Origin: Rhodospirillales bacterium
Lineage (GTDB): Bacteria > Pseudomonadota > Alphaproteobacteria > Rhodospirillales > UBA2165
Length of the DNA: 64,000 bases
Assembly (NCBI GenBank): GCA_022823235.1
Contig: JAJDXO010000026.1
Coordinates: 66,807 to 130,806 of the forward strand
Reading direction: 5' to 3'
Position 1 is the first letter of the stretch; the number at the start of each line of letters is the position of its first letter. The position numbers and the translations under genes are program-made. This document shows positions 1 through 64,000 of the stretch, one piece after another. The notes beneath the pieces were generated by a model. The model was given only the letters and a program-made list of their open reading frames with translations. It was not told the DNA's origin and did not search any database.

Positions 1-3
1 GAA

Positions 4-915
4 TTACAGGACGATTTCGGCCTTCCAGAAATTCACCACCGGCGGCTCGTCCCAGTGGCGGGTCTCCCAATCGTCGTCCATGCGGTCCATGTCGGAGAAA
101 TACTCGATCTCGCCGCCCAGGGGACAGGCGAAGTACCAGTGCAGGTTCGATCCCAGATTGTGGCGGCCCGGACTGCGCGACGTGTCCCAGCCACGGTCCC
201 GCATCCATTTGCCGCCGATGACGATCTCCTCGAAATCGCGAACCTCGTAGGCGACGTGATTGAAGGCGATCCTTGCCGGCGCCCCGTCCCTGTCCCGGTG
301 AGCCAGAAACAGCACATGATGATAGGTCGAGCCGTCGGGCCGCATGAAATCGCCCATGCCGGTCACCGCGTCGGTGATCCGGAATCCCAGCCGGTCGGTA
401 TAAAACGAGACAGCCTTCTCCCGGATGGTACTCGGAATATTGAACACCACGTGGCCGATCCGCATGGGGCGGGGGCGGTCGATCTGATCGATGCGCGCAT
501 TGAGCCGCGGCACGTGCTCCTTGAAATTCTGCACCGGCTCCGAACCGGCGACATCGAACTCGTCCTTCAGCCGGAAGCCGATGCCCAGGCCCGCGTCGTC
601 CATGGAATGGAAGGTTCCGTTTCCGTCCTCGGCCACGTCCCGGTCCGATGACAGCTCGTCGACGATTGCTTTCAGGTGCGCCTCGTCGCTGACGCCCCAA
701 ACGGTCTCGCGAACCGTGGGACCCTCCTCGAGGTTCGGCGGCAGGGCCGGATCGTCAATTCCCAGCAGCACCACGTGCTGGTTTTCCGGCGTCTGGAATG
801 TCGCGCCGTGCAATCCCGCCTCGACCTGCTCCAAGCCCCAATCCTCCAGGAACCGGACACAGGCTTCCATGTCCTCGACGCCATAGACCAAGGATTCGAC
901 CCGATCGATGCTCAT
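4..915 (-). CDS. two-domain VOC-superfamily extradiol ring-cleavage dioxygenase-like protein
   Basis: ORF 4..948(-). N-terminal MSIDRVESLVYGVEDMEACVRFLEDWGL and a second module RIGHVVFNIPS..FYTDRLGF look like glyoxalase/extradiol dioxygenase repeats. Paralogous to 30316..31233 and 31354..32277. Start placed at ATG 915 (GGGGG 6 nt upstream); ATG 948 is also possible. Confidence 0.75.
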   Translation of the reverse strand: MSIDRVESLVYGVEDMEACVRFLEDWGLEQVEAGLHGATFQTPENQHVVLLGIDDPALPPNLEEGPTVRETVWGVSDEAHLKAIVDELSSDRDVAEDGNGTFHSMDDAGLGIGFRLKDEFDVAGSEPVQNFKEHVPRLNARIDQIDRPRPMRIGHVVFNIPSTIREKAVSFYTDRLGFRITDAVTGMGDFMRPDGSTYHHVLFLAHRDRDGAPARIAFNHVAYEVRDFEEIVIGGKWMRDRGWDTSRSPGRHNLGSNLHWYFACPLGGEIEYFSDMDRMDDDWETRHWDEPPVVNFWKAEIVL

Positions 916-1082
916 TCGCACCCCCGATTTTGTCATGTTTGCCGGCATTCTATCCGCTGGGACCGGGCAGGGAACAGCAAAATCGGCCCGGAAACTGCTC
1001 TATGGGCATCCCCGTCTTGACCTCAATCGCGCCGGCGGCGCAAAGTCGCATCAAAGAACGGCACCAATCCAGGGAGGATCAA

Positions 1083-2135
1083 ATGCCGGCACGGGAAATC
1101 CATTTATGCGGCAGCATTCCGTTGGCCGATGCCCGCGAAGTGTTCGAGACCGTCGCCGAGAAGCTTGGCGACGCCTGTAAACGAATCCCCGACGGCGAGA
1201 CCGGCGAGCGCCTCGCCTGGATCAGGTGGCAGGATCATGTCTTCGCCGATCACCCCCAGCTGGATGCGGTCCAGTCCGAGGGAGACTACCGCAATGCAAC
1301 GGCGGTGACCGGCACCGGGCGGGCCATGGCGCATACCACCTGGTTCCGGATCAAGGAAAACGTCTCACCCAAGGATTTGGAGATGCGGCCGCTCGGTTAC
1401 GCCGACTGCGCCATCGAGAGCTATGCCGAATTCGAAAAACTGAAGAAGGCGGGCAGGATCGGCGAAGGCATAAAGTTCCTGATCGCCGTGCCGTCACCCT
1501 TCAACGTGATCAATTCGGCCATCGCGCCCGACCATCGTATCCTGGTGGAACACGCTTACGAATCCCGCATGCTGCGGGAAATCGAACAGGTTGCCGACGC
1601 ATTGCCTCACGACCAGATCGCCTGGCAGTGGGACAACGCGCATGACATGCAGGCCTTCGACGGCGCGCGGCAGACCTACTTCCCGTTCCACCGGGACGGG
1701 ATCGCCGAGCGGTTGGTCAAGTGCGGCGACGCCGTCCCGGCGGACATCGAGATGGGCTATCACTTCTGCTACGGATCATTCGGCGGCAAGCATTTCATCG
1801 AGCCCCGCGACATGGCTCCCATGGTGGATCTCGCCAACCGCTTGTCCGCCGGCGTGGGCCGCAACATCGACTGGATTCACATGCCGGTTCCGGTCGAACG
1901 GGACGACGAGGCTTACTTCGAAGCGCTCGCCAACCTGTCATTGAAACCGGAGACGCGGCTGTTCCTTGGTCTCATCCACGACACCGACGGGGTCGAGGGC
2001 ACGCGCAGACGGATGACAACCGCCGACAAGTACGTGTCCGGCTACGGTGTCGCGACGGAATGCGGTTTTGGACGGCGTCCCGCCGAAACCGTGGGTCCGC
2101 TGCTCGACATCCATGCCGAGGTGGCGGCGGGGTAA
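1083..2135 (+). CDS. MetE C-terminal-like (UROD/MetE fold) Zn-dependent methyltransferase family protein
   Basis: In-frame ATG 1083 preceded by AGGGAGGA. The upstream part of ORF 798..2135 is Pro/Arg-rich junk. YHFCYG (His-x-Cys) and TECGFG resemble the Zn ligands of cobalamin-independent methionine synthase. Confidence 0.6.
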   Translation: MPAREIHLCGSIPLADAREVFETVAEKLGDACKRIPDGETGERLAWIRWQDHVFADHPQLDAVQSEGDYRNATAVTGTGRAMAHTTWFRIKENVSPKDLEMRPLGYADCAIESYAEFEKLKKAGRIGEGIKFLIAVPSPFNVINSAIAPDHRILVEHAYESRMLREIEQVADALPHDQIAWQWDNAHDMQAFDGARQTYFPFHRDGIAERLVKCGDAVPADIEMGYHFCYGSFGGKHFIEPRDMAPMVDLANRLSAGVGRNIDWIHMPVPVERDDEAYFEALANLSLKPETRLFLGLIHDTDGVEGTRRRMTTADKYVSGYGVATECGFGRRPAETVGPLLDIHAEVAAG

Positions 2136-2200
2136 GGTCTGGATTCCGAACCGGGGATTGGGCGAGCATCGCCCGCACGCTCCCCCGGAGAGGAAAAGGG

Positions 2201-3406
2201 CTAAACGTCCACCTCAATGATTTCCTGCGGGAATTCGTGGATCGAGGCGCCCGGCCCGTCATCGCCGATGATGTAGTTGTCGCAAATCCAGTTGAACGCC
2301 CCGTCGCCGACCCATCCGGGGTGGCAAACCAGGTTCATATCCTTCTCGATCTTCATCGGCTCATCGAAGCGGACCAGGGGCCGTTCCACCAGATCGTAGC
2401 CCTGGCCGTGGCAGTAGAGCCTGGACTCGTTCGGCTTCCCCCGCTCTTCGAGCCACGCGTTGTGGGCATCCCAGATTTCCTTGCAGTCGGCGCCCGGCTT
2501 CAGCCGGCCCAGTGTGTGCTTCTGGGCCTCGAGGACGAGTTCGAGATTGTCCTTCATTTCCTGGCTTGCCTTGCCGAGAACGATGGTGCGGCCGATTTCG
2601 GTGAAAAAGCCGCCGTCGCCGTTGTTCTCGACCAGCAGCGAGAACACATCGCCCTTCTCGATGACGCGATTCTGGTTGTGCCGCCCGCCGATGGTCGCGG
2701 GGGTTCCGAGCGGCGCCGATGAGCACAAATAGATTCCCTGCTCACTGGCCAGGTTTTCGCCCTTGTGGCGGGCCACGGCGGCAACATCCGAATCGCGCAT
2801 ACCGGGCTTGATCGCCTCGATGGCGGCCTTCATGGCTTCCACCTGCTGGGCCGCGCAACCCTTTACCCGCTCCTGTTCTTCCGGGCTCTTGATCACCTTG
2901 ATGCGGTCGACGGCATCCGAGAAGTCGACGAAGTTGGTGTTGGAGAAATTGCCCCGCTTCAAATAGTCGACCATGGCAAACGACATTTGATAGGTCCCCA
3001 GAAGGCCGATGGTCCCCCCCTGATAGGGTTCGAGCGCCTTAGCGGCGAGCTCGGGATCGTAATCCGCGGTGTAGGGAACCGAAGCAAAACTGGGGGTGGT
3101 CAACAAGCGCTTGATACCGCGGTGGATGCCGTCGCCTTCGACGGGAATTTCCCGGTCGCCGCCGAACGGACCCTGATGGATCAAGGTCATCGCATCGTCG
3201 CGCGGAAAAACGACCGTATGCGGATAGCCGTTCGTGGCTGGAAGGTCGGTAAAGTACTTGCAGTAGCCGCCCATGTGGTCGTTGTTGTTTTGCATGAGGA
3301 GGACATCGACGCCGGCATCCTCCATCGCGCTGCGAACAGCTGTCCAGCGACGCTCCATCTCGGCGTCGGACAACGGCATGTTAAGACGTTCGGACATTTC
3401 AACCAC
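2201..3406 (-). CDS. M24 family metallohydrolase (creatinase / Xaa-Pro aminopeptidase-like)
   Basis: 401-aa ORF with a creatinase-type N-domain (RWTAVRSAMEDAGVDVLLM) and a pita-bread C-domain. GTG 3406 or ATG 3397 as start, with GGAGA just upstream. Confidence 0.75.
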   Translation of the reverse strand: MVEMSERLNMPLSDAEMERRWTAVRSAMEDAGVDVLLMQNNNDHMGGYCKYFTDLPATNGYPHTVVFPRDDAMTLIHQGPFGGDREIPVEGDGIHRGIKRLLTTPSFASVPYTADYDPELAAKALEPYQGGTIGLLGTYQMSFAMVDYLKRGNFSNTNFVDFSDAVDRIKVIKSPEEQERVKGCAAQQVEAMKAAIEAIKPGMRDSDVAAVARHKGENLASEQGIYLCSSAPLGTPATIGGRHNQNRVIEKGDVFSLLVENNGDGGFFTEIGRTIVLGKASQEMKDNLELVLEAQKHTLGRLKPGADCKEIWDAHNAWLEERGKPNESRLYCHGQGYDLVERPLVRFDEPMKIEKDMNLVCHPGWVGDGAFNWICDNYIIGDDGPGASIHEFPQEIIEVDV

Positions 3407-3433
3407 GGTATTCTCCCTTCCCTGGACCGGCGC

Positions 3434-4381
3434 TCACCCGCCGGAAACGATATTGATCATCTTATCCCGTTCACCCGCCAAGTAGGCACGGAGATTGGGT
3501 TCCTGAATAGTCAGCAGGTTCTGCTCGTATTGATCGCTGCGTCCGCCGGTAAACGGCGTAATGAAGACGTTCTCCATATCCCAAAGCGGATTATCGTCGG
3601 GCAGCGGCGCCGTTTCGAATACGTCCAGACCCGCCCCGGATATCTTGCCGCCGTCGAGCGCGTCGATGAGAGCCGCCTCATCGACCACGCCGCCGCGGGC
3701 CACATTCACCAGCATTGCCGTCGGCTTCATGGCCTCGAACACGTCGGCGTTCACGATCTTGTCGTTCTCCGGCGTGAACGGCACGAGGACGATGAAGAAG
3801 TCCGCTTCGCCTGCCGCCTCGAGCAGCTCGTCACGGCCGTAAATCCGATCGAAGCCGGGCACGTCGCGCGGCGAAGCCGAGATGCCATGGACGGTCATCC
3901 CGAACGCTTTGAGGACACCGGCCAGATGCCCGGCGATGGCGCCGACGCCCAATATGACCGCCACGCGGTTGTCCAATACCCTGGGCAAAAACCGTTCCCA
4001 GACATGGTCCCGCTGGTTTCGCGCAAGCCGGCCGACCTGCCGGTACATGGCCATCATATGAAGAACCGTAATCTCCGACATTTGGGGTCCGTGAATGCCC
4101 CGGCCGTTGGTCAACAGAATGTCGGGCCGCGCCTCGAGCAGGTCGGTCAGGTGATCGGTGCCGGTTATGCTGCACTGAATCCATTTGAGCTTTCCGCACG
4201 CCGCAAGACGCTCCGGCGTCAGCCACCGGCCGATGGAAAACAGGATTTCGGCGGCCGGAAGATGCTCTTCCGCCGCATCGCCGTCAGGCGCCAAAAGAAA
4301 ATTGACGTCGGGAAAAAGCGGCGAGAGATGGCCGCGATAAAAGTCCGCCTCGGAATCGACAACCAGTAAATTGGTGACCAT
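3434..4381 (-). CDS. D-isomer-specific 2-hydroxyacid dehydrogenase, NAD-binding
   Basis: 315 aa. Rossmann stretch VAVILGVGAIAGHLAGVLKAFGM and NVARGGVVDE typical of the family. Sits 27 nt upstream of the M24 gene on the same strand. Confidence 0.8.
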   Translation of the reverse strand: MVTNLLVVDSEADFYRGHLSPLFPDVNFLLAPDGDAAEEHLPAAEILFSIGRWLTPERLAACGKLKWIQCSITGTDHLTDLLEARPDILLTNGRGIHGPQMSEITVLHMMAMYRQVGRLARNQRDHVWERFLPRVLDNRVAVILGVGAIAGHLAGVLKAFGMTVHGISASPRDVPGFDRIYGRDELLEAAGEADFFIVLVPFTPENDKIVNADVFEAMKPTAMLVNVARGGVVDEAALIDALDGGKISGAGLDVFETAPLPDDNPLWDMENVFITPFTGGRSDQYEQNLLTIQEPNLRAYLAGERDKMINIVSGG

Positions 4382-4393
4382 CCGCGGATTCTT

Positions 4394-4424
4394 CCTCCCC
4401 TTGGCCTCCCTTGGGCCTCCCCTG
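4394..4424 (-). repeat. three tandem ~11-nt Shine-Dalgarno-like units (GGGGAGG / GGGAGG / GGGGAGG on the minus strand)
   Basis: + strand CCTCCCCTTGG CCTCCCTTGGG CCTCCCCTGG, immediately upstream of ATG 4381. Confidence 0.6.
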
Positions 4425-4543
4425 GAAATCCGCCGCCGAAATGGCCGCGGATCATGCTCATTTTTATGAAATCAAGGCACCATGCGGAGAGATGAAAGTC
4501 AAGCGATCGGGCTTGCGCTTGCGGCCCAGGCCGGCGAGTAGGA

Positions 4544-4957
4544 TTACGTCGAATAGTAGTTGAGTTCGAGGATCACCCCGTTGGGATCCTTGATGAAGAT
4601 TTGATAGAGGCCGCGATCCGACAGGTCCCGGTCCCAATAGCCGATGTCGCGATCCTTCAGCAGGTTCAGGACCTCATCCGCGTCTTCGATGGTGAAGGCG
4701 ATGTGGTTGTCGATCCCGCTGTCTTCCATATCCTCCTTGGTGCCCTGGCCTTCGGGCAGCGGCGTGCCGTCCAGGTCCTCGCTCTCGTCCTTGACCAGAT
4801 GAATAATCGCCTTGTCCCCGGCATACATCCAATAGCCGGTGGATTTCAGTTTGGGCCGGAAGCCGGCCTCCAGGCCGAGAACGTCCTCGTAGAACTTTCT
4901 GCTGTCTTCCAATCGCTTGGACGCGATGGACCAGTGATCCAATGAATTAACGATCAT
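4544..4957 (-). CDS. small VOC/glyoxalase family protein
   Basis: ATG 4957 preceded by GGGGGAG. MIVNSLDHWSIASKRLEDSRKFYEDVLGL is a glyoxalase-type beta-alpha-beta-beta-beta module. The longer ORF to 5044 lacks an RBS. Confidence 0.75.
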   Translation of the reverse strand: MIVNSLDHWSIASKRLEDSRKFYEDVLGLEAGFRPKLKSTGYWMYAGDKAIIHLVKDESEDLDGTPLPEGQGTKEDMEDSGIDNHIAFTIEDADEVLNLLKDRDIGYWDRDLSDRGLYQIFIKDPNGVILELNYYST

Positions 4958-5277
4958 TTTGGGCTCCCCCCGAAATAGGCCCGCATATTGCCATGGGGGA
5001 TGAGCCTCATCCAGTCTGGGCGTTGAATTCCCGGCCAGGGTCATGGTCTGCGCGGCGCTGCCGGCCCGAGAGCGCCACCCTTCGGGTCGTGCGCCGAAAA
5101 CCCGTCCGGCGCCGCAAATATTTCCAAAGTCCGCATCATTTTGGAAAAAATGATAAAATTGTTTATTTTTAGATGTTTATTCCATATTTCGAGGTGCGCT
5201 CCCGGCCGATATCCCTCCCGATTATCCCCGGTTGGGCGAAAATTCTATGAAGTTATGAAAATAATTCAAAAAAACGC

Positions 5278-5307
5278 TTGCGACATATGCGACCGATATG
5301 GTATGGT
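5278..5307 (+). promoter_or_regulatory. candidate sigma70-type promoter (TTGCGA-18 nt-TATGGT)
   Basis: TTGCGA at 5278-5283 and TATGGT at 5302-5307, at the edge of an AT-rich tract. No downstream + strand CDS. Confidence 0.25.
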
Positions 5308-5313
5308 TTTTTC

Positions 5314-5382
5314 CTAGGATCGGGAGCTTTGCGCGCCGGTCCCGCCGTTCGAACCGCAGCCGCCGTTTCCGGCGGCATTTTT
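5314..5382 (+). ncRNA. candidate orphan small RNA (~70 nt)
   Basis: Bounded by the candidate promoter and an intrinsic terminator. Internal hairpin CGGGA..TCCCG. No coding potential supported. Purely structural prediction. Confidence 0.25.
5359..5382 (+). terminator. rho-independent terminator
   Basis: GCCGCCG-TTTC-CGGCGGC followed by ATTTTT on the + strand. The U-tract exists only in the + orientation. Confidence 0.55.
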
Positions 5383-5435
5383 ACGCCCGGCCTTTACCAC
5401 GCCGCGCAGACCATGACCCCGGTGAGACATGCGGG

Positions 5436-6560
5436 CTAAGCGCCGAATTCCCGGCGAAGCGCACTGCCGTGTTCGTCGAGAGACGGGACCGGCCCCGGTT
5501 CCCGGGGCGCGCCTGTCAGCCGCGCGGGCGGCGCGGGGATCGCGGCGGGCCCGGTCCCGGTGGCGACTTCGATCCGGCGCAGATCGGGATGACCGGAGAA
5601 CTCGGCCACCGAGTTGACCCGGCCGAACGCAATGCCCGCATTTAGAAGTTTTGCCGCCATCTCTTCGCGGTCATGTTGATCGAACACGGACTGGATCTCG
5701 GCCTCCAGCCGGTGGACGTTCTCCACCCGCAGCGCCGCGGTCGAATAGGGGCCGTCATTCGCATAGTCGGGACGGCCGAGAATGTCGGCGGCAAAGGATG
5801 CCCATTCCCGCTCGTTCTGTATGGACAGAACCAGCAGGCCGCCGTCGGCGCACCGGAAGTTCGAATAGGGGGCGATGGAGGGATGGCGAAGCCCCACCCG
5901 AGCCGGCGCCGCGCCGCCGTAGTCGTTGTGGAGCAGCGGCACCGCCATCCAGTCGGCCATGCCATCGAAAAGGGAGACCTTGATCCCCTGCCCCTTGCCC
6001 GTTTGCCGGCGGGAAATCACCGCCTCCAGGATGGCGGAATAGGCGTACATGCCCGCGGCGATATCGCAAACCGAGACTCCGACACGGCCGGGCGCCTCGG
6101 GCGTTCCGGTGATGGAGGCGAGCCCCGTCTCGGCCTGGACCAGCATGTCATAGGCCTTCATGTCCCTTGAGGGGCCCTCCTCCGCGTAGCCGGAAATGTC
6201 GGCGGTGATGAGATGCGGATGCGCCTCGCGGAGCGCCTCTCCGCCGAACCCGGCCCGATCGGCGGCCCCGGGGATCAGGTTTTGGACGAATACATCCGCT
6301 CCGGCGATCATCCGGTGAAGGAGCGCCTGGTCATCGTCATCCTTGATGTCGAGGACGATGCTTTCCTTCCCTCTGTTGAGCCATACGAAATAGGCGCTTT
6401 CACCATGAACGACACTGTCATAGGCGCGGGCGAAATCACCGCTTTCGCGCTCGATCTTGATGACCCGGGCGCCGGCATCCGCCAGCCGCGAGGTGCAATA
6501 GGGGGCGGCCACCGCCTGTTCCAGGGTGACCACCAATAGACCTTCCAGCGGACCCGTCAT
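5436..6560 (-). CDS. family III CoA-transferase (CaiB/BaiF type)
   Basis: 374 aa. N-terminus GLLVVTLEQAVAAPYCTSRLADAGARVIKIE is the family III CoA-transferase signature region. Confidence 0.85.
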   Translation of the reverse strand: MTGPLEGLLVVTLEQAVAAPYCTSRLADAGARVIKIERESGDFARAYDSVVHGESAYFVWLNRGKESIVLDIKDDDDQALLHRMIAGADVFVQNLIPGAADRAGFGGEALREAHPHLITADISGYAEEGPSRDMKAYDMLVQAETGLASITGTPEAPGRVGVSVCDIAAGMYAYSAILEAVISRRQTGKGQGIKVSLFDGMADWMAVPLLHNDYGGAAPARVGLRHPSIAPYSNFRCADGGLLVLSIQNEREWASFAADILGRPDYANDGPYSTAALRVENVHRLEAEIQSVFDQHDREEMAAKLLNAGIAFGRVNSVAEFSGHPDLRRIEVATGTGPAAIPAPPARLTGAPREPGPVPSLDEHGSALRREFGA

Positions 6561-6645
6561 GGTCCATCTCCTTCAATTGCCTTCGGCCTAGGGCTATCAG
6601 GAAACGACGGTGGAATCGAGGCACCCCGGCACTCATAATGGACGG

Positions 6646-7494
6646 ATGACTGAAACGGCCGTTCCCGTGCGCCGCACCCTGCTCTACATGCCGGGCGCCC
6701 GCATCGAGATTTATCCCAAGGCGCTCGCCAGCGGGGCCGACATCGTTTGCGTCGATCTGGAGGACGCGGTTGCCGCCGATGTGAAGGACAAGACCCGGAG
6801 CAACACACTCGCGGTCTTCGCCGACACCCATGACGGTTCCGTCGAGCGCCTGATGCGTATCAACGGGGTGGAAACCGGCGCCGGACGAGCCGATCTCGCC
6901 GCCCTCGCCGAAGCCGATGCGCCGCCGGACGGCGTGGTGATCCCCAAGTGCGGCGATCCGGACCACGTGCGTACCGTTGCCGATGCCACCAAGGGCCGCG
7001 AAATGCTCATCCACCCGCTGATCGAGTCCGCCCGCGGGCTCGAAGCGGCTTTCGAAATCGCGTCCGCCGACGAGCGGGTGGGTTTCATCATGCTGGGCTC
7101 CCAGGATATGGCCCTCGACCTCCGCGCCGAGCATGCTTGGGAACCGCTGCTCTACGCCCGGTCCCGGCTTGTCGCGGCGGCCCGCGCCGCCGGCGTCGAT
7201 GTGCTCGATGCGCCCTGGTTCCATATTCAGGACCTGGACGGGCTGGCCGCGGAAGCCCAGGCGGTACGGAAACTCGGCTTCACCGGCAAATCCTTGATCC
7301 ACCCCAAACACGTGGAGGCGGTCAACGGCGTGTTTTCACCCTCGGCGGAAGAGGTCGCCGAGGCCCGCGACCTGATCGCCAGGTTCGACGCCCAGGATCA
7401 GGCGGCGGTAATGATCGACGGCCAATTCCTGGAGCCGCCCATTATCGAGCGGCTGAAACGCATCGCGGCCGTTGGAGAAAGGATCGGTCTTTAG
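6646..7494 (+). CDS. HpcH/HpaI aldolase - citrate lyase beta (CitE)-like acyl-CoA lyase
   Basis: ATG 6646. RRTLLYMPGA..DIVCVDLEDAV matches the CitE/malyl-CoA lyase N-terminal motif. Divergent from the CoA-transferase. Confidence 0.8.
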   Translation: MTETAVPVRRTLLYMPGARIEIYPKALASGADIVCVDLEDAVAADVKDKTRSNTLAVFADTHDGSVERLMRINGVETGAGRADLAALAEADAPPDGVVIPKCGDPDHVRTVADATKGREMLIHPLIESARGLEAAFEIASADERVGFIMLGSQDMALDLRAEHAWEPLLYARSRLVAAARAAGVDVLDAPWFHIQDLDGLAAEAQAVRKLGFTGKSLIHPKHVEAVNGVFSPSAEEVAEARDLIARFDAQDQAAVMIDGQFLEPPIIERLKRIAAVGERIGL

Positions 7495-10400
7495 CTATTC
7501 CGCCGCCTCGGCCTCCGCGGGGTTCTGGTGGAACAGTTCACGAAGTGCCTTGGCCTTTTCCCGCGCCGCTTCGGCGTGCTTGTCCTTGACCGGACCATAC
7601 CCGCGGATCGACTGCGGCAGCGCGGCGAGCTCGACGGCGGTCTCATAATTGGCCGCATTCAGGTTCGACAGGATTTCGTCGAGCGTTCCCTGGTAGGCGG
7701 ACAGCAGCTTTCGCTCCATCTTGCGGTCTTCGGAGTAGCGGAAGATGTCGAGCGCCGTGCCCCGCAGGCACCTCAGTTTGGCCAGCAATTGGAGGGCAAA
7801 ATACCACGGCGCCGGATAGGCCATCTTCTCGGGCCGGCCGGTCACCGGATCGATCTTGGCGAACATCGGCGGCGCGAAGTTGAAGGCAATCTTGAAATCG
7901 CCCTCGAATTGTTCGCGAAGTTTCGCCTCGAAGCGGCCATCGGTGAACAGCCGGGCCACCTCGTACTCGTCCTTTACCGCCATCAGCTTGTAGAGGGACC
8001 GCGCGACGGCCTCGGTCAACTCGGTGCGGCCGGGCGCCACGGCGGCTTCGGCGTCGCGGACCCGTGCGACCGCTGAGCCATAGGTCTCGGCGAAGCCGGC
8101 ATTTTGATACGCCGTCAGCGATTCCACCCGCCGTTCGACGATCCGGTCGACGGTCTCGGGCGGTTGGGCATCATCCTCCCCGCCGGCCAGTTCCAGCACC
8201 CGGGACAGGTCCTCGGCGGCGACCCGTCCCCAGGCGAGCGCCCGAAGGTTGGCCTCCACCGCGACGCCATTGAGGCGGATCGCCTTTTCGAGCGAGCCGA
8301 GTGAAACCGGGAGATATCCCTTTTGGAGCGCAAAGCCGATCATGAAGATGTTGGACATGATCGTATCGCCCATAATCCGTTCCGCGAGATGTGTCGCGTT
8401 CAGCATCGTGGCGCGCTCGGCGCCGATCTGTGCCGAAATGGCATCCCGGTATCCGCCGCCGTCGATGGACATATCGGGCTGCTCCGCAAAGCTCGCCAGC
8501 GGCACCAGATGGGAATTCACGACCGCATGGCTGCGATCCCGCGACAGGGTGGAAATCATCTCCTGGCTGGCGGCGGTGATCATGTCGAACCCGAGAAGGA
8601 CATCCGTCATGCCGGCGCCGATGCGGGTCGCGGCCAAGTGCTCGACCGACCGGGCGATCCGCACGTGGGAGCCCACCGCACCGTTCTTCTGCGCCAGCCC
8701 CGTCTGATCGAGAACCGATACCGCGAGGCCGTCCAGGTGCGCGGCAACGCCGAGCAGCGCGCCGACGGTAATCACGCCGGTCCCCCCGATACCGCCCAAA
8801 AGCACATTGCAGGTGACATCGAATCCGGCGGCGGCGGGAATCGGAAGACCGGCCGCCGGATCGCCGCCTGACGCCGTTTCCGGCTTGGCGGCCTTCCTGA
8901 GCGTGCCGCCCCGGACCGTCACGAAGCTGGGGCAAAAGCCGTCGAGACAGGTGAAATCCTTGTTGCAGGAAGACTGGTCGATGGCCCGTTTGCGGCCGAA
9001 TGGCGTTTCGACCGGACGCACCGCCACGCAGTTGGACGTCTCGCCGCAATCGCCGCATCCCTCGCAGACCAGGTCGTTGATGAACATGCGCTGATCCGGA
9101 TCGGGAAACGTGCCGCGCTTGCGCCGCCGGCGCTTCTCCGCGGCGCACGTCTGGTCATAAACGATGGCCGTGGCGCCCGGCACCTCACGAAGCTCGCGCT
9201 GCAGCCGGTCCAACTCGTGGCGCTCATGAACCTCCACCCCGTCGGCGAAAGGGGTATCTTCGGGGTACTTTTCGGGCTCGTCGGTGACCACCAGGATGCG
9301 GCGCACGCCTTCGGCGCGAAGCTGACGGGTAATGTCCGCCGGCGTCAGATTGCCTTCGACCGCCTGGCCGCCGGTCAGCGCGACGGCATCATTGTACAGG
9401 ATCTTGTAGGTGATATTGACCCCGGCCCGGACCGCGGCGCGTACCGCCAGCAGGCCCGAGTGATAATAGGTGCCGTCGCCCATGTTCTGGAACATGTGCT
9501 CCGTCGTCGAGAACGGCGCCATGCCGATCCAGGTGCCGCCCTCGCCGCCCATGTGGGTATAGGCGCCGACCGAGCGGTCCATATAGACCGACAGCGTATG
9601 ACAGCCGATGCCCGCGAGGGCGCTGGACCCCTCCGGCACTTTGGTCGAGGTGTTGTGAGGACAGCCGGCGCAGAACCAGGGCTTTCGCTCGCCAAGATCG
9701 GCATTGCGGCCCTCTGCCTGGGTCCGCCGCGACAGCGCACTCAGGGCGTCGTTGAGACAGCTCCGCCGTTCCTCGTCCAGGAAGCGGCCGGCGATGATCC
9801 GCGCCAGCATCGTGCCGGTCAACTCGCCGGATTCCGGCACCAGCGCCCGGCCCTTCTCGTCCCGTTTGCCGACCAGCCGGGGCCGCCGGCCGTCGGGGAG
9901 ATCGAATAACATCCGGGCCAGCTGGTCTTCGATGATATTGCGCTTCTCCTCGACCACCAGGACCTCCTGGTGCCCGGCGCAGAACTCCCGCACCGGCTCG
10001 GGGACCAGCGGCCAGGGCATCGCCACCTTGAACACGCTGATGCCGAGGTCGGCCACCTGCCGGTCGGTCAGACCCAGCTCCTCGAAGGCCTGGCAGACAT
10101 CCGTCCATGCCTTGCCCGTCGCAACGATGCCGAGACGCTTGGTCCCGGAGGCGTGGGTCTGACGATCGAGCCTGTTCCAGCGGACGAAGGCCTGAGCCGC
10201 CTTGAGCTTGACGTCCACATGCCGGACCTCCTTGGCGACCGCCCCGTCCGGCCAACGGAAATGGACTCCATCCGGCGGAATATGAAAATCCCCGGGCTCG
10301 GTGAGTTGCATCCGGTCCAGGGAGCCGTCGACGGACGCGGCGCTCTCCACCGTATCGGCAACGCACTTGAGGCCGACCCAGCACCCCGAGTAGCGGCTGA

Positions 10401-10968
10401 GCGCGATTCCCGCCAAGCCGAAATCGAGTATTTCCTGGACGTTGGCCGGATTGAGGATGGGGATCATTGCGGCGATGAGCGCCTGTTCCGACTGGTGCGC
10501 CGTGGTCGAAGACTTGGCCATGTGGTCGTCGCCGGCAAGCACCAATACCCCGCCGTGGCTGGAGGAGCCCGCCAGGTTGCCGTGCTTGAGCGGATCGCCG
10601 GACCGGTCGACGCCGGGCCCCTTGCCGTACCAGATGGCGAACACACCGTCGTGTTTCGAGGGCTCGCTGACCCCCAACTGCTGCGTGCCCCAGCAGGCGG
10701 TCGCCGCCATATCCTCGTTGACGCCCGACTGGAAGGTGACCTGGTGTGCGTCCAGGTGCTGCTGCGCCTGCCACAGCGCCGTGTCGTATCCGCCGAGGGG
10801 CGAGCCCCGATATCCGGAAATGAACCCTGCCGTATCCAGCCCCGCGGCCTTGTCCCGGCGATGCTGAACCAACGGCAATCGAACGAGCGCCTGCACGCCG
10901 GTCACGTAAATGCGGCCGTCGTCGGAGGTGTATTTGTCGTCGAGGCTAAATGAGAATGACCCGTCCAT
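7495..10968 (-). CDS. fused indolepyruvate:ferredoxin oxidoreductase family protein (IorA-IorB type 2-oxoacid:ferredoxin oxidoreductase)
   Basis: 1157 aa. TPP motif MGDGTYYHSG, Fe-S motif CEGCGDCGETSNC, and a C-terminal IorB-like domain. Its stop abuts the CitE-like stop (7494/7495). Confidence 0.9.
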   Translation of the reverse strand: MDGSFSFSLDDKYTSDDGRIYVTGVQALVRLPLVQHRRDKAAGLDTAGFISGYRGSPLGGYDTALWQAQQHLDAHQVTFQSGVNEDMAATACWGTQQLGVSEPSKHDGVFAIWYGKGPGVDRSGDPLKHGNLAGSSSHGGVLVLAGDDHMAKSSTTAHQSEQALIAAMIPILNPANVQEILDFGLAGIALSRYSGCWVGLKCVADTVESAASVDGSLDRMQLTEPGDFHIPPDGVHFRWPDGAVAKEVRHVDVKLKAAQAFVRWNRLDRQTHASGTKRLGIVATGKAWTDVCQAFEELGLTDRQVADLGISVFKVAMPWPLVPEPVREFCAGHQEVLVVEEKRNIIEDQLARMLFDLPDGRRPRLVGKRDEKGRALVPESGELTGTMLARIIAGRFLDEERRSCLNDALSALSRRTQAEGRNADLGERKPWFCAGCPHNTSTKVPEGSSALAGIGCHTLSVYMDRSVGAYTHMGGEGGTWIGMAPFSTTEHMFQNMGDGTYYHSGLLAVRAAVRAGVNITYKILYNDAVALTGGQAVEGNLTPADITRQLRAEGVRRILVVTDEPEKYPEDTPFADGVEVHERHELDRLQRELREVPGATAIVYDQTCAAEKRRRRKRGTFPDPDQRMFINDLVCEGCGDCGETSNCVAVRPVETPFGRKRAIDQSSCNKDFTCLDGFCPSFVTVRGGTLRKAAKPETASGGDPAAGLPIPAAAGFDVTCNVLLGGIGGTGVITVGALLGVAAHLDGLAVSVLDQTGLAQKNGAVGSHVRIARSVEHLAATRIGAGMTDVLLGFDMITAASQEMISTLSRDRSHAVVNSHLVPLASFAEQPDMSIDGGGYRDAISAQIGAERATMLNATHLAERIMGDTIMSNIFMIGFALQKGYLPVSLGSLEKAIRLNGVAVEANLRALAWGRVAAEDLSRVLELAGGEDDAQPPETVDRIVERRVESLTAYQNAGFAETYGSAVARVRDAEAAVAPGRTELTEAVARSLYKLMAVKDEYEVARLFTDGRFEAKLREQFEGDFKIAFNFAPPMFAKIDPVTGRPEKMAYPAPWYFALQLLAKLRCLRGTALDIFRYSEDRKMERKLLSAYQGTLDEILSNLNAANYETAVELAALPQSIRGYGPVKDKHAEAAREKAKALRELFHQNPAEAEAAE

Positions 10969-11020
10969 CCGGACGCTGCTCCCGGTGTTTCGGTTATTTA
11001 ACCGCTTGCCGGGCCCGAGT

Positions 11021-11935
11021 TCAAACGGCGCCGGTCCGCCGTTCCTTCGCCAGCGCCTCGGCCCGCGCTTCGCGATGCACCATATACAGTCCGCTGCCGA
11101 CGATCAGCGCGGCGCCCGTCCAGACGAAGGCGTCCGGCACATCCCCCCAAATGATGAAGCCGAGAATGACCGCCCACAGGAGCACCGTATATTCGAAGGG
11201 CGCCACGGCGCCCACCGGGGCGACGACGAAGGCCTGGGTCATGCCCGCGTAGCCGATCAGGGTGAACACGCCCATGGCCGCGAAGACGGCCGCGTGCTCC
11301 AGCGTCATGGGCTTCCAGACCCAGGGGAGCGCGGCGCTTCCGATCAGCATCATCCCCAACATGACATAGAACACCAGCCGCAGCGTCGATTCGGTCTCCC
11401 TGAGCCAGCGCGCCGTGAGGTTGATGGTCGCAAAAGACAGCCCCGCCAGAAGCGCCAGGATGGCGGCCGGCTCGAAGACCCCCGCCCCCGGGCGCAGCGC
11501 GATGACCACGCCCGCGAACCCCATGAAGATGGCGAACCAGCGGTGGATACCGATGTGTTCCTTGAACAAGGGAACCGACAGCGCCGCGGTCATGAAGGTG
11601 GAGCCGAAGACGATCACCGTCACGTCGGCGAGCGGCATGTATATCAGCGCTGTGAACATCAGTGCGGGTCCCGGGAACGCCAGCAGCAGGCGGATGAAAT
11701 GACGGCCGGGGCGCCTGGTCGGCAATTCGGCGAGCCGGCCGGTCGCCGCCGCCCAAATGAGGAACGCCACGATAATGAACCAGCCCCGGACCGCCAGCAC
11801 CTGAAAGACATGATAGTCGGCGCCCACCAGCCATTTGCCGGAAGCATCGACGCCGCCCATGCCCAGCATGCCGATGATCATGCAGCCGATGCCGAACAGG
11901 CGCCGGTCGCGGGACGGCGCTTGGACGCCGGTCAT
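11021..11935 (-). CDS. DMT superfamily (EamA) permease
   Basis: 304 aa, about 10 hydrophobic segments, two EamA-like halves. Start lies 3 nt after the ligase stop. Confidence 0.8.
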   Translation of the reverse strand: MTGVQAPSRDRRLFGIGCMIIGMLGMGGVDASGKWLVGADYHVFQVLAVRGWFIIVAFLIWAAATGRLAELPTRRPGRHFIRLLLAFPGPALMFTALIYMPLADVTVIVFGSTFMTAALSVPLFKEHIGIHRWFAIFMGFAGVVIALRPGAGVFEPAAILALLAGLSFATINLTARWLRETESTLRLVFYVMLGMMLIGSAALPWVWKPMTLEHAAVFAAMGVFTLIGYAGMTQAFVVAPVGAVAPFEYTVLLWAVILGFIIWGDVPDAFVWTGAALIVGSGLYMVHREARAEALAKERRTGAV

Positions 11936-11938
11936 CGG

Positions 11939-13783
11939 TTATGCCACTTGAATGACATCGTCGCCGGGTCGGGCTTCGTAGAGCTTGGCGACGAGATCCG
12001 CCCGCCGGTCGAGGGTTGCCCGCTGATTGACGTAGCCCTTGTCGGTAATCTCGTTGGCATCGATCTGCGGCGGCTCGGTCATCAACAGGACCCGTTTCAC
12101 CGACCGGCTGGAGCCGCCCGCTTCCTTGTTGTGGGCCGCCAGCTTCCCGGCAATGAAATCGCGGACCGCCGAACTGGCGGCGATGTCGTCGGGCGATGCG
12201 TCCTCGGCCAGGCCGCCGATCTCACGGCAACCGACGGAATTGGGCCAGACCAGAAGGCCGATAAACGGCTTGTCGTGGCCGCAGACGACGGCGTCCTGGA
12301 TGGCCGGCGCCGCAGCAGCGATCAAATCCGGCCGCAGCACGCCGGGATGCACCCAGGTTCCCGTGTCCAGCTTGAAGTCCTCGGTTACCCGGCCGTCGAA
12401 CAGCAAACCCTTGGCCGGGTCGTCCGGGTCCTCGAACCGCATGCCGTCACCGAACCTGAAGAAGCCGTCCTCGTCGAACGCCGCCCGGGTGAGATCGGGG
12501 CGGCCAAGATAACCGGGGGTGATGGTCGGACCCTTGCCGCGAATCTCCATTTTCTCGGCCACCGGCGCAAGCTTCACCTCTACCCCCGGAGCCGGCACGC
12601 CCACATTGCCGGCGTGATCGATGATCCAATGGGTGGCGGTGATCATCGGCGCGGATTCGGTCGAGCCAAAGGCCGACGCCATGACGATCCGCTCGCCGAC
12701 CGTGTCCAATGCCAGCTTCTCCAGCCGCCGCCACAAATCCTGCGACAGCGCCGCGGCCGCATAAAAGATGAAGCCCAAATCCCTGAAGAAGGTCTCGCGC
12801 AGCTCCTGGTCCTGCTCCAGATACGGCACCAGCATGCCGTAACCGACGGGCACGTTGTAATGGGCGGTCGGTGAAATCTCCCGGAGATTGGCGACCGTCT
12901 TCTCGATCAGGCCGGGCGCAGGTTTCCCCTCGTCGACGTAGAAGGTCCCGCCCGTCTTCAACACCAATCCCTGGCAGAAGTTGCCCCCGAACGTGTGGTT
13001 CCAGGGCAGCCAGTCGACGAGCACCGGCGGAACCTCGGCATAGAACGGGATTTGCTGGATGTTCATCTGCTGATTGGCGCACAGCATCCGGTGGGTATTG
13101 ATTACCCCTTTCGGCATGCCGGTGGATCCGGAGGTGAAGAGGTATTTCGCCGCCGAATCGGGATCGACGGCGGCGAACGCGGCATCCACGGCTCCCGTCG
13201 CCGCGGTTCCCTGGAGCTCGCCGATTTGCGTGGCGTCTCTCCCCGGGGGAGCATCCTCGCTATAGAGGATTTCGGCGCCGCCAAAATCCACGGCGTTCAG
13301 AACCTTTTCGAACATCCCGCCGCCGGCCACGTAGACCAATCCCGGCTTCACCAACTCGTTGATCAGCTTCACCTTGGCGAAGTCCCGGCTCATCAGCGAA
13401 TAGGCCGGGGACACCGGCGCGACGGGAATGCCGACCTGCATGGCCGCCAGCGACAGAAGACCGTGATCGATGGAATTGCCCGACAACAGCATCACCGGCC
13501 TCTCCGGACCCAGGCCGCGATCGAGCAGAGCCTGGGACATGCTGTCGCAGATCGTCCGGGCCTCGGCGTATGTCACCTTCCGCCAGCCGCCGGCGGCATC
13601 GCGCTCGGCCAGATAGGTCTTGCCGGGGCGTTCCGCGGCCCAGCGACGGAGCATGTCGCCCCATTGAGTCTCATAGGCCCGCAGCGGGTCGCCATTGGTC
13701 AGCAAAACGCTCCCATCGGCGAGCGTTTCCATGCCGATGGACGGTTTTGCCAAATTTATTCGGCGAATTGGCGCGATGGCCAT
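11939..13783 (-). CDS. AMP-dependent acyl-CoA ligase, feruloyl/hydroxycinnamoyl-CoA synthase-like
   Basis: Start set at ATG 13783 (MAIAPIRRINLAKP). AMP-binding motif YLFTSGSTGMPKGV. About 614 aa, as for FCS-type ligases. The 73-codon N-terminal extension of ORF 11939..14002 overlaps the upstream SDR. Confidence 0.8.
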   Translation of the reverse strand: MAIAPIRRINLAKPSIGMETLADGSVLLTNGDPLRAYETQWGDMLRRWAAERPGKTYLAERDAAGGWRKVTYAEARTICDSMSQALLDRGLGPERPVMLLSGNSIDHGLLSLAAMQVGIPVAPVSPAYSLMSRDFAKVKLINELVKPGLVYVAGGGMFEKVLNAVDFGGAEILYSEDAPPGRDATQIGELQGTAATGAVDAAFAAVDPDSAAKYLFTSGSTGMPKGVINTHRMLCANQQMNIQQIPFYAEVPPVLVDWLPWNHTFGGNFCQGLVLKTGGTFYVDEGKPAPGLIEKTVANLREISPTAHYNVPVGYGMLVPYLEQDQELRETFFRDLGFIFYAAAALSQDLWRRLEKLALDTVGERIVMASAFGSTESAPMITATHWIIDHAGNVGVPAPGVEVKLAPVAEKMEIRGKGPTITPGYLGRPDLTRAAFDEDGFFRFGDGMRFEDPDDPAKGLLFDGRVTEDFKLDTGTWVHPGVLRPDLIAAAAPAIQDAVVCGHDKPFIGLLVWPNSVGCREIGGLAEDASPDDIAASSAVRDFIAGKLAAHNKEAGGSSRSVKRVLLMTEPPQIDANEITDKGYVNQRATLDRRADLVAKLYEARPGDDVIQVA

Positions 13784-13791
13784 GGGCGGAT

Positions 13792-14553
13792 CTACCTCGC
13801 CGCCATCCTCAGCGAGCCGTCCAGGCGGATCGTCTCGCCGTTCAGGTAGCGGTTCTCGCAAATGTGAAGCGCCAGCTCGGCATATTCCTCGGGCTTTCCG
13901 AGGCGCGCCGGGAACGGCACGCTCACGCCCAGCGACTCCTGCGCTTCGGGCGGGAGAATATCCATCAACGGGGTCAACAGAACGCCGGGCGCGATGGTGC
14001 ATACCCGTACGCCGCGCTGCGCGAGGTCGCGGGCGATGGGCAGCGTCATCGAGACCACGCCGCCCTTGGACGCCGAATAGGCCGCCTGGCCGATCTGACC
14101 GTCATAGGCGGCGACCGATGCGGTCATGATGACAACGCCCCGCTCGCCGTCCTCGAGCTCGTCGGCCTGGGTCGCATGGACCGCGAACAGGCGCGTTGCG
14201 TTGAAGGTGCCGATGAGGTTGATCGTGACGATCCTGGAGAACAGACCCAAATCGTGAGGACCATTGCGCCCGACCACCCGGGCCGCACCGCCGATGCCGG
14301 CGCAGTTGACCAAAATACGCGCCGGCCCGTGGGCGTCCATTCCGGCGTCCAGCGCAGCCTGAACGGCACTCTCGTCGGTGACGTCGCACGGCGCGAAAAC
14401 GCCGCCCAGTTCTTCGGCGACCTGCGTGCCGAGGTCTTCGTTCAGATCGGCGATCGTTATCTTCGCGCCCCTGGCGGCGAGAAGACGGGCCGCGGCCGCG
14501 CCCAGGCCCGATGCGCCGCCGGAGACAAAAGCGGCGTGTCCGTTGACGTCCAT
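13792..14553 (-). CDS. SDR family 3-hydroxyacyl-CoA dehydrogenase (HSD17B10-like)
   Basis: 253 aa. Cofactor motif FVSGGASGLG and catalytic YSASKGG. Overall resembles type-2 hydroxyacyl-CoA dehydrogenases. Confidence 0.85.
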   Translation of the reverse strand: MDVNGHAAFVSGGASGLGAAAARLLAARGAKITIADLNEDLGTQVAEELGGVFAPCDVTDESAVQAALDAGMDAHGPARILVNCAGIGGAARVVGRNGPHDLGLFSRIVTINLIGTFNATRLFAVHATQADELEDGERGVVIMTASVAAYDGQIGQAAYSASKGGVVSMTLPIARDLAQRGVRVCTIAPGVLLTPLMDILPPEAQESLGVSVPFPARLGKPEEYAELALHICENRYLNGETIRLDGSLRMAAR

Positions 14554-14570
14554 GTCGGTTCCTCGGAAGT

Positions 14571-16778
14571 TTACGTGCTGGCTCTCGGCTTATCCCAGAT
14601 GGCCGTGTTCTCGTCCGTCCGTTGGCCTTCGACCTCCGCCAACGCCGGCGTCGGATTATAATGTTCCGGTTTCGGCTTGCCGGCCGCGAGGCGCGCCTTG
14701 GCCTCTTCCGGCGTCTCCAACAGCGCCTTGGCCTCCAACGCTTCTTTCCGATCGACGGGCAACGGGTCCATGAGATTGCCCGGAGGCATCATGTCGGCAT
14801 GGTAGTACGCCATCTTCTGCTGGTCGGGATCGATCTTGTGGTCGAGATTGAGATCCCGTTGATTGACGCCCTTGCGGGGCTCGACGGCGACACCGTCGAC
14901 GATCTCCATATCAAGCCACCACTTCTTCACCGGGTTCCGGACCCCGTGGCGCAGGAAGTCGTCCAGCCACACGGCGATCGGCACCAGGAACGGTTTCGAC
15001 CAGCGCTGGTTAACCCCGAACCAGGAGGCAATGCGGGTCATGATCGGACCCTGGGCGGTCACCACCTTGTTCAAGGGGCAGGTCTTCATGCACCGCCCGC
15101 AGGCAAGACCCTTGGGATTGGTGACCCGGTAGCGGGTGCAGCGCTCCACATCCGGCTTCCACATTTCATAACCGTTGAACATCACCTTCTTGCCCCAGGA
15201 AATACTGTCGCAGGGGCATTCGCGGGCGCATTTCCAGCAATTTTCGCAGAAATACTGGAGGCCGAAATCGACCGGCCTGTCCACCTCGAGCGGGATATCG
15301 GTGGTCAGCACGACGGTCTTCAGGCGCGGACCGATAAAGGGATTGAGAATCACTTCGCCGATTCGGCTGAGTTCGCCAAGGCCCGCCCAAAGGGTTACCG
15401 GCGTGTGCAGCACGTCGGAATCCGCGTTGGTCTGGGAGCGGGACGAGAACCCGAGCTGGCGCAGCATATCGCCCATGATCCCGGCGATCTCGGCGCCCCG
15501 CATATAGGCGCGCATGGATTGCGCCCCGGAAATGAAATCGTCGCCGGAGGCCCCTTCCATGGTCTCATAGCCCTGGTCGATCAGCATCACCACCGCATAC
15601 TTGTGGTAAGGCGTGATTTCCGAACCGTCCTTCTTGTGGGAATACCAGGCGTACTCCGGCACTTCGCAAATGCCGGTTACCTCGGAGCCGAGAAAATAAC
15701 TCAGCGACTTGATGGCCCGCGCGTTCGCCGCCGGGTCGTCATAGCCGGGCGCCACCGGCGCCACGTCGCCGCCCTGGTGCGGCACCATGGACTTGATCAG
15801 GCTGACCATGGCCTGGGCGAAGGGGTGCTTGAAGGCGAACCGGTTGCGCTCGATGCGCGATTTGTCGCCGAGGTCGCCGCGGGCGGCCCGCTCGAAAAAC
15901 TCGGCGCGTTTCGGCACCCGGGGAACTTCTTCGTCGATGATCAGCGTCGTCGGTCTCTCGACCCGGTCGACCTGTTCCATCGGGAATATGCCAAGGTCGC
16001 TGCGGCGCTTCTTGCGCCGGTTCCACTCGATTCCCGGCACCGCGCCGCCGACACCAAGCCAATAGCCGAGACCCTTGGCGCTCCTCGCGCTGGCGTGCAG
16101 CGGCCGGTCGGTCTCCAGCTCGTATGCCGTCGTCACCACGGCGATCTCGAACTCCCTGCCCAGATAGGGATTGGTGATTCCGTCGCCGTCGCGCAGCGCC
16201 ACGCCGGCGATGACCGCCAACCGGTCCATATCCACGTCACCCTCGTAGGCGTCGTGGGCTCCGGACTCGAAGCCCATGAACTGGATGTGTTCGGCAACCG
16301 CGATGGCGACCTCGTAGGCCCGCAGGGACGCCGCCTCCTTTTCCAGATCGAGGCACCAGGCATGCGCCAGATTTTCAGGTTCGGGCATCCGTCCATGCGC
16401 CTGGACGATGACCACCGCATGGGTGTGGCCGGACGGCGCCGCATCGGCATACCACGCGTTCTCCGGAATTTCGCAAATGCCGACCTGAGCCACGTCCAGG
16501 AAGTAGGCGGCCCCCTTGATGTCCACTGAACGGCGATGAAGGTCATCGGGCACCGGCGCCTTGGGCGGCAACGGGTCGTTGACCCCCAACCCGCGGTAGA
16601 TGTCCATATACTTGGCAAGGGAGACGCCGAGCGGTCCCTTGTCGGCGCCGTTCGCGGCCGGCCTCGCCGCCTTGGGGCGCGCCGCTTCGCCGGCGAGCAC
16701 GCTCACATCCCGCTTCAACCGCTCGAGCGGGAACGGCCCGTATTCAAACGGCCGCTTGTCGTTGCCGAAGAAAATCAT
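14571..16778 (-). CDS. rdhA: cytoplasmic (Tat-less) reductive dehalogenase homologue, cobalamin / 2x[4Fe-4S] type
   Basis: 735 aa. FCENCWKCARECP (aa 510-522) and CGRCMKTCP (aa 560-568) are RdhA twin-cluster motifs. The core module is duplicated (aa ~80-226 and ~350-502). No RRxFLK motif and no rdhB gene. GGGAGAG RBS 6 nt upstream of ATG 16778. Confidence 0.75.
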   Translation of the reverse strand: MIFFGNDKRPFEYGPFPLERLKRDVSVLAGEAARPKAARPAANGADKGPLGVSLAKYMDIYRGLGVNDPLPPKAPVPDDLHRRSVDIKGAAYFLDVAQVGICEIPENAWYADAAPSGHTHAVVIVQAHGRMPEPENLAHAWCLDLEKEAASLRAYEVAIAVAEHIQFMGFESGAHDAYEGDVDMDRLAVIAGVALRDGDGITNPYLGREFEIAVVTTAYELETDRPLHASARSAKGLGYWLGVGGAVPGIEWNRRKKRRSDLGIFPMEQVDRVERPTTLIIDEEVPRVPKRAEFFERAARGDLGDKSRIERNRFAFKHPFAQAMVSLIKSMVPHQGGDVAPVAPGYDDPAANARAIKSLSYFLGSEVTGICEVPEYAWYSHKKDGSEITPYHKYAVVMLIDQGYETMEGASGDDFISGAQSMRAYMRGAEIAGIMGDMLRQLGFSSRSQTNADSDVLHTPVTLWAGLGELSRIGEVILNPFIGPRLKTVVLTTDIPLEVDRPVDFGLQYFCENCWKCARECPCDSISWGKKVMFNGYEMWKPDVERCTRYRVTNPKGLACGRCMKTCPLNKVVTAQGPIMTRIASWFGVNQRWSKPFLVPIAVWLDDFLRHGVRNPVKKWWLDMEIVDGVAVEPRKGVNQRDLNLDHKIDPDQQKMAYYHADMMPPGNLMDPLPVDRKEALEAKALLETPEEAKARLAAGKPKPEHYNPTPALAEVEGQRTDENTAIWDKPRAST

Positions 16779-16815
16779 TCCATCTCTCCCATCTCTTATT
16801 GTTATTCTTAATAAA

Positions 16816-16832
16816 TGTTCGGATTACGAACA
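16816..16832. promoter_or_regulatory. palindromic operator candidate TGTTCG-N5-CGAACA upstream of rdhA
   Basis: Perfect 6-bp arms nested inside ATTGTT(16798)..AACAAT(16834), in the AT-rich leader 38-54 nt upstream of the rdhA ATG. Confidence 0.35.
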
Positions 16833-16994
16833 ATATGCCGATTATGCACGATCATACCATAGACGCAATTACGGCGTTTGAATGGATTGCGACAAGTCCG
16901 ACTGGTGGAAAGTCGCCGGTTTGGAGTTGATGGGCAGGGGCATTGCTTGATCCGGCGCCCGTGCTATGACTTGGTTCAACCTCGGTAGCCGCGG

Positions 16995-18155
16995 ATGGCG
17001 CAGATGAGCCCGACTTCCAACCTCGGACCCAACCAAACCCTGATCGGCCGGCCCGGCTCGCGCCATCGGCTCGCAACGCCGGCGCTGATCGTCGAGCTGG
17101 GCGCGCTCGAACGCAACATTGCCAAAATGGCCCGGGATCATGCGGCGATCGGTCTCGATCTCCGGCCCCACGCCAAGACGCATAAATCCGCGGCCATAGC
17201 CCGCAAGCAGATCGATGCGGGTGCCCTGGGAGTCTGCTGCGCCACGCTCCGCGAGGCCGAAGCCATGGCGGCCGCCGATATTCCCGGCGTCCACCTCTCC
17301 TCGCCCGTGGTCGGCGACGGCAAGCTGCGCCGGCTCGCGGCACTCAACGCCGAAGCCGAGGGGCTGATGGTGGTGGCGGACAATCAGCAAAACCTGGCGC
17401 AACTCGATGAAGCCGCCGAAGCGAGCGGCGACTCCCTGAACGTGCTGGTCGATATTGATGTGGGCATGGCGCGAACCGGCGTCGGGACGGTGGAAGGCGC
17501 GGTGCGCCTGGCCCGGGCCGTATCGGATGCGGAATATCTAACCTACAGGGGAATCCAGGGATATTCCGGGAGGGTTCAGCACATCGAACGCCTCGGCGAG
17601 CGGACGGAAGTGTACGGGGCTCACCTCGATCACCTGCGCGATGTCGTCGAGGCGTTGAGAGATGCCGGTCTGGCGCCGGAAATCGTCTCGGGTGGCGGCA
17701 CCGGCACCCATGGGATCGACCGTGAGGCGGGCCTGTTCACCGAACACCAGGCGGGCTCCTACATCTTCATGGATGTGGAGTACAACGCGGTCGAATTCGA
17801 CGGAACCGGCGAGCCCCCCTTTGAAACCGCGCTGTTCGTCCAGTGCTCGGTGGTGAGCAACAACGCCGAGGGTTTCGTCACCATCGACGGCGGCTTCAAG
17901 TGTTTCGCCACCGACGGCCCCAAGCCCCGGATCGCCGCAACAAGTATCGAGGGCGCCGGGTTCGACCGGTTCGGCGACGAACACGGCAAGGTCATTCTCC
18001 CTGAGGGCGCAAACGAGAAGCCCGGTCTCGGCGACTCGATCCTGCTGATCACCCCCCACTGCGACCCGACGGTCAATCTCCACGACTACTATCACGTCGT
18101 CGACGGCGATACGCTGGTCGATATCTGGCCGGTGGACGCCCGGGGCGTTTTGTAG
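16995..18155 (+). CDS. DSD1-family PLP enzyme (D-serine dehydratase / D-threonine aldolase / D-3-hydroxyaspartate-type, alanine-racemase N-fold)
   Basis: 386 aa. PLP-lysine motif RPHAKTHKS. C-terminal HCDPTVNLHD is typical of the family. Confidence 0.8.
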   Translation: MAQMSPTSNLGPNQTLIGRPGSRHRLATPALIVELGALERNIAKMARDHAAIGLDLRPHAKTHKSAAIARKQIDAGALGVCCATLREAEAMAAADIPGVHLSSPVVGDGKLRRLAALNAEAEGLMVVADNQQNLAQLDEAAEASGDSLNVLVDIDVGMARTGVGTVEGAVRLARAVSDAEYLTYRGIQGYSGRVQHIERLGERTEVYGAHLDHLRDVVEALRDAGLAPEIVSGGGTGTHGIDREAGLFTEHQAGSYIFMDVEYNAVEFDGTGEPPFETALFVQCSVVSNNAEGFVTIDGGFKCFATDGPKPRIAATSIEGAGFDRFGDEHGKVILPEGANEKPGLGDSILLITPHCDPTVNLHDYYHVVDGDTLVDIWPVDARGVL

Positions 18156-18203
18156 CGGGTTCATCGAAGACGGGGAACGGATTCCCGGGGACGTGGATTA
18201 GGA

Positions 18204-19445
18204 TCACACCCCACCCCGTCGGCGCAAGGCGCCGTTGCGGTTGAGCCATAGGAAGTACGCCCAGGCGGCAAGGGCGAGCATCGCCGCGGTGATGATGGGC
18301 GCGGTCAGCCCGAAGGCCGAGGCGCCGAGCCCGAGAAACAAGGCCCCTAGCGCGGGAAATGCGCGGAAGGTCGTCCCCATGAGGCCCATGACCCTGGCCC
18401 TCATGTGGCCGGCGACGACACTCTGGACAATGATCTGCCCCGCGACCGACACGGTGTTGGTGCCGAACCCGGCGACCGCGACCAGGGCCAGTGCAATCCA
18501 GAAGTTCGCCGTCAGGCCGAAGGCGATCATCGCCAGCGCGCCGATGCATAGATTGACGCCAAATACCCGCGCGAGCCCGGTGGCCCGGCCCCTGACCGCC
18601 AGCCAGAGGGACGAGAAAACCGCACCCAAGCCGAACCCCGCCAGCAGCCAGGCGAGGCCGCTTTCGCCGCGTCCGAAAATGTCGACGGCGAACGCCGGCA
18701 TGAGTTCGGGCGCCGAGCGCAGGCAAATTCCCATGACGGCGGCGAACAGGATGAAGGTGCGAAGATGCAGATTGCCCGCCGCGTAGGAGAGGCCGTCCTT
18801 GAAGTCCGCAAGGATGCCCTGGGACGACTCCTGACGTTCCTCCGGCTCGATGGTCCGGACCAAATACAGCATGACGACGAAATAGACGAAGCCGACGGTG
18901 ATCAACGCGAAGACGACGCCCGGAGAATACGCCACCAACAACGGTCCGGTGACGGCGGGCCCGATAAACCGGCCGGTCTGAACGGACCCCGACTGCAAGG
19001 CGACCGCGGGAGAGATGTGGTCGCGGGGGACGACCTTGGCCACCAGCGCCAAGTGCGCGGGGTTGGAAAATCCGGCGACGCACCCCTGCCCGAACGAGAA
19101 AACCAACAGCAGGACGGGCGTCATGATGCCGCCGAGGGTCGCAATGGCGATCAACGCGATACTCAGCGCCCACACCATTTGAGCGAGGCGGCCGACGCGC
19201 AGCGAGCCGTACTTGTCGACCACCGCGCCGGCGATGGGCCCCAGGAGGATCATCGGCACCATCTCGGTGAAGACGACGAAGCCGAGCCATTTCGGATCTT
19301 CAGTCAGCTGCCAGGTCAGCCAGCCGAGCGCCGTCCGGTAAGCCCAGAAGCACACCGTAATGACCGACATGCCGTACCAGTAGCGCCGGAAATTGACGTT
19401 GGACATGGCCCGGCTGATGCCGCCGAGCGCCTCTGGTCCGGCCAT
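18204..19445 (-). CDS. MFS transporter (MFS_3 / enterobactin-exporter-like)
   Basis: 413 aa, about 12 TM segments. N-terminal NFRRYWYGMSVI and GPIAGAVVDKY motifs. Confidence 0.8.
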   Translation of the reverse strand: MAGPEALGGISRAMSNVNFRRYWYGMSVITVCFWAYRTALGWLTWQLTEDPKWLGFVVFTEMVPMILLGPIAGAVVDKYGSLRVGRLAQMVWALSIALIAIATLGGIMTPVLLLVFSFGQGCVAGFSNPAHLALVAKVVPRDHISPAVALQSGSVQTGRFIGPAVTGPLLVAYSPGVVFALITVGFVYFVVMLYLVRTIEPEERQESSQGILADFKDGLSYAAGNLHLRTFILFAAVMGICLRSAPELMPAFAVDIFGRGESGLAWLLAGFGLGAVFSSLWLAVRGRATGLARVFGVNLCIGALAMIAFGLTANFWIALALVAVAGFGTNTVSVAGQIIVQSVVAGHMRARVMGLMGTTFRAFPALGALFLGLGASAFGLTAPIITAAMLALAAWAYFLWLNRNGALRRRGGV

Positions 19446-19481
19446 CGTTCCCCCTCAACGTTGTGGGCAGTCTAGGCGGTC

Positions 19482-19510
19482 GGCGGGACGGCGGCGAACA
19501 CCGTCCCGCC
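19482..19510 (-). terminator. stable GC hairpin downstream of purC (possible terminator without U-tract)
   Basis: GGCGGGACGG-N9-CCGTCCCGCC, a 10-bp perfect stem between the purC stop (19539) and the MFS start (19445). Confidence 0.35.
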
Positions 19511-19538
19511 CCTGTCCGGCAATCGGTCGCTGAGCGCT

Positions 19539-20516
19539 TCAAAAGTACTCGGGCAGCGCGCGCGCGAGTGCGGCCCGGATTCGTTCCTTGACCGGCAGCT
19601 CGGCCCGCGGCCGCTCGAATGCGCGGCCGGTGACGCGCTCGTAGAGGGCGATGTAGCGGCCGGAGAACTCCATCAAGGTTTCCGCCGGAATTTCCGGGAT
19701 CGGTTCCGAATAGGGATCGCACCGTTCCGACACCCACAACCGAAGGAATTCCTTGTCCAGACTGTCCGGGTTCTCCCCGGCGGCGAACCGGTTTTCGTAG
19801 GTCTCCGCAATCCAGTAGCGGCTGGAATCCGGCGTGTGAATCTCATCGGCCAACGTGACGGCGCCGTTCCCGTCGACACCGAACTCATACTTGGTGTCGA
19901 CAAGGATGAGCCCGTTCCGGGCGGCGATCTCCTGACCGCGGGCAAATAGCGCCAGGCTCTTGCCCGCCAGTTCGTCCCATTGAGCTTGGGACACGAGCCC
20001 CCGCGCCACCGCGTCCGCCGGCGTGACCGGAACGTCGTGCGCCCCCGCCGCCCCCTTGGTGGTGGGCGTCAGGATGGTCTCGTCGAGCCGCTGGTTCTTC
20101 TTCATGCCGTCGGGGAAAGCGTGTCCGTAGAGCACCCGCCCGCCCCGCTCATACATGGGCCAGATGGCCGTGTCGGTGGAACCGGTGAGATAGGACCGGA
20201 CCACCATCTCCACCGGCAGCATCTCCAGCCGCCTGACGATGGCGACGTTGGGGTCGGGGTCGTCGATCACGTGGTTGGGGCAAATGCCGCGGGTCCGGTC
20301 AAACCAGAACCGGGCGGTTTGATTGAGAACCTGCCCCTTGAAGGGAACCGCGGCCAGCACCTGATCGAAAGCCGATTGCCGGTCGGTGGTGATGAACACG
20401 CTCCGCCCGTCGTCGAGCGCGTAGGTGTCCCGCACCTTGCCCCGGTAGAAATTCGGGAGCTCCGGAAACTCGGCCTCGGTGAGGCAGCCGGCGATGAGGG
20501 TCTCGGCGTCGGTCAT
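19539..20516 (-). CDS. purC: phosphoribosylaminoimidazole-succinocarboxamide (SAICAR) synthase, long form
   Basis: 325 aa. YRGKVRDTY, TDRQSAFD and LVDTKYEFG motifs. Confidence 0.85.
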   Translation of the reverse strand: MTDAETLIAGCLTEAEFPELPNFYRGKVRDTYALDDGRSVFITTDRQSAFDQVLAAVPFKGQVLNQTARFWFDRTRGICPNHVIDDPDPNVAIVRRLEMLPVEMVVRSYLTGSTDTAIWPMYERGGRVLYGHAFPDGMKKNQRLDETILTPTTKGAAGAHDVPVTPADAVARGLVSQAQWDELAGKSLALFARGQEIAARNGLILVDTKYEFGVDGNGAVTLADEIHTPDSSRYWIAETYENRFAAGENPDSLDKEFLRLWVSERCDPYSEPIPEIPAETLMEFSGRYIALYERVTGRAFERPRAELPVKERIRAALARALPEYF

Positions 20517-20519
20517 GGG

Positions 20520-21299
20520 CTAGAGATACGGTGCAAGCCAGTCGAGCGAGTCATCGGTGGCCGTCCTGGGGTGGTACTCGGCGCCCAGGAATCCCTTCCA
20601 GCCGACCCGGTCCATGGCCTCGAAGACGTAAGCATAATTGATCTCGCCGGTGCCGGGCTCATGGCGGCCCGGCGTGTCGGCGAACTGGATATGGCCGATA
20701 TGTTCCAGGTTCGCCTCGACCGTTCGGACCAAATCGCCCTCCATTATCTGCATGTGGTAGAGGTCGTGCTCGATGCCCAGATTGGGGTGCCCCGCCGCCT
20801 TGATCAGACCCACCGCCTGCTCGGTGGAATGCAGCAAAAAGCCCGGCCGGTCGAACGTGTTCACCGCCTCCGTGATAACCCGCACCCCGATCCCGCTCAT
20901 GGCGTCCGCCGCCAGATTGAGGTTTCCGGCAAGAGTTTCCAGACAGGCGTCCCGCGTGAATTCCTCCATGGCGGGCCACCCGGCCAGTACGTTGACGTTC
21001 ATGGGCCGCAACGCCTCCGCATACCGGAAGGTCTCCTCGAGATACGCCTTGAACGTATCCTCCGCGCCGGGCATGGCGGCGGCGCCCGGCTCTCCCTGGT
21101 CCAGCGCCCCCACCTTGTGATTGAACACGGCGAGGGGCAATCCGATGCCGTCGATTGTCGCTTTCAAGTCATCGAGGCCGGTTTCATAGGGGAACTGAAA
21201 CTCGACCGCTTGGAATCCGGCATCCCTGGCCGCCGCGAACCGCTCGAGAAACGGCAGTTCGGTGAACATGGTCGAAAGATTGGTCGAAAAGCGCGGCAT
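20520..21299 (-). CDS. hyi: hydroxypyruvate isomerase family TIM-barrel protein
   Basis: 259 aa. MPRFSTNLSTMFTELPFLERFAAARDAGFQAVEF is Hyi/OtnI-like. Lies 3 nt upstream of purC. Confidence 0.8.
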   Translation of the reverse strand: MPRFSTNLSTMFTELPFLERFAAARDAGFQAVEFQFPYETGLDDLKATIDGIGLPLAVFNHKVGALDQGEPGAAAMPGAEDTFKAYLEETFRYAEALRPMNVNVLAGWPAMEEFTRDACLETLAGNLNLAADAMSGIGVRVITEAVNTFDRPGFLLHSTEQAVGLIKAAGHPNLGIEHDLYHMQIMEGDLVRTVEANLEHIGHIQFADTPGRHEPGTGEINYAYVFEAMDRVGWKGFLGAEYHPRTATDDSLDWLAPYL

Positions 21300-21314
21300 C
21301 CGCCGGGGCCTTCC

Positions 21315-22343
21315 CTAGTCGGGTGGTTCGAAGCGCAATCTTCGCTGTACGGGGAAGAATCGCAAGTCCCAACGCTCGGCGACCAGCCCCCAGATGCCCT
21401 GGGGCGCCTTCAACATGATGACCACGGCGACGAGGCCGAGGAGGATCAGATACCACGTGCCGAACTGCGCCAGCGGTTCGCGGAGCAGGAAGAAAATCAG
21501 CGTGCCGATGATCGGGCCCTCGATGGTGCCGATGCCGCCGATAACGACGATGAAGATCACCGTCGTCGTCCAGTTGATGTCAAAGGCCGCCGCGGGGCTG
21601 ATCCGCAGCTTGGTGAGGAAGATCAAGGCGCCGATGGCCGTCGTCCCGAAGGCGACGAAGATGTAGATCATCAGCTTGGCGCGGAAATTGTCGACGCCCA
21701 GGCTCGCCGACGCCTCCTCCGAATCCCGGATGGCCGTCAGGGCGAGGCCGTGGCGCGACCGCAACAGCCCGTAGACGATGGCGATGATGCAGATCACCAC
21801 CGCCAGGGCGACGAGGTAGATCACCGCATCCCGGCCCGAGCGCGACGCGGCGATATCGCGCACCACGCTCACCGGCAGGCTGATGCCCGAGCCGCCGCCG
21901 AGGGTCTGAATCTGCGCGAAGCCCAGGAGGAACACTTCGGCCACCACCCATGTGCCGATGGCGAAGTAATGACCCCGCAATCGGAATACCAGGAAGGCCA
22001 CGGGCAGGGACACCACGGCGCCTATGAGACCGGCGAGCGGGATGCTCCAGGCCGCCCCCACCGGCGTGAATATGGCCAGGGCGAACAGCATATAACCGCC
22101 GAGACCGACGAAGGCCTGCTGCCCCACCGAGACCAGCCCGGCGTACCCGGCGAGCAGGTTCCACATCTGGGCGAGCGCCAGAATATAGAAAATCTCCACC
22201 AGCAGCCGCATGGTCGCCCGGTCGGCCCACCACGGCGCCGCGGCAAGGAACAGAAGCAGGAGAATGCCGGCGATCGCCCCGCCCCGGCTGGCACGGGTCG
22301 ACCGGATCACCGAATAGCGGCCCTGGGCCGTCGCCTCAGTCAT
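21315..22343 (-). CDS. livM: branched-chain amino acid (HAAT family) ABC transporter permease
   Basis: ATG 22343 overlaps the livH stop by 8 nt (ATGACTGA). Polytopic LivM-like protein. Confidence 0.8.
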   Translation of the reverse strand: MTEATAQGRYSVIRSTRASRGGAIAGILLLLFLAAAPWWADRATMRLLVEIFYILALAQMWNLLAGYAGLVSVGQQAFVGLGGYMLFALAIFTPVGAAWSIPLAGLIGAVVSLPVAFLVFRLRGHYFAIGTWVVAEVFLLGFAQIQTLGGGSGISLPVSVVRDIAASRSGRDAVIYLVALAVVICIIAIVYGLLRSRHGLALTAIRDSEEASASLGVDNFRAKLMIYIFVAFGTTAIGALIFLTKLRISPAAAFDINWTTTVIFIVVIGGIGTIEGPIIGTLIFFLLREPLAQFGTWYLILLGLVAVVIMLKAPQGIWGLVAERWDLRFFPVQRRLRFEPPD

Positions 22344-23208
22344 CGCGAGTCCTCGGGAACAGGCCGTTGGGCCGGATGGCGAGTACGACCAGGAAAGCGA
22401 TATGGCCGGCGAGAATCTGAAATCCGGGATCGATCTTCGCGCCAATGTTCTGGGCAACGCCCAGGATGATCCCGCCGGCGAGGGTTCCCCAGAGGGAGCC
22501 GAGGCCGCCCATGATCACGGCTTCGAAGGCAAACAGCAGGCGCGACGGCCCGACCGATGGATCGAAATTGGTGCGGACACCGAGAAACACGCCGGCGATG
22601 GCCACCAGCACCAGGGCCAGCGCCATGGCCAGGCCATAGACGTGGCGGTGGTCGATCCCCATCAATTGCGCCGTCACCGGATCGTCGGAGGTGGCGCGGA
22701 ACGCACGGCCCAAACTGGTCCGGTTGAACACCACCTGAATGGCGAAGATCAGCACGACCGCGGTCACGAAGATGATCAGGGGGAAGACCCCGACGGCGAG
22801 ATCCTCGGTGAGATTGATGCTGAGGGTCTCGAACGCGCCGATCTTCAGGCGCTGGGAATCGGCGGAGAAAACCTCCAGCAGCAAATTCTGGATAACGATG
22901 GAAAGCCCGAAGGTGACCAGCAAGGGGGGCAGCAGATCGGGACCCAGTGTCGGGTTCAGAACGCCCCGCTGAAGGATATAGCCGAACACCGCCATTATCG
23001 GGATGACCGCGATCAGGCTGACGAACGGCCCGACGCCGGTGCCCTCCACCACGACCAGGGCGACAAAGGCCGCCAGGACGATGAAATCGCCATGGGTAAT
23101 GTTCACCAACCGCATGACCCCGAAGATGATCGCCAGGCCGGTGGCGAACAGGGCATAGAGACCGCCCGTCAGCACGCCCTGGAGGATGGAGTTCACCCAC
23201 TCGATCAT
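22336..23208 (-). CDS. livH: branched-chain amino acid (HAAT family) ABC transporter permease
   Basis: 290 aa. LivH-like MIEWVNSILQGVLTGGLYALFATGLAIIFGV. Confidence 0.85.
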   Translation of the reverse strand: MIEWVNSILQGVLTGGLYALFATGLAIIFGVMRLVNITHGDFIVLAAFVALVVVEGTGVGPFVSLIAVIPIMAVFGYILQRGVLNPTLGPDLLPPLLVTFGLSIVIQNLLLEVFSADSQRLKIGAFETLSINLTEDLAVGVFPLIIFVTAVVLIFAIQVVFNRTSLGRAFRATSDDPVTAQLMGIDHRHVYGLAMALALVLVAIAGVFLGVRTNFDPSVGPSRLLFAFEAVIMGGLGSLWGTLAGGIILGVAQNIGAKIDPGFQILAGHIAFLVVLAIRPNGLFPRTRDD

Positions 23209-23909
23209 TGGGATTTCCCCAGATAGGCGTTGGCGATGTCGTCGCGGCTCATCTGCGCCGGGTCGCCTTCCAGGGAAATCCGCCCTTCTTGAAAGCAGTA
23301 GACCCGGTCGGCGACCTCAAGGGCCTGGTTGATATCCTGCTCGACAATCAGCAACGACACGCCCTCGGCCTTGATGGCGGGGACGGATTCGTAAATATCC
23401 TTGATGATGATGGGCGCCAGGCCGAGGGACAGTTCGTCGCACAGCAGGAGCTTCGGGTTGGCCATCAGCGCCCGGCCGATGGCAACCATCTGCTGTTCGC
23501 CGCCCGACAGCGCGGTGCCTGGATTGTCGCGCCGCTCCTTCAGGCGCGGGAACATTCCGTACACCCGGTCCAGGGACCACGTGCCCGGACGGCCGTCGTA
23601 GCCGCCGATCACCAGGTTTTCCTCGACCGACAGGCTGGGAAACAGCTTCCGGCCCTCGGGCACCATGGCGATGCCGAGGCCCGGAATGTCGGACGCCTTG
23701 CGCCCGGCGATCGACCGGCCGTTATAGCTGAATTCGTCGGCGGCGTATTTGACCAGCCCGGTGACCGAGCGGAGGAAAGTGGATTTCCCGGCGCCGTTTG
23801 CGCCGATCACCGCCACCGTTTCACCCTCGTCGAGGGCAAAATCGATCCCGAACAGGGCCTGAAAATCGCCGTAAAAGGCGGTGAGATTTCGGACGGCTAG
23901 AAGGCTCAT
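23205..23909 (-). CDS. livF: HAAT-family ABC transporter ATP-binding protein
   Basis: 234 aa. Walker A GANGAGKST and signature LSGGEQQM. 4-nt overlaps with both neighbours. Confidence 0.9.
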   Translation of the reverse strand: MSLLAVRNLTAFYGDFQALFGIDFALDEGETVAVIGANGAGKSTFLRSVTGLVKYAADEFSYNGRSIAGRKASDIPGLGIAMVPEGRKLFPSLSVEENLVIGGYDGRPGTWSLDRVYGMFPRLKERRDNPGTALSGGEQQMVAIGRALMANPKLLLCDELSLGLAPIIIKDIYESVPAIKAEGVSLLIVEQDINQALEVADRVYCFQEGRISLEGDPAQMSRDDIANAYLGKSQ

Positions 23910-24628
23910 TCGACCGAGATCCCCATATAGACCTTCTGGACCTCGGGCGAATTGATCACCGCCTCGGGGTCGCCGTCGTCGAGCTTTTCGCCGAAATTGA
24001 TGACGATCAGCCGATCGACCACGGAAAGAAGCGCATGAACGATATGCTCGATCCAGATGATCGACATGTTTTCCGCGCGTATGCCGTTAATGGTCGCCAC
24101 CAGATCGACCACCTCGGGCTCGGTCAGGCCGCCGGCGATTTCGTCCAGCAAAAGCACCCGCGGCTTGGTGGCGAGCGCGCGCGCGAGTTCAAGCCGCTTG
24201 CGCTCCAGAAGCGTCAGGGAACCGGCAAGCGCATTGGCCTTGGGCGCAAGCCCGGTGCGTTCGAGGATCGCCGCGCAATGATCGGTGCTCTCGGCTTCGC
24301 CGTCGCCGCCGCCGAATGCCGCGCCGACGAGCAGGTTTTCGAATACGGTCATGCCGCCGAAGGGATGGGGGATTTGATAGGACCGGCTGATGCCCGCCCG
24401 GCAGCGGTCGAAGGCCGAGGCCTTGGTAATGTCCCGCCCGTCATACCTGATGACGCCCTGATCGCTGCCCAGCGTGCCGGTGATCAGATTGAACAGCGTC
24501 GACTTGCCGGCCCCGTTCGGACCGATGATTCCCAACGCCTCCCCTTCCTCCAGATGAAGGAAGAAGGAATTGATCACCTGCAGTGACCCGAAGCTCTTGC
24601 CAAGATTCTCGACGTCGAGAAGCGGCAC
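23906..24628 (-). CDS. livG: HAAT-family ABC transporter ATP-binding protein
   Basis: 240 aa, GTG start. Walker A GPNGAGKST and Walker B LLLDEIAGGL. Confidence 0.9.
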   Translation of the reverse strand: MPLLDVENLGKSFGSLQVINSFFLHLEEGEALGIIGPNGAGKSTLFNLITGTLGSDQGVIRYDGRDITKASAFDRCRAGISRSYQIPHPFGGMTVFENLLVGAAFGGGDGEAESTDHCAAILERTGLAPKANALAGSLTLLERKRLELARALATKPRVLLLDEIAGGLTEPEVVDLVATINGIRAENMSIIWIEHIVHALLSVVDRLIVINFGEKLDDGDPEAVINSPEVQKVYMGISVE

Positions 24629-25067
24629 CCTGGTCTCCCCGTTTCGGCCCGCCGCCCCGGAATTATATCCAATGTCATGGACGGGTCACTCCGTAGTGCG
24701 GGGATGGGACTCGGAAGTCAAGGGCCGCCCATGCCCAGCATCAAATTGACATACAGGTTTGATCAGGCGGGCTGTGAAGCTTTTCGCCGCATGATCAACT
24801 CGCGAAGGACCAGCAAGGCGGCAATGGCCACCGGCGGCGCGATCATCGATATCATGCGGAAATAGAGGATGAACCGATGGACGCCGCCCAGCTGGACCGG
24901 AAAAGGGGTGAGCCCGATGCCGAGCCGGAAATTGAGTCAAAGAAAAAATGATCGTGATCCGTTTCCTGCATATGGGGTTCGTCCGCCGATGAGGAATTGG
25001 ATTGTTCATTACCGGCCCGCTCGCCATGATGCCCGCCATGAATTTCATACTCATCAAGGAGGAACGA

Positions 25068-25469
25068 ATGGGAGATGCACCTGACCTGAGCTGGCAGGGA
25101 CTCGTCGGCATGTGCCGGGACAAGGGATTGTTGGCCAAGGAGCTCTATGTCGTGTTCACCAGGCCGGCCGGCGGCCTGGAGGCCATCTTCGAAAACCTGG
25201 AGGAGCACCTCGCGTTCCAGGGCGAGTTGGAAGCCAAGGGCATCATGTTCGGCGCGGGTCCGTTCCCCAACGACGCGGGCGACGAATGGGGCGGCGAAGG
25301 TATGGTAATCATCCGCGCCGACAGCCTGGAAGAGGCCAGGAAGATCGCGGATTCGGATCCCATGCACGCGAGCGGTGCGCGGACCTACACGATCCGGCCG
25401 TGGCTGCTGAACGAAGGCCGGGTCATGGTCGACCTCACATATTCCAGCGGCCGCTACAAGATGGACTGA
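25068..25469 (+). CDS. YciI-like domain protein
   Basis: ATG 25068 with AAGGAGG 5 nt upstream. YVVFTRP..HLAFQGELEAKGIMFGAGPF..DPMH resembles the YCII fold. Confidence 0.65.
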   Translation: MGDAPDLSWQGLVGMCRDKGLLAKELYVVFTRPAGGLEAIFENLEEHLAFQGELEAKGIMFGAGPFPNDAGDEWGGEGMVIIRADSLEEARKIADSDPMHASGARTYTIRPWLLNEGRVMVDLTYSSGRYKMD

Positions 25470-25490
25470 ACGAACCTTAAGTTGGACGTG

Positions 25491-25520
25491 AAAACGCCCG
25501 GGCGGAGACCCGGGCGTTTC
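25491..25520. terminator. bidirectional rho-independent terminator
   Basis: AAACGCCCGGG-CGGAGA-CCCGGGCGTTT, an 11-bp perfect stem with A/T runs on both sides, between the convergent YciI-like and SBP genes. Confidence 0.8.
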
Positions 25521-25541
25521 CAATTCTAGGCCGCTAAGCGC

Positions 25542-27140
25542 CTATTTCTTGCGCCACAGGCGGTGATAGCCGAGGTTGGCGTCGTTCGGCGTGCGCACAC
25601 CGCCCACATGCTTCTGAGCCATCATCGCGGCAGGCGCATACTGGAACGGCATGTAGGCCACCACTTCCGTCTTCGCCTTTTCGAAAGCGCAGTGCGCGGC
25701 CTTGACTTCGGCATCGCCCCGCGCCGCCTTCACCTTGGCGATGGCCGCATCCAGCTTCGGCGAATTGATTCGCCAGATGTTGTTCTTGTGCTTGGAATGC
25801 AGATCCATGTTGAACACCGTCGGATGGATCAGCGGCCCGCGCGGGTTCATCCACGCCGGGGTCTCGCCCTTGACGATCTTGAACACCACACCGGTGGGCC
25901 CGCGGCCGCCGACCTTGATCTCGCTTTCGACACCGACCTTCTTCCACATGGCCTGAATGATCTCGATGGTCTTGCGGAAGGACGGAATATTCAGTGTCCA
26001 GATCTCGATCTTCGGCACCGGCTTGCCGAAGTCGGCCAGCAGCGCCTTGGCCTTCTCGACATTGAACTCAGGGTATGCGATTCCCTCGCAGTGCCATGGT
26101 GAACCGGGCGGGAACGACTGATCGGCGAAGATCGGGGAGTTCCGGCCGACGATCCGGATGATCGCCTTGCGGTCGATGGCGTGGGACAGCGCGCGGCGTA
26201 CCCGGACATCTTCCAGCGGCGCATGGCTGGATTGGAAGTTGATCGAGAAATGCAGCTGGCCGCGCGTGCCGTTGGCGATATTGAACTTGTCGCCTTCCTT
26301 GCGGGCGCGCGCCAGGCCGGAGCCGTTCAGCGACCACATCACATCCAGATCGCCCGCCGCGAACGCATTCCATGCCGCCGCAGTCTCGGGACCGGTGGTG
26401 ATGCGATAGAAAATCTCGTCCAGATGCTGCGAACCGGGATCCCAGTAATTCGGATTCTTGACCAGAGTCACGCCCTTGCCCGGTACCCACTCCTTGACCA
26501 TGTAGGGGCCGGCGCCGGCGGACATGCGGTTATAGTTCGGGTCTTCCTGGAACTTCCTGGCGAAGCTCGGGGCGTTGGTGAACCACACGTAGACACCGCC
26601 GTCCGCCATCACGTCGCGGAAGGCCAGATTCGGTTCACCGAACTGGAATTCGACGGTGTGCTTGTCGATCGCCACGACCTTTTGAAGGTTGGAGCCCAAT
26701 TGCGCCCGGAAACGGCCGGCGAGGCTGCTGCCCAGCAGGCGGTTCCAGTGATGGACATAGGCCTCGGAGGTCAGCTCTTCCGCAGGATTGGCCGCATGCG
26801 GGGCGAACTTCACGCCCTTGCGCAACTCGACCCGCCAACGCTTGAAATCGTCGGCGGCCGTTGCCTTGACGGCCAGCTTGGGCACGATCTTGCCGTCGGC
26901 ATCCTTCTCGAACAGCTTGTCGTGAACCGCATTGAGGACCTGAAACCGGCCCATGCCGCCCTGCGGCACCTTGATGTGGTCGAACCCGCCGATGTCGCGG
27001 TTGATATGAACCGTCAGTTTGCCGCCTTTGACCGGCTGCTCCTGACCGACGGCGCCGGTCGCGGCAACAGCCAAGGCAATCGCCGCCGCCGAGCCGGCAA
27101 GCAGCGCCTTCAAACCCATGGATTGTGTAATTGTCGGCAT
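25542..27140 (-). CDS. ABC transporter substrate-binding protein, family 5 (Dpp/Opp/Nik-like), paralog 1
   Basis: ATG 27140 with GGGAG upstream. Signal peptide MGLKALLAGSAAAIALAVAATGAVG. By eye about three-quarters identical to 27355..28935. Confidence 0.85.
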   Translation of the reverse strand: MPTITQSMGLKALLAGSAAAIALAVAATGAVGQEQPVKGGKLTVHINRDIGGFDHIKVPQGGMGRFQVLNAVHDKLFEKDADGKIVPKLAVKATAADDFKRWRVELRKGVKFAPHAANPAEELTSEAYVHHWNRLLGSSLAGRFRAQLGSNLQKVVAIDKHTVEFQFGEPNLAFRDVMADGGVYVWFTNAPSFARKFQEDPNYNRMSAGAGPYMVKEWVPGKGVTLVKNPNYWDPGSQHLDEIFYRITTGPETAAAWNAFAAGDLDVMWSLNGSGLARARKEGDKFNIANGTRGQLHFSINFQSSHAPLEDVRVRRALSHAIDRKAIIRIVGRNSPIFADQSFPPGSPWHCEGIAYPEFNVEKAKALLADFGKPVPKIEIWTLNIPSFRKTIEIIQAMWKKVGVESEIKVGGRGPTGVVFKIVKGETPAWMNPRGPLIHPTVFNMDLHSKHKNNIWRINSPKLDAAIAKVKAARGDAEVKAAHCAFEKAKTEVVAYMPFQYAPAAMMAQKHVGGVRTPNDANLGYHRLWRKK

Positions 27141-27297
27141 AAAGAACTCCCATAAATGTATGACGCTTGTTTTTTGTTCTGCGTCGATTGCTTCCCAGTG
27201 CTTAATGTCAGGCGACACGCTGAAACGAGGAAAAAACCCTACGAAGCACTCTTATATAAGTCAAGAAATCCGGAGCATGATCCAGTGGGAAATCAGC

Positions 27298-27330
27298 AAA
27301 AAACGAGGCCCGCGCCGAACGGCACGGGCC
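27298..27330 (-). terminator. rho-independent terminator after SBP paralog 2
   Basis: Minus-strand RNA GGCCCGUGCC-GUUC-GGCGCGGGCC followed by UCGUUUUUU, 25 nt after the stop at 27355. Confidence 0.75.
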
Positions 27331-27354
27331 CCGTCGTCTCACAACACGGTTGGG

Positions 27355-28935
27355 CTATTTTTTGCGCCAGAAACGATGATATCCGAGCAGCGGATCGTGA
27401 GGCGGCACCACGCCACCCACGTGCTTCTGCGCCATGATGGCATTCGGCGCGTACTGGATGGGCATGTAGGGCACCACTTCGGTCTTGGCCTGCTCGAATG
27501 CGCAGTGCGCGGCCTTGATCTCGGCGTCGGTGCGCGCGGCACGGACCTTGGCAATCGCCGCATCGAGCTTCGGCGATTTGATGCGCCAGATATTGTTTTT
27601 GCTCTGCGAGTGCAGATCCATATTGAACACCGTCGGGTGAACCAGGGAACCGCGCGGATTGGCCCAGGTCGGGGTCTCGCCCTTCACGATCTTGAACACC
27701 ACGCCGGTTGGGCCGCGGCCGCCGACCTTGAGCTCGGATTCGACGCCCACCTTCTTCCACATGGCCTGAATGATCTCGGCGGTCTTGCGCATCGCCGGAA
27801 TGTTCAGCGTCCAAATGGGCAGTACGGGTATGGGCTGGCCGAACTCGGCAAGCAGCTTCTTCGCTTTCTCCGGGTTGAACTCCGGATAGGCGATATTGTC
27901 GCAGAACCACTTGCTGCCCGGCGGGAAGGATTGATCGGCGAAAGTCGGGGCATTGCGGCCGACGATCTTGATAATTGCCTTGCGGTCGATTGCGTGGGCC
28001 AACGCCAGACGAACCCGGTTGTCCTCGAGCGGCTTATGGATGGTCTGGAAATTGATCGACATGTGCAGCTGACCGCGATGCCCATTGGCGATGTTGTACT
28101 TGTCGCCTTCTTTGCGGGCGCGGGCCAGACCGGACCCGTTCAGCGACCACATGACATCGAGATCACCCGCCGCAAATGCGTTCCACGCCGCCGCCGTTTC
28201 CGGCCCGGTGGTGATGCGATAGAAAAGTTCGTCAAGATGCTGTTCCTTGGGATTCCAGTAGTTGGGGTTTTTGACCAGAGTCACGCCCTTGCCGGGAACC
28301 CACTCCTTGACCATGTAGGCGCCGGCACCCGCCGACATCCGGTTGTAGTTCGGATCGTTTTCGTTCTTCTTGGCGAAGCCCGGCGCGTTCAGGTACCAAA
28401 TATAGTTGCCGCCGGTGGCCATGGCCTCGATGAACGCCAGATTTGATTCGGCAAACTGGAACTCCACTGTGTACTTGTCGGGCCCGGTCACCTTCTGAAG
28501 GTTGGAGCCGAGCTGGGCTTTGAACCGGCCCGCGAGACCGCTCCCCAACAGCCGTGCGAAGTGATGGGTATAGGCTTCGGAGGTCAACTCCTCGCCGTTC
28601 GAGAACTTCACACCCTTCCGGAGTTCGACCCGCCAGGTTTTGAAGTTATCGCTTGGGCTTGCCTTGACGGCGAGTCGCGGCACCGGATTTCCCCCTGCAT
28701 CGAGCTCGAACAAGCGCTCGTGCACCGCCCAAAGCACTTGATAACGGCCCATGCCGCCCTGCGGCACCTTGATGTGGTCGAACCCGCCGATATCTCGGTT
28801 GATATGAACCGTCAGTTTGCCGCCCTTGACCGGCTGGTCCTGGGCCGCGACATCACCGGCGGCAAACGCAACCGCCGCCGCGACACCGGCAAGCAGCGAC
28901 AGCTTAAACTTGTGATGTGAAATAGCTAAATACAT
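27355..28935 (-). CDS. ABC transporter substrate-binding protein, family 5 (Dpp/Opp/Nik-like), paralog 2
   Basis: 526 aa. Signal peptide LSLLAGVAAAVAFAAGDVAA. GGGAGAGG RBS. Has its own terminator downstream. Confidence 0.85.
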   Translation of the reverse strand: MYLAISHHKFKLSLLAGVAAAVAFAAGDVAAQDQPVKGGKLTVHINRDIGGFDHIKVPQGGMGRYQVLWAVHERLFELDAGGNPVPRLAVKASPSDNFKTWRVELRKGVKFSNGEELTSEAYTHHFARLLGSGLAGRFKAQLGSNLQKVTGPDKYTVEFQFAESNLAFIEAMATGGNYIWYLNAPGFAKKNENDPNYNRMSAGAGAYMVKEWVPGKGVTLVKNPNYWNPKEQHLDELFYRITTGPETAAAWNAFAAGDLDVMWSLNGSGLARARKEGDKYNIANGHRGQLHMSINFQTIHKPLEDNRVRLALAHAIDRKAIIKIVGRNAPTFADQSFPPGSKWFCDNIAYPEFNPEKAKKLLAEFGQPIPVLPIWTLNIPAMRKTAEIIQAMWKKVGVESELKVGGRGPTGVVFKIVKGETPTWANPRGSLVHPTVFNMDLHSQSKNNIWRIKSPKLDAAIAKVRAARTDAEIKAAHCAFEQAKTEVVPYMPIQYAPNAIMAQKHVGGVVPPHDPLLGYHRFWRKK

Positions 28936-29078
28936 TGATCCTCTCCCAAATTAATTGTGGACGGCGATGGCCATCGGCCATCATTCGCGTCGCCTCAGAT
29001 AAATCCTTGAGCGGTTATTTGCCTCCCCGCCGACTTGAGGTTAGGAACGTCTCGCCCGCCTGTCAAATCACGGGCAGT

Positions 29079-30062
29079 CTAAACCGTGTAGATAACTGAG
29101 CCTTTCGTCTTCCTTCCTTCAAGATCGATGTGCGCCTGGCGCGCCTCCCGAAGCGGGTAGGTCCCGCCGATCTCGATGTCGATGGTGCCGTCCCGAACCA
29201 GGCCGAACATCTCATTGATGGTCGAAAGGAGCGTTTCGCGCGTGGTGTTGAAGTGGTTGCCGCTGATCCGTTGGAAATAGAGTGATCCCTTGTGCATAAG
29301 ATCGAGCGGCTCGACCTTGGGAAAATTCCCCGACGCATTCCCATAGCCGATGAGGAAGCCCAGCGGCGCAAGACATTCCAGGTCGCCCTCGTAGGTGGCG
29401 GCGCCGACCCCATCGAAAATAACCGGTACGCCCGCGCCGCCGGTGATTTCGTTCACGCGCTCGGCGAAGTTCTCGGTGGTGTAGTCGATAATGTGATGAC
29501 ACCCATGGGCGCGGGCAATCTCCGCCTTCTCGTCGCTCGACGTGGTGCCGATGACGGTTGCGCCCAATGCCGCGGCCCACTGGCAGGCGATCAGTCCCAC
29601 ACCGCCGGCAACGGCGTGAATGAGGATGGTCTCGCCGGCCTTCACCTCGTAGCACGTCCGAATGAGATTATGAGCGGTCAGGCTCTTGACGATCATCGCC
29701 GCGGCGACCCGATCGTCGATATCATCGGGAATAGGCAACGCGAAGCGTTCCGGAAAATTCCGCACTTCGGCATATGAGCCCATCGGCCCGGTCCCGTAGG
29801 CCACCCGGTCCCCGACCTTGATTTCACTCACATTGGGGCCGACCGCCTCGACGACGCCCGCGCCGTCGGACCCGATCACCGCCGGAAATTCGTCACCGGG
29901 AACCCCGTAGGAGCCATTGCGGTGGTAGACGTCGCGAAAGTTGAGCCCCATGGCGTTGTGCCGGATGCGCAGCTCGCCGGGTCCCGGCTCACCGGGATCA
30001 TGGTCCTCCCATTTGAGAACCTCGGGCCCTCCGTATTCATGGATGACAATCGCTTTCGGCAT
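29079..30062 (-). CDS. NADPH:quinone oxidoreductase / zinc-type alcohol dehydrogenase superfamily (MDR)
   Basis: ATG 30062 with GGGGAG RBS. MPKAIVIHEYGGPEVLKWED and AVAGGVGLIACQWA are Qor-like. Confidence 0.8.
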   Translation of the reverse strand: MPKAIVIHEYGGPEVLKWEDHDPGEPGPGELRIRHNAMGLNFRDVYHRNGSYGVPGDEFPAVIGSDGAGVVEAVGPNVSEIKVGDRVAYGTGPMGSYAEVRNFPERFALPIPDDIDDRVAAAMIVKSLTAHNLIRTCYEVKAGETILIHAVAGGVGLIACQWAAALGATVIGTTSSDEKAEIARAHGCHHIIDYTTENFAERVNEITGGAGVPVIFDGVGAATYEGDLECLAPLGFLIGYGNASGNFPKVEPLDLMHKGSLYFQRISGNHFNTTRETLLSTINEMFGLVRDGTIDIEIGGTYPLREARQAHIDLEGRKTKGSVIYTV

Positions 30063-30315
30063 TAGGTCTCCCCGCAAATTATGTTGAGCAAAATGAGCCG
30101 GCTGAACATTGGATGCCCGAGACCGTAGTCAAATCGATCGTCAATTTCACGCCAAAACTCCGGCGCGGCGAAGCCCCAGGACCGCACGGACCGCGTGGTT
30201 GATAATCCTCTTCAAATCTCTCATCCTTTCCGCGTCCGATCCGGACTGAATTTTTTTGCGGCTGTCGCGGGGGTCCTATTTCGGGCCCAAGGCAAGAGCG
30301 ACAAGCAGGGGGAAG

Positions 30316-31233
30316 ATGGAGATGATCAAAGTTGCGGACGTCAAATACATTCGATTACGCGCTCCCGACCTCGACAGGATGGAGACGTTTCTCACCGATT
30401 TCGGGTTGGTCCGTTCCGATCGCACGGACACCGCCCTCTATATGCGGGGCACCGACGACGAGCACCACATCCATGTGACGGAATTGGGCGAACCCGGCTT
30501 CATCGGCATGGCCTTCGATGCCGCCGGCGCGGCCGATCTGGATACCATCTCCCGGTCGGACGGCGCCGGCGACGTTCACGAGATAGATGAACCCGGCGGC
30601 GGAAAACGGGTCATATTGCATGACCCCGACGGCCTCCGGATCGAGATCGTCTCGGGTATGGAAACGGTCGAGCCGATCGAGGTGAAGGAGGTTTTCGAAT
30701 TCAATTCCGGCTCTCGGCGCCGCCGCGTCGGACCATTCGTCCGGTCCGGCCCCCGGCCTTCGCAAGTCAAGCGATTGGGCCACATCGTCCTGAGCTGCGG
30801 AAAGTTCAAGGAGTGCCAGGACTTCTACATGGGCACATTGGGGATGCTGACGTCTGATTTCCTTCACGACGACAACGACGACAGCATCATCAAGGCGAAC
30901 TTCATGCGCTGCAACCGCGGTCAGGAATATGTCGACCATCATACGGTGCTGATTACCGACCGGGGCGAGGCCGCCCTCGGGCACGTGGCCTTCGAGGTCG
31001 AGGACTGGAACGACCTCAACGTCGGTCACTGGTACCTCCAGACCAAGGACTACGTCCACAACTTCGGCATGGGACGGCATATTCTCGGCAGCCAGCTATT
31101 CGACTATTGGGCCGATCCCTGGGGCCACAATCACGAACATTGGACCGATGGGGACCTGCTGAACGAGGATACGCCCTACGGGAAGTACCCCCTGCACACC
31201 GCCCGCGACATTCAGTGGGGGCCCGGCCGATAG
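30316..31233 (+). CDS. two-domain VOC-superfamily extradiol dioxygenase-like protein, paralog A
   Basis: ATG 30316 with AGGGGGAAG upstream. MIKVADVKYIRLRAPDLDRMETFLTDFGL, and a second module with LGHIVLSC..FYMGTLGM. Confidence 0.75.
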   Translation: MEMIKVADVKYIRLRAPDLDRMETFLTDFGLVRSDRTDTALYMRGTDDEHHIHVTELGEPGFIGMAFDAAGAADLDTISRSDGAGDVHEIDEPGGGKRVILHDPDGLRIEIVSGMETVEPIEVKEVFEFNSGSRRRRVGPFVRSGPRPSQVKRLGHIVLSCGKFKECQDFYMGTLGMLTSDFLHDDNDDSIIKANFMRCNRGQEYVDHHTVLITDRGEAALGHVAFEVEDWNDLNVGHWYLQTKDYVHNFGMGRHILGSQLFDYWADPWGHNHEHWTDGDLLNEDTPYGKYPLHTARDIQWGPGR

Positions 31234-31263
31234 GCCCGGACGCCGGTTCCGGGCCCGGACAAA

Positions 31264-31300
31264 TTCTACAATAATTTCATATATTGAGATTTTTGTAGAA
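31264..31300. promoter_or_regulatory. inverted repeat TTCTACAA-N21-TTGTAGAA in the AT-rich spacer between the VOC dioxygenase paralogs
   Basis: Perfect 8-bp arms, 54 nt upstream of ATG 31354. Confidence 0.35.
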
Positions 31301-31353
31301 ATACGGATAATCGCCGTCGAGATCAAATGACGGTCGAAATGGGGAGAGGACAG

Positions 31354-32277
31354 ATGATCAAAGTCCGCGATATTGCCTATGGGCGGTTTCGGGTGCCCGA
31401 TTTGGACGTGGCCGAAACGTTTCTTCTCGACTTCGGGATGGTCCGCAGCGCCCGCACGGATACGGCGCTCTACATGAGAGGGACGGATCCCCATCACCAT
31501 CTCTACATCGCCGAACTCGGTGAGCCGGAGTACGTCGGAACGGGCTACTACGCCGATAGCGAGCAGGACCTCGCCATTATCGCGGCCGCCGATGGCGCCG
31601 GCGAGATCGAGGACATCGGCGAGCCCGGCGGCGGCAAGCGGGTTTGCCTGACCGATCCCGAGGGGTTCCGGGTGGAAATCGTTCACGGCATCGAAGGCGT
31701 CGATCCGTTGCCCGTCGGCAATGTATTCGACCACAATTTCGGTACCGCGCAGAGCCGCAAGGGAGACGTGGTGCGCCTGCAAAAGGGACCCGCACAGGTG
31801 AAACGCTGCGGACATGTGGTGTTGAACGTAAGCGACCCCATGGCCTGCGATGCCTGGTACAAGGAACACCTCGGATTCATCAGCTCCGACGAAATGTATG
31901 ACGGGGACGAGGACAATGTGGTGTTCACCTTCAACCGGTTGGACCGGGGCAAGGAATTCGTCGATCACCACGTCCTGCTGACCGTGCCCCGGCAGCCCAA
32001 GGGCCTCGGGCACCTCGCCTTCGAGGTTGAGGATGTGAACGCGGTCTATCTCGGCCACGAATGGCTCAAGGCCAAGGGCTACAAACATTCATGGGGTATC
32101 GGCCGCCACATATACGGATCGCAGATTTTCGATTATTGGTACGACCCGTTCGATTTCAGGGTCGAACACTGGACCGACGGCGATTTGTTGAACGCTGATA
32201 TTCCTCCGAACCGGGAACCGGCCAACGAGGCGCTGAAGGTTCAATGGGGAACCGGCCCGGAATCCCGGCTGGAATAG
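31354..32277 (+). CDS. two-domain VOC-superfamily extradiol dioxygenase-like protein, paralog B
   Basis: ATG 31354 with GGGGAGAGG upstream. MIKVRDIAYGRFRVPDLDVAETFLLDFGM. Collinear with paralog A and with 4..915. Confidence 0.75.
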   Translation: MIKVRDIAYGRFRVPDLDVAETFLLDFGMVRSARTDTALYMRGTDPHHHLYIAELGEPEYVGTGYYADSEQDLAIIAAADGAGEIEDIGEPGGGKRVCLTDPEGFRVEIVHGIEGVDPLPVGNVFDHNFGTAQSRKGDVVRLQKGPAQVKRCGHVVLNVSDPMACDAWYKEHLGFISSDEMYDGDEDNVVFTFNRLDRGKEFVDHHVLLTVPRQPKGLGHLAFEVEDVNAVYLGHEWLKAKGYKHSWGIGRHIYGSQIFDYWYDPFDFRVEHWTDGDLLNADIPPNREPANEALKVQWGTGPESRLE

Positions 32278-32308
32278 TCGAGCCGTTCCGTGCGCTATTG
32301 AGGCTTGC

Positions 32309-32560
32309 TCAGCTGGCCTGGCGAAGTTCTCCGCCGGCCTTTCTGATCAGAAAAGAGTAGACACCGTCGGCTTCCCGCGAGCGTTCGAGCGTGTGGCCCG
32401 CCCGTCGGCAGAAGGCCGGGATATCCCGCGTGGAGGCCGGGTCGGTGGCTAAGATGCAGATCAGTTCTCCGGACGCCAGCGCTTTGATCGCCTTTTTGGC
32501 CTTGAGCACCGGTAGCGGGCAAAGAAGCCCTTTGGTGTCGATCTCGGTGAACTGTCCCAA
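32309..32560 (-). CDS. TusA/SirA-like sulfurtransferase domain protein
   Basis: CPxP active-site motif GLLCPLPVLKAKKA. Start proposed at TTG 32560 (GGGGGGAGA 3 nt upstream), giving 83 aa, typical for TusA. The ATG at 32641 would add 27 non-conserved residues. Confidence 0.65.
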   Translation of the reverse strand: MGQFTEIDTKGLLCPLPVLKAKKAIKALASGELICILATDPASTRDIPAFCRRAGHTLERSREADGVYSFLIRKAGGELRQAS

Positions 32561-32736
32561 CTGTCTCCCCCCAAAAGATGCTCTTGAACTCACCGCCGAA
32601 GGTCTTTTGATGAATGATATTTTCCGGTCCTGCAAGCCCATAAAGCGTATGAGAACAAATCGGAATTTGATTGCAAAGCGTGGACCAAGCCTCCTGCCGC
32701 GGGCCCGTCTTGAAATATCACGTCGCGATGACTGCT

Positions 32737-33693
32737 CTAGGTCTTTGCCATCCCATGCTCCAAGCCCACGCCCTCCAGCGCCCCGAACAACTCGACGAGG
32801 CGGCGCCGGTCCGCGTCGGGCAGGGGCGGGCGGGTCAGCGATTCGATATTCCGCTTGAGATGATCAAGGTCGCCGGTGCCGAACAACGTCACGTCAACCC
32901 CGGGTTCATGACGGCAAAATCTGTAGGCCGCCTCGATGATGTCGCCGGCGCCCTCGGGATGGATCAGAAATCCCAACGGGTCCTTTTCCGCCGCCAGCCA
33001 ATCCGGCACCTCGCCCCTGTCGGCAAGCTCCCCGAGAGCGGCCTGCAACCGGCCGGGAAAGGAGAAAATATTCCTGACGGCGAACATGATCAGTGTCCCG
33101 ATCCGGTATTTTCGGGTCCCCCGAAAACCATGGGCCCGAGCATTCTGATTGAGCATCGAGAACGCCAGCATCGCGACATCGAACCAATCGTCTTCGAAGG
33201 CTTGCCGCAGCATCTCGTGCCGGTGATCGCCCGGCGGGTATTCGGTTATCCCCAGCCACCGGATCTTTCCCTTTTCCTGTTCCCTCAGAAGTGCCGGCAG
33301 GACTTTGACCGCATCGGCATAGTCGCCGGGAGCGACGCCGTGGAGGTGAAATACGTCGATGTAATCGGTCTTGAGATCTCTCAACGACCGGTCGAGAGAG
33401 GCGATTGTCTGGGCATCCGCGTCGCGTGAACGCCAATTCTCCCAGGCTTTCGTCGACACCACGACACGGTCCCGGGGGATTGCGGCCAGCGCCGCGCCGA
33501 CTATCGGCTCGGTTCCGTAGATCGGCGCCGTGTCGATGAAATTGACCCCGAGATCGACGGCGGCATGCACGAGCCGCACGGATTCGTCGAAGCTCTTCCC
33601 CGTCTTGCGGCCGAGCCGGCTTCCACCCCCGGCGCCCAACCCGGCGACACTGACTTCCAGCCCGGTGCGGCCCAATACGGTCCTGTCCATCAT
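32737..33693 (-). CDS. aldo/keto reductase
   Basis: 318 aa. RTVLGRTGLEVSVAGLG..GVNFIDTAPIYG is an AKR N-terminal signature. Confidence 0.85.
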   Translation of the reverse strand: MMDRTVLGRTGLEVSVAGLGAGGGSRLGRKTGKSFDESVRLVHAAVDLGVNFIDTAPIYGTEPIVGAALAAIPRDRVVVSTKAWENWRSRDADAQTIASLDRSLRDLKTDYIDVFHLHGVAPGDYADAVKVLPALLREQEKGKIRWLGITEYPPGDHRHEMLRQAFEDDWFDVAMLAFSMLNQNARAHGFRGTRKYRIGTLIMFAVRNIFSFPGRLQAALGELADRGEVPDWLAAEKDPLGFLIHPEGAGDIIEAAYRFCRHEPGVDVTLFGTGDLDHLKRNIESLTRPPLPDADRRRLVELFGALEGVGLEHGMAKT

Positions 33694-33827
33694 TCCTCCA
33701 ACATCAACCCGGGCGAAGACTAGACGTCGCCGGACAGGAACTAAAGACGGCGAACGAAAGTAGGCTCGTCAATCCGTCGTCCGGTGCTACCATGCGGAAC
33801 CATGCCGGTATGACAGGGATGTAAGCT

Positions 33828-34343
33828 ATGGATGGAACAACGGCATCAACACGCGCGGCCGCGGAATTGGGTCCGCCGGTCTTCAAATCGCTCGATCACG
33901 TGAGCTTCCCGTGCCGGGACCTTGAAGAAGGCAAGAAGTTTTATATGGGCGTCCTCGGCGGCAAGATAATTGTCGAGGAGCCGGCTTTTGTCCTGTTCGA
34001 CATAAACGGCGCCCACATCGGCATCGGCTCCGTCGGTACCACCTTCATTGAGCCGGGAAACGAATACCCGCATATCGGCTTCGATTGCGATGCGGAGGCG
34101 CTGGTCCATACCAAGGCGTGGCTGGCGGCCTGCGGCATACCGTCGTCGCCCTATTGGACCCGTGCGGGTGTCGAGGCCATGATGTTCTTCAGGGATCCCT
34201 CGGGCAACGTCATCGAGCTTTACTGCCACGAAGGATACGAGGACGCGCCCAACCTGCCCCGCGGACCGGCGCAAGGTCATGGCAACGCCATTGATATCGA
34301 CGCAATCAGGTACGACACCTGGCATTTGCCGGGCGAAGGCTGA
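33828..34343 (+). CDS. VOC/glyoxalase family protein
   Basis: 171 aa. LDHVSFPCRDLEEGKKFYMGVLGG and FRDPSGNVIELY motifs. Confidence 0.75.
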   Translation: MDGTTASTRAAAELGPPVFKSLDHVSFPCRDLEEGKKFYMGVLGGKIIVEEPAFVLFDINGAHIGIGSVGTTFIEPGNEYPHIGFDCDAEALVHTKAWLAACGIPSSPYWTRAGVEAMMFFRDPSGNVIELYCHEGYEDAPNLPRGPAQGHGNAIDIDAIRYDTWHLPGEG

Positions 34344-34360
34344 GCGTACGGGGGACAAGC

Positions 34361-35137
34361 ATGCTGGAATTATACTTCTTTCACGGCGCGACCTGCGGGT
34401 TGAAAGCCCGCCTGGCGCTTGCGGAAAAGCAGCTGGATTACGATGGCCATGCCGTGACCAGGGATTACCTCCGCACCGAGGCGTATCGCAAGCTCAACCC
34501 GCAGGGCGTGGTGCCGACCCTGATCCATGACGGCGAGATCATCCTCGAGAGCTCGGTGATACTGAACTATGCCGACGATGCCTTCGACGGCCCGCCGCTG
34601 AAAATCGACGGACCCCTTGGAACGGCGCGCGCCTGGTGGTGGATGAAGCGGGCCGACGAATGCCTGCCGTTTATCGGCACGTTCACCTACACGGTCTCCA
34701 TGCGGCCGAAATTTCTGAAAATGACCCCGGAAGAGCTGGAAGCCCATATCGAGGGAATTCCGCGGCCCGAGAATCGGGCACGCCGCCGGGCGATCATCGA
34801 ACAGGGCTATGACAGCCCGTATTTCCCGCTGGCGGCCGAAGGCCTGACCCGGATGCTCTCGGACATGGAGAGCGCGCTCTCGAAAAACAAGTGGCTCGCC
34901 GGCGACGGGTATTCTCTCGCCGACACGGCCATGTCGCCCTTGGTCGAGCGCCTGCACGAACTGGCGTTCCACGGCATGTGGGAAGACCGGCCGGGGGTCG
35001 CGGATTGGTGGGAGCGAATTCGCGCCCGCCCGTCTTACGGCGCGTGCCTCGCCGATACCCCGAATCCCGAGGGGCCCCAGCATCGGGCCGCCGGCGAGAA
35101 GGCGTGGCCGGAAGTCAGAGAGGTGCTGTCGATCTAG
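34361..35137 (+). CDS. glutathione S-transferase family protein
   Basis: 258 aa. Thioredoxin-like N-domain with NPQGVVPTLIHDGEIILESSVI. C-domain WLAGDGYSLADTAM. Confidence 0.8.
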   Translation: MLELYFFHGATCGLKARLALAEKQLDYDGHAVTRDYLRTEAYRKLNPQGVVPTLIHDGEIILESSVILNYADDAFDGPPLKIDGPLGTARAWWWMKRADECLPFIGTFTYTVSMRPKFLKMTPEELEAHIEGIPRPENRARRRAIIEQGYDSPYFPLAAEGLTRMLSDMESALSKNKWLAGDGYSLADTAMSPLVERLHELAFHGMWEDRPGVADWWERIRARPSYGACLADTPNPEGPQHRAAGEKAWPEVREVLSI

Positions 35138-35219
35138 GGGATAAGCGGCTCGAGCTCGCCGTCCGTCGCCATGAGCCCGGCATGCTCCTCAAGTTCCATC
35201 AATTCGGCAGGCGCCCTGA

Positions 35220-36506
35220 TCACCCCTCGTTGATGCCCGCATAGCGGCGAAGGCGGATGTCGGCCTGCTCCTTGTGGCCGGCGAAGCCTTCGAGCGCGCA
35301 GAGCCGCGAGCAGTACTTGCCGATTTCCACCGAGGCTTCCTCGGTAACCCGCTGGTAGGTGTGGGTCTTGATGAACATGCCCACCCACAGGCCGCCGGTG
35401 TATCGCCCCGCCCGCTTGGTCGGCAGCGTGTGGTTCGTGCCGATCACCTTGTCGCCGTAGGAAACATTGGTCTCGGGCCCGAGAAACAGCGCGCCGTAAT
35501 TGGTCAGGTTGTCGAGGAAATATTGTGGGTCCCTGGTCATGACCTGAACGTGCTCCGAAGCGATGTCGTCGGCCACCCGGACCATCTCGTCGTAGTCGTC
35601 GCAGACGATCACCTGACCGTAGTCGCGCCACGCGGCGCCCGCGGTCTCGCCGGTCGGCAGGATTTTCAACTGGCGCTCGATCTCGGCCATGGTGTCGCCG
35701 GCCAGCGCCTCGGAATTGGTGAGCAGGACGGCCGGCGAGGTGGGGCCGTGCTCCGCCTGACCCAGCAGGTCCGCGGCGCACAACTCGCCGTCCACCGTCT
35801 CGTCGGCGATCACCAGGGTCTCCGTCGGGCCGGCGAGCAGATCGATGCCGACGCGGCCGAAGAGTTGGCGCTTGGCCTCGGCGACATAGGCGTTCCCGGG
35901 CCCGACCAGCATGTCGACCGGCCGGAGATCGCCCGCGCCGAGGGCCATGGCGCCCATGGCCTGCACACCGCCGAGACAATAGATTTCGTCGGCGCCCGCG
36001 AGGTCCTGGGCGACGACGATGGCGGGCGACGGCTTGCCTTCGTAGGGCGGCGCGCAGGCGGCGATGCGCTTCACGCCCGCCACATTGGCGGTCACCACCG
36101 ACATGTGCGCCGACGCCACCATGGGATACCGTCCGCCCGGCACGTAACAGCCGACCGCGTTTACCGGCACGTTCTTGTGGCCCAGGACGACGCCGGGATA
36201 GGTCTCTTCCTCCACATCGGCCAGGGCGGCCTTCTGAATTTCGGCGAAGTTGCGGATTTGCGCCTGGGCGAATTTGATGTCCTCGATGTTCCGCTCGGTC
36301 ACCTGATCGTAGCAGGCGTCGATGTCGGCCCGGTTCATCCGGAAGTCATCGGGCGCATAATTGTCGAATTTTTCGGCATACTCCCGAACCGCATCCATGC
36401 CGCGGGCTTCGATTTGGGCGAGAATATCCTCGACGATCTTGCGAACCTTGGCGTCCTGTTCCCTGGCCTCTTCGGCGGTGAGGCCTTCCTTGAGATAGCG
36501 GGCCAT
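35220..36506 (-). CDS. histidinol dehydrogenase family oxidoreductase outside a his context (HisD paralog; HpsN-like candidate)
   Basis: 428 aa. QAEHGPTSP and GTNHTLPT metal/substrate motifs of the HisD fold. No other his genes nearby. Confidence 0.75.
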
Positions 36507-36594
36507 TGTGGTCTCCCTGGATCGGTGGCTTTAATGTCGCTGGACTTTACGGGATGCCGATCCGGACATAAAGACGCGAACAGGGAGAACGGGT

Positions 36595-37341
36595 ATGAGC
36601 GCGGAGGGACTCTCAGTGGACCTGTCGGGCCGGACGGCCCTGGTGACCGGCGCCGGCAAGGGCCTCGGCCGGGCGAGCGCGCTGGCGCTGGCCGACGCGG
36701 GCGCGGATGTGATCGGCGTCTCGCGGACCGAAGAGGATCTCAAGAGCCTTCAGGCCGAAAATCCGGACCGGATCGGCTACTGGGCCGAGGATGTTCTCGC
36801 CGACGGCCTTTACCCCAGGATCGAAGGCCTGGAGAGACTGGATATCCTCGTCACATCGGCGGGCGGCAACAAGCCGGAGCCGGTCACCGATATCACCGCC
36901 GAAACGCTTCAATGGATGACCGGACTCAACCTGACATCGGTGATCCGCACCTGTCAGAGCGCCGTCCGGGTGATGCGCCGGGGCGGATACGGCTCGATCG
37001 TCAATATCTCGTCTCAGATGGGACATGTCGGCGCGCCCAACCGCACCCTCTACTGCGCCACCAAGCATGGGGTCGAGGGATTCACCAAGGCCCTCGGCGT
37101 GGAAGTCGCGCCCGACGGCATTCGCGCCAATACGGTCGCCGCGACCTTCGTCGATACGCCCATGACCCGACCCATGTTCGAGAACCCGGAGTTCAAGGCC
37201 ACCGTGCTCAACAACATCGCGTCCGGCAGGCTGGCGGACCTCTCGGACGTGGCCGGCGCGGTTCTCTACCTCTGCTCGCCCGCCGCCGCCATGGTGACCG
37301 GCACCTCGATCCGGGTCGACGGCGGCTGGACCGCCTGGTAG
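36595..37341 (+). CDS. SDR family oxidoreductase
   Basis: 248 aa. TGAGKGLG cofactor motif and YCATKHG catalytic motif. Divergent from the HisD-like gene. Confidence 0.85.
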   Translation: MSAEGLSVDLSGRTALVTGAGKGLGRASALALADAGADVIGVSRTEEDLKSLQAENPDRIGYWAEDVLADGLYPRIEGLERLDILVTSAGGNKPEPVTDITAETLQWMTGLNLTSVIRTCQSAVRVMRRGGYGSIVNISSQMGHVGAPNRTLYCATKHGVEGFTKALGVEVAPDGIRANTVAATFVDTPMTRPMFENPEFKATVLNNIASGRLADLSDVAGAVLYLCSPAAAMVTGTSIRVDGGWTAW

Positions 37342-37399
37342 CCGGCCGTTGGACCGCCGGGGCCCTACCCGCTATCATTCCGCCAGGCGGAAAACCAAA

Positions 37400-38206
37400 A
37401 TGCCGGAAACAAAACGCATCCGGGCGCTGGAGCGCGGCCTTGAGGTGATGGAGGCGCTTCAGGATCGGCGCGCCGCGTCCCTCAAGGACCTCTACGAGGC
37501 AACCGGACTGCCGCGCCCAACGCTGATCAGAATACTCCATACCCTCGAAACCGCCGGCGTGGTTCGGCGGTCCATCGGCGACGGGCTTTATCGCGCGACC
37601 TACCGGCTTCAACGGCTGGCGGGCGACGGAGACGAGGGCGACCGTCTGGCCGATATCGCCGCGCCGGTCATCGATGCCCTGTGCCGGCGGCTGACCTGGC
37701 CGTCCGATCTCGCGGTACTCGAACCGGAGCGCCGCGAAAGCATGATCCTCAAGGAGACCAGCCGGCCCACCTCACCGATCATGCTCAACCGGGATCGGCT
37801 GGGATACGAAATCTGCATGAGCCTGTCGTCGGTGGGCCGGGCCTATCTGGCCTTCTGCCCCGAGGACGAACGGCGGGACATCATCGCCCGCCTCAAGAAA
37901 TCCGCCGATCCTCTCAACCGCCGGATCGGCGGCGGTGGGGAGTTTCAAGCGACCCTGGATGCCGTCCGCGAAGCGGGATATGCGGTGCGCGACCCCGCCT
38001 TCGGCGGCGGGCAGGGACAACTGCGCAGCGCGTATGACGACGGGCTGGAGGCCATGGCCGTGCCGCTGGCCGGCGAGAGCAGGGTGCATGGGACCGTGTC
38101 GATGGTCTGGCCCCGCAAGGCGCTCACCGTCGAGGCGTTCGCCGCCGAACACCTGACCGCCCTTCAAGGTGCCGCACTGGAGATCGTCGCCGCGGTTGAA
38201 ACCTGA
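37400..38206 (+). CDS. IclR family transcriptional regulator
   Basis: ATG 37400. RALERGLEVMEAL..LKDLYEATGLPRPTLIRILHTLE is a winged HTH, followed by an IclR effector domain. Confidence 0.8.
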   Translation: MPETKRIRALERGLEVMEALQDRRAASLKDLYEATGLPRPTLIRILHTLETAGVVRRSIGDGLYRATYRLQRLAGDGDEGDRLADIAAPVIDALCRRLTWPSDLAVLEPERRESMILKETSRPTSPIMLNRDRLGYEICMSLSSVGRAYLAFCPEDERRDIIARLKKSADPLNRRIGGGGEFQATLDAVREAGYAVRDPAFGGGQGQLRSAYDDGLEAMAVPLAGESRVHGTVSMVWPRKALTVEAFAAEHLTALQGAALEIVAAVET

Positions 38207-38327
38207 TCCGGCCAGTCCGCTTCTTCGAGTCCACGGCAAGGTTCATGCCGGGAATTTGCAAGGGACTCCCGCATATCCGCGGAAGATGCGAAAATCCGAG
38301 GCTAAGTCCACAAGAAAGGCAAGGATC

Positions 38328-38825
38328 ATGCAGGGAATGGCGCTGGATGCCGCCGATGTCCGCATACTCAATCATTTGCAAACCCATGGACGAGCCTCGA
38401 ATGCGGAGCTGGCCGAGATTGCGTTCCTCTCGGCGTCCCAATGCCACCGCCGGGTGAAGCGCCTGGAAGCCGAGGGTATCATCAACGGGTACCGGGCCGA
38501 GGTAAACCCGGCAGCCGTGGGCCTGGACATCTCCGCGTTCATCCATGTCTCCCTGAGTGCGCATGGAGAAAACCCGGCGATCGCGTTCGTCGAGGCCGTC
38601 GAAAATCTGCCGGAGGTAACCGAGTGCTATTCGCTGGCCGGAGACACCGACTATCTGCTCCGGGTGGCCATGCCCACCCTGCAGGCGTTCTCCGAGTTTC
38701 TGATGAACGCACTCATTCCCCTTCCCGGGATCGGCAGCGTCAAATCCTATGTGGTGCTGGAGGAAATTCGCCGCAGCCGGGCGCTCCCCATTGCCGAGAA
38801 CTCCGGCTCCCGGGTCAGAGAGTAG
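38328..38825 (+). CDS. Lrp/AsnC family transcriptional regulator
   Basis: ATG 38328. LDAADVRILNHLQTHGRASNAELAEIAFLSASQCHRRVKRLEAEGII. Its 3' end overlaps the convergent thiolase-like gene by 11 nt. Confidence 0.8.
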   Translation: MQGMALDAADVRILNHLQTHGRASNAELAEIAFLSASQCHRRVKRLEAEGIINGYRAEVNPAAVGLDISAFIHVSLSAHGENPAIAFVEAVENLPEVTECYSLAGDTDYLLRVAMPTLQAFSEFLMNALIPLPGIGSVKSYVVLEEIRRSRALPIAENSGSRVRE

Positions 38826-39960
38826 AGGCGGTCCCCAACAGTGCCGTGACCTGGGTCGACAGGGTGCCGCCATTGCCGTGCACCAACGCCGCTTCGGCGC
38901 CCGGCACCTGCCGGTCGCCGGCAATGCCCCGAAGCTGCTCGACGGCTTCGACGATCAGAAACAGGCCGTACATTCCGGGGTGCACGCAGCTCAGGCCGCC
39001 GCCGTTGGTATTGACGGCCAGGGTTCCGCCGGGCGCTATGGTGCCGCCGTCAAGGAAATTTCCGCCTTCGCCCTTCGGGCAGTATCCGAGGTCTTCCAGA
39101 AACAGCAGCGTGTTAATGGTGAAGGCGTCGTACAGCGCCAGCACATCGACATCCCCGGGCGCCATGCCCGCCATTTCGAAGGCGCGGGGACCGGACCGCG
39201 CCGCGGCGGTCACCGTCAGGTCTTCCATTTGCGCAATCTGTTGATGAGAGGTCTCGGCGGCGACGCCCAGAACATAGGCGGGGGATTGGGGAAAATCCCT
39301 TGCCCGCTCCGTTCGAACCATAATCACCGCCCCGGCGCCATCGGTAATCAGGCAGCAATCGCGAACCGTCAACGGGTCGGAGACCATGCGCGAGGAAACG
39401 ACATCTTCGATGGTCAGCGGATCCCGTTCCACGGCGCGCGGATTCAGCTGCGCCCACCTCCTGGCGGCGACCGCCACTTCGGCCAACTGTTCCCGTGAGG
39501 TGCCGTAGACGTCCATGTGCCGGGCCGCGGCAAGGGCATAGGAATTGACCAACCGTACCCCGTAGACCGCCTCATGGGGCGTCCGGATGGCCCCGCCCGG
39601 CCGGCGGCGTCCGCTCCGGGCATTGCTGCCATAGGTAATCAGGGCCGTGTCGCACAAGCCGGCGTCGAGCGCCAGCACCGCCCACTGCAGGAAGTTGACG
39701 AAAGACGATCCGCCGAGCATCGTTCCCTCGAGGACTTTTGGCCGCAGTCCAAGATATTCGCTGACCGCCGTCGCCGGCAGCGAGGCCGGCTCCATAACCG
39801 AAAAGACGCCATCGATGTCCGATTTGGAAAGCCCCGCATCGGCGAGGGCGCGGTCCACGGCCTGACCCATCAGTTCGAAATGCGACCAGCCCGGCACTTC
39901 GCCGAATTCAGATGTCGCGGCGCCGACAATCGCCGCCTTTCCCCGCAGGCTGGTGGTCAT
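38815..39960 (-). CDS. thiolase-like (SCP-x/DitF-type) acetyl-CoA acyltransferase family protein
   Basis: ATG 39960 with GGGGGAAAGGGA upstream. GKAAIVGAATSEFG N-terminus and C-terminal NTNGGGLS..HGNGG motifs. Confidence 0.75.
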   Translation of the reverse strand: MTTSLRGKAAIVGAATSEFGEVPGWSHFELMGQAVDRALADAGLSKSDIDGVFSVMEPASLPATAVSEYLGLRPKVLEGTMLGGSSFVNFLQWAVLALDAGLCDTALITYGSNARSGRRRPGGAIRTPHEAVYGVRLVNSYALAAARHMDVYGTSREQLAEVAVAARRWAQLNPRAVERDPLTIEDVVSSRMVSDPLTVRDCCLITDGAGAVIMVRTERARDFPQSPAYVLGVAAETSHQQIAQMEDLTVTAAARSGPRAFEMAGMAPGDVDVLALYDAFTINTLLFLEDLGYCPKGEGGNFLDGGTIAPGGTLAVNTNGGGLSCVHPGMYGLFLIVEAVEQLRGIAGDRQVPGAEAALVHGNGGTLSTQVTALLGTASTL

Positions 39961-40126
39961 TCCCTTTCCCCCTGAAGCATCACGATAGGCATCGGCATGC
40001 CGCAATATCAATGACTTTCAGGACGCCATTCCGCCGGTTCGACAGGTTAATGGCGTGTCGTAACGAATTCACGGATCGTATAGGCTGGATTCCACCAAAT
40101 CAGCGATTCCTCACCGGGGGCCGGGG

Positions 40127-40750
40127 ATGGCCGTATCATCCAACGATGCCTTGCTGGACAAGGCCGAAATCAACGACGTTCTGCTGACCTGGGGTCAGGC
40201 CCGGGACCGGGGCGAATGGGACACGCTCAGGGCCTGCTTCCAGCCCGATGCGACAATTCACATTGCCTGGATTTCCGATACCGCCGAGGAATTCGTCCGG
40301 CGATCGGCGGATATGCTCGCCGAGTGGAAAGAGGGCGAGTCGAGCAAGCACTTCATCGGCGGCGGCCAGGTGACGCTCAACGGAAATCGCGCCTACAGCA
40401 GGTGTCATGTGAATTTGATTTCACGGCTGTCCGCGGACGGCATTCCGTTCGACTGGGAATTCTGGGGCCAGTTCCACGATCTTTTCGAGCGCCGCGAAGA
40501 CGGCGTGTGGCGGATATTCAAGCGAACGATGGTTTACGAGAAGGACCGACTCGACCCGGTCATCGCCGGTCGGCTGCCGGACGACTATTTTGACGCGGCG
40601 GCCCTGGACTCCCATCCCCATCAGATCAGGTTTCTGGCCTGGCGGCTTTCGCTCACCGGCAGGAAGCCCGTCGAGGACATCGTCTTGGCGCGAACCGAAG
40701 GCGAAACCGGCCTGATCGACGAATGCCGAAACTGGATCAAGAGTTCCTGA
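40127..40750 (+). CDS. SnoaL-like / NTF2-fold protein
   Basis: 207 aa. INDVLLTWGQARDRGEWDTLRACFQPDATIHIAW is typical of the SnoaL_4 type. Confidence 0.6.
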   Translation: MAVSSNDALLDKAEINDVLLTWGQARDRGEWDTLRACFQPDATIHIAWISDTAEEFVRRSADMLAEWKEGESSKHFIGGGQVTLNGNRAYSRCHVNLISRLSADGIPFDWEFWGQFHDLFERREDGVWRIFKRTMVYEKDRLDPVIAGRLPDDYFDAAALDSHPHQIRFLAWRLSLTGRKPVEDIVLARTEGETGLIDECRNWIKSS

Positions 40751-40830
40751 ACCACGGGTGATGCGCGGGGTGTCTGTGCGCCCTCCGTCTTTTGCTCTAG
40801 AATCGGCCCAAGCGATGTGATTGTTCGCAC

Positions 40831-42549
40831 ATGAAAATGGACCGGATCGTTCCCAGATACACGGCTATCGGCGTCCTCTTCGGATGCCTGTTTCCGATTA
40901 CCGCCTGGATTTTGGATTTGAGTTTGGGCGGGATGACGCCGAGCGCCCAGGCGATCATCGACATCCATCGGGCCTCGCCCGTCCACTTCATCGTCGATTT
41001 GGCCCCGATCGTCCTTGGCGCCGCGTTTTTCTTCTTGGCCGCCAAGCAGCGGCATGTCGTGGCCGCGAGCGAGGCGCTCCGAGGCGATGCCGTCGAGCGC
41101 GCCGAAGCCCTCAACCAAAGCGAAGCCCGAATCAAGGATTTCACCAACATTCCCAACCAGCGCTTCTGGGAAACCGATGAGGACCACGTTTTCACCTATG
41201 TGTCGGGCGGTATCGGACGAACATTCATGAACACCATCGACGACGCCGTCGGGAAGAAGCGCTGGGAGCTTCCGGGGGTCACCGCATCGGAGGCGGCTTG
41301 GAAGGCGCACAAGGCCGATATAGCCGCCCGGCGCCCGATCAATGATTTCCGTTGTACCCAGACGGACACGGCCGGGAACATCACGCACCTGAACATCAAC
41401 GGCCATCCCTTTTATGACGAGAATGGCAGTTTCCGCGGCTATCGGGGCACCACGACAAACATTACCCAACAGGTTGAAGCCGCGAGAGCGGTCGAACAGT
41501 CCGAGGAGAAATACCGGCACTTGTTCGAATTCGCCGAAGACTCGATCTTTATCGTCGATACGGACACATTCAGATTTCTGGATGTCAACCGCGCGGCCGC
41601 ACGGCGCCTTGGGTACACCACCGGGGAACTCATCGGCAAACTTGTGGTGGACATCAACGCGGAGGACTTCAGGCCGGAAGAAACCGCCCGCCGGCTTGAA
41701 CGCATCCGGGAGGAAGGCAGCCTGACCTTCGAAACCGTGCACGTTCGCAAGGACGGGTCCAAGCTGCCGGTCGAAATCAGTTCGCGGTTCGTCAGCTACG
41801 GCAACCGGGAAGTTCTGGAGAGTATCGTCCGCGATATCACCGAACGAAAGGAAATCGAGCGTCTCAAGAACGAGTTCATTTCGACGGTCAGTCATGAGCT
41901 CCGCACGCCGTTGACTTCAATCATCGGCTCCCTCGGACTGATGCGCGGAAACGGCTTGGGCGAAGATCCCGGGCAGGTTCGGCAACTCATCGAGGTCGCC
42001 CACGGCAATTCGGAACGGCTGGTCCGGCTGATCAACGACATACTCGACATCGAAAAAATCGAATCCGGCAGCATGGAATTCGAGATGCAGCCGGTGGACC
42101 TCAATGCATTGGTGGAACAGGCCATCGCCGACAACGAGGGCTACGCGGACCGGTTCGGCGTCATTCTGGTCAAGGAGCGCGGTGTGCCCGATGCATCGAT
42201 CACCGGGGATTGGCATCGGTTACTGCAGGTTATGGCGAACCTGATATCCAATGCGTCGAAATTTTCGCCCGCGGGCAGCCGCGTCGACGTCAAGCTAACG
42301 CCGAACGGCAGAACGGTCCGGGTCGCCGTCAAGGACAATGGGCCCGGGGTTCCGTTGGACTTTCGGGACACCATTTTCGACAAGTTTACCCAGTCGGACA
42401 TGTCGGATAGCCGCGAGAAAGGCGGCACCGGTCTGGGCCTCTCGATTTCAAAGGCGATCGTCGAGGTCCACGGCGGCCGGATCGGGTTTCGGAACAACGC
42501 GGAAGGCGGCGCCACGTTCTATTTCGATCTCCCTCGTGAAGCGGCCTAG
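40831..42549 (+). CDS. membrane-associated PAS-domain sensor histidine kinase
   Basis: 572 aa. N-terminal hydrophobic segments, two PAS-like regions, H-box STVSHELRTPL, N/G boxes NLISNASKFSP, DNGPGVP and GGTGLGLSI. No response regulator adjacent. Confidence 0.85.
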   Translation: MKMDRIVPRYTAIGVLFGCLFPITAWILDLSLGGMTPSAQAIIDIHRASPVHFIVDLAPIVLGAAFFFLAAKQRHVVAASEALRGDAVERAEALNQSEARIKDFTNIPNQRFWETDEDHVFTYVSGGIGRTFMNTIDDAVGKKRWELPGVTASEAAWKAHKADIAARRPINDFRCTQTDTAGNITHLNINGHPFYDENGSFRGYRGTTTNITQQVEAARAVEQSEEKYRHLFEFAEDSIFIVDTDTFRFLDVNRAAARRLGYTTGELIGKLVVDINAEDFRPEETARRLERIREEGSLTFETVHVRKDGSKLPVEISSRFVSYGNREVLESIVRDITERKEIERLKNEFISTVSHELRTPLTSIIGSLGLMRGNGLGEDPGQVRQLIEVAHGNSERLVRLINDILDIEKIESGSMEFEMQPVDLNALVEQAIADNEGYADRFGVILVKERGVPDASITGDWHRLLQVMANLISNASKFSPAGSRVDVKLTPNGRTVRVAVKDNGPGVPLDFRDTIFDKFTQSDMSDSREKGGTGLGLSISKAIVEVHGGRIGFRNNAEGGATFYFDLPREAA

Positions 42550-42622
42550 ATCAAACCCGTAAGCAACCGGACCGGCTTCGCCGGTCGGAGGACAAGCCGT
42601 GTCCCAGCCATATTTCCAGTTC

Positions 42623-42737
42623 TTGAACCACAGAGACGGTGAGACGGTGAGGAGCACCGGAATTGAAACCTCTCCTCTCGACCTCTGTGTCTCTGTGGTG
42701 AATATCCTGGATGCCCCGAACAAGTCGGGGCATGACG
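42623..42737 (+). repeat. REP-like intergenic element R1 (long imperfect hairpin plus terminal 9-bp hairpin)
   Basis: CCACAGAGAC..GTCTCTGTGG arms and ATGCCCCGA-N5-TCGGGGCAT. About 90% identical to the reverse complement of 62135..62250. Confidence 0.85.
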
Positions 42738-42746
42738 ATTTGCGGG

Positions 42747-42807
42747 TGAGGCCTAAAGTGATTTCGTCATACCCCGGCGCAAGTCCGGGGTATCCACGTG
42801 TACCGCC
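42747..42807 (+). repeat. REP-like element R2 (TGAGGCCTAAA..GTCAT-hairpin-CCACGTGTACCG)
   Basis: Hairpin ATACCCCGG-N7-CCGGGGTAT. Shares flanks with 52828..52894. Confidence 0.75.
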
Positions 42808-42837
42808 GGCTGCCCAGCCTGATGGGCAGCGCAATGG

Positions 42838-43599
42838 TCAATAAGTCGCGCGGCCGCCCGAGACGTCGAACACCCCGCCGGTGGCGAACGAGCATTCCTC
42901 GGAGGCCAGCCACGCCACCATGGCGGCGATTTCCTCCACCAGGCCGAACCGGTTCATGGGAATCTTCGAGAGCATGAAATCGATATGCTCCTGGGTCATC
43001 TGATCGAAGATCGCGGTGCGCACCGCCGCCGGCGTCACGCAGTTGACCATCACGTTGGTCTGCGCCAGTTCCTTGCCAAGCGCCTTCGTCAAGCCGATGA
43101 CGCCTGCCTTGGTCGCCGAATAGGCCGGCGCCTTGGGGTTTCCCTCCTTGCCGGCGATGGACGCGACATTGACGATGCGCCCGTAATCGTTCTCCAGCAT
43201 GTGGGGAATGGCCGTCCGGCTGACATAGAACGTCCCGGACAAATTGATATCGACCACCTTGTCCCAGGCATCGATCGGGTATTCCCACGACGTGACGTTG
43301 GGGCCCGAAATTCCGGCGTTGTTGACCACAATGTCGACCTTGCCGAGATCGCCGACCGAACCGGCGAAGGCGGCTTCCACCGCCGAATTGTCGGAAATAT
43401 CGGCAACCCGGCCGGTCACCTTCGTGCCGTCGGCCCCCGCCGACAGGTCTTCCACCGCCCGGGCCAGGCCGTCTTCGTTGACGTCCCAGATGCAGGTATC
43501 GGCGCCGGATTCCACCAACCGTCTGGCGATGCCGAGGCCCAGTCCCGCCGCACCGCCGGTGACGACGGCGGCGCGGCCGTCGAGGTCGATCCGGTTCAC
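42838..43599 (-). CDS. SDR family oxidoreductase
   Basis: 253 aa. TGGAAGLG and YSATKAG motifs. Confidence 0.85.
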   Translation of the reverse strand: MNRIDLDGRAAVVTGGAAGLGLGIARRLVESGADTCIWDVNEDGLARAVEDLSAGADGTKVTGRVADISDNSAVEAAFAGSVGDLGKVDIVVNNAGISGPNVTSWEYPIDAWDKVVDINLSGTFYVSRTAIPHMLENDYGRIVNVASIAGKEGNPKAPAYSATKAGVIGLTKALGKELAQTNVMVNCVTPAAVRTAIFDQMTQEHIDFMLSKIPMNRFGLVEEIAAMVAWLASEECSFATGGVFDVSGGRATY

Positions 43600-43603
43600 G
43601 GGA

Positions 43604-44374
43604 TCAGCCCTTCACCTTGAAACCGACGGACCCGAGGCCCTGCACCGTATTGCGGACCGAAACGCCCTTCTCCAGGGCGACCGCCTCGGTGACTCCGCCC
43701 GCCATGACCACCCAGCCGGCTTCGAGTATTTCACCCGCTTCGGCGGCCATCCGGGACGCCGCGGCGAGCGACCGCCCGGGATGTCCGAGTATCGCGGCGG
43801 ACGAGCCGATGGTCGCCGGACGGCCGTTCACTTCCATGACCACGCCGAGGTTGTCCAGATCCATATCCGGCGGGCACCAGGGCCCGATCACGTAGCCGGA
43901 CGACGATGCGTTGTCGGCCACCACGTCCTGCAGATTGAACTTGAACGCCCGGTAGCGGCTATCGATGATCTCGAGCGCCGGGGCGACCGCCTCCACCGCC
44001 GCCATCGCCTCCATGGGCGTGGTCGGGCCGGCCAATGGCGCGCCCAGCAGGTAGGCGATTTCCGGCTCGACCCGCGGGTGCACGTAATCCTTGAGGTTGA
44101 TGACCGCGCCGTCCTCGACCAACATGCCGTCGGTCAAGCGGCCCCAGATCATGTCGGACAGGCCCATCTGGACCATCTTGGCCCGGCTGGTGAAACCCAT
44201 CTTCATGCCCGAGCGCTCTTCGCCACGCTCCAGGCGCCGGTCGATACTCGCCGCCTGGATTCTGTAGGCCTGTTTGAGCGTCATCCTGCTCTTCTTGGAG
44301 AGCTGTGGGATTGCCGTCGCCTTCACCGCCGCATCGTCGACCGTCTTGGCGAGTTTTTGAATATCGACTGCCAT
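43604..44374 (-). CDS. 2-oxopent-4-enoate hydratase / 4-oxalocrotonate decarboxylase family protein (XylI/DmpH-like member of the pair)
   Basis: ATG 44374 with GGGGAGAA upstream. KMGFTS..PRVEPEIAYLL..ALEIIDSR motifs of the MhpD/XylJ/XylI family. Confidence 0.7.
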   Translation of the reverse strand: MAVDIQKLAKTVDDAAVKATAIPQLSKKSRMTLKQAYRIQAASIDRRLERGEERSGMKMGFTSRAKMVQMGLSDMIWGRLTDGMLVEDGAVINLKDYVHPRVEPEIAYLLGAPLAGPTTPMEAMAAVEAVAPALEIIDSRYRAFKFNLQDVVADNASSSGYVIGPWCPPDMDLDNLGVVMEVNGRPATIGSSAAILGHPGRSLAAASRMAAEAGEILEAGWVVMAGGVTEAVALEKGVSVRNTVQGLGSVGFKVKG

Positions 44375-44387
44375 CTTCGTTCTCCCC

Positions 44388-45176
44388 TTACGCGCCGAAC
44401 ACGGCCCGGACCGAACCCAGCCCGTTGATCCGCGCCTCGTAAACCTCACCCTTGGCCGCCGGCACCATCGGCCCCAAAGCGCCGGACATGACGATGTCGC
44501 CGGCCGACAACGGCCGGCCCCGCGCGGTCATGACCTCCGCCAGCCAGCGCACCGCATTGACGGGATGGCCGAGGCAGGCGGCCCCGGCGCCGACCGAAAC
44601 CGGCTCGCCGCGGTTTTCCACCACCATGCCGCACATGCGGCCGTCGAAGTCGTCCAGCGCAACCTTGTCGTTGCCCAGGATGAAGAGCCCCGACGAGGCA
44701 TTGTCGGCCACCGTGTCGACGATGGTGATGTCGAAATTCGCGATCCGGCTGTCGACGACCTCGATCGCCGGGGCGGCATAGGCGACGGCGCGGATCACGT
44801 CCGCGGTGGTCGGCTTATCCAGATGCAGGTCCCTGTCCAGGATGTAGGCCACCTCCGCCTCGACCCGCGGCTGAGAAACCCGGCTCGCCGGGATTTCCTC
44901 GCCGTCCGGCACCGCCATGTCGTCGAACAGCATGCCGTAGTCCGGCTGATCGACCCCCAATTGGGTTTGAACGGCCTTGGCGGTCAGGCCGATCTTGCGG
45001 CCCACCATGCGGGCGCCTTCGCGCAATCGCCACAGGGTCACGTTCTCCTGAACCGCATAGGCGCCGTCGATGTCGCCGCGGTCGAGAAGATCCCGGACCG
45101 GCTTGTCCGCCTTCCCGCTCTTGTAGGCGTTGATAATCCTCTCGGACGCCTGATGAATGGCTGAAGCTGAGGTCAT
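44388..45176 (-). CDS. 2-oxopent-4-enoate hydratase family protein (MhpD/XylJ-like member of the pair)
   Basis: ATG 45176 with AGGGAGGA upstream. GRKIGLTAKAVQ..PRVEAEVAYIL..AIEVVDSRI motifs. Confidence 0.75.
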   Translation of the reverse strand: MTSASAIHQASERIINAYKSGKADKPVRDLLDRGDIDGAYAVQENVTLWRLREGARMVGRKIGLTAKAVQTQLGVDQPDYGMLFDDMAVPDGEEIPASRVSQPRVEAEVAYILDRDLHLDKPTTADVIRAVAYAAPAIEVVDSRIANFDITIVDTVADNASSGLFILGNDKVALDDFDGRMCGMVVENRGEPVSVGAGAACLGHPVNAVRWLAEVMTARGRPLSAGDIVMSGALGPMVPAAKGEVYEARINGLGSVRAVFGA

Positions 45177-45320
45177 CGAGACGGTTCCTCCCTGGGAATT
45201 TCCGGTGATTGCCGGCGATTGCGTGCCGGCGAGCCTATCCGACGGCGGATGCCTAGACAATCGCCCGGGATCGGGCAACCCGGGCCCAACCGGTGTCCGA
45301 CGCTCGGACGAGAAATTGTC

Positions 45321-46763
45321 CTAGACGGGCGCCGGCGTGGCGCCCTTGGTGCCCGTGCCGAACGCCGCCTCCGGTCCGCCGAATTTGGCGGTGAGTTCGT
45401 TTTGGTCGTCCTTGGCGCGGCGGTCGACGGCCTCGGGGTCGACCAGGTCGCGCAGCGCCGCATGCATCGCATCGAGATGCGCCTTGGCGCCCGGATCGCC
45501 CGCCATATTGGTCGTTTCCTCGGGGTCGTCTTCCAGATCGAACAGCTCGGGCTCGAAGCCCACATAGTAAATGTACTTCCACCGGCCGCGGCGGATCATG
45601 AACGCGCCGGAGGGCGAACCCGCGGCGTGATATTCGGAAAATGCGATCCGCCCGGGCTCGTCGTTTTCGCCGGCCAGTTGGAACCATGAACGCCCCGGCA
45701 GATCCCGGGCGTCGTCGGGAACCTCCACGCCGACGCCGTCCAGGATGGTCTGGTAGCTGTCCACAAGGCTGACGGGCGTCGTACAGATCCGGCCTTCGGG
45801 AACGTCCGGCCCGGCGACCATCAGCGGAATACCGGCCGCCTCCTCGTACATGTTGGATTTGCCCCACAGGCCCCGGGCGCCGACATTGTCGCCGTGGTCC
45901 GAGGTGTAGACGATGCGGGTGTCTTCGGCGAGGCCGGATGATTTGAGGGTGTCCAGCACCCGCCCGATTTGCGCATCGACGTAACTGCAGAGGCCGAAAT
46001 AAGCGGCCTGGGCAACCTTGCGGTCGTCCGGGGTCAGCGCATCGTCGGTGCCGTGAAACCGCGCCATGGTATCCGTCCACGGGTGGCGCTCGTATCCGTC
46101 CTCGGGCCGCAGTTTCATGGGCGGCAGGTCGCCGATCGGATACATGTCGTAATATTCCCGCGGCACCACCAGCGGAAAATGCGGCGCCACAAAGCCGAGA
46201 TACAGCACCCAGGGCCGGTCCGCCGGCCGGGCGGCCACGGCCTCCAGCCATTCGCAGGCCGTGTCGGCGATGGTCCGGTCATAGATATTGTACTTGGACT
46301 CTCCGGGGCCGAGGGTTTCGCCCAGCATTTTCTGTCCGCGCGGGTTGCCCAGCGGCAACGGATCCCGCACCGACCCCCATACCTGGCCGACCCCGCCCAT
46401 GATGTGCATGGGGTGGCGCTGCGCGCTGAACCCGGTGGGGTCGGTCTCGTTGCGGTAATGGAGCTTGCCGACGGATTCGACGGCGAACCCGAGGTCGATC
46501 AGATGGTGTCCCCATCCCCGGACCCGGCCGTCATAGGCCAGGGCGTTGTCCCAATAGCCGGTGTCATGCACGTAGCGGCCGGTGGCCCACGCGGCCCGCG
46601 CGGGAATGCAGATCGGCGAATTGGTATAGGCGGCGGTAAAGCGGGTCCCCGCCACGGCCAGCGCGTCCAGGTTCGGGGTCTTCACGTGCGAATGGCCGGC
46701 GCACCCCAGCATCCTGGGGTTGTGCTCGTCGGACATGATGAACAGCAGGTTCTTTGGATTCAT
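45321..46763 (-). CDS. Cys-type sulfatase (S1 family), no signal peptide
   Basis: 480 aa. MNPKNLLFIMSDEHN and formylglycine motif SPICIPARAAWATGR (C-x-P-x-R). ATG 46763 directly abuts the tctA stop (46764). Confidence 0.85.
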   Translation of the reverse strand: MNPKNLLFIMSDEHNPRMLGCAGHSHVKTPNLDALAVAGTRFTAAYTNSPICIPARAAWATGRYVHDTGYWDNALAYDGRVRGWGHHLIDLGFAVESVGKLHYRNETDPTGFSAQRHPMHIMGGVGQVWGSVRDPLPLGNPRGQKMLGETLGPGESKYNIYDRTIADTACEWLEAVAARPADRPWVLYLGFVAPHFPLVVPREYYDMYPIGDLPPMKLRPEDGYERHPWTDTMARFHGTDDALTPDDRKVAQAAYFGLCSYVDAQIGRVLDTLKSSGLAEDTRIVYTSDHGDNVGARGLWGKSNMYEEAAGIPLMVAGPDVPEGRICTTPVSLVDSYQTILDGVGVEVPDDARDLPGRSWFQLAGENDEPGRIAFSEYHAAGSPSGAFMIRRGRWKYIYYVGFEPELFDLEDDPEETTNMAGDPGAKAHLDAMHAALRDLVDPEAVDRRAKDDQNELTAKFGGPEAAFGTGTKGATPAPV

Positions 46764-48338
46764 CTAACCAAGGGCCTTTTTATTGCGGGCGAAGAACACC
46801 ACGACGATGACGGCGATCGCAATAAATGCGATTGAGATCGGACTGTCGAAGAGGAACCACGGGTTGCCGCCGGTCGCCGAAAAGGCCTGCCGCATCGCTT
46901 CCTCCAGGCGGTTCGCGAGAATAAAGGCGATCACGAACGGAAGCACCGAGATATCCAGTTTTCGCATGAGATACCCGATGAAGCCGAAAAACAGCGTGAA
47001 GTAGATGGCGAACATATCGGTGTTTTGCACATATATGGCTGTCGGCGTCAGCAGCAGAACCACCGCCAGCAGACGCTGTTTCGGCACCTTCACCATCACG
47101 CCGGTCGCCCGCATGAAGATACCGCCCAAGGTCCAATTCAGGATATTGGCGCAGATCATTGTCGTGAACAGGCCGAAGACAATGACCATTTCGGGATTTA
47201 TCTGATCTGGAATCACCCGGAAGACGGTCGGGCCGGGGTTGAAACCGCCGATGGATTCGGCGGCCAGGATTATGAAAACCGCCGAGACGTTGCCCGGGAT
47301 TCCCAGTGACAGGACCGGTATCAAATTGGCGCCCGCGACCGAGGAATTGGCCGCCTCGGTCGCCGCGACCCCCTCGGGCACACCCTCTCCAAAGGATTTG
47401 TCGCCCTTGTACATTTTCTTGCCGCTGGCATAGCCGAGGGTCGCCGCCAGGACCGAGCCAATACCCGGGAGCGCGCCGATCGCGGTGCCGATCACCGCCG
47501 ACAAGCCGACAAACGGCAGAATGCGGCGAATGTCGGCCAACCGCAGTTTGTTGTCCCCTTTTTCCTCGATCATGGTGATTTCCGAGCGCTCGCGCATTTC
47601 GCGCCACATGTCTTCCATGGATTTGAAGACTTCGCCCAGGATAAGAACGCCGACGACCGCGCTGACGAGCGGAAATCCATTCCCCAGTTCCTCGCTCCCC
47701 ATGGAAAGCCTGGGATATCCGTCTTCGCCGGTCCCGATATAGGCGAAAAACAGGCCAAGGAGCGCGCCGAGAATCCCCTTCCAAACGGACCTTCCGACGA
47801 CGGCGGATATGAAGGCGAGCGATAGGATGATCAGCGCCGCTTTCTCGGGAAAGTCGAGGAACCGCTCGACCATGATTGCCAGGAACGGCGCCGAGGTGAT
47901 CAGAACAATGTCGGAAAACGTATCGCCGGTAACCGACGAAAAGTGCGCCACCCGCAGCGCCTTTCCCGATTGGCCGTTCCGCGTCATGGGATAGCCGTCG
48001 AACGTCGTCAGCACGGAATCCGGCGTGCCCGGCGTGTTGAACAGGATCGCCGGCACCGCGCCGCCGATTGTCGAACCCTTCATGATGCCGACCAAAAAGC
48101 CGAGAACCGGCAACAGGGCATCGGGCGTGAACCCGAATACCGAAATCAGGATGGGCAGGGATACGGCCATGGCAAACGGGCCGCCGAGACCCGGGGTCGC
48201 GCCGACCACGATGCCGCCGACGAACCCGCTGAAGACCATTACCAAGGTGATCGAGATCGGCAGCCCGAATATGGAGAATGCGGGCTCGGCGGTGAATACC
48301 GCCAATACGCCCAGCCAGACGTGATCCAGCACACCCAC
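46764..48338 (-). CDS. tctA: tripartite tricarboxylate transporter (TTT) large permease
   Basis: GTG 48338 overlaps the tctB TAG by 1 nt. Polytopic TctA-like sequence. The upstream 122 codons of ORF 46764..48704 overlap tctB out of frame. Confidence 0.85.
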   Translation of the reverse strand: MGVLDHVWLGVLAVFTAEPAFSIFGLPISITLVMVFSGFVGGIVVGATPGLGGPFAMAVSLPILISVFGFTPDALLPVLGFLVGIMKGSTIGGAVPAILFNTPGTPDSVLTTFDGYPMTRNGQSGKALRVAHFSSVTGDTFSDIVLITSAPFLAIMVERFLDFPEKAALIILSLAFISAVVGRSVWKGILGALLGLFFAYIGTGEDGYPRLSMGSEELGNGFPLVSAVVGVLILGEVFKSMEDMWREMRERSEITMIEEKGDNKLRLADIRRILPFVGLSAVIGTAIGALPGIGSVLAATLGYASGKKMYKGDKSFGEGVPEGVAATEAANSSVAGANLIPVLSLGIPGNVSAVFIILAAESIGGFNPGPTVFRVIPDQINPEMVIVFGLFTTMICANILNWTLGGIFMRATGVMVKVPKQRLLAVVLLLTPTAIYVQNTDMFAIYFTLFFGFIGYLMRKLDISVLPFVIAFILANRLEEAMRQAFSATGGNPWFLFDSPISIAFIAIAVIVVVFFARNKKALG

Positions 48339-48907
48339 TATTGATCGCCGTTCGGCGGCAGCAACAGGTTGTCGAACGGTACGTCGTAGATGAATCCCAG
48401 TACCACGACGGCGCCGATGGCGACCCCTGCCGCCGCCATTGAGAAACGGTTCTCGACCACCCGAATGGCGCCGAACACCAGCACGAATCCGCCGGCGGCA
48501 AATCCCAGATACTTGTATGGAACGGTATCCCGAAGCTGGCGGTAGGTTCCGATCTCGCCGCCCAGTCCATTGATGGACTCGACGACGACAGGACCGGTGA
48601 AAACCATCAGCACCAGGCCAAGCACAAGCACCACGGCCATTCGCAGGAGGAACGCGATGCTTTGGCGATCGGGGGTATCGTCGAACGGGTCCGGGCGAAA
48701 CCACGAGGTGGCGCCAAGCGCAAGCGCGGCAATGAGGACGCCGACGGCGGCGCCGGTCGGGGCGAGGGCGTCACCGATCATTACCTCACGCCGAAACCGC
48801 TCGATCAGGCCGGTTTCGATGTCGTTCGGAATCCAGACCGCGAGCGTCAGAACCGCCGCCAGAACGAAAAGCGCGGCGAGCGCGAGTGTCCAGCGGTCCT
48901 GTTGCAT
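48338..48907 (-). CDS. tctB: TTT small membrane subunit
   Basis: 189 aa, 4 hydrophobic segments, positioned between tctC and tctA. Confidence 0.75.
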   Translation of the reverse strand: MQQDRWTLALAALFVLAAVLTLAVWIPNDIETGLIERFRREVMIGDALAPTGAAVGVLIAALALGATSWFRPDPFDDTPDRQSIAFLLRMAVVLVLGLVLMVFTGPVVVESINGLGGEIGTYRQLRDTVPYKYLGFAAGGFVLVFGAIRVVENRFSMAAAGVAIGAVVVLGFIYDVPFDNLLLPPNGDQ

Positions 48908-48955
48908 GACCTCCCCCTAAGCGAAAGGGCGGAGCACTGCCCCGCCCCGATCAGC

Positions 48956-49918
48956 CTAGTTGGTTACGCTCATAAGTGTCTTGGATTCTTTCAGTCCGTT
49001 TTTGATGAAATCGTCCAAGGCCTTGCCGGAAATCAGATCCGGGCCTGTGTATCGGGCAGTGACGAACTTGTTCACTTCGCTGTTCTTGTCCGAAATAACC
49101 TCGGCAAAGGCGGCGGCGAGTGTGTTCCGCGCGTCCGCGGACATTCCCTTCGGTCCCACGACGATGAACTTGGCGCCGATGTCATAGGGAATGCCGAGCT
49201 CGATCAGGGTCGGCGCGTTCGGCGAATACGGAATCCGCTTTCCAACTCCCGAAACGAGATTGATCATATCCCCTGATTTGACGGCCTTGGCCTGGATTCC
49301 GGCACCGTATCCGATATCAATGTCCCCGGCGTTCAACGCGTTCATGACGGCGCGTCCGCCGCGAAGAATGACGGTATTGAATTTCACGCCGTATTTCTGT
49401 TCGAGCAGGTAGTTCACATCGGCATGCTTTTGGCTCATGCCGCCGAACTTCACCGTGCCGGCCCGAGCCGCTTTGAGGAAATCGTCCCAAGTCTTCCAGC
49501 CTTTGGAGGCCTTTACCACGAGGCCCATCTGGGAGCCGGTTGTGGTGGTAATGTAGGTGAAGTCGTCCGCCGTGTAGCCCGGGTTTTTCGACGCGAGCAT
49601 GTTGTAGCCAAAGGACTCGGTCACCGCCATGCCGATGGCGGTTCCGTCATTCGGAAGACTCTTGAGCTTGCGCGCCATCAAGGCGCCGCCGCGGCCGGCA
49701 ACGTTCGAGGGGATAACCTTCCACCCCTTGCGTTTTTGCAGTTCGGACGCAATCAGGCGTGCTTGCGTATCGGTGCCGCCGCCGGCGGCAAATCCGATCA
49801 TCAGGCTGATCGGTCCCTTGGGTTTCCATTCCGCGGCCGCGGAACCGGCCATCAGGCCGACAGCCGCCACGCCCAGCGCGGCGGAAACGAGAACTTTCTT
49901 GGCAGTTTTGAGGGTCAT
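48956..49918 (-). CDS. tctC: TTT periplasmic substrate-binding protein (Bug family)
   Basis: 320 aa. Signal peptide VLVSAALGVAAVGLMAGSAAA. Bug motif FAAGGGTDTQARL. Confidence 0.85.
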   Translation of the reverse strand: MTLKTAKKVLVSAALGVAAVGLMAGSAAAEWKPKGPISLMIGFAAGGGTDTQARLIASELQKRKGWKVIPSNVAGRGGALMARKLKSLPNDGTAIGMAVTESFGYNMLASKNPGYTADDFTYITTTTGSQMGLVVKASKGWKTWDDFLKAARAGTVKFGGMSQKHADVNYLLEQKYGVKFNTVILRGGRAVMNALNAGDIDIGYGAGIQAKAVKSGDMINLVSGVGKRIPYSPNAPTLIELGIPYDIGAKFIVVGPKGMSADARNTLAAAFAEVISDKNSEVNKFVTARYTGPDLISGKALDDFIKNGLKESKTLMSVTN

Positions 49919-49967
49919 CTGACGTCCTCCCAGTTGAAAACAAGTTACGTGATCGTTCCAGTCGAAT

Positions 49968-49985
49968 TAGTTGTTATAACAACTA
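49968..49985. promoter_or_regulatory. perfect 18-bp palindrome TAGTTGTTATAACAACTA (operator copy 1, upstream of tctC)
   Basis: Reverse complement equals itself. Lies 50 nt upstream of the tctC ATG (49918). Confidence 0.6.
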
Positions 49986-50017
49986 TATTGATTTTCGGTT
50001 CGTGATGCAAGCGCTTC

Positions 50018-51367
50018 TCACCCCGGCGGCTCATACGGATCGAGGGTACCGGGCGGGATGGGCGGATGCGCCTTCAGGCTTTCCCGGAAGTCGCGAACCA
50101 TCTGCGAAATCGGCCCCATGACCCAGGAATTCAGGATCGCCACATTGGTCTCTTCCTTGGGGTCCTGGATGAGGTTGAACAGGTACGGGGCTTCGAGTTT
50201 GCCCTTCCCCTCGTTGACTTCCGGCTCCCAGTAGAAATGCAGCTTCCAGTCCCGCCACTTGGCCGCCCGCATGTCTTCCTTGATGAAGAAGACGAAGCCC
50301 TCGCGCGCGGAATGTTCCGCGCCTTCGAACAGAAACGCGGTCTGGTCGATTCCGTCGACGGGCCGGTCCGCCGGTATGCCGTCGCCGGCGCCCGCGAGCT
50401 TGGCGAGGGTGACGTAAAAGTCGGAGATATGGAGCATCTCGTCGCTGACCGCGCCGGTCGGCACCTTGCCCGGCCAGCGCAAAATACACGGCACCCGGAG
50501 GCTGCCCTCCATCGCCGTGTGGTAAGTGCCGCGCCAGTAGCCCGCCGTCCCGCGCCAGGGGTCGCGAAACTCCGGGCCATTGTCGGACGCGAAGATCACC
50601 AGCGTATCGTCGGCGATCCCCAACCGGCCGATCTCGTCCAGAATCTGGCCGACCCGGTGATCCAGTTCCACGAGGCTGTCGGCCATCTCCCCGTGACCGG
50701 TGACGCCCTTGAAATCCGGATGGGGCAGGTTGGGAAAGTGCATCTGGGTGACCGGCGCATACAGAAAGAACGGCTTTTCGTCCGCCACCGCCTTGCCCAT
50801 GAAGTCAATGGAGCGCCGGACGATCTCGCCGTCGATCAGCCGGCGGCTCTCCATGTCGAAGACCTGAAGGTCGCGGGACTCCTCGCCCGCCTTGCCTTCC
50901 ATCAGGTGCGGAACCTGAACCACCCGGTCGTCGAACCCCTGCGCCGTCGTGAAGTAGGCTTCGTTGAGGGTGCGCGGCAGGCCGTACCAATCATCGAATC
51001 CGCGGGCATTCGGCAGACGATGCGGGGCGTCCCCCAGGTGCCACTTGCCGTAATGGGCCGTCGCATAGCCTGCCCCGGAGATCAGCTCGGACAGCAGCAC
51101 CTCCCATGTGGTGAGGCCATGGGGCACGCCCGCCGGCATGGATTGATAGGCGCCGGTACGGATCGCGTGACGGCCGGTCATCAGGGCGGTCCGGGTCGGT
51201 ACGCAATCGCTTTCCACGTTGAAGTTGGTGAGCCTGAGGCCCTCTTCGGCGAAGGCGTCGATTCGCGGCGTCGGCGCGCCGCGCAAGACCCCGCCGCCGT
51301 AGCAGCCAAGCTCGCCCCAACCAAGATTGTCGGCGAGAATGAGCACGATGTTCGGCCGCCCGCTCAT
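50018..51367 (-). CDS. Cys-type arylsulfatase-like sulfatase (S1 family), no signal peptide
   Basis: ATG 51367 overlaps the MarR stop (ATGA). RPNIVLILADNLGWGELGCYG and SDCVPTRTALMTGR motifs. Confidence 0.85.
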   Translation of the reverse strand: MSGRPNIVLILADNLGWGELGCYGGGVLRGAPTPRIDAFAEEGLRLTNFNVESDCVPTRTALMTGRHAIRTGAYQSMPAGVPHGLTTWEVLLSELISGAGYATAHYGKWHLGDAPHRLPNARGFDDWYGLPRTLNEAYFTTAQGFDDRVVQVPHLMEGKAGEESRDLQVFDMESRRLIDGEIVRRSIDFMGKAVADEKPFFLYAPVTQMHFPNLPHPDFKGVTGHGEMADSLVELDHRVGQILDEIGRLGIADDTLVIFASDNGPEFRDPWRGTAGYWRGTYHTAMEGSLRVPCILRWPGKVPTGAVSDEMLHISDFYVTLAKLAGAGDGIPADRPVDGIDQTAFLFEGAEHSAREGFVFFIKEDMRAAKWRDWKLHFYWEPEVNEGKGKLEAPYLFNLIQDPKEETNVAILNSWVMGPISQMVRDFRESLKAHPPIPPGTLDPYEPPG

Positions 51368-51858
51368 CCGCCGCCGGTCTCGCCGGTTTCGTCCAAAAGC
51401 GTTATCGCCTGGCCTTCTATCTTGCGGAGCAGGCGGTCGAACTCTCTCCGCTCCGCCGCCGTCAGCACACTGATCAGCCGGTCCTGCCTGTCCTGGGACG
51501 TGGCGGACATGGCGTCGTAGAGCGATCGGCCTTCGGGGGTGAGTTCGACAACCATCCGCCGCCGATCCGCCGCATCCGGCGTCCGGCGGACCAGTCTCCG
51601 GTCGATAAGGCGCTGGACCGCCCTTGAGACATTGCTCTTGTCCATCACCGTCTCTTCGGAAATCCGGCTGGCGCTCATCGGCCCGCCGCGTCCCAGGGGC
51701 GCCAATGTCCGCCACTCCACCGACGTCATCCCGAATTTGTTCCCGTACGTGCGGGTCGCCCAGAGGGTCAAGCGGTTGGACAAAAGCGAGAAACGGTAAG
51801 CCAAGATATTCCGCAGCTCGAATTTCTCCGGCCCCGCCGGTGCCGCCAAGTCGTCCAT
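51364..51858 (-). CDS. MarR family transcriptional regulator
   Basis: ATG 51858 with GGGAGG 10 nt upstream. Winged-helix SASRISEETVMDKSNVSRAVQRLIDRRLV. Translationally coupled to the downstream sulfatase. Confidence 0.8.
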   Translation of the reverse strand: MDDLAAPAGPEKFELRNILAYRFSLLSNRLTLWATRTYGNKFGMTSVEWRTLAPLGRGGPMSASRISEETVMDKSNVSRAVQRLIDRRLVRRTPDAADRRRMVVELTPEGRSLYDAMSATSQDRQDRLISVLTAAERREFDRLLRKIEGQAITLLDETGETGGG

Positions 51859-51895
51859 GCGAACGTCGCCTCCCACCGGAAATCATCTCAAATTT

Positions 51896-51913
51896 TAGTT
51901 GCTATAACAACTA
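51896..51913. promoter_or_regulatory. operator copy 2, TAGTTGCTATAACAACTA, in the marR / comA-like divergent region
   Basis: 17/18 match to copy 1. 38 nt from the MarR ATG and 52 nt from the ComA-like ATG. Confidence 0.6.
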
Positions 51914-51964
51914 AGATTTGAAAACGTTCGGACCGGAAAGCACAGGCCGGGAAGAGGCACGACG

Positions 51965-52759
51965 ATGGCTGACACGGCATTTGAATTCATTGACTTCCCC
52001 ATGCGCCCGTCCAAGCCGCGGCGCGACGGGCTGACCATGATGATCGATTGGGGCCTGCCCCTCGCACTCCAGTCCGATGTGGTGGCGGGAGCAAACCGGT
52101 ACATCGATATGGCCAAGATCGCGGGTTCGATAGCAGGCGTGATGTCCCGCGGGCTGCTGGAGGAAAAAATCGCCGCCTACAGGTCAGCCGGGATCAGCAC
52201 CTCGCAAGGCGGGCTGTTTACGGAAATGGCCTATATGCAGGGAAAAATCGAACCCTTCTTCGAGCGCATTGCCGAACTGGGTTTCGATGCGGTCGAAATC
52301 TCGGACAATCTGCTGAACTGGAGCCTCACCGACAAGGAACGAACGATTCGGCTGGCGATCGAGCAATTCGGACTGAAAGTCCTTGGCGAGGTGGGCCGCA
52401 AGGATGCGGCCATGGACGACGACGCCTTGCTCGAGGATCTTCGGATCACCGTGGATGCCGGCGTCACGTCGGTATTCGTGGAGGCATACGAACTATTCGC
52501 GGGCGATTCCATTCGCGACGACCTGATCGCGAAGATCGCCGGGCAGCACCCGTCGGACACCATCATCTACGAACTGCCGGTGGTCGTATTGCCCGGGGTC
52601 ACGCGCGAGTTCAAGCACAAGGTCACCGTCTGGATGGTGGATGCGCTCGGCTCCAACGTGAACCTGGCCAACGTGGAGTGGGACGAGATCTGGATGACCG
52701 AAATCATCCGGTGCCGCGGCGCCGACAACCTCGAAGAACCGGATAATACGCAGGCCTAG
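51965..52759 (+). CDS. comA: phosphosulfolactate synthase (ComA, coenzyme-M pathway type) family protein
   Basis: 264 aa. Blocks KPRRDGLTMMIDWGL, GFDAVEISDN, LGEVGRK and GSNVNLANVEWDEI match, from memory, the conserved blocks of archaeal (2R)-phospho-3-sulfolactate synthase. Confidence 0.7.
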   Translation: MADTAFEFIDFPMRPSKPRRDGLTMMIDWGLPLALQSDVVAGANRYIDMAKIAGSIAGVMSRGLLEEKIAAYRSAGISTSQGGLFTEMAYMQGKIEPFFERIAELGFDAVEISDNLLNWSLTDKERTIRLAIEQFGLKVLGEVGRKDAAMDDDALLEDLRITVDAGVTSVFVEAYELFAGDSIRDDLIAKIAGQHPSDTIIYELPVVVLPGVTREFKHKVTVWMVDALGSNVNLANVEWDEIWMTEIIRCRGADNLEEPDNTQA

Positions 52760-52827
52760 GGTCCGGCCTCGATTGAGCCGCCATAGGAGTGTTGGGCGAT
52801 GGGGACCGCGCCGGCTAAGGCGTCAGC

Positions 52828-52930
52828 TGAGGCCTAAATTGATTGCGTCATGGCCGGGCCCAGACCCGGCCATCCACGTGTACCGTACACCGCCAGACGT
52901 GGATCACCGGGTCCAGGCCCGGTGATGACG
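52828..52930 (+). repeat. REP-like element R2 copy followed by a second hairpin module
   Basis: ATGGCCGGG-N6-CCCGGCCAT, then CCACGT..ACGTGG, then ATCACCGGG-N6-CCCGGTGAT. Matches the classic alphaproteobacterial intergenic hairpin family. Confidence 0.75.
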
Positions 52931-52937
52931 ACTCTTG

Positions 52938-52980
52938 TTCCCCCGCCCCCATCACGGGAGCGGGACAGGGGGAGGGGGAA
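52938..52980. repeat. C-rich/G-rich inverted repeat TTCCCCCGCCCCC..GGGGGAGGGGGAA
   Basis: 13-nt arms with one mismatch, followed by AGGGGGCGAGGG. Located just after the convergent sulfatase stop (52996). Confidence 0.6.
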
Positions 52981-52995
52981 AGGGGGCGAGGGCCC

Positions 52996-54531
52996 CTAGG
53001 CCTCGTGTTCGGGCAGGTCCGCCATCATCGGGCCCGGCCGGGCCCGGATCATGTCCGTGAGCTCCTTTTGCAGCGCGGCGTACCCGGGATCGCCGAAGAG
53101 ATTGTCCATCTCCAGGGGGTCGTTCCCCAGATCGTACATCTCCCCCGCCCCCGAGATCAGCTCGAGCGTCAACTTGGCATCCCGGGTGCGCACGGTTCTG
53201 AGATTGAGCTCCACGCCGGTGCGGCTCGGCTGTTGGTTCCACTCGGAATAGGAAACGTCGCGGCTTTGCCCGCCGCCCTCCGCCAGCGGCCGGACCGACG
53301 TGCTTTGATCCATGCTGCCGCACTCGACCCCCGCCCAGTCATAAAAGCTGGCGGCGAGATCCACCGTCGAGACCGGCGCATCGACAATCGCGCCGCCGGG
53401 GACATGGGGGCCCTTGACGATGAACCCGAGTTTGAGCAGGGCGTCATACGGCGTCGGTCCCTTCAGATAGAGCCCGTGATCTCCCAGCAGGTCGCCGTGG
53501 TCCATGGTGAAGACGACGATGGTGTTGCCGGCGAGGCCCGTATCATCGAGGGTCTTCATGATCCGGCCGACGCCGTCGTCGATGAAGGCGATCTCGCCGT
53601 AATAATTGGCGGTCATTTGCCTCAACTGCCTGTCGGTCTGGGGCTGGATGCGCGAATACTCCTTGCGCAGCGTCTGCTCCCGCTGCCGTTTGGCTCGCGG
53701 CTCGTTCTCCAGGGACGCCCGATGCCACCAGGGACGCCGGTCCAGGTCCCTTTCGTGGGTCCGGGAAATATCCACTTCGTCTTCGTGGTGGAGACGGCTC
53801 CAAGGCTCGGGACAGTCGAACGGATGGTGAGGATCGGGATAGGATGTCCAGAGGCAGAATGGCTCGTCGGCGCCTTTTCGGCTTTCGAGAAACGACTTCG
53901 TGCGCTCGGTTACCCAATGGGTCGAGTGCCACTCCGCCGGCAGGCCCGAGAACCAGGTCTGGGCCGCCTCCTGTTCGGGACCCAAATCCTCGGCCCAGCG
54001 CCGCCACGCCTCCCCCTCCCCGCCGTTGCCCCAGAACCAGCGCTCAAAATGATGGCCGCGGGGCGGTTTCTCACAGGGAAGCAGGTCGTGCCAATGGCCG
54101 AGGATCATCAGCTCCACATGGTCGAACCCCATATAAGGCCCGGACCAGTCATCCGGAAATTCCGCCGACCGGGCCCGGGATTCCGGGGCGCCGAAGGGCG
54201 TGTTGCCGGGGTTCTCGCCGAAATGCCCCTTGCCGATGAAGGCGCTCCGGTATCCCGCATTCGCCAATGTCCGCGCCCAGCCGGTTTCGCCGACGGCGGG
54301 GTCCAGGCTGACATGATTGTCGTAGACCCCATGGGTCAGCGGCAGCAGTCCCGTCAGGATGGAGGCGCGCGCCGGCTGACAAACCAGGTTCGGGGTAATG
54401 GCATTCGAGAATCGGGTTCCCGACGCGGCCAGGGCATCGAGGTGCGGGGTCTTGATCTTCCGGCCTTCGAAGCCGAAGCAGTCCCAGCGATGCTGGTCGG
54501 AGGTGATGAGCAGAATATTGGGTCGGGTCAT
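52996..54531 (-). CDS. Cys-type sulfatase (S1 family), no signal peptide
   Basis: ATG 54531. MTRPNILLITSDQHRWD and NLVCQPARASILTG motifs. Paralogous to 59398..61044. Confidence 0.85.
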   Translation of the reverse strand: MTRPNILLITSDQHRWDCFGFEGRKIKTPHLDALAASGTRFSNAITPNLVCQPARASILTGLLPLTHGVYDNHVSLDPAVGETGWARTLANAGYRSAFIGKGHFGENPGNTPFGAPESRARSAEFPDDWSGPYMGFDHVELMILGHWHDLLPCEKPPRGHHFERWFWGNGGEGEAWRRWAEDLGPEQEAAQTWFSGLPAEWHSTHWVTERTKSFLESRKGADEPFCLWTSYPDPHHPFDCPEPWSRLHHEDEVDISRTHERDLDRRPWWHRASLENEPRAKRQREQTLRKEYSRIQPQTDRQLRQMTANYYGEIAFIDDGVGRIMKTLDDTGLAGNTIVVFTMDHGDLLGDHGLYLKGPTPYDALLKLGFIVKGPHVPGGAIVDAPVSTVDLAASFYDWAGVECGSMDQSTSVRPLAEGGGQSRDVSYSEWNQQPSRTGVELNLRTVRTRDAKLTLELISGAGEMYDLGNDPLEMDNLFGDPGYAALQKELTDMIRARPGPMMADLPEHEA

Positions 54532-54543
54532 GGGCGGACAAGA

Positions 54544-54561
54544 TAGTTGTTTTAACAACCA
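54544..54561. promoter_or_regulatory. operator copy 3, TAGTTGTTTTAACAACCA, in the sulfatase / lldD-like divergent region
   Basis: 16/18 match to copy 1. 13 nt upstream of the sulfatase ATG 54531. Confidence 0.5.
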
Positions 54562-54660
54562 AAATAAAAGCCCTAATTTCGGCACCCCCCCGGCCCGGAT
54601 TGCCAATTCCGGCCAAAAACGGTAGGGATAAAAATACAGCACCGTTACGGGGAGTCAGCC

Positions 54661-55803
54661 GTGGACCCGCTGCGGAAATACCCGGCCATAGAAGATCTGC
54701 ACCGGCGCGCGCGAAAGCGCATACCGAGATTCGCCTTCGACTATCTGGAAGGCGGCGCGGGCGATGAATCCGGTATTGACCGCAACCGGGAGGCGCTGCT
54801 GGAGATCCGGCTGATCGCCGACTACCTGGAGGAGCGCAGCCCGCCCGACCTCGGCGTCGAGGTGTTCGGCCGCAAGGTCGATCTCCCATTCGGCATTGCG
54901 CCGGTGGGATTGAGCGGCTTGATCTGGCCCCGGGCCGCCGAGTATCTGGCGAGCGCGGCGAAGGACGCCAACGCGGTCTATTGCCTTTCGACCGTCGCCA
55001 GTTCGGGCATCGAGCGCATCGGCGGTCTGATGCAGGAAGGCAGCTGGTTTCAGCTCTACCCGATTCGCGAAGTCGAAAAGGAAGACGATCTCCTGAAACG
55101 GGCCTGGGATGCCGGATTCCAAGTGCTCACGCCGACGATCGATATTCCGGCGGCGGCCCGCCGCCTTCGGGATTTCCGCAACGGCCTGACGGTGCCGCCC
55201 GAGATGACCATCGGCAATATCGTCTCGATCTTCGCCCACCCCACATGGGCCCTCGCAACCCTGGCGGCCGGCCCGCCGAAATTCGAGAGCCTGATGCCGT
55301 ATTTCCCAAAGGGGGTCACCTACAAATCCGTCGGCCAAATGATCGAAACCCTCGCCGAGGGGCAGATCGACTGGCGGCGCATCGAACGCTACCGGAAGAT
55401 TTGGCCGGGCGCCCTAGCGGTGAAAGGCGTTCTCAGCGCCGGGGATGCCCGCCGCGCCCGGGAGGCCGGCTGTGACGGGTTGCTCGTGTCCAACCATGGC
55501 GGCCGGCAACTGGATGGACTGGTGTCTCCCATCGACGTCCTGCCGGTCATACGTGAGACCGTCGGACCCGACATGACCCTGGTGGTCGACAGCGGCCTGC
55601 GGTCGGGCACGGACATCGTCCGGGCCTATGCCAAGGGGGCCGACTTCACGCTCCTCGGCCGGGCATTCTTCTATGGGGTCGGCGCGCTGGGGCGGCCGGG
55701 AGCAGCACACGCCATCGAAGTACTGAAGGCCGAGGTCTTTGCCGCCCTCCATCAATTGGGCTGCCCGAACATGGCGGCGACACCGCGCTACCTGGCGAAT
55801 TAA
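54661..55803 (+). CDS. FMN-dependent alpha-hydroxy acid dehydrogenase/oxidase (LldD / glycolate oxidase family)
   Basis: GTG 54661 with GGGGAG 6 nt upstream. RIPRFAFDYLEGGAGDE and SNHGGRQLD motifs. Confidence 0.85.
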   Translation: MDPLRKYPAIEDLHRRARKRIPRFAFDYLEGGAGDESGIDRNREALLEIRLIADYLEERSPPDLGVEVFGRKVDLPFGIAPVGLSGLIWPRAAEYLASAAKDANAVYCLSTVASSGIERIGGLMQEGSWFQLYPIREVEKEDDLLKRAWDAGFQVLTPTIDIPAAARRLRDFRNGLTVPPEMTIGNIVSIFAHPTWALATLAAGPPKFESLMPYFPKGVTYKSVGQMIETLAEGQIDWRRIERYRKIWPGALAVKGVLSAGDARRAREAGCDGLLVSNHGGRQLDGLVSPIDVLPVIRETVGPDMTLVVDSGLRSGTDIVRAYAKGADFTLLGRAFFYGVGALGRPGAAHAIEVLKAEVFAALHQLGCPNMAATPRYLAN

Positions 55804-55806
55804 GCC

Positions 55807-56301
55807 TTACGCGTTTCCGTCCCGAACCATGGGCGAGACATATTGGGGCGACGTATCCCAGGGAAAGAAAACCCAGACATTCTGCGCCACGTCGTGAACG
55901 TAGGTGTCGACGAATTCCAACCCGCCCGGCTTGGCGTAGACCGTCGCCACATGAGCATCGGGGAGGAGCTTCCGCGCCTCCCTCATGGTCGCACCGGTAT
56001 CGACGAGATCGTCGACCAGCAGCCAGCCCTCGCCCTTGTCGGCGCAGGCCTCTTCCGGCGCCTTGATCAGATTGATGTCGCCTATGTTCTTTTCGTCGTA
56101 GGTGGCGATGCACAGGGTGTCGACGTACCGCAGTTCCAGTTCGCGGGCGAGGATCGTTGCGGGGACCAGACCGCCCCGGGTGATCGCGACAATACCCTTC
56201 ATCGGGCCAAGCGCCATGAGACGGCGCACCAAATCCTTGGTGTCCCGGTGCACCTCGTCCCAGGTCACCACGAGGTCGATTTGATAGCTATTCTCGGCCA
56301 T
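55807..56301 (-). CDS. gpt: xanthine-guanine phosphoribosyltransferase
   Basis: ATG 56301. VTWDEVHRDTKDLVRRL..IVAITRGGLVPATILARELE..LLVDDLVDTGAT is collinear with E. coli Gpt. Confidence 0.85.
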   Translation of the reverse strand: MAENSYQIDLVVTWDEVHRDTKDLVRRLMALGPMKGIVAITRGGLVPATILARELELRYVDTLCIATYDEKNIGDINLIKAPEEACADKGEGWLLVDDLVDTGATMREARKLLPDAHVATVYAKPGGLEFVDTYVHDVAQNVWVFFPWDTSPQYVSPMVRDGNA

Positions 56302-56336
56302 GAACCGCCGTTCTCCCCTGATGCGGACCAAGCCGT

Positions 56337-56789
56337 CTATTCGCGGAAATTCTCAACCCAAACCGTGTTATGGCGCGCGGCAACTTCCCTGCCGGTCTCG
56401 AAATCCGCCCGCTGCTCCGGCGTCAGCGCCGTCATGTCCTTGAACATGGCTTCGGTCTCACCCGGGCTATAGACCATCAGGACCCGGACCCCGTCATCGC
56501 CGGCGATCATCTGATGGGGGACGCCCGGCGGAATATGAAACAGATCGCCCGGTTTGCCCTCGTAGGTGTCGTTTTCGCCCATCAAGAAGGTGGCGCTTCC
56601 CTCGATGACGAAGAAGGTCTCGTGATTTTGCACATGCATGTGCGGACGGGACGCAAAGCCGGCCGGGCAGCGTTCTTCGCAAACTTCGTAGGCGCCCGAC
56701 GTATCCTCCGCGGTCACCTTGACGAACATGTCGTTGGCGCGCTCGTAGAGATTGCCGCCGTCCGGATTGATCTTCTTGGCCTGAGCCAT
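56337..56789 (-). CDS. cupin domain protein
   Basis: ATG 56789. Cupin motifs RPHMHVQNHETFFVIEG and GDLFHIPPGVPH. Confidence 0.7.
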   Translation of the reverse strand: MAQAKKINPDGGNLYERANDMFVKVTAEDTSGAYEVCEERCPAGFASRPHMHVQNHETFFVIEGSATFLMGENDTYEGKPGDLFHIPPGVPHQMIAGDDGVRVLMVYSPGETEAMFKDMTALTPEQRADFETGREVAARHNTVWVENFRE

Positions 56790-56865
56790 ATCGATGTCTC
56801 CCGAAAATTCCTTGCGATGAATCCCCAATGGTACCGGGGAGCCGGCCAGAGTCCAATCCCAAAGG

Positions 56866-59232
56866 TTATGTGGCTTTCGCCGCGTTCAATGCCCGCCAGA
56901 TCCGCGCGGCGGTATAGGGCATGTCGAAGTATTCGGCGCCTGCCGGTGCGAGGGCATCCATGACGGCGTTGCCGATGACCGCAAGCGCCGGCACCGTGCC
57001 CGCTTCGCCGCCCGCCTTGATGCCCAGCGGGTTGCCCTTGGTCGGCACCTCCAGCGGCGCGATGTCGAACATGGGATATTCATCCGCCCGGGGCATGACG
57101 TAGTCCATGAAGGAACCGGCAAGAAGCTGACCCGATCCGTTGTCGAATTGCGCCCATTCGCCGATCGCCTGGCCCACCCCCTGGACGATCCCGCCGGCCG
57201 TCTGGCCGTGAACGATCATCGGATTCACCGCCCGGCCGCAATCGTCGACAATGGCGTAATCGACAATCTCCATCGCGCCGGTATCGGGATCGATCTCGAC
57301 TTCCGCCGCGGCCGCGCCGAACGGAAACGCGGGGATGCGTCCTTCCTGCCTGTCGTCGAATGCCGCCCGGCCGCCGCCCTTCTTCTCGATGTAGCGAGCC
57401 ATGGCGTCGGCGAAACCCGTCTCCTGGCCCGTGGCCTTGATGCGGAACACGCCGTCCGCGAACGCCAGTTCGCCGGCGTCCGATTGCAGAAGCTCTCCGG
57501 CGACGGGCCTGAGTTCGGCCACCACCTCTTCGCAGATTCGATAGAGGATCGTCCCGATCATGCGCATCGACCTGTCGGAGTGCGTGCCCCCGCCGATGGG
57601 CAGTTGGTCGGTGTCGCCCCCGGCGAGACGGATACGCTCGAACGGCACGCCGAGAAGATCGCTGATGACCTGAGCGTAGGTGGTCTCGTGCCCCTGCCCA
57701 TGAACCTGGGTGCCGGCGAACAGGACAATATCGCCGTCGGCATCGAACTCCAGCCGCGCCATGTCGAACGGCGCGCCGACCGGGGTCTCGACGAACGGGG
57801 CGGCGGCGATGCCGCGTAGCTTGCCGGTTTCCGCGGCCGCCTTGCGCCGCGCTTCGAAACCCGGCCAGTCGATCATGCCGGCGGCCATGTCCAGCGCCTT
57901 CGGGAAATCGCCGACGTCGTAGGTCATTCCCATTGCCGTGGTCTTCGGCATATCGGCGGACGGGATCATGTTCCTGCGTCTTATTTCAATGCGGTCGATG
58001 CCGGTCTCCGCCGCCGCGGCATCGATCAGGCGCTCGATCGCGAACGTCGTTTCCGGCCGCCCGGCGGCCCGGTACGGCAGCACCGGCACGGTGTTGGTGA
58101 GATAGACCGTGAGATCGAGACAGGCGTTGGGAATGTCGTAAACGGTGGTCACCAGCCGGGACAGGTTCGCCGGCGGCGCATAGCACACCGTATGGGCGCC
58201 GTTATTGCACCGGACGGTGAGTTCATAGGCCTCGATTTTGCCCTCACGGGACACGCCGAGGCGGCCATTGAGGACCATGTCCCGGCCCTGCCAGTCGCTG
58301 ATGAAGGCCTCGGTGCGCCCGCCCGTCCACTTGACCGGCCGGCCAAGCCGCTTCGCGGCCCAGGCGAGCACCGAATATTCGGGCCCGGCGTGGGAACGGG
58401 AACCGAACCCGCCGCCGACATCGGGACAGATCACGCGCACCATGTCGCTTTCGACGCCCAGCGCGCTTGCCACCATATCCCGGTGCCGGTGAACTCCCTG
58501 AGTGCCGTGGGTCAGCGTGTACCGCCCGGTTGCCGCATCGTACTCCGCGACGCCGGCCCGGGGCTCCATTTGGCAGCAGACGGTCCTCGGAACGAAGAAC
58601 TCGCCCTCGACAACCACGTCCGCCGCCTGCATCGCCGCCAGGGTCTCTTCCCGGGGACCCCTTTTGCATTCGACGACGATATTGCCGGGCGCGCCGTCGT
58701 TGATGATCGGCGCATCCGCCGCCCCCGCCTGAAACACGTCGACCACCGGGCTCAACAGGTCCAGCTCCGCGCTGACCAGACCGGCCGCGTCCGCCGCCGC
58801 ATCGGCGGTTTCTGCGATGACGACGGCATAGGGCTCGCCGACATGGCGCACCCTGTCGGTCGCCAGCGGCCACTGCTTCAGGTCGAGGCCATACCCGCCC
58901 TCGGAGAACATCCGGGTTTTCCAGTCGGCCGGGTCGGCTTCGACGGCCCGGTTGACGACCGGCCCGTGGCCGTCGGCGGCATAGTCCTCTCCCGTGAGAA
59001 CGGCGACGACACCCGGCATCGACGCGGCGGCCGAAATATCGACGGATTTGAGAATTCCGTGCGCGTAATCCGAACGCACAAAGGCGGCGTGGAGCTGGCC
59101 CGGGACATTGACGTCGTCGGCGTATCGTCCCCGGCCCCGGATATAGCGGTCATCCTCCTTGCGCAGGACCGACTCGCCGATCCTTCGAATTCCCCGGCCC
59201 GGGACTGTTTCGTGGTGTTCGCCGTCCGGCAT
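56866..59232 (-). CDS. xanthine dehydrogenase / aldehyde oxidase family molybdopterin-binding large subunit
   Basis: ATG 59232 with GGGGAG upstream. IGESVLRKEDDRYIRGRGRY N-terminus. Active-site loop PYRAAGRPE is the non-CO-dehydrogenase type. No Fe-S or FAD subunit genes adjacent. Confidence 0.85.
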   Translation of the reverse strand: MPDGEHHETVPGRGIRRIGESVLRKEDDRYIRGRGRYADDVNVPGQLHAAFVRSDYAHGILKSVDISAAASMPGVVAVLTGEDYAADGHGPVVNRAVEADPADWKTRMFSEGGYGLDLKQWPLATDRVRHVGEPYAVVIAETADAAADAAGLVSAELDLLSPVVDVFQAGAADAPIINDGAPGNIVVECKRGPREETLAAMQAADVVVEGEFFVPRTVCCQMEPRAGVAEYDAATGRYTLTHGTQGVHRHRDMVASALGVESDMVRVICPDVGGGFGSRSHAGPEYSVLAWAAKRLGRPVKWTGGRTEAFISDWQGRDMVLNGRLGVSREGKIEAYELTVRCNNGAHTVCYAPPANLSRLVTTVYDIPNACLDLTVYLTNTVPVLPYRAAGRPETTFAIERLIDAAAAETGIDRIEIRRRNMIPSADMPKTTAMGMTYDVGDFPKALDMAAGMIDWPGFEARRKAAAETGKLRGIAAAPFVETPVGAPFDMARLEFDADGDIVLFAGTQVHGQGHETTYAQVISDLLGVPFERIRLAGGDTDQLPIGGGTHSDRSMRMIGTILYRICEEVVAELRPVAGELLQSDAGELAFADGVFRIKATGQETGFADAMARYIEKKGGGRAAFDDRQEGRIPAFPFGAAAAEVEIDPDTGAMEIVDYAIVDDCGRAVNPMIVHGQTAGGIVQGVGQAIGEWAQFDNGSGQLLAGSFMDYVMPRADEYPMFDIAPLEVPTKGNPLGIKAGGEAGTVPALAVIGNAVMDALAPAGAEYFDMPYTAARIWRALNAAKAT

Positions 59233-59397
59233 GCCGCTCCCCAATTATGTGATCAAGCCCGGTCCTTTGCCGATCATAGGTCTCCGGCGCGGACCGGCAA
59301 CACCATTTGAGCCGTCATCCGGGCGAAAACCGATCCATGGCCGTTGGCATTGGGATACACCCCCTGAAGACGGCTTGCCCAATCCGGGGGGCGCATT

Positions 59398-61044
59398 ATG
59401 CTCGGCGGGTCTTCCATGGAACAACCGTCCCCCGATATGCCCGAGCGCCGTCCGAATTATCTTTTCATCATCACCGACCAGCACCGCGCCGATCATATGG
59501 GCGCTTACGGAAACAGCATCGTCAGGACGCCCAACATGGACGCCTTGGCGGCGCGCGGCCTGACATTCGACAGGTTCTATGTCGCCTCGCCCACGTGCAT
59601 GCCCAACCGGGCGGCCCTCGCGACCGGGCGCATGCCGTCGGCGACCGGCGTCACGACCAACGGCTACCCCCTGTCCCTCGACTCGGTCACCCTGATGGAC
59701 CTGCTGGCCGCCGCCGGCTACCGCACGGCCCTGATGGGCAAATCCCATCTTCAGAACTTCACCGACCGGACGGTCCGCGAGCGGACTTTCGCGGTTCGGG
59801 CCGATGGGGCGGCGCCGCCGGAGGACCTCTCCCAGGCGCTTCGCCGCCGCATCGACGGGCCGGAGTACCGGAACGAGCTGCGCAGCACCTGGGACGCCGA
59901 CCCGAACCGGGGCGTCAATCTCCCCTACTACGGATTTCAGGAAGCCAAGATCGCGCTGTTCCATGCCGACCGGGTGGGCGGCGACTACACCGCCTGGCTG
60001 ATGGAAAATCACCCGGACCACGCATCCCTCCGCGGTCCGGAAAACGCACTGGACAACGCCGGCGAGATTCGCGCGCCCCAGGCCTGGCGTACGCGAATTC
60101 CGGAAGAGCTCTATCCGACGACCTGGATCACCGACCTCACCATCGATTGCCTGGAGCGCTGCGCCGCCGATCCGGAGACGCCGTTCTATATTCAGTGCGG
60201 CTATACGGATCCCCATCACCCGTTCACGCCGCCCGGCAAATATTGGGACATGTACGACCCGGCCGACATTCCCGCGCCGGCGTCGCTGGGCGCGGAACAC
60301 ACGGACCCGCCGCCGTTCATCGGCATGCTGCAAAAGGCGCTGGCCGACGGCTCGGCCGACCGGAGCTACGTCCACCCCTACGCGGTGGACGAGGAGGAGG
60401 CGCGCCAAACCATCGCCCTTACCTACGGCATGATCACCATGGTCGATGACGGCATCGGCCGAATCCTCGCCAAGCTCGAAGAGCTGGGCCTCGCCGGCAA
60501 CACCATCGTGGTCTACACCTCCGACCATGGCGACGTGATGGGCGATCACGGGGTCATGTTGAAGCACGGCCTGCACACCGAGGGCGTGATCCGCATGCCG
60601 TTCATCTGGGCCGATCCCACGGGCGCCAAGGGCGAGCGAAGCGATGTCCTCGCGGGCGCCGTGGACTACATGCCGAGTGTTCTGGCGCGCGCCGGATTGC
60701 AGCCGTTCAGCGGCGTGCAGGGGGTCGATATCGTCGGCGCCGCCCGATCCGGGGAAACGCCGGCGCGCGCCGGTCTCATCGTCGAGGCGGACGAACTGCC
60801 GGAGAACGTCGACGTCGAGGATTTCTTCAAGGTTCGCACCTTCGTCGACGGGCGGTGGCGGCTGACCCTCTGGGTCGAAGAGCAATTCTGGGAAATGTAC
60901 GACCGGGACGCCGATCCCGACGAAATCCGCAATCTTTGGAACGACTCCGCCCATGCGGCGGACCGGGCGCGGCTGACCGAAGCGATGCTTCAAGAACAGT
61001 ACCGGTACAGCGACCTCATGCCCCGGCCGGTCTACATGGGCTAG
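59398..61044 (+). CDS. Cys-type sulfatase (S1 family), no signal peptide
   Basis: 548 aa. PNYLFIITDQHRADHMG and SPTCMPNRAALATGR motifs. ATG 59398 has GGGGGG 7 nt upstream; ATG 59416 and 59437 are alternatives. Confidence 0.85.
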   Translation: MLGGSSMEQPSPDMPERRPNYLFIITDQHRADHMGAYGNSIVRTPNMDALAARGLTFDRFYVASPTCMPNRAALATGRMPSATGVTTNGYPLSLDSVTLMDLLAAAGYRTALMGKSHLQNFTDRTVRERTFAVRADGAAPPEDLSQALRRRIDGPEYRNELRSTWDADPNRGVNLPYYGFQEAKIALFHADRVGGDYTAWLMENHPDHASLRGPENALDNAGEIRAPQAWRTRIPEELYPTTWITDLTIDCLERCAADPETPFYIQCGYTDPHHPFTPPGKYWDMYDPADIPAPASLGAEHTDPPPFIGMLQKALADGSADRSYVHPYAVDEEEARQTIALTYGMITMVDDGIGRILAKLEELGLAGNTIVVYTSDHGDVMGDHGVMLKHGLHTEGVIRMPFIWADPTGAKGERSDVLAGAVDYMPSVLARAGLQPFSGVQGVDIVGAARSGETPARAGLIVEADELPENVDVEDFFKVRTFVDGRWRLTLWVEEQFWEMYDRDADPDEIRNLWNDSAHAADRARLTEAMLQEQYRYSDLMPRPVYMG

Positions 61045-61092
61045 CCCGTTTCATGGCGGGCGGCGCAAAACGAGACAGGGACGGAACGCCTC

Positions 61093-62076
61093 ATGACCAC
61101 CATCGACATCCATACCCATAATTTCGGCCACGGCTGGCTGGACATGATCCGGAAGCACGGCGCGCCGGCGTACGAGATCAGGGACTGCGAAGACGGTCGG
61201 GAATATCTCGTCGAGTACGGCACGCCCGCCTGCGCGCTCGAGGCCGAAGCGTTTGATTATGCCAAGCGCATGGAGATGATGGACAAACACGGCATTGATA
61301 TCTCGGTGGTCTCCGTCACCTCGCCGAACGTGCATTTCGGGGATGAAGCGGTCAGCGTCGAAACCGCGCGCCTCGCCAACGACGAGATGGCCGCCGGTCA
61401 AACGGCCTATCCGGACCGCATCCGGTGGTTCGCCTCATTGCCCTGGGAATACCCCGATGCGGCCATCGCCGAACTGGAGCGGTGCATCGGCAAGGGCGCG
61501 GTCGGGGTCATGTGCGTCGCCCATATCGGAGACCGGCACCTCATCGACCCGCTCTTCGAGCCGGTGTGGAAGGCATTGGACGACATGGCTTTCCCGGTCC
61601 TGGTTCATCCCACGGCGCCCCTCGGCGCCAAGGACGTCGACTTCGGTCACGAACGGATTCTGATGCCGTCCGTGGGCTTCATGTACGACACCACCATCGC
61701 CATCGCGCGCATGGCTATCGACGGGTTCTTCGAACGCTTCTCCGACGTGAAAATCATCGCCAGCCACGGCGGCGGCTACATTCCGTTCGTCAACGGCCGG
61801 GTCGATATGTTCTTCGGCGTCGAGACGCTGGCCAGGTTCGATATTCCGACGCTGCCCAGCGACTACTTCAGCCGGATCTATTACGACGCCATCGTCTACG
61901 ATCAGGCCGCGCTGCAACTGGTCATCGACGTCGCGGGTCCGGAGAAGGTGCTGTTCGGCAGCGATCTTCCGATGCCCGCGGATATGCCCAGGCTGTTCGA
62001 TCTCATCGACGGGCGGCCGGCGGACGAAGCCCGCGCCATCCGCGGCGCCAACGCGGAGCGGGTGTTCGGGCTGTAG
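61093..62076 (+). CDS. amidohydrolase_2 family protein (ACMSD / LigW / gamma-resorcylate decarboxylase-like)
   Basis: 327 aa. MTTIDIHTHNF metal-binding HxH. VLVHP and ASHGGG motifs typical of non-oxidative aromatic acid decarboxylases. Confidence 0.75.
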   Translation: MTTIDIHTHNFGHGWLDMIRKHGAPAYEIRDCEDGREYLVEYGTPACALEAEAFDYAKRMEMMDKHGIDISVVSVTSPNVHFGDEAVSVETARLANDEMAAGQTAYPDRIRWFASLPWEYPDAAIAELERCIGKGAVGVMCVAHIGDRHLIDPLFEPVWKALDDMAFPVLVHPTAPLGAKDVDFGHERILMPSVGFMYDTTIAIARMAIDGFFERFSDVKIIASHGGGYIPFVNGRVDMFFGVETLARFDIPTLPSDYFSRIYYDAIVYDQAALQLVIDVAGPEKVLFGSDLPMPADMPRLFDLIDGRPADEARAIRGANAERVFGL

Positions 62077-62134
62077 GCGATGGGGTCCGTGCCCGATTAG
62101 GGGCAACGCCGCCGCTCCCCGCTCAGCCGCAAGC

Positions 62135-62250
62135 CGTCATGCCCCGCCTCCGTGCGGGGCATCCAGGATATTCACCACGGAGACACGGAGGTCGGGAGAA
62201 GAGGTTTCGATCCCCGTGCTCCTCACCGCCTCACCGTCTCTGTGGTTCAA
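62135..62250 (-). repeat. REP-like intergenic element R1, inverted copy
   Basis: The reverse complement aligns with 42623..42737: about 8 substitutions in the first ~96 nt, plus a divergent terminal-hairpin loop carrying a 1-nt indel. Confidence 0.85.
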
Positions 62251-62267
62251 TTCGGCCGGAAACCGCT

Positions 62268-64000
62268 CTAGATAATCAGCCAGTCCGGGAACCAGTCCGG
62301 GAGCAGGTCCTCCAACCAGTCGGCGAAGAGGGTCGGATACCAGAACAGGTTCATCACCCGGTCGTAGAACGCCACCAACACCAGCCAGCCGCCGGCCGCA
62401 TATGTCAGCGCGGCGCGCCAGCTGTACCTGCCCCAGCGGATGAGATAGGTGGCAATGTATATGGGTATGGCGATCTTCTGGCCGACGAGCATGGTCAGCA
62501 ACAGCATTCCGATCAGGTAGACGAAGAATATGACCGTCGACCGGACGGCGACATCGTCCGCCGTCTGCGCCCAAGCGGCATCGATACTTCCGAATTCCCG
62601 GCGCGAAGCGGCCAGATGCCGCAGGTCCATGTAGACGATATACAGGGCAAACAGGATTCCCGGGACGGCAATGGTGAAGGGAAACTGCTGCGCGTTGGTA
62701 GGCCACTCCTGAGACGCGAAAAAAGCGTAAGCGAACAAGATCAGCAGGAATACGGAGAGCGGCAGCGAGATGATCGGATTTCGTTCATTGCCTTCTCCGG
62801 TGGTCGGGCCGTCCTCTCCCGCCTGCTTGTTCTTGATCACGCCGCGGGTCGCGAGAAAAACGGTCAGGAGGCAAAGAACCGCGATAGCGATGACCACGGG
62901 ACGTTCCCAGAGCCACGACGGGCCGCGGTGCGCGGCCATGGATATCTGGAACGTCTGTTCCATGATGGCGCCCAGGATCAGCGCCAGGACAAACGGCGGG
63001 CGCGGCCATCCCCCGCGCTTCATGACGTAGCCGATCAGGCCGAAGACCATCATGGTGATCCAGTCGCCGACCGAGGTCCGGCCTATCCACGAGCCCATGG
63101 CGACGAATGCGATGACGCCGGGGATCAGCATGTGGCCGGGAATGAAAGCCAGCTTGGAAATCTGCTTGCTCCACGCCATCAGGAGCGCCGCGCCGATGAT
63201 ATTGGCGACGACGATGGTCCACACGAGGCTGAAGGTGATGTGCAGATTGATCGTCAGCATATCCGGGCCGGGCTGCATGCCCTGGATGACCAGAGCGCCC
63301 AGGAGAATGGCCGCACCCAGACTTCCGGGTATGCCGAAGGCGACGGTCGGCACCAACGCACCGCCCTTGATGGCGTTGTTGGCGGCCTCGGGCGCAATGA
63401 CGCCGCGGATATCACCCTGGCCGAACTTGGATTTGTCCTTGGCGCTCTGCACCGCGTGTCCATAGGCCACCCAGTCGACGATGGCGCCGCCGAGACCCGG
63501 CAGCATGCCGACATAAGTTCCGATGACGCTGCAGCGAATGGTCAGCCACCAATGGCGGCAGGCGTCTTTCACGCCTTCGAACATGTTGCCGCCTTCGGCG
63601 TCCTTCTGGGGGATTCTGGAAATCGACGTATTGCGATTGGCCAACTCGATGAGTTCGGGCAGCGCGAACAGGCCCAGCACCATGGGGATCAGCGGCAGGC
63701 CGTCGAGCAGGTAATCGACGCCGAAATCGAACCGCGGGACGGGCAGCGTTTCGCCATAGCCGACGGTGGAGACCATCAAACCGAACAATGCGACCGTCAG
63801 ACCCTTGGCCACGGACTGGCCGGTCAGCGAGCCGACCATGGTCAGGCCGAGAACGCCGAGCATGAACAGTTCAGCCTTGGAAAAGGCCAGGATGATCGGC
63901 AGAACGATCGGGAGGGACGCCGAAAGAACCACGGCGCCGAACACCCCGCCGAACGCGGAGACCGTGAAGGCGGCGCCGAAGGCGCGGGCCGCGTGCCCCA
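62268..64000 (-). CDS. tctA: TTT large permease TctA (5' end outside the window) with a C-terminal TctB-like extension
   Basis: The reading frame stays open to the window edge (..HAARAFGAAFTVSAFGGVFGAVV..). The TctA core ends near aa 370 of the listed ORF. About 168 further residues carry 4 hydrophobic segments. Confidence 0.75.
   Translation of the reverse strand, partial: GHAARAFGAAFTVSAFGGVFGAVVLSASLPIVLPIILAFSKAELFMLGVLGLTMVGSLTGQSVAKGLTVALFGLMVSTVGYGETLPVPRFDFGVDYLLDGLPLIPMVLGLFALPELIELANRNTSISRIPQKDAEGGNMFEGVKDACRHWWLTIRCSVIGTYVGMLPGLGGAIVDWVAYGHAVQSAKDKSKFGQGDIRGVIAPEAANNAIKGGALVPTVAFGIPGSLGAAILLGALVIQGMQPGPDMLTINLHITFSLVWTIVVANIIGAALLMAWSKQISKLAFIPGHMLIPGVIAFVAMGSWIGRTSVGDWITMMVFGLIGYVMKRGGWPRPPFVLALILGAIMEQTFQISMAAHRGPSWLWERPVVIAIAVLCLLTVFLATRGVIKNKQAGEDGPTTGEGNERNPIISLPLSVFLLILFAYAFFASQEWPTNAQQFPFTIAVPGILFALYIVYMDLRHLAASRREFGSIDAAWAQTADDVAVRSTVIFFVYLIGMLLLTMLVGQKIAIPIYIATYLIRWGRYSWRAALTYAAGGWLVLVAFYDRVMNLFWYPTLFADWLEDLLPDWFPDWLII

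What the first reader, a model, noticed from the sequence alone, without database searches (positions are those of the whole stretch)
7495..16778. rdhA leads a tight five-gene block ending in a ferredoxin-reducing 2-oxoacid oxidoreductase
Five minus-strand genes are separated by 17, 8, 3 and 52 nt, and I saw no terminator-like hairpin between them. In order they are:
- rdhA-like gene;
- HSD17B10-type 3-hydroxyacyl-CoA dehydrogenase;
- feruloyl-CoA-synthase-like ligase;
- EamA permease;
- 1157-aa fused IorA/IorB oxidoreductase (GDGTYYHSG, CEGCGDCGETSNC).

No reductase domain is fused to the RdhA, and no ferredoxin/flavodoxin reductase gene is adjacent.

Inference: the co-transcribed oxidoreductase could generate the low-potential electrons the cobalamin enzyme needs. 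The ligase plus hydroxyacyl-CoA dehydrogenase suggest the substrate carries a C3 acid side chain, for example a halogenated hydroxycinnamate or phenylpropanoate. As far as I know such a self-contained module has not been characterised.
Basis: inference. Interest (0 to 1): 0.75.

Follow-up and report, generated by a model that had tools for sequence, protein, structure and literature searches.

The report
Dehalogenase operon linked to 2-oxoacid oxidoreductase
A marine bacterium keeps a vitamin-B12 dehalogenase that has no electron-supplying partner of its own next to a large ferredoxin-reducing 2-oxoacid oxidoreductase. The same pairing recurs in distant relatives, so this enzyme is a testable candidate for the dehalogenase's unknown electron source.

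Summary
Five minus-strand genes (rdhA, type-II 3-hydroxyacyl-CoA dehydrogenase, feruloyl-CoA-synthase-like ligase, EamA, 1157-aa fused IOR) lie at the stated coordinates with gaps of 17, 8, 3 and 52 nt. No terminator separates them.

The RdhA is a reductase-less homologue of the catabolic NpRdhA (47% identity, catalytic Ser/Tyr/Lys/Arg conserved).

The exact five-gene block occurs only in one genus-level group of uncultured marine Rhodospirillales. Most RdhA relatives at 58-77% identity have no IOR nearby.

Searching from the IOR side changed the picture. All five nearest IOR relatives sampled (59-71% identity) sit directly after an EamA gene and an RdhA gene. These RdhAs are of three types, only about 50% identical to each other. 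Most loci are followed by the same CitE-like lyase and CoA-transferase as in the window.

The conserved core is therefore RdhA-EamA-IOR. The dehydrogenase-ligase pair is a clade-specific insertion from an aromatic-acid beta-oxidation cluster.

No ferredoxin or NAD(P)H reductase is encoded in any version, so the module is not self-contained.

The IOR-RdhA functional link is supported. Whether it reflects electron supply, a shared substrate, or both is unresolved.

This is a new variant of a known kind, of moderate to high interest.

The parts
16816..16832 (.). Perfect palindrome TGTTCG-N5-CGAACA, 38-54 nt upstream of the rdhA start codon. Probable operator of the block's promoter.
   Evidence: It occurs once in the window. 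The half-sites are conserved while the spacer varies, upstream of rdhA in every relative at 77% identity or more (L001-L007, L081, L090, L094), inside otherwise diverged upstream regions. There is no other exact match in the 127 loci held at the time. It is absent from relatives at 75-76% and from L128-L134. The binding protein is unknown.
14571..16778 (-). rdhA: cytoplasmic catabolic reductive dehalogenase of the NpRdhA type (735 aa), without a reductase domain. First gene of the block.
   Evidence: 4RAS at E = 7.6e-194, full length. It is 47% identical to NpRdhA, and S421/Y425/K487/R551 match Np S422/Y426/K488/R552 (roles of these residues from PMC7565698). Two Fe-S motifs are present, CENCWKCARECP and CGRCMKTCP. 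The N-terminus has no twin-arginine motif (read from the sequence). No rdhB-like gene is adjacent.
13792..14553 (-). Type-II (HSD17B10-type) 3-hydroxyacyl-CoA dehydrogenase. Part of a clade-specific inserted pair.
   Evidence: Adjacent SDR-ligase pairs (SDR 52-59%, ligase 47-50% identical) occur in 11 marine metagenome loci without rdhA, EamA or IOR. There they sit with enoyl-CoA hydratase, extradiol dioxygenase and hydrolase genes.
11939..13783 (-). Feruloyl-CoA-synthase-like acyl-CoA ligase (PRK12582 family, 614 aa). Second member of the inserted pair.
   Evidence: It is absent from L007 and from L128-L134, where rdhA is followed by EamA, directly or after a small MarR gene.
11021..11935 (-). 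EamA/DMT-family permease. Conserved core partner, always directly upstream of the IOR.
   Evidence: Orthologues at 65-68% identity lie immediately before the IOR in L007 and L128-L134.
7495..10968 (-). Fused IorA/IorB indolepyruvate:ferredoxin oxidoreductase family protein (1157 aa, with C-terminal DUF6537). Conserved core partner.
   Evidence: Its nearest relatives at 59-71% identity all lie after RdhA and EamA genes.
6610..7494 (+). CitE/HpcH-like acyl-CoA C-C lyase (closest model RipC/Ccl, below its cut-off), convergent on the IOR.
   Evidence: Orthologues at 47-54% identity occupy the same position in L128, L129 and L132-L134.
5436..6560 (-). Family III CoA-transferase. Conserved neighbour.
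   Evidence: Orthologues at 68-69% identity are present in L090, L128, L129, L132 and L133.
16995..18155 (+). Gene for a D-serine-dehydratase-like / BhcC-like PLP enzyme, divergent from rdhA. It shares the 216-nt control region. Its membership in the system is uncertain.
   Evidence: NF045642 scores 291.7 bits against a cut-off of 690. A 59% orthologue lies 4 kb upstream of the RdhA in L129. It is absent in L007.

Best explanation
The block is the local version of a conserved catabolic gene cluster of uncultured marine Rhodospirillales. The cluster's core is RdhA - EamA permease - fused IOR, usually followed by a CitE-like acyl-CoA lyase and a family III CoA-transferase.

In the window's genus a dehydrogenase-ligase pair, taken from an aromatic-acid side-chain beta-oxidation cluster, has been inserted between rdhA and EamA. 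All five genes are probably transcribed from one promoter carrying a conserved palindromic operator.

Proposed mechanism, with the basis of each step:
- By homology, the RdhA is a cytoplasmic cobalamin/2x[4Fe-4S] enzyme. It removes a halogen ortho to a phenolic OH and consumes two low-potential electrons per halide.
- By homology, the IOR oxidatively decarboxylates an aryl-pyruvate-type 2-oxoacid to the acyl-CoA and releases two electrons to ferredoxin.
- By inference, the two enzymes work under the same conditions on halogenated aromatic acids of the C6-C3/C6-C2 kind, such as halotyrosine-derived acids.
- By inference, the IOR is the only low-potential electron generator in the cluster. It is therefore the most likely source of reducing equivalents for the reductase-less RdhA, acting through a ferredoxin encoded elsewhere.

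My estimates:
- About 0.8 that RdhA and IOR are functionally linked.
- About 0.6 that they serve one substrate pathway.
- About 0.4-0.45 that IOR-derived electrons are the physiological supply for the RdhA.
For: - Anatomy and family assignments.
- Catalytic residues conserved.
- IOR-anchored sampling: the IORs of L007 (71%), L128 (63%), L129 (62%), L130/131 (61%) and L132-134 (59-60%) are all preceded on the same strand by EamA and an RdhA homologue, with gaps of 12-158 nt in L128-L134.
- EamA is 65-68%, the CitE-like lyase 47-54% and the CoA-transferase 68-69% identical to the window's proteins.
- The RdhAs in this slot are of three types, about 50% identical to each other. One type lacks the N-terminal domain. 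The IORs form one clade at 60-82% identity. This argues that an RdhA function is being kept next to EamA-IOR, not that gene order is merely inherited.
- An independent juxtaposition exists in L078 (RdhA 59%, IOR 49%).
- IOR relatives at about 50% identity on plasmids have no RdhA, so the link is specific to one IOR subfamily.
- No FNR, PDOR domain or ferredoxin occurs in any version. The NpRdhA clade, by contrast, carries FNR + 2Fe-2S Fd + 7Fe Fd directly after rdhA, and most catabolic RdhAs carry a fused reductase (PMC10463259).
- NpRdhA accepts electrons from ferredoxin in vitro (PMC7565698).
- Aromatic-acid theme: a MarR with weak HpaR-like similarity sits inside the cluster. A CoA ligase is present in the window and in three of the four L128-L134 lineages, but not in L007. 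In Woeseiaceae, rdhA lies between a carboxylate symporter and paaABC/E. IOR makes phenylacetyl-CoA from phenylpyruvate in Phaeobacter (PMC6122490).
- The operator palindrome is conserved upstream of rdhA.
Against: - No ferredoxin gene in the block, the window or any related locus, so electron transfer needs an unidentified carrier or direct docking.
- 72 of 80 species-level RdhA loci at 58-99% identity have no OFOR within 10 kb.
- Three metagenomic RdhA relatives at 75-77% identity also lack one within the sequence recovered; L090 has only 200 nt upstream of rdhA.
- In L007 the genes are split by an opposite-strand TRAP transporter and another reverse-strand ORF, so co-transcription is not general.
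- L005 and L094 carry a 256-nt insertion between SDR and ligase.
- The IOR-anchored sample is small (5 look-ups) and comes from one IOR clade.
- Both enzymes could simply use the cell's general ferredoxin pool.
- No transcript, activity or substrate data exist. The substrate class is inferred only from homology and neighbours.
Confidence: 0.45

Rival explanations
1. The link is through the substrate pathway only. RdhA and IOR are co-located because both act on the same family of halogenated aromatic acids, for example a halo-4-hydroxyphenylpyruvate converted to an arylacetyl-CoA. The RdhA draws its electrons from the general NAD(P)H:ferredoxin/flavodoxin system, and the IOR's ferredoxin is re-oxidised elsewhere.
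For: - All characterised catabolic RdhAs are NAD(P)H-driven, either by a fused PDOR or by FNR + Fd (PMC10463259).
- Hundreds of RdhA relatives function without any adjacent redox partner.
- IOR homologues elsewhere sit in plain amino-acid or 2-oxoacid catabolic contexts.
- Transporters, CoA ligases and a MarR in the cluster are typical catabolic-operon content.
- No dedicated ferredoxin is encoded.
Against: - If both enzymes are expressed together and share one ferredoxin pool, some electron flow from IOR to RdhA is hard to avoid.
- The cluster has persistently lacked any reductase across three RdhA types, which is notable given that other clades carry one.
- Neither enzyme's substrate is known.
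Confidence: 0.3
2. Inherited synteny without functional coupling. The genes are neighbours in one Rhodospirillales lineage by descent. The five-gene block is a mosaic of unrelated modules that happen to be co-oriented.
For: - The block is a mosaic. The SDR-ligase pair exists independently.
- Neighbours of rdhA vary widely.
- All IOR-linked loci except L078 belong to one IOR clade.
- With one or two IOR genes per genome, about 0.7 chance juxtapositions are expected among roughly 74 loci (my estimate).
Against: - The order RdhA-EamA-IOR persists at 60-63% IOR identity despite insertions (MarR, SDR-ligase), changes of flanking transporters, and replacement or strong divergence of the RdhA itself, which is 49-54% identical and has lost a domain in one type.
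- Gene order rarely survives such divergence without selection (general knowledge).
- There is an independent case, L078.
Confidence: 0.1
3. The RdhA homologue is not a dehalogenase here. It performs another cobalamin-dependent reduction on a pathway intermediate, as the related QueG reduces an epoxide. The IOR would then be simply the next or previous catabolic step.
For: - The score against the RDH model is only just above its cut-off (164.5 against 160.35).
- No member of the 735-aa clade or of the short form appeared among the characterised enzymes in the papers I read.
Against: - The full set of NpRdhA residues that bind the phenolate and donate the proton (Ser/Tyr/Lys/Arg) is conserved.
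- QueG-model similarity is negligible (21.5 bits).
Confidence: 0.07

Closest known systems
NpRdhA of Nitratireductor pacificus pht-3B (PDB 4RAS) and its gene cluster
   Same: - Full-length homology including the N-terminal pseudo-domain.
- Two [4Fe-4S] motifs.
- Conserved Ser/Tyr/Lys/Arg active site.
- Cytoplasmic, with no RdhB and no fused reductase, so it depends on an external electron donor (PMC10463259).
   Different: - Only 47% identical, and in a different clade.
- In the NpRdhA clade, rdhA is followed directly by a thioredoxin-reductase-like FNR, a 2Fe-2S ferredoxin and a 7Fe ferredoxin.
- The window has none of these within 64 kb. It has EamA and a fused IOR instead.
Self-sufficient catabolic RdhAs with a fused phthalate-dioxygenase-reductase domain (BhbA of Comamonas sp. 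7D-2, JtRdhA)
   Same: - Same enzyme family.
- Catabolic rather than respiratory role.
- Specificity for ortho-halogenated phenols is reported for the family (PMC10463259).
- 38-40% identity to such plasmid-borne proteins.
   Different: - No C-terminal reductase domain here.
- The electron source is not NAD(P)H through a fused module.
Fused indolepyruvate:ferredoxin oxidoreductase family of aerobic Proteobacteria (e.g. IorAB of Phaeobacter inhibens, which feeds phenylacetyl-CoA from phenylpyruvate)
   Same: - Same architecture: IorA + IorB + DUF6537, about 1160 aa.
- Catabolic setting.
- The expected products are acyl-CoA and reduced ferredoxin (PMC6122490, for the pathway role).
   Different: - The window's IOR belongs to a subfamily (59% identity or more) that was found next to RdhA and EamA genes in every case examined.
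- IORs at about 50% identity lie next to GntR/Lrp regulators, amino-acid transporters or dehydrogenases, with no RdhA.
CoA-dependent hydroxycinnamate catabolism (fcs/ech clusters, e.g. Ralstonia solanacearum; a beta-oxidative variant is known in Agrobacterium fabrum, from my own knowledge)
   Same: - A ligase 44-46% identical to annotated feruloyl-CoA synthases.
- A 3-hydroxyacyl-CoA dehydrogenase adjacent, as in beta-oxidative side-chain shortening.
- Homologous SDR-ligase pairs elsewhere sit with enoyl-CoA hydratase and ring-cleavage genes.
   Different: - No enoyl-CoA hydratase or hydratase/lyase was found among the window ORFs scanned. Every fcs context examined had one.
- No adjacent thiolase or aldehyde dehydrogenase.
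Respiratory RdhA/RdhB reductive dehalogenases (PceA type)
   Same: Cobalamin plus two Fe-S clusters. The catalytic domain is distantly homologous (E about 6e-20).
   Different: - No TAT signal and no RdhB anchor.
- An extra N-terminal domain.
- A catabolic gene context.

Membership tests
Catabolic (non-respiratory) reductive dehalogenase, NpRdhA type | Full-length sequence homology to NpRdhA, including the N-terminal duplicated non-cobalamin domain | tested here: met
   phmmer against 4RAS gives E = 7.6e-194, aligning residues 3-705 to 3-701. Global identity is 47%.
Catabolic (non-respiratory) reductive dehalogenase, NpRdhA type | Two [4Fe-4S] binding motifs | tested here: met
   CENCWKCARECP and CGRCMKTCP are in the translation. 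Both are invariant in the family alignment.
Catabolic (non-respiratory) reductive dehalogenase, NpRdhA type | Active-site Tyr proton donor plus the Lys/Arg/Ser that bind the phenolate | tested here: met
   Y425, K487, R551 and S421 align with Np Y426, K488, R552 and S422. Their roles are taken from PMC7565698.
Catabolic (non-respiratory) reductive dehalogenase, NpRdhA type | No TAT signal and no RdhB membrane anchor | tested here: met
   The N-terminus MIFFGNDKRPFEYGPF has no RR motif. No small membrane-protein gene is adjacent.
Catabolic (non-respiratory) reductive dehalogenase, NpRdhA type | Cobalamin binding and reductive dehalogenation of ortho-halogenated phenols | not testable with these tools
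   Needs purified protein and activity assays.
NpRdhA-type gene cluster (rdhA + ferredoxin reductase + two ferredoxins) | FNR and ferredoxin genes adjacent to rdhA | tested here: not met
   They are present in L085/L086. tblastn with those three proteins finds nothing in the window, and only one Fer2 hit in the 80 related loci. No other 4Fe-4S motif ORF occurs in 64 kb.
Self-sufficient RdhA-reductase fusion | C-terminal PDOR-like (FMN/NAD/2Fe-2S) domain | tested here: not met
   Pfam finds only Fer4_7. At 735 aa the protein is collinear with the 704-aa NpRdhA.
   From the IOR side it is met: 5 of 5 nearest IOR relatives carry RdhA + EamA upstream, and L078 is an independent case. From the RdhA side it is not general: 8 of 80 loci and 0 of 3 extra relatives at 75-77%.
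   Gene tables of L128-L134 show none. The conserved 58-aa ORF there has a single Cys.
   Needs RNA data and biochemical reconstitution.
Fused indolepyruvate:ferredoxin oxidoreductase family | IorA (TPP, Fe-S) + IorB + DUF6537 in one polypeptide, above the curated cut-off | tested here: met
   NF009589 scores 1590.8 bits against a cut-off of 816. TIGR03336 and IorB models match residues 106-676 and 719-919. PF20169 gives 4.9e-67.
CoA-dependent hydroxycinnamate / phenylpropanoid side-chain pathway | Feruloyl-CoA-synthase-family ligase | tested here: met
   NF009232 scores 830 bits against a cut-off of 777. The protein is 44-46% identical to annotated feruloyl-CoA synthases. Substrate specificity was not tested.
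CoA-dependent hydroxycinnamate / phenylpropanoid side-chain pathway | Enoyl-CoA hydratase (or hydratase/lyase) encoded with the ligase | tested here: not met
   No ECH-family gene is among the window genes in the public gene table or the 30 further ORFs scanned. A few short ORFs were not scanned. An ECH gene is present in all three fcs contexts and in the homologous SDR-ligase cluster L104.
CoA-dependent hydroxycinnamate / phenylpropanoid side-chain pathway | 3-hydroxyacyl-CoA dehydrogenase and thiolase for beta-oxidative shortening | tested here: inconclusive
   The dehydrogenase is present. The only thiolase-like gene is an SCP-x-type one 22 kb away, at 38815-40011.

The most novel reading that the evidence does not exclude
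The RdhA and the IOR form a dedicated, NAD(P)H-independent redox couple. Oxidative decarboxylation of a (halo)aryl-pyruvate by the IOR would yield exactly the two low-potential electrons that the cobalamin enzyme needs to remove one halogen. Debromination or dechlorination of halotyrosine-derived acids would then be redox-balanced and 'self-financing'. Electrons would pass either through a housekeeping ferredoxin or directly between the Fe-S domains of the two proteins. This would be a third class of electron supply for catabolic reductive dehalogenases, beside fused PDOR domains and FNR + ferredoxin sets.
Probability: 0.2. Interest if true: 0.8.

Novelty: new variant of a known kind. Interest (0 to 1): 0.6.

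Why it matters
Reductase-less catabolic reductive dehalogenases are abundant in marine Proteobacteria. More than 4,900 relatives scored E <= 1e-20, and 584 matches were found in species-representative genomes.

Their physiological electron donor is unknown. For the one structurally characterised member, reconstitution with its neighbouring ferredoxin reductase and ferredoxins failed, and only non-native partners work (PMC10463259).

A conserved RdhA-EamA-IOR cluster gives a concrete partner that can be cloned and tested. It also gives a substrate hypothesis: halogenated aromatic 2-oxo or arylacetic acids, such as halotyrosine breakdown products.

If confirmed, it would link amino-acid-type 2-oxoacid oxidation to the marine organohalogen cycle. 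It would also offer an NADPH-independent way to drive these oxygen-tolerant dehalogenases in biotechnology.

If only the shared-substrate reading holds, the cluster still narrows the natural substrates of a large uncharacterised RdhA clade.

Tried and rejected
1. RdhA-anchored neighbourhood survey (80 species-level loci). At first it suggested the IOR link was not conserved, being found only in the window clade, L007 and L078. I had provisionally concluded 'lineage-specific mosaic'. The IOR-anchored look-ups overturned this. The scan kept only the 80 best matches, all at 58% identity or more, so it had missed the RdhA types at about 50% identity that sit in the same cluster.

2. Search for ferredoxin, FNR or flavodoxin partners: none.

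3. Terminator or structured junctions: nothing above chance.

4. Filing the ligase and dehydrogenase under the hydroxycinnamate pathway: rejected as membership, because no enoyl-CoA hydratase gene was found. The pair is an insertion with its own history.

5. The SDR next to rdhA in L090 looked like a conserved rdhA-SDR pair. It is an unrelated SDR at 23% identity.

6. Two look-ups of window ORFs by exact sequence failed, probably because the start codons differ from the public gene calls.

7. Literature searches for IOR together with reductive dehalogenase returned only archaeal or metagenome surveys. Collins et al. 2018 is not in the library.

8. Plasmid RdhA hits are all fused self-sufficient types at 38-40% identity and say nothing about the IOR link.

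9. The palindrome resembles GTTC/GAAC-type boxes, but I could not assign a regulator. It is absent outside the subclade at 77% identity or more.

Full report
**1. Observation**

The gaps are 17, 8, 3 and 52 nt. The same five genes are called on the public scaffold that contains this window, an ENA metagenome scaffold of 264 kb.

rdhA is the first gene, because the upstream gene is divergent. Terminator-like hairpins in 6000-18500 do not exceed the shuffled expectation (10 found, 7.9 +/- 3.1 expected). The only gap long enough to hold one, the 52-nt EamA-IOR junction, folds no better than shuffles (z = -0.25).

**2. Gene identities**

- The 735-aa protein passes the RDH model. It aligns end to end with NpRdhA, PDB 4RAS, at E = 7.6e-194.
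- Global identity to NpRdhA is 47%. The residues that bind the phenolate and donate the proton in NpRdhA (S422, Y426, K488, R552; PMC7565698) are conserved as S421, Y425, K487 and R551.
- It has no reductase domain.
- The SDR is a type-II/HSD17B10-type 3-hydroxyacyl-CoA dehydrogenase.
- The ligase belongs to PRK12582 above the curated cut-off. It is 44-46% identical to annotated feruloyl-CoA synthases, including those of Ralstonia fcs clusters.
- The last gene is a fused IorA/IorB/DUF6537 protein, at 1590 bits against a cut-off of 816. No solved relative exists.

**3. No redox partner nearby**

The literature says that most catabolic RdhAs carry a fused PDOR-type reductase. [quoted passage not shown]

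I recovered that cluster in an 83%-identical relative of NpRdhA. There, rdhA is followed by a thioredoxin-reductase-like FNR, a 2Fe-2S ferredoxin and a 7Fe ferredoxin. So the known partner is an NAD(P)H-dependent system, not a 2-oxoacid oxidoreductase.

None of these three proteins has a homologue in the 64-kb window. No ORF other than the RdhA carries a CxxCxxCxxxCP motif. The rest of the window is general catabolic content: sulfatases, transporters, extradiol-dioxygenase-like genes and a Mo-hydroxylase. It has no ferredoxin and no enoyl-CoA hydratase among the ORFs scanned.

**4. Neighbourhood seen from the RdhA**

A scan of one genome per species found 584 RdhA relatives and kept the 80 best.

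- The full block is present only in L001-L006 (RdhA 96-99% identical), plus the metagenome contigs L081 and L094. These are all uncultured Rhodospirillales.
- In L007 (80%) rdhA-SDR is kept. The ligase, however, is replaced by an opposite-strand TRAP transporter, and another reverse-strand ORF separates EamA from the IOR.
- L078 (59%) has an IOR of a different subfamily (49% identical) 3.5 kb downstream.
- The other 72 loci have no OFOR of any kind within the recovered flanks, even at E = 1e-3. Forty-five of the 80 loci have at least 8 kb on both sides.
- Three further relatives at 75-77% identity also lack one in the recovered sequence.
- No neighbour is shared by more than 13 of the 80 loci.
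- One clade-specific pattern is informative. In Woeseiaceae, rdhA lies between an SSF/DUF485 carboxylate symporter and paaABC...E with a CoA ligase. That is arylacetyl-CoA metabolism.

**5. The dehydrogenase-ligase pair is an insertion**

A ligase-anchored metagenome scan found adjacent SDR-ligase pairs in 11 loci (SDR 52-59%, ligase 47-50% identical). None has rdhA, EamA or IOR nearby.

In L104/L114 the pair sits with the following genes:
- a TRAP transporter;
- a Mo-hydroxylase;
- a divergent enoyl-CoA hydratase;
- an extradiol dioxygenase;
- an alpha/beta hydrolase;
- an OYE reductase.

This is an aromatic-acid side-chain beta-oxidation plus meta-cleavage set. It rests, however, on a module that only the window's genus has placed inside the cluster, and the hydratase is missing there.

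**6. Neighbourhood seen from the IOR: the turning point**

The nearest IOR relatives outside the window clade are 71% (the L007 type) and then 59-63% identical. Every one I could look up has the same arrangement on one strand.

- L128: a 728-aa RdhA, then EamA, then IOR.
- L129: EamA, a 449-aa RdhA, EamA, then IOR.
- L130/L131 and L132-L134: a 449-457-aa RdhA, MarR, EamA, then IOR.
- Gaps between these genes are 12-158 nt.
- L128 and L130-L134 have a divergent FadD-like CoA ligase.
- All of these loci except L130/L131 are followed by an alpha/beta hydrolase, a CitE-like lyase and a family III CoA-transferase.

The window's EamA (65-68%), CitE-like lyase (47-54%) and CoA-transferase (68-69%) are orthologous to these.

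The upstream proteins are true RdhA homologues with the Fe-S motifs and the catalytic Tyr/Lys/Arg. The 449-457-aa forms lack the whole N-terminal pseudo-domain.

The IORs form one clade, ((window, L007), (L128, (L129, L130, L132))), at 60-82% identity. The RdhAs in the slot are three types only 48-54% identical to one another. In an NJ tree of the catalytic domain, the short forms and L128 branch basally. The window/L007/L090 group is nested inside the large 735-aa clade, whose other members lack an IOR.

One MAG (assembly JAYGEG01) carries both a 735-type RdhA with no IOR nearby (L012) and a short RdhA inside the IOR cluster (L130).

IOR homologues at about 50% identity on plasmids of cultured bacteria have no RdhA. 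They sit beside GntR/Lrp regulators, amino-acid transporters or dehydrogenases.

**7. Interpretation**

The conserved unit is RdhA-EamA-IOR, with the CitE-like lyase and CoA-transferase as frequent companions. The window shows a variant in which SDR-ligase was inserted after rdhA.

The order has persisted through insertions, changes of flanking genes, and replacement or strong divergence of the RdhA. This argues for a functional link between an RdhA activity and this IOR subfamily.

Two kinds of link fit:
- Shared substrate. This is supported by the aromatic-acid signals: the MarR with weak HpaR-like similarity, the CoA ligases, the Woeseiaceae paa context, and the role of IOR in making phenylacetyl-CoA from phenylpyruvate in Phaeobacter (PMC6122490).
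- Electron supply. The IOR is the only low-potential electron generator in a cluster whose RdhA lacks the reductase that other clades carry. NpRdhA is ferredoxin-dependent in vitro.

The two are not exclusive. One IOR turnover yields the two electrons needed for one dehalogenation.

Against a dedicated couple: no ferredoxin is encoded in any version, and most RdhAs of the 735-aa clade manage without an IOR nearby.

I rate a functional link at about 0.8, a common pathway at about 0.6, and IOR-derived electrons as the physiological supply at about 0.4-0.45.

**8. Regulation**

A perfect palindrome, TGTTCG-N5-CGAACA (16816-16832), lies 38-54 nt upstream of the rdhA start codon. It occurs once in the window.

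In all relatives at 77% identity or more, whatever follows rdhA, the half-sites are conserved while the spacer varies. There is no other exact match in 127 loci. It is absent from the relatives at 75-76% and from L128-L134, which carry a MarR gene instead.

It is probably the operator of the block's promoter. The regulator is unknown.

**9. Novelty and limits**

I found no paper linking IOR-type enzymes to catabolic RdhAs. The described electron-supply arrangements are the fused PDOR and the FNR + 2 Fd cluster.

The finding is therefore a new variant of a known kind of system. It gives a testable candidate for an open question, the native electron donor and natural substrates of reductase-less catabolic RdhAs.

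Limits:
- The IOR-anchored sample is five look-ups from one clade.
- All organisms are uncultured.
- There are no transcript or activity data.
- Substrate assignments are by homology and context only.

Noticed in passing
L129:5604-6953, L130:5244-6617, L132:5286-6635: A short form of catabolic RdhA (449-457 aa) lacks the entire N-terminal pseudo-cobalamin domain of NpRdhA-type enzymes. It keeps the Fe-S motifs and the catalytic Tyr/Lys/Arg, and it always lies in the EamA-IOR cluster. I did not find it described in the papers I read.
   Followed up: partly
L129:14494-16248: A respiratory-type RdhA (PF13486 Dehalogenase, 492 aa) with a VcrB/RdhB-like 85-aa gene lies directly after the CoA-transferase of the same cluster. 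This one alphaproteobacterial contig therefore carries two kinds of dehalogenase side by side.
   Followed up: no
L017-L037 (e.g. L021:8030-10004, L030:12376-16094): In Woeseiaceae and related Gammaproteobacteria, the RdhA gene sits between a DUF485 + sodium:solute symporter pair and paaA/B/C plus a PaaE-like reductase and a CoA ligase. This links the enzyme to phenylacetyl-CoA catabolism.
   Followed up: partly
L005:12984-13247 and L094:9737-10000: Two members of the window's own clade carry an insertion of about 256 nt between the SDR and ligase genes, where the window has 8 nt. The ligase has a new start and ribosome-binding site there. The insertion could hold an internal promoter.
   Followed up: partly
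window 16816-16832: The palindrome TGTTCG-N5-CGAACA is conserved upstream of rdhA in all relatives at 77% identity or more, and has no other exact match in the loci fetched. The regulator is unknown, and no regulator gene is adjacent in the window.
   Followed up: yes
L085:10132-11813, L086:4709-6390: In the NpRdhA clade, rdhA is followed by a thioredoxin-reductase-like FNR, a 2Fe-2S ferredoxin and a 7Fe (DUF3470) ferredoxin. Upstream lie an aromatic hydroxylase (FAD_binding_3 + DUF2783), an FAA hydrolase and a LysR regulator. This identifies the published 'ferredoxin oxidoreductase and two ferredoxins'.
   Followed up: yes
window 45321-61044: There are four sulfatase genes (45321-46763, 50018-51886, 52996-54642, 59398-61044). 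With them lie a TctA/TctC transporter, a ComA-like phosphosulfolactate synthase gene (51965-52759), an FMN-dependent dehydrogenase and a Mo-hydroxylase. This looks like an organosulfate-utilisation region unrelated to the finding.
   Followed up: no
window 30256-34343: Two tandem two-domain glyoxalase/extradiol-dioxygenase-like genes (30256-31233, 31327-32277) and a third single-domain one (33828-34343) lie with aldo-keto reductase and GST genes. They may be aromatic ring-cleavage functions, 14 kb from the block.
   Followed up: no
L012 and L130 (both assembly JAYGEG01); L073 and protein P0291 (Oceanibacterium hippocampi): One deep-sea Rhodospirillales MAG has both a 735-type RdhA without an IOR nearby and a short RdhA inside the IOR cluster.
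   Followed up: partly
L003, L079 (record titles); L081: Several MAG names (RHO1_bin, SB0676_bin) look like names of sponge-microbiome bins. If the window's clade is sponge-associated, bromotyrosine-derived metabolites would be an obvious substrate pool. This rests on the names only and was not verified.
   Followed up: no
L129:4345-4521, L132:2453-2629: A conserved 58-aa ORF (MEQQNQKPTYDNTTYQFYLAKNLVHSLGYRD...) with no Pfam match lies upstream of the first EamA gene in the short-RdhA clusters. It has a single Cys, so it is not a ferredoxin.
   Followed up: partly

Follow-up and report, generated by a model that had tools for sequence, protein, structure and literature searches.

The window, by which we mean the whole 64-kb stretch of DNA that was analysed, carries a gene, rdhA, whose product is annotated below as a predicted reductive dehalogenase and which is followed on the same strand by genes for an SDR oxidoreductase, an acyl-CoA synthetase (a ligase named "feruloyl-CoA synthase" in public sources), an EamA-family transporter, and a fused protein of the indolepyruvate:ferredoxin-oxidoreductase (IOR) family, the successive gaps being 17, 8, 3, and 52 nt (Table 1). 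The IOR-family assignment is backed by 1590.8 bits against the NCBIfam model PRK13030 (cutoff 816). The ORF call, on the minus strand, gave rdhA the extent and 735-residue product of the original prediction, with an ATG start codon and the Shine-Dalgarno sequence GGGAGAG just 5′ of it; on that side lie a 216-nt intergenic region and then a divergent BhcC-like aldolase gene. The palindrome TGTTCG-N5-CGAACA upstream of rdhA has a single exact copy across the 64-kb window, and in six related sequences its spacer is variable and its arms invariant, features from which we infer a candidate operator. An Rfam scan of the whole window returned neither a cobalamin riboswitch nor any other RNA family, and a promoter/terminator scan of positions 7000-18500 yielded sites in numbers not above those in shuffled sequence, so that operon boundaries are not given by the scan.

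Table 1. Features at the rdhA locus, with positions in the window; functional labels are predictions.
Feature	Position	Strand	Details
rdhA, predicted 735-aa cytoplasmic (catabolic) reductive dehalogenase, reductase-less NpRdhA type	14571..16778	-	ORF, TIGR02486, 4RAS_A match, Foldseek
Vestigial N-terminal copy of cobalamin-binding core	16095..16544	-	aa ~79-228; self-alignment; 36% identity to NpRdhA N-domain
Inter-domain linker	15744..16094	-	aa ~229-345; pocket residues F294, F295, R311, F314, A315
Predicted functional cobalamin-binding core	15264..15743	-	aa ~346-505; S421, M422, Y425, N451, K487; 62.5% identity to NpRdhA
Two-[4Fe-4S] ferredoxin-like domain	15054..15263	-	aa ~506-575; eight Cys and Arg551; 70% identity to NpRdhA
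Family-specific C-terminal extension	14574..15053	-	aa 576-735; aligns with NpRdhA
SDR oxidoreductase, 253 aa	13792..14553	-	PF00106/PF13561; 17 nt downstream of rdhA stop; RBS
Acyl-CoA synthetase, 614 aa	11939..13783	-	PRK12582 subfamily; NCBIfam 830 bits vs cutoff 777
EamA-family transporter, 304 aa	11021..11935	-	PF00892; 3 nt after ligase gene
Fused IOR-family protein, 1157 aa	7495..10968	-	PRK13030, PF01558, PF20169; 52 nt after EamA
Palindrome TGTTCG-N5-CGAACA	16816..16832	.	perfect; AT-rich stretch ~38 nt upstream of rdhA start

Profile searches place the product, RdhA, among reductive dehalogenases (RDH). The NCBIfam RDH model TIGR02486 matches it in two stretches with 164.5 bits (E 5.2e-48), a narrow margin over the curated cutoff of 160.35, whereas the epoxyqueuosine reductase (QueG) model TIGR00276 reaches 21.5 bits and fails its cutoff of 200. 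The sole match in a Pfam scan is a sub-threshold hit to the generic Fer4_7, so a check confined to Pfam would have looked like a case against this assignment. When the PDB was searched with phmmer, NpRdhA (4RAS/6ZXU) matched almost from end to end (residues 3-705 vs 3-701, E 7.6e-194), with 47.9% identity over 687 aligned residues, while PceA was a distant match (E 5.8e-20) and QueG gave an E of 0.07. The AF2 model (pTM 0.87) superposes in Foldseek on NpRdhA 4RAS with a TM of 0.85/0.90 over ~710 columns, ahead of PceA in second place (TM ~0.5) and QueG in third (~0.35); its low-confidence parts are the Fe-S domain and the 406-414 loop, as expected without cofactors, so that cofactor binding cannot be demonstrated by the model. 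On both counts, profile and fold, and by full-length alignment with NpRdhA, the original prediction of a Tat-less, RdhB-less RdhA homologue is upheld, and the protein very probably belongs to the reductase-less ("truncated") NpRdhA subfamily of catabolic reductive dehalogenases, as a soluble enzyme of the cytoplasm and of the monomer type. Matching NpRdhA end to end, it is not a new kind of enzyme; its homologues run to thousands across the proteobacteria, in genomes and in metagenome-assembled genomes (MAGs), and, intact and routine, it falls within a family that is very large and already described.

With NpRdhA it shares a length class (735 vs 704 aa) and a five-part architecture consisting of a vestigial N-terminal copy of the B12 domain, a linker, the predicted functional cobalamin core, a domain for two [4Fe-4S] clusters, and a C-terminal extension. 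The internal duplication, which had been proposed from a set of repeated blocks, is recovered by BLASTP of residues 79-230 against 345-504 (33% identity, 50/152; E 4e-21), in which the blocks IK..YFL...GICE.PE.AWY, AVV, and V.TT..LE.DRP align, and both copies have the predicted secondary-structure order H-E-E-H-E-H-E-E. Self-alignment puts Glu211 at the catalytic Lys position of the N-terminal copy, which, lacking an Fe-S domain next to it, has no counterpart of Arg551. In NpRdhA the N-terminal copy does not bind cobalamin, and vestigial duplication of this sort is a hallmark of catabolic RdhAs (PMC10463259). Variants without the N-domain also occur (L084). The second copy, the core proper, is predicted to bind cobalamin from its identity to NpRdhA and the fold superposition.

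The Fe-S domain holds the pair of cysteine motifs, CxxCxxCxxxCP and CxxCxxxCP, that had been reported at nt 15075-15248, with motifs and range both correct: they read FCENCWKCARECP (Cys511/514/517/521, nt 15213-15251) and CGRCMKTCP (Cys560/563/567, nt 15075-15101), and Cys547, between them, is the eighth ligand. Cys511/514/517/521/547/560/563/567 align one-to-one with NpRdhA C512/515/518/522/548/561/564/568, and all eight are invariant in the conservation set of 41 RdhA homologues (60-80% identity). The catalytic Tyr/Lys/Arg triad is present as Tyr425/Lys487/Arg551, aligned with NpRdhA Y426/K488/R552, and the equivalents of S422, M423, F290, F310, and N452 are likewise identical; across the same homologues these mapped residues are invariant save Met422, which is nearly so (at least 90%). 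In the linker, F294/F295/R311/F314/A315 align with NpRdhA F290/F291/K307/F310/P311. The roles of the catalytic, phenolate-binding, and pocket residues in NpRdhA are documented, and the definition of the substrate pocket used here is taken from the same work (PMC7565698).

Respiratory and catabolic enzymes of this superfamily differ in features that can be read from the gene and its flanks. Neither an RR pair nor a Tat-like motif is present in the first 80 residues of RdhA, hydrophobic segments are absent from the protein (maximum Kyte-Doolittle 19-residue mean 1.06), and rdhB is absent on both flanks of rdhA, where independent gene calls on the public contig reveal no small gene and leave no space for one; the absence of a Tat leader and of an rdhB-type anchor gene had both been claimed at the outset. 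PceA of Sulfurospirillum multivorans (PDB 4UQU) and the RDH complex 8Q4H have in common with RdhA the cobalamin core and the two-[4Fe-4S] domain (Foldseek probability 1.0), and this, with the shared RDH profile, the two Fe-S motifs, and the distant PceA similarity, is what a respiratory reductive dehalogenase serving organohalide respiration would have in its favour. Such enzymes, however, are dimeric and equipped with Tat leader and RdhB anchor, whereas here Tat signal, TM helix, and rdhB are all missing; moreover, PceA matches only the core, at 17-19% identity, and its type lacks the vestigial N-domain and the C-terminal extension that are specific to catabolic RdhAs and present in RdhA, which makes a respiratory role exceedingly improbable. 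Equally little weight falls on QueG or a generic ferredoxin-domain protein, to which the exclusively Fer4-type Pfam matches and the membership of QueG (PDB 5D08, 5D6S) in the same class-III B12/two-[4Fe-4S] superfamily might point, but against which stand the QueG profile score and PDB E-value given above and a fold match confined to ~270 columns with a TM of about 0.37 or less (0.17-0.19 on the query, 0.31-0.37 on the target).

The tail of the protein (aa ~580-735), in which no motif had been recognised, is real and turns out to be a conserved family module. It is aligned to residue 701 of 704 in NpRdhA with 40% identity, is mostly helical in the AF2 model, and contains many residues invariant among the 41 homologues, conservation reaching roughly as far as Tyr707; it is poor over the final ~28 residues, RdhA being ~30 residues longer than NpRdhA at this end, and the mean pLDDT falls below 50 in the aa 731-735 block only. 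Searched alone, the extension matches RdhAs of ~730 aa and also RdhAs of 1041/1075 aa with a C-terminal Fer2 (2Fe-2S) domain, such as a fused reductase would have. We read the latter as reductase-fused enzymes of the class of BhbA (Comamonas sp. 7D-2) and JtRdhA (Jhaorihella thermophila), with the extension lying between the Fe-S domain and Fer2, and it would thus be a module common to reductase-less and reductase-fused catabolic RdhAs. As predicted for RdhA, BhbA and JtRdhA are cytoplasmic, oxygen-tolerant, and catabolic and have the vestigial duplication (PMC10463259); by description, they differ in their fused phthalate-dioxygenase-reductase-like FMN/2Fe-2S domain and direct use of NADPH. 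Pfam and NCBIfam give no Fer2 or flavin-reductase match in the 735-aa protein, which stops after the extension and so has no fused reductase and needs a separate electron donor. In this, as in the absence of Tat signal and RdhB, it resembles NpRdhA.

By homology with NpRdhA, BhbA, and JtRdhA, a separate system would supply electrons to RdhA through a low-potential ferredoxin or flavodoxin, and from there these would reach cobalamin by way of both [4Fe-4S] clusters. The 64-kb window was found to contain neither a gene for ferredoxin, flavodoxin, or ferredoxin reductase nor a stand-alone ferredoxin or second rdhA, and its lone 2Fe-2S-like pattern match was rejected as a spurious low-complexity ORF; genes for such electron carriers are almost entirely missing near 76 related loci too. 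The SDR, acyl-CoA synthetase, EamA, and IOR-family genes set the locus apart from that of NpRdhA, and their order around rdhA is common only to close relatives: among 80 related loci these neighbours recur only in five MAGs, at 96-98% identity. Some MAG labels hint at a possible sponge-symbiont origin of the source sample. The SDR is conserved as a partner of rdhA in the close clade, and lies directly downstream of an 80%-identical rdhA at one related locus (L086); at another (L065), a 55%-identical SDR is found 4.9 kb downstream of rdhA. Elsewhere, apparent SDR and AMP-ligase clusters consist of generic members of their families, whose distances vary, and the ferredoxin-like small ORFs near 4 of 76 related loci are mostly spurious. 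For these reasons the idea that an operon or electron donor is conserved throughout the family was rejected on the 80 related loci. An independent conserved SDR-ligase-EamA-IOR module was rejected too, homologues of the ligase occurring in unrelated contexts.

A donor could nevertheless lie within the gene string itself, if rdhA, SDR, ligase, EamA, and IOR form one functional unit in which halogenated tyrosine-type metabolites give rise to an aryl-2-oxoacid, the IOR oxidises it, and the ferredoxin thereby reduced drives RdhA. The short intergenic gaps argue for such a unit, as does L086, where rdhA, SDR, EamA, and IOR are still neighbours; it is weakened by the opposite-strand TRAP operon that separates rdhA-SDR from EamA-IOR at that same locus, and by the near-absence of the IOR-family gene at the other 75 loci, which provide a single weak match (25% identity, L068). 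We consider it quite unlikely. If true, the IOR would be the physiological electron source long sought for "truncated" catabolic RdhAs, and the gene string would constitute a pathway devoted to naturally occurring brominated 4-hydroxyphenyl acids. A clade with no conserved neighbouring electron donor restates the question of how reductase-less enzymes are reduced in vivo.

As to the substrate, every catabolic RdhA that has been characterised shows specificity for ortho-halogenated phenols (PMC10463259), and a Roseobacter debrominase likewise acts on ortho-halophenols (PMC13101508). From homology with NpRdhA, BhbA, and JtRdhA, we infer that RdhA dehalogenates ortho-halogenated phenolics. The substrate would be held with its halogen above the cobalt and its phenolate gripped by Lys487/Arg551/Ser421, the carbon-halogen bond would be cleaved reductively and the carbon protonated by Tyr425, and the dehalogenated product would enter carbon catabolism rather than respiration. 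In the alignment most of the hydrophobic pocket of NpRdhA is conserved, with substitutions of A419 by Gly418, P311 by Ala315, K307 by Arg311, and W416 by Phe415. Gly418 is invariant in the clade, and mutagenesis has shown that the position, Ala419 in NpRdhA, tunes the preference for mono- vs di-halogenated substrates. The first three substitutions suggest a slightly roomier site for a second ortho substituent and, since pocket positions differ from those of NpRdhA, the substrate may differ as well.

The same substitutions can be read as signs that this member of the catabolic family has a physiological reaction other than ortho-halophenol dehalogenation, either on a different halogenated scaffold or, within an aromatic pathway linked to CoA, with a leaving group that is not a halogen, a reading to which the extreme abundance of the clade, its variable contexts, and the adjoining SDR and feruloyl-CoA-synthase-like ligase lend some colour, and in published docking work aliphatic compounds are put forward as substrates of cytosolic RdhAs (PMC12219181). 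Yet the phenolate-binding Lys/Arg/Ser triad and the proton-donor Tyr are invariant, and the shared specificity of the characterised enzymes also tells against it; we regard it as unlikely and favour dehalogenation of an ortho-halogenated phenolic. As to which one, the identity of the adjoining genes, an SDR and a hydroxycinnamoyl/feruloyl-CoA-synthase-like ligase, points tentatively to brominated 4-hydroxyphenyl acids; near relatives have TRAP transporters close to rdhA, more distant ones paaA, and substrates of the benzoate, phenylacetate, or cinnamate types are a guess. Conservation of the rdhA context is limited to relatives with at least about 80% identity, so substrate inference from neighbours is weak.

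Aerobic bacteria use this RdhA family intracellularly, removing bromine or chlorine from phenolic compounds, and the family is relevant both to the way in which organohalogens cycle naturally in the sea and in soils and to aerobic bioremediation. The current picture of catabolic RdhAs is unaltered by rdhA, which adds to an uncultured Rhodospirillales lineage an intact cytoplasmic debrominase or dechlorinase that is probably functional.

The 735-residue product of rdhA passes the NCBIfam reductive dehalogenase model TIGR02486, in two stretches, with 164.5 bits against a cutoff of 160.35, whereas with the model for the epoxyqueuosine reductase QueG it scores 21.5 bits, far short of the required 200; a Pfam scan returned only a sub-threshold Fer4_7 match. 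In a sequence search of solved structures, its residues 3-705 align with residues 3-701 of the 704-residue Nitratireductor pacificus enzyme NpRdhA (PDB 4RAS) at E 7.6e-194, compared with 5.8e-20 for the respiratory enzyme PceA and 0.07 for QueG, and this full-length alignment is the decisive result for the predicted identity of the protein. Identity in the parsed alignment is 47.9% over 687 positions (N-domain, 36%; linker, 45.5%; cobalamin core, 62.5%; Fe-S domain, 70%; C-terminal extension, 40.5%). The structure predicted by AlphaFold2 from 41 homologues has pTM 0.87 and mean pLDDT 79.8, its low-confidence parts being chiefly the 406-414 loop and the Fe-S domain, which depends on cofactors. 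Every NpRdhA chain can be superposed on it across some 710 columns, with TM-scores of 0.85 (query) and 0.90 (target), against target TM-scores of about 0.5 for PceA and about 0.35 for QueG. Judged from its sequence, the protein belongs to the reductase-less subfamily of catabolic RdhAs, which is already known and has been characterised structurally, and the original prediction of a cytoplasmic, NpRdhA-like RdhA was correct, with every defining feature that can be checked in silico present.

The gene was likewise borne out in full as first described. Both cysteine motifs lie where they were claimed, with an eighth cysteine, Cys547, between them, and a ribosome-binding site (GGGAGAG) precedes the ORF, which is separated by a 216-nt spacer from a divergent upstream gene. 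As had been noted, the first 80 residues contain neither an RR pair nor a Tat-like motif; no hydrophobic segment was found in the whole protein, and independent gene calls on a public contig bearing the exact protein show no small rdhB-like gene on either side, in keeping with the reported lack of an anchor gene. About 38 nt upstream of the start codon, in unusually AT-rich surroundings, lies a perfect palindrome, TGTTCG-N5-CGAACA (16816-16832), present as a single exact copy within the window and found in six related sequences with invariant arms and a variable 5-nt spacer; it may be an operator for some regulator.

Features of rdhA and the genes downstream of it (window positions)
Feature	Position	Strand	Details
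rdhA ORF	14571..16778	minus	ATG start, 735 residues
Fe-S motif 1, FCENCWKCARECP	15213-15251	minus	Cys511/514/517/521
Fe-S motif 2, CGRCMKTCP	15075-15101	minus	Cys560/563/567
SDR oxidoreductase	1st downstream of rdhA	same as rdhA	253 aa
Acyl-CoA synthetase	2nd downstream	same as rdhA	614 aa; PRK12582 subfamily, 830 bits (cutoff 777)
EamA transporter	3rd downstream	same as rdhA	
Fused indolepyruvate:ferredoxin-oxidoreductase (IOR)-family protein	4th downstream	same as rdhA	1157 aa; PRK13030, 1590.8 bits

The proposed internal repeat is real: in BLASTP, residues 79-230 and 345-504 share 33% identity (E 4e-21), including the sequence blocks recognised at the outset. The N-terminal domain copy of catabolic RdhAs is unable to bind cobalamin and imitates the interface through which respiratory enzymes dimerise (PMC10463259), and the repeat is exactly this vestigial copy; it has Glu211 at the position of the catalytic Lys and, at that of the Tyr, Tyr155, which is conserved neither in the clade nor in NpRdhA. 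One related locus (L084; GCA_964343605.1, CAYFKJ010000002.1, 5173-6510) encodes a 445-aa RdhA, 53% identical to residues 255-697, that passes TIGR02486 (178 bits) and entirely lacks the vestigial domain, no separate ORF for which was found within 7 kb. Since the duplication is the hallmark of catabolic RdhAs in published descriptions, this protein may represent a further architecture, which a 405-aa library protein (P0179) appears to share. Gene order there is rdhA-marR-ligase-methyltransferase-LysE, rdhA lying two genes upstream of a ligase 59% identical to the acyl-CoA synthetase of the window.

In NpRdhA, study of the substrate complex distinguished a hydrophobic wall (F290, F310, P311, A419, M423) and a polar site, in which the phenolic oxygen is held by K488, R552 and S422 and the proton is donated by Y426; K307 is located at the entrance, and binding is accompanied by adjustment of F291 and N452 (PMC7565698). 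The corresponding residues are F294, F314 and M422; K487, R551, S421 and Y425; and F295 and, by sequence register, N451, the pocket differing in R311 for K307, A315 for P311 and G418 for A419. Across an alignment of 41 homologues of 60-80% identity, the eight cysteines, the sought catalytic triad (Y425, K487, R551), S421, G418, F294, F314 and N451 show no variation, and M422 hardly any. In NpRdhA, A419 borders the space taken up by the second, non-ligating bromine, and its replacement by Met shifts preference toward mono-halogenated substrates (PMC7565698); the invariant Gly418 should therefore keep or enlarge the space for a second ortho substituent.

The C-terminal tail (residues ~580-735), in which no motif had been recognised, does exist as a distinct stretch, and its nature can now be explained. 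It aligns with NpRdhA up to the end of the latter, contains many clade-invariant residues as far as Tyr707, and is mostly helical in the model; used alone as query against 1.84 billion representative proteins, it retrieved 157, essentially RdhA fragments, RdhAs of ~730 aa, and proteins of 1041 and 1075 aa. The tail is thus no novel appendage but a module specific to the family, only its last ~28 residues being poorly conserved, with model confidence falling to 46 in the final ones. In the 1041- and 1075-aa proteins, read as the self-sufficient reductase-fused RdhA subfamily, it is preceded by the 4Fe-4S domain and followed by a C-terminal 2Fe-2S (Fer2) domain. Several tail-bearing library matches of 430-450 aa (P0128, P0138, P0139) are internally deleted or frameshifted versions of the RdhA, one without the Fe-S domain and one without the core, and are probably assembly artefacts or pseudogenes, not new architectures.

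The family is very large, with at least 4974 proteins at E 1e-10 or better among the top 8000 candidates of a word-indexed search, identities falling in a smooth series from 98% among the matches listed, and at least 588 loci in a scan of species-representative genomes. The closest relatives (96-98%) are from Rhodospirillales MAGs, and the exact protein occurs on a 264-kb ENA metagenome scaffold; further carriers include Woeseiaceae and other Gammaproteobacteria, Sneathiellales, Hyphomicrobiales, Burkholderiales and the cultured Oceanibacterium hippocampi. Metagenome surveys have described cytosolic rdhA-like genes (TM 0.92-0.95 to NpRdhA) that often adjoin IclR/MarR regulators and beta-oxidation genes (PMC12219181), and a Roseobacter homologue was recently shown to debrominate 2,6-dibromophenol (PMC13101508).

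The four genes downstream of rdhA follow at gaps of 17, 8, 3 and 52 nt, and their order recurs only in five MAGs, at 96-98% identity. Next to an 80%-identical rdhA (L086, 8001-18208), the rdhA-SDR and EamA-IOR pairs are kept, with a TRAP (DctPQM) transporter operon on the opposite strand where the ligase would be; in a relative at 59%, genes for EamA and for an SDR of 55% identity lie no more than 5.5 kb away. The 64-kb window contains no gene for a ferredoxin or a ferredoxin reductase, nor does one occur with any regularity near 76 related loci. Electrons presumably come from a housekeeping ferredoxin or flavodoxin system; NpRdhA, too, is active in vitro only when supplied with a non-cognate ferredoxin system (PMC10463259). 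That the adjacent IOR-family enzyme supplies the reduced ferredoxin is very improbable, because its association with rdhA is interrupted in L086 and absent outside the close clade, apart from a weak 25%-identity match (L068).

TRAP carboxylate uptake systems recur beside this rdhA clade; in a 76%-identical relative (L087, 1-10232), two DctP genes and DctQM lie divergently upstream. More CoA-linked and small-acid catabolic genes flank the window rdhA (4544-7494 and 16995-18155), namely those for a glyoxalase-fold protein, a family-III CoA-transferase and a RipC/CitE-like C-C lyase, and, divergent from rdhA, that for a BhcC-like homologue of 3-hydroxy-D-aspartate aldolase (292 bits, where the equivalog cutoff is 690). 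The 614-aa acyl-CoA synthetase is labelled feruloyl-CoA synthase in public sources. At seven gammaproteobacterial, Woeseiaceae-type loci (including L012, L016, L020, L021, L023 and L076), the gene directly after rdhA, ~220 nt downstream, is paaA, for a PaaA/PaaC-family phenylacetyl-CoA oxygenase (PF05138, 338 bits), which hints at a link with phenylacetate-type catabolism. JtRdhA, the reductase-fused catabolic RdhA of Jhaorihella thermophila, accepts 3-bromo-4-hydroxyphenylacetate as a substrate and enables growth on this compound (PMC10463259). The four genes downstream of rdhA, with the TRAP and paaA genes beside its relatives, would fit the import of 4-hydroxyphenyl carboxylic acids and their CoA-dependent breakdown, which hints at such a role.

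What the first reader, a model, noticed from the sequence alone, without database searches (positions are those of the whole stretch)
45321..61044. Four leaderless Cys-type sulfatases within 16 kb and no maturase gene in view
All four ORFs carry a C-x-P-x-R formylglycine motif: CIPAR, CVPTR, CQPAR and CMPNR. All four start directly with the conserved (K/R)PN(I/L/Y)L.I..D block, so I see neither a Sec nor a Tat signal.

Established knowledge: Cys-type sulfatases need FGE or an anSME radical-SAM maturase. Most bacterial carbohydrate sulfatases are exported.

In this window there is no FGE-like or radical-SAM ORF. The neighbouring uptake systems are TTT transporters, which take up organic-acid-type solutes. 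This points to cytoplasmic desulfation of small imported sulfate esters rather than polysaccharide processing.
Basis: partly seen in the sequence, partly recalled or inferred. Interest (0 to 1): 0.7.

Follow-up and report, generated by a model that had tools for sequence, protein, structure and literature searches.

The report
Cytoplasmic sulfatases coupled to TTT importers
Four genuine formylglycine-type sulfatase genes with no export signal sit beside carboxylate (TTT) uptake genes in a marine alphaproteobacterium, an arrangement that recurs across many bacteria and points to an uncharacterised but mechanistically ordinary route for desulfating imported small sulfated acids inside the cell.

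Summary
Four PF00884 sulfatase genes lie at 45321-61044. Each has a canonical C-x-P-x-R-x4-TG motif, and none has a Sec or Tat leader: in-frame stops or gene overlaps leave no room for one. I found no FGE or radical-SAM gene in the 64 kb window or in the 8 kb beyond its 3' end.

The cytoplasmic, small-substrate reading is supported by comparative genomics.
- S1-type and S3-type sulfatases form a conserved module with MarR and TctC-TctB-TctA. Of 66 species-level genomes, 36 have TctA within 4 kb of the S1 homolog.
- S2-type genes are followed directly by tctC in 4 of 5 other genomes, including Betaproteobacteria.
- An S4-type gene shares an apparent operon with TctA and TctB in Marinovum algicola.
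- Neighbouring genes are mostly aromatic-acid catabolism genes.

The missing maturase is not remarkable. FGE sits directly upstream of S1 homologs in 12 soil-type loci. The rest of the source genome could not be searched. E. coli also makes formylglycine by an unidentified enzyme.

Cytoplasmic Cys-type sulfatases fed by dedicated importers are already known (AtsA, BetC). This is therefore a new variant, TTT-coupled and multi-sulfatase, with unknown substrates. The S2 family replaces a conserved catalytic lysine with tyrosine. Interest is moderate.

The parts
51364..51858 (-). MarR-family regulator, first gene of the string; its stop overlaps the S2 start (ATGA)
   Evidence: Pfam MarR_2 E 2e-16. 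Gene call of 164 aa on the source contig. A MarR gene is conserved next to the module in 25 of 66 loci.
50018..51367 (-). S2: leaderless Cys-type sulfatase, 449 aa, CVPTR, ARSA/GALNS/S1_13-like. The conserved LysB is replaced by Tyr (GTYHT).
   Evidence: PF00884 E 5.5e-45. PDB 7aj0 (PsFucS1) E 9e-77 and ARSA E 4e-52, with the alignment showing K to Y. The listed best 120 homologs are 64-98% identical and 436-500 aa long; in the 10 sequences read in full the motif is conserved and none has a leader.
48956..49918 (-). TctC periplasmic solute-binding protein with a signal peptide
   Evidence: Pfam TctC E 4e-19. PDB TTT binding proteins E 1.6e-15. The N-terminal hydrophobic core scores KD 2.44.
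48338..48907 (-). TctB-like small membrane subunit, 189 aa
   Evidence: Sits between tctC and tctA. Conserved at 38-85% identity in 24 loci. It has no Pfam hit of its own.
46764..48338 (-). TctA large membrane subunit, 524 aa; its stop codon abuts the S1 ATG
   Evidence: Pfam TctA E 3e-98. Gene call on the source contig.
45321..46763 (-). S1: leaderless Cys-type sulfatase, 480 aa, CIPAR; related to choline sulfatase but not an ortholog
   Evidence: PF00884 E 2.7e-39. PDB 6fny (BetC) E 1.8e-58. TIGR03417 scores 272 bits against a cutoff of 433. 80 homologous loci were recovered.
42838..45176 (-). Downstream co-directional genes: MhpD-like hydratase (44388-45176), DmpH-like decarboxylase (43604-44374), SDR (42838-43599)
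   Evidence: NCBIfam: 2-keto-4-pentenoate hydratase E 7e-86 and 2-oxo-3-hexenedioate decarboxylase E 5e-73, both below their cutoffs. Pfam adh_short. As a trio they are linked to S1 only in the relatives at 93% identity or more; L078 has one MhpD-like hit at 49%.
51965..52759 (+). ComA-family (phosphosulfolactate synthase-like) gene, divergent from marR
   Evidence: PF02679 E 2e-49. PDB 1qwg E 1e-25. A 50%-identical copy lies in the Variovorax S2-x-TctC-ComA operon.
52996..54531 (-). S3: leaderless Cys-type sulfatase, 511 aa, CQPAR
   Evidence: PF00884 E 1.5e-43. PDB 6pt4 E 7e-44. An S3-type gene lies within 8 kb of the S1 homolog in 27 of 66 loci. N-termini of homologs were checked.
54661..55803 (+). 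FMN-dependent 2-hydroxy-acid dehydrogenase, divergent from S3
   Evidence: PF01070 E 3e-112. L-lactate dehydrogenase subfamily E 4e-82, below cutoff.
59437..61044 (+). S4: leaderless Cys-type sulfatase, CMPNR. Alternative ATGs at 59416 and 59398; in-frame stop at 59365-59367.
   Evidence: PF00884 E 1.5e-46. PDB 5g2v E 4e-49 and 4upi E 1e-46. Listed homologs are 522-596 aa, nearly all 522-563. Start-codon analysis.
61093..62076 (+). Amidohydrolase_2 non-oxidative decarboxylase (ACMSD/LigW/gamma-resorcylate decarboxylase group), 48 bp downstream of S4
   Evidence: PF04909 E 4e-32. PDB ACMSD E 6e-38 and LigW E 3e-33.
62268..64000 (-). Second TctA, 677 aa on the full contig; it runs off the end of the window
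   Evidence: Pfam TctA E 2e-88. Full-length gene call on the source contig.

Best explanation
The four genes encode cytoplasmic type I (formylglycine) sulfatases.

**Proposed mechanism.** A periplasmic TctC binding protein captures a small sulfated carboxylate. TctAB imports it. The sulfatases then remove the sulfate ester(s) in the cytoplasm, which unmasks a hydroxyl group so that neighbouring catabolic enzymes can act. Those enzymes include an ACMSD/LigW-type decarboxylase, hydratase and decarboxylase of the meta-cleavage type, an FMN 2-hydroxy-acid dehydrogenase, a cupin and a molybdenum hydroxylase. MarR controls the string marR-S2-tctCBA-S1.

**Likely substrates.** The substrates are most likely sulfated aromatic or hydroxy-carboxylic acids of host or algal origin.

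**Maturation.** Cys to formylglycine conversion is done in the cytoplasm by an enzyme encoded elsewhere in the genome. A leaderless FGE is the likeliest candidate.

**What is shown.** Sulfatase family membership and catalytic residues, absence of leaders, operon-like packing, and conserved linkage to TTT genes.

**What is inferred.** Direction of transport, substrate class, carbon-catabolic purpose and the source of the maturase.
For: **Family and active site.** PF00884 hits and a full CxPxRxxxxTG motif in all four, with conserved metal-binding and Lys/His columns.

**No room for leaders.** In-frame stops and gene overlaps exclude them. The same holds in homologs. TctC in the same operon does have a leader.

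**Gene packing.** The spacing is 4-bp and 1-bp overlaps, a 0-bp junction between tctA and S1, and gaps of 48 and 99 bp.

**Conserved linkage of S1 and S3 to TTT genes.** Among 66 species-representative loci, 36 have TctA within 4 kb of the S1 homolog, 27 have an S3-type sulfatase within 8 kb, and 24 have both. Two different gene orders occur, which argues for selection on the linkage.

**S2-type contexts.** tctC lies immediately downstream in Variovorax, Bordetella, Verticiella and an alphaproteobacterial MAG. In that MAG the order is S2-TctC-TctB-TctA-sulfatase-sulfatase, next to LigB, an aldehyde dehydrogenase and an FAA hydrolase.

**S4-type contexts.** The Marinovum algicola homolog shares a co-directional string with TctA and TctB. 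Another homolog sits beside an arylsulfotransferase.

**Importer swap.** Hyphomicrobiaceae-type loci replace TTT with an ABC importer and add FGE between two leaderless sulfatases. This again implies import followed by cytoplasmic hydrolysis.

**No polysaccharide machinery.** No glycoside hydrolase, lyase or TonB receptor is present in the window. Instead it holds many aromatic-catabolism genes.
Against: - No biochemical data exist for any of the four families, and the closest solved structures are mostly carbohydrate sulfatases at roughly 25-45% identity.
- S2 lacks the conserved LysB, so its chemistry may differ.
- The aromatic-pathway neighbours of S1 (MhpD, DmpH, SDR) are conserved as a group only in very close relatives, so they say little about the substrate of the wider module.
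- S3 and S4 are not in the TTT string in this window.
- One S2 homolog sits inside a phosphonate (phn) locus.
Confidence: 0.6

Rival explanations
1. The enzymes finish the breakdown of sulfated oligosaccharides or sulfated uronic acids, for example from host extracellular matrix or algal polysaccharide. These would be imported as carboxylate-bearing fragments. This is the usual interpretation of 'arylsulfatase A' enrichment in sponge symbionts.
For: The best solved-structure matches for S2, S3 and S4 are carbohydrate sulfatases: PsFucS1, exo-2S-iota-carrageenan sulfatase and GlcNAc-6-sulfatase. Sponge-symbiont papers attribute COG3119 enrichment to sulfated polysaccharide use (PMC5649159 and PMC6374434). 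Uronates are carboxylates that a TTT system could plausibly carry.
Against: The window contains no glycoside hydrolase, polysaccharide lyase, sugar kinase or isomerase, TonB-dependent receptor or sugar ABC/PTS system, and none appeared in the related loci examined. Neighbouring genes are aromatic or organic-acid genes. Identity to the carbohydrate enzymes is low.
Confidence: 0.15
2. Some or all of the four are not physiological sulfatases. They would instead hydrolyse phosphonate monoesters, phosphate esters or phosphosulfolactate-type compounds. S2 is the main candidate, given its Lys to Tyr change and its link to a ComA-family gene.
For: S2 lacks LysB, and the substituted motif is conserved across the family. 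A ComA-family gene is linked to S2-TctC both here and in Variovorax. The Bordetella S2-TctC pair is embedded in a phn locus. S3 and S4 hit PMH structures at E 1e-33 to 1e-35.
Against: PehA/PMH model scores are 40-178 bits against a cutoff of 900. Sulfatase structures score higher than PMHs for all four. The LysA/HisA pair that PMHs replace is intact in all four. ComA homologs at 59-65% identity also occur without any sulfatase nearby.
Confidence: 0.1
3. The cluster is a sulfur-scavenging system like the Pseudomonas ats locus: sulfate esters are imported and cleaved to supply sulfate, not carbon.
For: The architecture matches: a binding-protein-dependent importer plus a cytoplasmic Cys-type arylsulfatase. 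That AtsA/AtsRBC works this way is from my own knowledge and was not tested here. LysR regulators flank S2 homologs in Betaproteobacteria.
Against: Most carriers are marine and therefore live in sulfate-replete water. The regulator here is MarR, not a CysB or SftR type. The genes are embedded among catabolic genes, and modules carry two to four sulfatases.
Confidence: 0.1
4. The proteins are exported after all, through unrecognised starts or a non-classical route.
For: S3 has an in-frame upstream extension containing LGLLFWLL.
Against: In-frame stops or overlaps bound all four N-termini. The S3 extension is absent or truncated in relatives. No hydrophobic core or twin-arginine motif is present. 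Independent gene calls agree on the starts.
Confidence: 0.03

Closest known systems
Pseudomonas aeruginosa AtsA arylsulfatase with the AtsRBC sulfate-ester importer (SulfAtlas S1_4; PDB 1hdh)
   Same: It is a leaderless cytoplasmic Cys-type FGly sulfatase that acts on small sulfate esters brought in by a dedicated binding-protein-dependent transporter, and no maturase is encoded next to it. The catalytic residues are shared.
   Different: Its transporter is ABC-type, not TTT. It has a single sulfatase and belongs to the sulfate-starvation regulon. Sequence similarity to the window enzymes is weak (E 1e-17 to 1e-30, partial alignments). Details of the ats system are from my own knowledge.
Sinorhizobium meliloti choline-O-sulfatase BetC (PDB 6fny; NCBIfam TIGR03417)
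   Same: It is the best solved-structure match for S1 (E 1.8e-58, aligned over about 450 residues from residue 4). It is leaderless, Cys-type and alphaproteobacterial, and it acts on an imported small sulfate ester. In E. coli its FGly is made by an unknown host enzyme (PMC5870055).
   Different: S1 scores 272 bits against the equivalog cutoff of 433. S1 is not in a bet operon. It is linked to a TTT system rather than a choline or betaine ABC system.
PsFucS1 fucoidan sulfatase, SulfAtlas S1_13 (PDB 7aj0)
   Same: It is the best structural relative of S2 (E 9e-77 over the full length). It shares the CxPxR motif and the GKWH motif.
   Different: PsFucS1 has a native signal peptide and acts on fucoidan oligosaccharides (PMC8484680). 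S2 is leaderless, has Tyr where PsFucS1 has the GGKGT lysine, and is linked to TctC.
Ruegeria (Silicibacter) pomeroyi arylsulfatases SpAS1 and SpAS2 (PDB 4upi, 4upl)
   Same: They are sulfatases of the AS/PMH/choline-sulfatase group from a marine alphaproteobacterium. They are among the top hits for S1 and S4 (E 3e-49 and 1e-46).
   Different: They were characterised only on model aryl sulfates, and their physiological substrate and context are unknown. No TTT linkage has been described for them. Identity to the window enzymes is low.
SAR11 'Dct-3' TRAP transporter cluster with two sulfatases and an amidohydrolase (PMC11796062)
   Same: A binding-protein-dependent secondary carboxylate transporter lies next to two sulfatases, an amidohydrolase and aromatic-acid (4-hydroxyphenylpyruvate) catabolism genes. 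The logic matches this window.
   Different: The transporter is TRAP, not TTT. The authors left the sulfatases unexplained. No sequence comparison was made here.

Membership tests
Type I (formylglycine) sulfatases, Pfam PF00884 / SulfAtlas S1 | Sulfatase domain above the Pfam gathering score | tested here: met
   All four score 136-160 bits against a cutoff of 25.
Type I (formylglycine) sulfatases, Pfam PF00884 / SulfAtlas S1 | (C/S)-x-P-x-R-x4-T-G signature around the residue converted to FGly | tested here: met
   CIPARAAWATG, CVPTRTALMTG, CQPARASILTG and CMPNRAALATG. The C, P, R, T and G columns are invariant.
Type I (formylglycine) sulfatases, Pfam PF00884 / SulfAtlas S1 | Metal-binding Asp residues, the LysA/HisA pair (GKxH), HisB, and the D-(H/N) pair | tested here: met
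   D12, K100, H102, H195 and D289 (S1 numbering) are invariant in the four-way alignment.
Type I (formylglycine) sulfatases, Pfam PF00884 / SulfAtlas S1 | Second catalytic lysine (ARSA K302, PAS K375) | tested here: inconclusive
   Present in S1 (LWGK), S3 (LYLK) and S4 (VMLK). In S2 it is replaced by Tyr (WRGTYHT against WRGGKGT in PsFucS1 and CGKGT in ARSA), and this is conserved across the S2 family.
Type I (formylglycine) sulfatases, Pfam PF00884 / SulfAtlas S1 | Actual Cys to FGly conversion and sulfate-ester hydrolysis | not testable with these tools
   Requires mass spectrometry of the active-site peptide and enzyme assays.
Choline-O-sulfatase BetC (TIGR03417 equivalog) | Score above the curated equivalog cutoff | tested here: not met
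   S1 scores 272, S3 187, S4 179 and S2 70 bits against a cutoff of 433.
Phosphonate monoester / phosphoric-sulfuric ester hydrolase PehA (NF045661) | Score above the curated cutoff | tested here: not met
   Scores are 40-178 bits against a cutoff of 900.
SulfAtlas subfamily assignment (for example S1_13 for S2) | Best match or HMM assignment in SulfAtlas | not testable with these tools
   SulfAtlas is not available here. The only proxy is the best solved-structure match: S2 to 7aj0 (S1_13, PMC8484680), S3 to 6pt4, S4 to 5g2v and 4upi, S1 to 6fny.
Tripartite tricarboxylate transporter (TTT) | TctC binding protein with a leader, a small TctB and a large TctA, encoded together | tested here: met
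   Pfam TctC and TctA hits. A TctB-size membrane ORF is conserved in 24 loci. PDB TTT binding proteins hit at E 1.6e-15. TctC has a signal peptide.
Maturase in cis: FGE (PF03781) or anSME (radical SAM + SPASM) | A gene of either family near the sulfatases | tested here: not met
   None in the scanned ORFs. tblastn with FGE sequences from L042 and L057 and with the rSAM protein from L087 finds nothing real in the window. None lies in the 8 kb beyond the 3' end. The rest of the genome was not searchable.
Ats-type sulfur-scavenging system | ABC-type sulfate-ester transporter and sulfate-starvation control | tested here: not met
   The transporter is TTT and the regulator is MarR. Expression control cannot be tested here.

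The most novel reading that the evidence does not exclude
These loci may define a widespread, undescribed catabolic route in marine Alphaproteobacteria and some Betaproteobacteria. Sulfated aromatic or hydroxy-carboxylic acids would be taken up by TTT systems and desulfated by sets of two to four cytoplasmic FGly sulfatases. One of these would be a large family (S2-type) that works without the canonical second lysine. Maturation in genomes lacking a linked FGE would depend on the still-unidentified FGE- and anSME-independent cytoplasmic system, so far known only as an activity in E. coli.
Probability: 0.15. Interest if true: 0.7.

Novelty: new variant of a known kind. Interest (0 to 1): 0.4.

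Why it matters
Sulfatase genes that are abundant in marine and host-associated Alphaproteobacteria are routinely read as polysaccharide-degrading enzymes. The evidence here says a large share are cytoplasmic enzymes wired to carboxylate importers. That redirects substrate searches toward small sulfated acids: phenolic sulfates from seagrass, algae, sponges or animals, and sulfated hydroxy acids.

Cultured carriers make the hypothesis testable: Tritonibacter mobilis, Salipiger bermudensis, Marinovum algicola, Variovorax and Bordetella.

The lysine-less S2 family, which stays 64-67% identical between Alphaproteobacteria and named Betaproteobacteria, is a candidate for new specificity within a well-studied fold.

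The maturase question is only worth pursuing if whole genomes of carriers prove to lack both FGE and anSME.

Tried and rejected
**Signal peptides from alternative starts.** Rejected on in-frame stops, gene overlaps and comparison of homolog N-termini.

**FGE or anSME hidden in unscanned frames.** A GN[VA]WEW regex, tblastn with real FGE and rSAM queries and a CxxxCxxC scan found nothing in the window.

**Whole-genome maturase search.** Not possible. The single genome-contig scan went on S1 synteny. The source is a 264 kb metagenomic scaffold of which only about +/-10 kb around window genes can be fetched. One flank look-up failed because the exact protein is not on record.

**ComA as an obligate partner of the sulfatases.** A metagenome scan gave 8 loci. 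Only 2 carried the module, and one of the others has ComA beside an acetyl-CoA synthetase-like gene and a membrane protein that looks TauE-like by eye, which was not scanned. The link is real in some lineages but not general.

**Promoter and terminator scan of the cluster.** Counts equal those of shuffled sequence, so the scan is uninformative.

**Ligand inference from TctC.** Only distant matches (E 1e-15 or weaker) to TTT binding proteins with assorted ligands, so no inference was possible.

**Literature on TTT plus sulfatase.** Eight papers hold both terms. I read two of them, and neither describes such a system. The nearest is a passing remark on a SAR11 TRAP cluster.

**Host origin of the sample.** Isolate names of the closest MAGs suggest sponge metagenomes. 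I could not verify this.

**Structure prediction.** Not run. The tool returns no coordinates, so it could not address the S2 active-site question.

Full report
**1. What is in the sequence**

The window is about 63% G+C. Third-position G+C identifies the coding frames. Four ORFs within 45321-61044 are Pfam Sulfatase PF00884, at E 2.7e-39, 5.5e-45, 1.5e-43 and 1.5e-46.
- S1: 45321-46763(-), 480 aa.
- S2: 50018-51367(-), 449 aa.
- S3: 52996-54531(-), 511 aa.
- S4: ends at 61044(+), with possible ATGs at 59398, 59416 and 59437.

Each carries the complete type I signature: CIPARAAWATG, CVPTRTALMTG, CQPARASILTG and CMPNRAALATG. In a four-way alignment the first metal-binding Asp, the Cys, Pro and Arg, the TG, the GKxH lysine/histidine pair, a second His and the D(H/N)G aspartate are all invariant.

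**2. Leaders**

The sequence itself excludes a leader in each case.
- S1: the ATG is the codon immediately after the TAG stop of tctA.
- S2: the ATG overlaps the stop of the upstream MarR gene (ATGA). The long in-frame extension of the S2 ORF is Arg-rich and is occupied in another frame by that MarR gene, which has third-position G+C of 0.81.
- S4: an in-frame stop lies at 59365-59367. The most that can precede the sulfatase fold is MLGGSSMEQPSPDMPERR, which is hydrophilic.
- S3: there is a 37-codon in-frame extension containing LGLLFWLL. In a 96%-identical relative (L009) only 9 codons are open upstream. In many more distant homologs only 1-14 codons are open, and none of the longer open stretches looks like a leader.

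Independent gene calls on the source contig give 480, 449, 511 and 542 aa. S4 homologs of 533-535 aa favour ATG 59437. None of the four N-termini has a hydrophobic core or an RR motif. TctC in the same operon has a textbook signal peptide.

Leaderlessness is also a property of the families.
- S1 homologs usually have a stop 0-9 codons upstream.
- The 120 best S2 homologs are 436-500 aa (nearly all 436-474) at 96-100% coverage.
- The 120 best S4 homologs are 522-596 aa (nearly all 522-563).

**3. Maturase**

Pfam scans of 58 ORF translations covering the likely genes in the window found no FGE-sulfatase or Radical_SAM domain.

I recovered real FGE genes from related loci and a radical-SAM/SPASM gene from another locus, and used them as tblastn queries. 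Only spurious short hits with E above 0.8 appeared in the window. The 8 kb beyond the 3' end also lacks a maturase.

So 'no maturase in view' is true, but it carries little weight for three reasons.
- The window is 64 kb of a 264 kb scaffold, and the genome could not be searched.
- In 12 Hyphomicrobiaceae-type loci an FGE gene lies directly upstream of the S1 homolog, and in most of these a second sulfatase lies on its other side. The family therefore uses FGE where linkage exists.

**4. Which sulfatases**

None reaches any NCBIfam equivalog cutoff. This applies to choline sulfatase (S1: 272 against 433), arylsulfatase PRK13759, PehA (178 or less against 900) and the Mn-arylsulfatase model.

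The best solved structures are as follows.
- S1: BetC 6fny, E 1.8e-58, then R. pomeroyi SpAS1.
- S2: PsFucS1 7aj0, E 9e-77, then human ARSA and GALNS.
- S3: exo-2S-iota-carrageenan sulfatase 6pt4, E 7e-44.
- S4: GlcNAc-6-sulfatase 5g2v, E 4e-49, and SpAS1, E 1e-46.

PsFucS1 belongs to SulfAtlas S1_13 and has a native signal peptide (PMC8484680).

PMH structures always score below sulfatases.

One real anomaly exists. The second catalytic lysine (ARSA K302) is Tyr in S2: WRGTYHT against WRGGKGT in PsFucS1. The motif GTAG(Y/P)W(R/S)(G/S)TYHTAMEG is conserved in all ten homologs I read. The four of these named as Betaproteobacteria are 65-67% identical to S2.

**5. Context in the window**

On the minus strand the genes run marR(51858)-S2-tctC-tctB-tctA-S1. 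The spacing is 4-bp and 1-bp overlaps, a 0-bp junction between tctA and S1, and gaps of 48 and 99 bp. After 144 bp come an MhpD-like hydratase, a DmpH-like decarboxylase and an SDR.

A ComA-family gene is divergent from marR. S3 is convergent with it and divergent from an FMN 2-hydroxy-acid dehydrogenase.

S4 is followed after 48 bp by an Amidohydrolase_2 enzyme of the ACMSD/LigW/gamma-resorcylate decarboxylase group. S4 is divergent from a molybdenum hydroxylase large subunit, a cupin and a phosphoribosyltransferase. A second TctA follows.

The rest of the window holds several VOC/extradiol-dioxygenase-like genes, a CoA-transferase, an HpcH aldolase, a GST, a thiolase and a reductive-dehalogenase-like gene. 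It holds no glycoside hydrolase, lyase, TonB receptor or sugar transporter.

**6. Comparative evidence**

A scan of species-representative genomes with S1 returned 80 loci. The closest (93-96% identity) are Rhodospirillales MAGs.

tblastn of the window proteins against these loci shows a recurring module: S3-type sulfatase, MarR, TctC-TctB-TctA and S1-type sulfatase. It is co-directional in a 61-68% identity group. In a 51-56% identity group the transporter is divergent. That group includes Salipiger bermudensis, Tritonibacter mobilis, and SAR116/Puniceispirillaceae and Stappiaceae MAGs.

Of the 66 loci with at least 5 kb upstream, 36 have TctA within 4 kb, 27 have an S3-type gene within 8 kb, and 24 have both.

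The gene slot beside MarR and the transporter, between MarR and TctC in the co-directional loci, is variable.
- S2 occupies it in the window's clade.
- In 15 loci it, or the position just after the S1 homolog in the divergent group, holds an MBL-fold protein. That protein matches a solved 'arylsulfatase' (8gyg) over its full length, E 5e-18, and matches RNase Z equally well over a shorter stretch.
- In two loci it holds a DUF3604 protein.

S2-type genes elsewhere are directly followed by tctC in 4 of the 5 contexts examined.
- Variovorax: LysR-S2-x-TctC-ComA, with ComA 50% identical to the window's copy.
- Bordetella.
- Verticiella.
- An alphaproteobacterial MAG: S2-TctC-IS-TctB-TctA-sulfatase-sulfatase, next to LigB, an aldehyde dehydrogenase and an FAA hydrolase.

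An S4-type gene in Marinovum algicola lies in a string with TctA, TctB, a cupin, an FAA hydrolase and dehydrogenases. Another S4-type gene lies beside an arylsulfotransferase.

In Hyphomicrobiaceae-type loci the importer is ABC-type, and FGE lies directly upstream of the S1 homolog.

Linkage of leaderless sulfatases to importers across four sulfatase families, two gene orders and two transporter classes is the main argument that these enzymes act on imported substrates in the cytoplasm.

**7. Mechanism and substrate**

*Shown:* family membership, catalytic residues, absence of leaders, operon packing and conserved TTT linkage.

*Inferred:* TctC binds a sulfated carboxylate. TctAB imports it. 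The sulfatases hydrolyse the ester(s). The freed hydroxyl allows downstream enzymes to act.

The class of decarboxylase next to S4 (LigW, gamma-resorcylate, salicylate and 2,3-dihydroxybenzoate decarboxylases) uses a hydroxyl ortho to the carboxylate. This is from my own knowledge. A sulfate on that oxygen would have to be removed first.

The following all point toward sulfated aromatic acids:
- the MarR regulator;
- the aromatic lower-pathway genes;
- the LigB and arylsulfotransferase neighbours of homologs;
- a published SAR11 TRAP cluster with two unexplained sulfatases and an amidohydrolase beside 4-hydroxyphenylpyruvate catabolism (PMC11796062).

The FMN 2-hydroxy-acid dehydrogenase keeps sulfated 2-hydroxy acids open as an alternative. 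I put about 0.9 on cytoplasmic location, about 0.75 on true sulfatase chemistry, about 0.7 on TTT-coupled supply and about 0.4 on aromatic-acid sulfates specifically.

**8. Comparison with what is known**

The logic matches P. aeruginosa AtsA with AtsRBC, and BetC with its choline-sulfate importer: cytoplasmic Cys-type sulfatases that act on imported small esters.

The differences are the TTT transporter, the presence of two to four different sulfatases per module, the apparent catabolic rather than sulfur-scavenging setting, and the lysine-less S2 family.

Sponge-symbiont papers interpret abundant COG3119 genes as polysaccharide degradation. For these particular families the genomic evidence favours small imported substrates.

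I found no paper describing TTT-coupled sulfatases. Eight papers hold both terms, and I read two of them.

**9. Verdict**

The 'missing maturase' is not informative as it stands.

Novelty: a new variant of a known kind, in the form of uncharacterised but widespread TTT-linked multi-sulfatase modules.

Interest is moderate (0.4). The finding gives a concrete, testable lead on the function of very common 'arylsulfatase' genes, but it does not challenge established mechanism.

Noticed in passing
window 14571-16823 (-): A 750-aa ORF scores above the NCBIfam reductive dehalogenase subfamily cutoff (TIGR02486, 164 against 160 bits). It has two Fe-S motifs (CENCWKCARECP and C..CGRCMKTCP), no Tat leader and an internal duplication. 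This looks like a cytoplasmic, catabolic NpRdhA/BhbA-type dehalogenase, which would fit catabolism of halogenated aromatics. Pfam gave no hit at 1e-5.
   Followed up: partly
window 51965-52759 (+); L085 10721-11539: A ComA-family (phosphosulfolactate synthase-like) gene sits next to the marR-S2-TTT-S1 string. It also sits next to the module in loci of 63% identity that lack S2. A 50%-identical copy is in the Variovorax operon LysR-S2-x-TctC-ComA. ComA uses sulfite, not sulfate, so the link is unexplained. Other ComA homologs (59-65% identity) have no sulfatase nearby.
   Followed up: partly
window 50018-51367 (-), motif GTAGYWRGTYHTAMEGSLRVP: The S2 family lacks the conserved second catalytic lysine of type I sulfatases (Tyr-His in its place). 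It is nonetheless very large (over 7,800 hits at E 1e-30 or better), and its named betaproteobacterial members are 64-67% identical to S2.
   Followed up: partly
L027 5796-6740; L067 11251-12315 (and 13 other loci): An MBL-fold protein of roughly 290-350 aa occupies the slot taken by S2 in the window's clade, or the position just after the S1 homolog. It matches a solved MBL-type 'arylsulfatase' (8gyg) over its full length at E 5e-18, and RNase Z at a similar level. It may be a third, non-FGly sulfatase in the module.
   Followed up: partly
L042 8966-9946 and 11 similar loci (L038-L041, L043, L045-L049, L052); L057 33-1163: FGE genes lie directly upstream of S1 homologs in Hyphomicrobiaceae-type loci that also carry LysR, an ABC importer and a second leaderless sulfatase. 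The L042 FGE has no obvious signal peptide. The L057 (Rubrivivax) FGE does have one.
   Followed up: yes
L087 3551-11279: One S2 homolog sits after four TauD-family genes and one PhyH-family dioxygenase gene, and is convergent with a 329-aa radical-SAM/SPASM protein and a methyltransferase. The radical-SAM protein could be an anSME-like maturase.
   Followed up: partly
L096 4714-6815: A 65%-identical S4 homolog is divergent from an arylsulfotransferase (PF05935) and a cupin, which hints at aryl sulfate substrates.
   Followed up: no
L086 3536-17059: In a Bordetella genome the LysR-S2-TctC unit is embedded between phosphonate transporter genes and phnGHIJ. This could be chance insertion or a hint of phospho(n)ate-ester chemistry.
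   Followed up: no
window 4-999, 4544-5176, 30250-31233, 31288-32277, 33825-34343: Five VOC/glyoxalase-fold genes, several of them two-domain and resembling extradiol dioxygenases. With them are a family III CoA-transferase, an HpcH aldolase, a GST, a thiolase, an AMP-ligase and a 1,202-aa POR/DUF6537 oxidoreductase. The whole window looks like an aromatic or organic-acid catabolic island.
   Followed up: no
window 62268-64000 (-) and L003 11176-14408: The second TTT large subunit is unusually long (677 aa on the full contig; Pfam TctA covers only part of it). It is followed by a 365-aa ORF with no Pfam hit and a LysR gene. No TctC was recognised there.
   Followed up: partly
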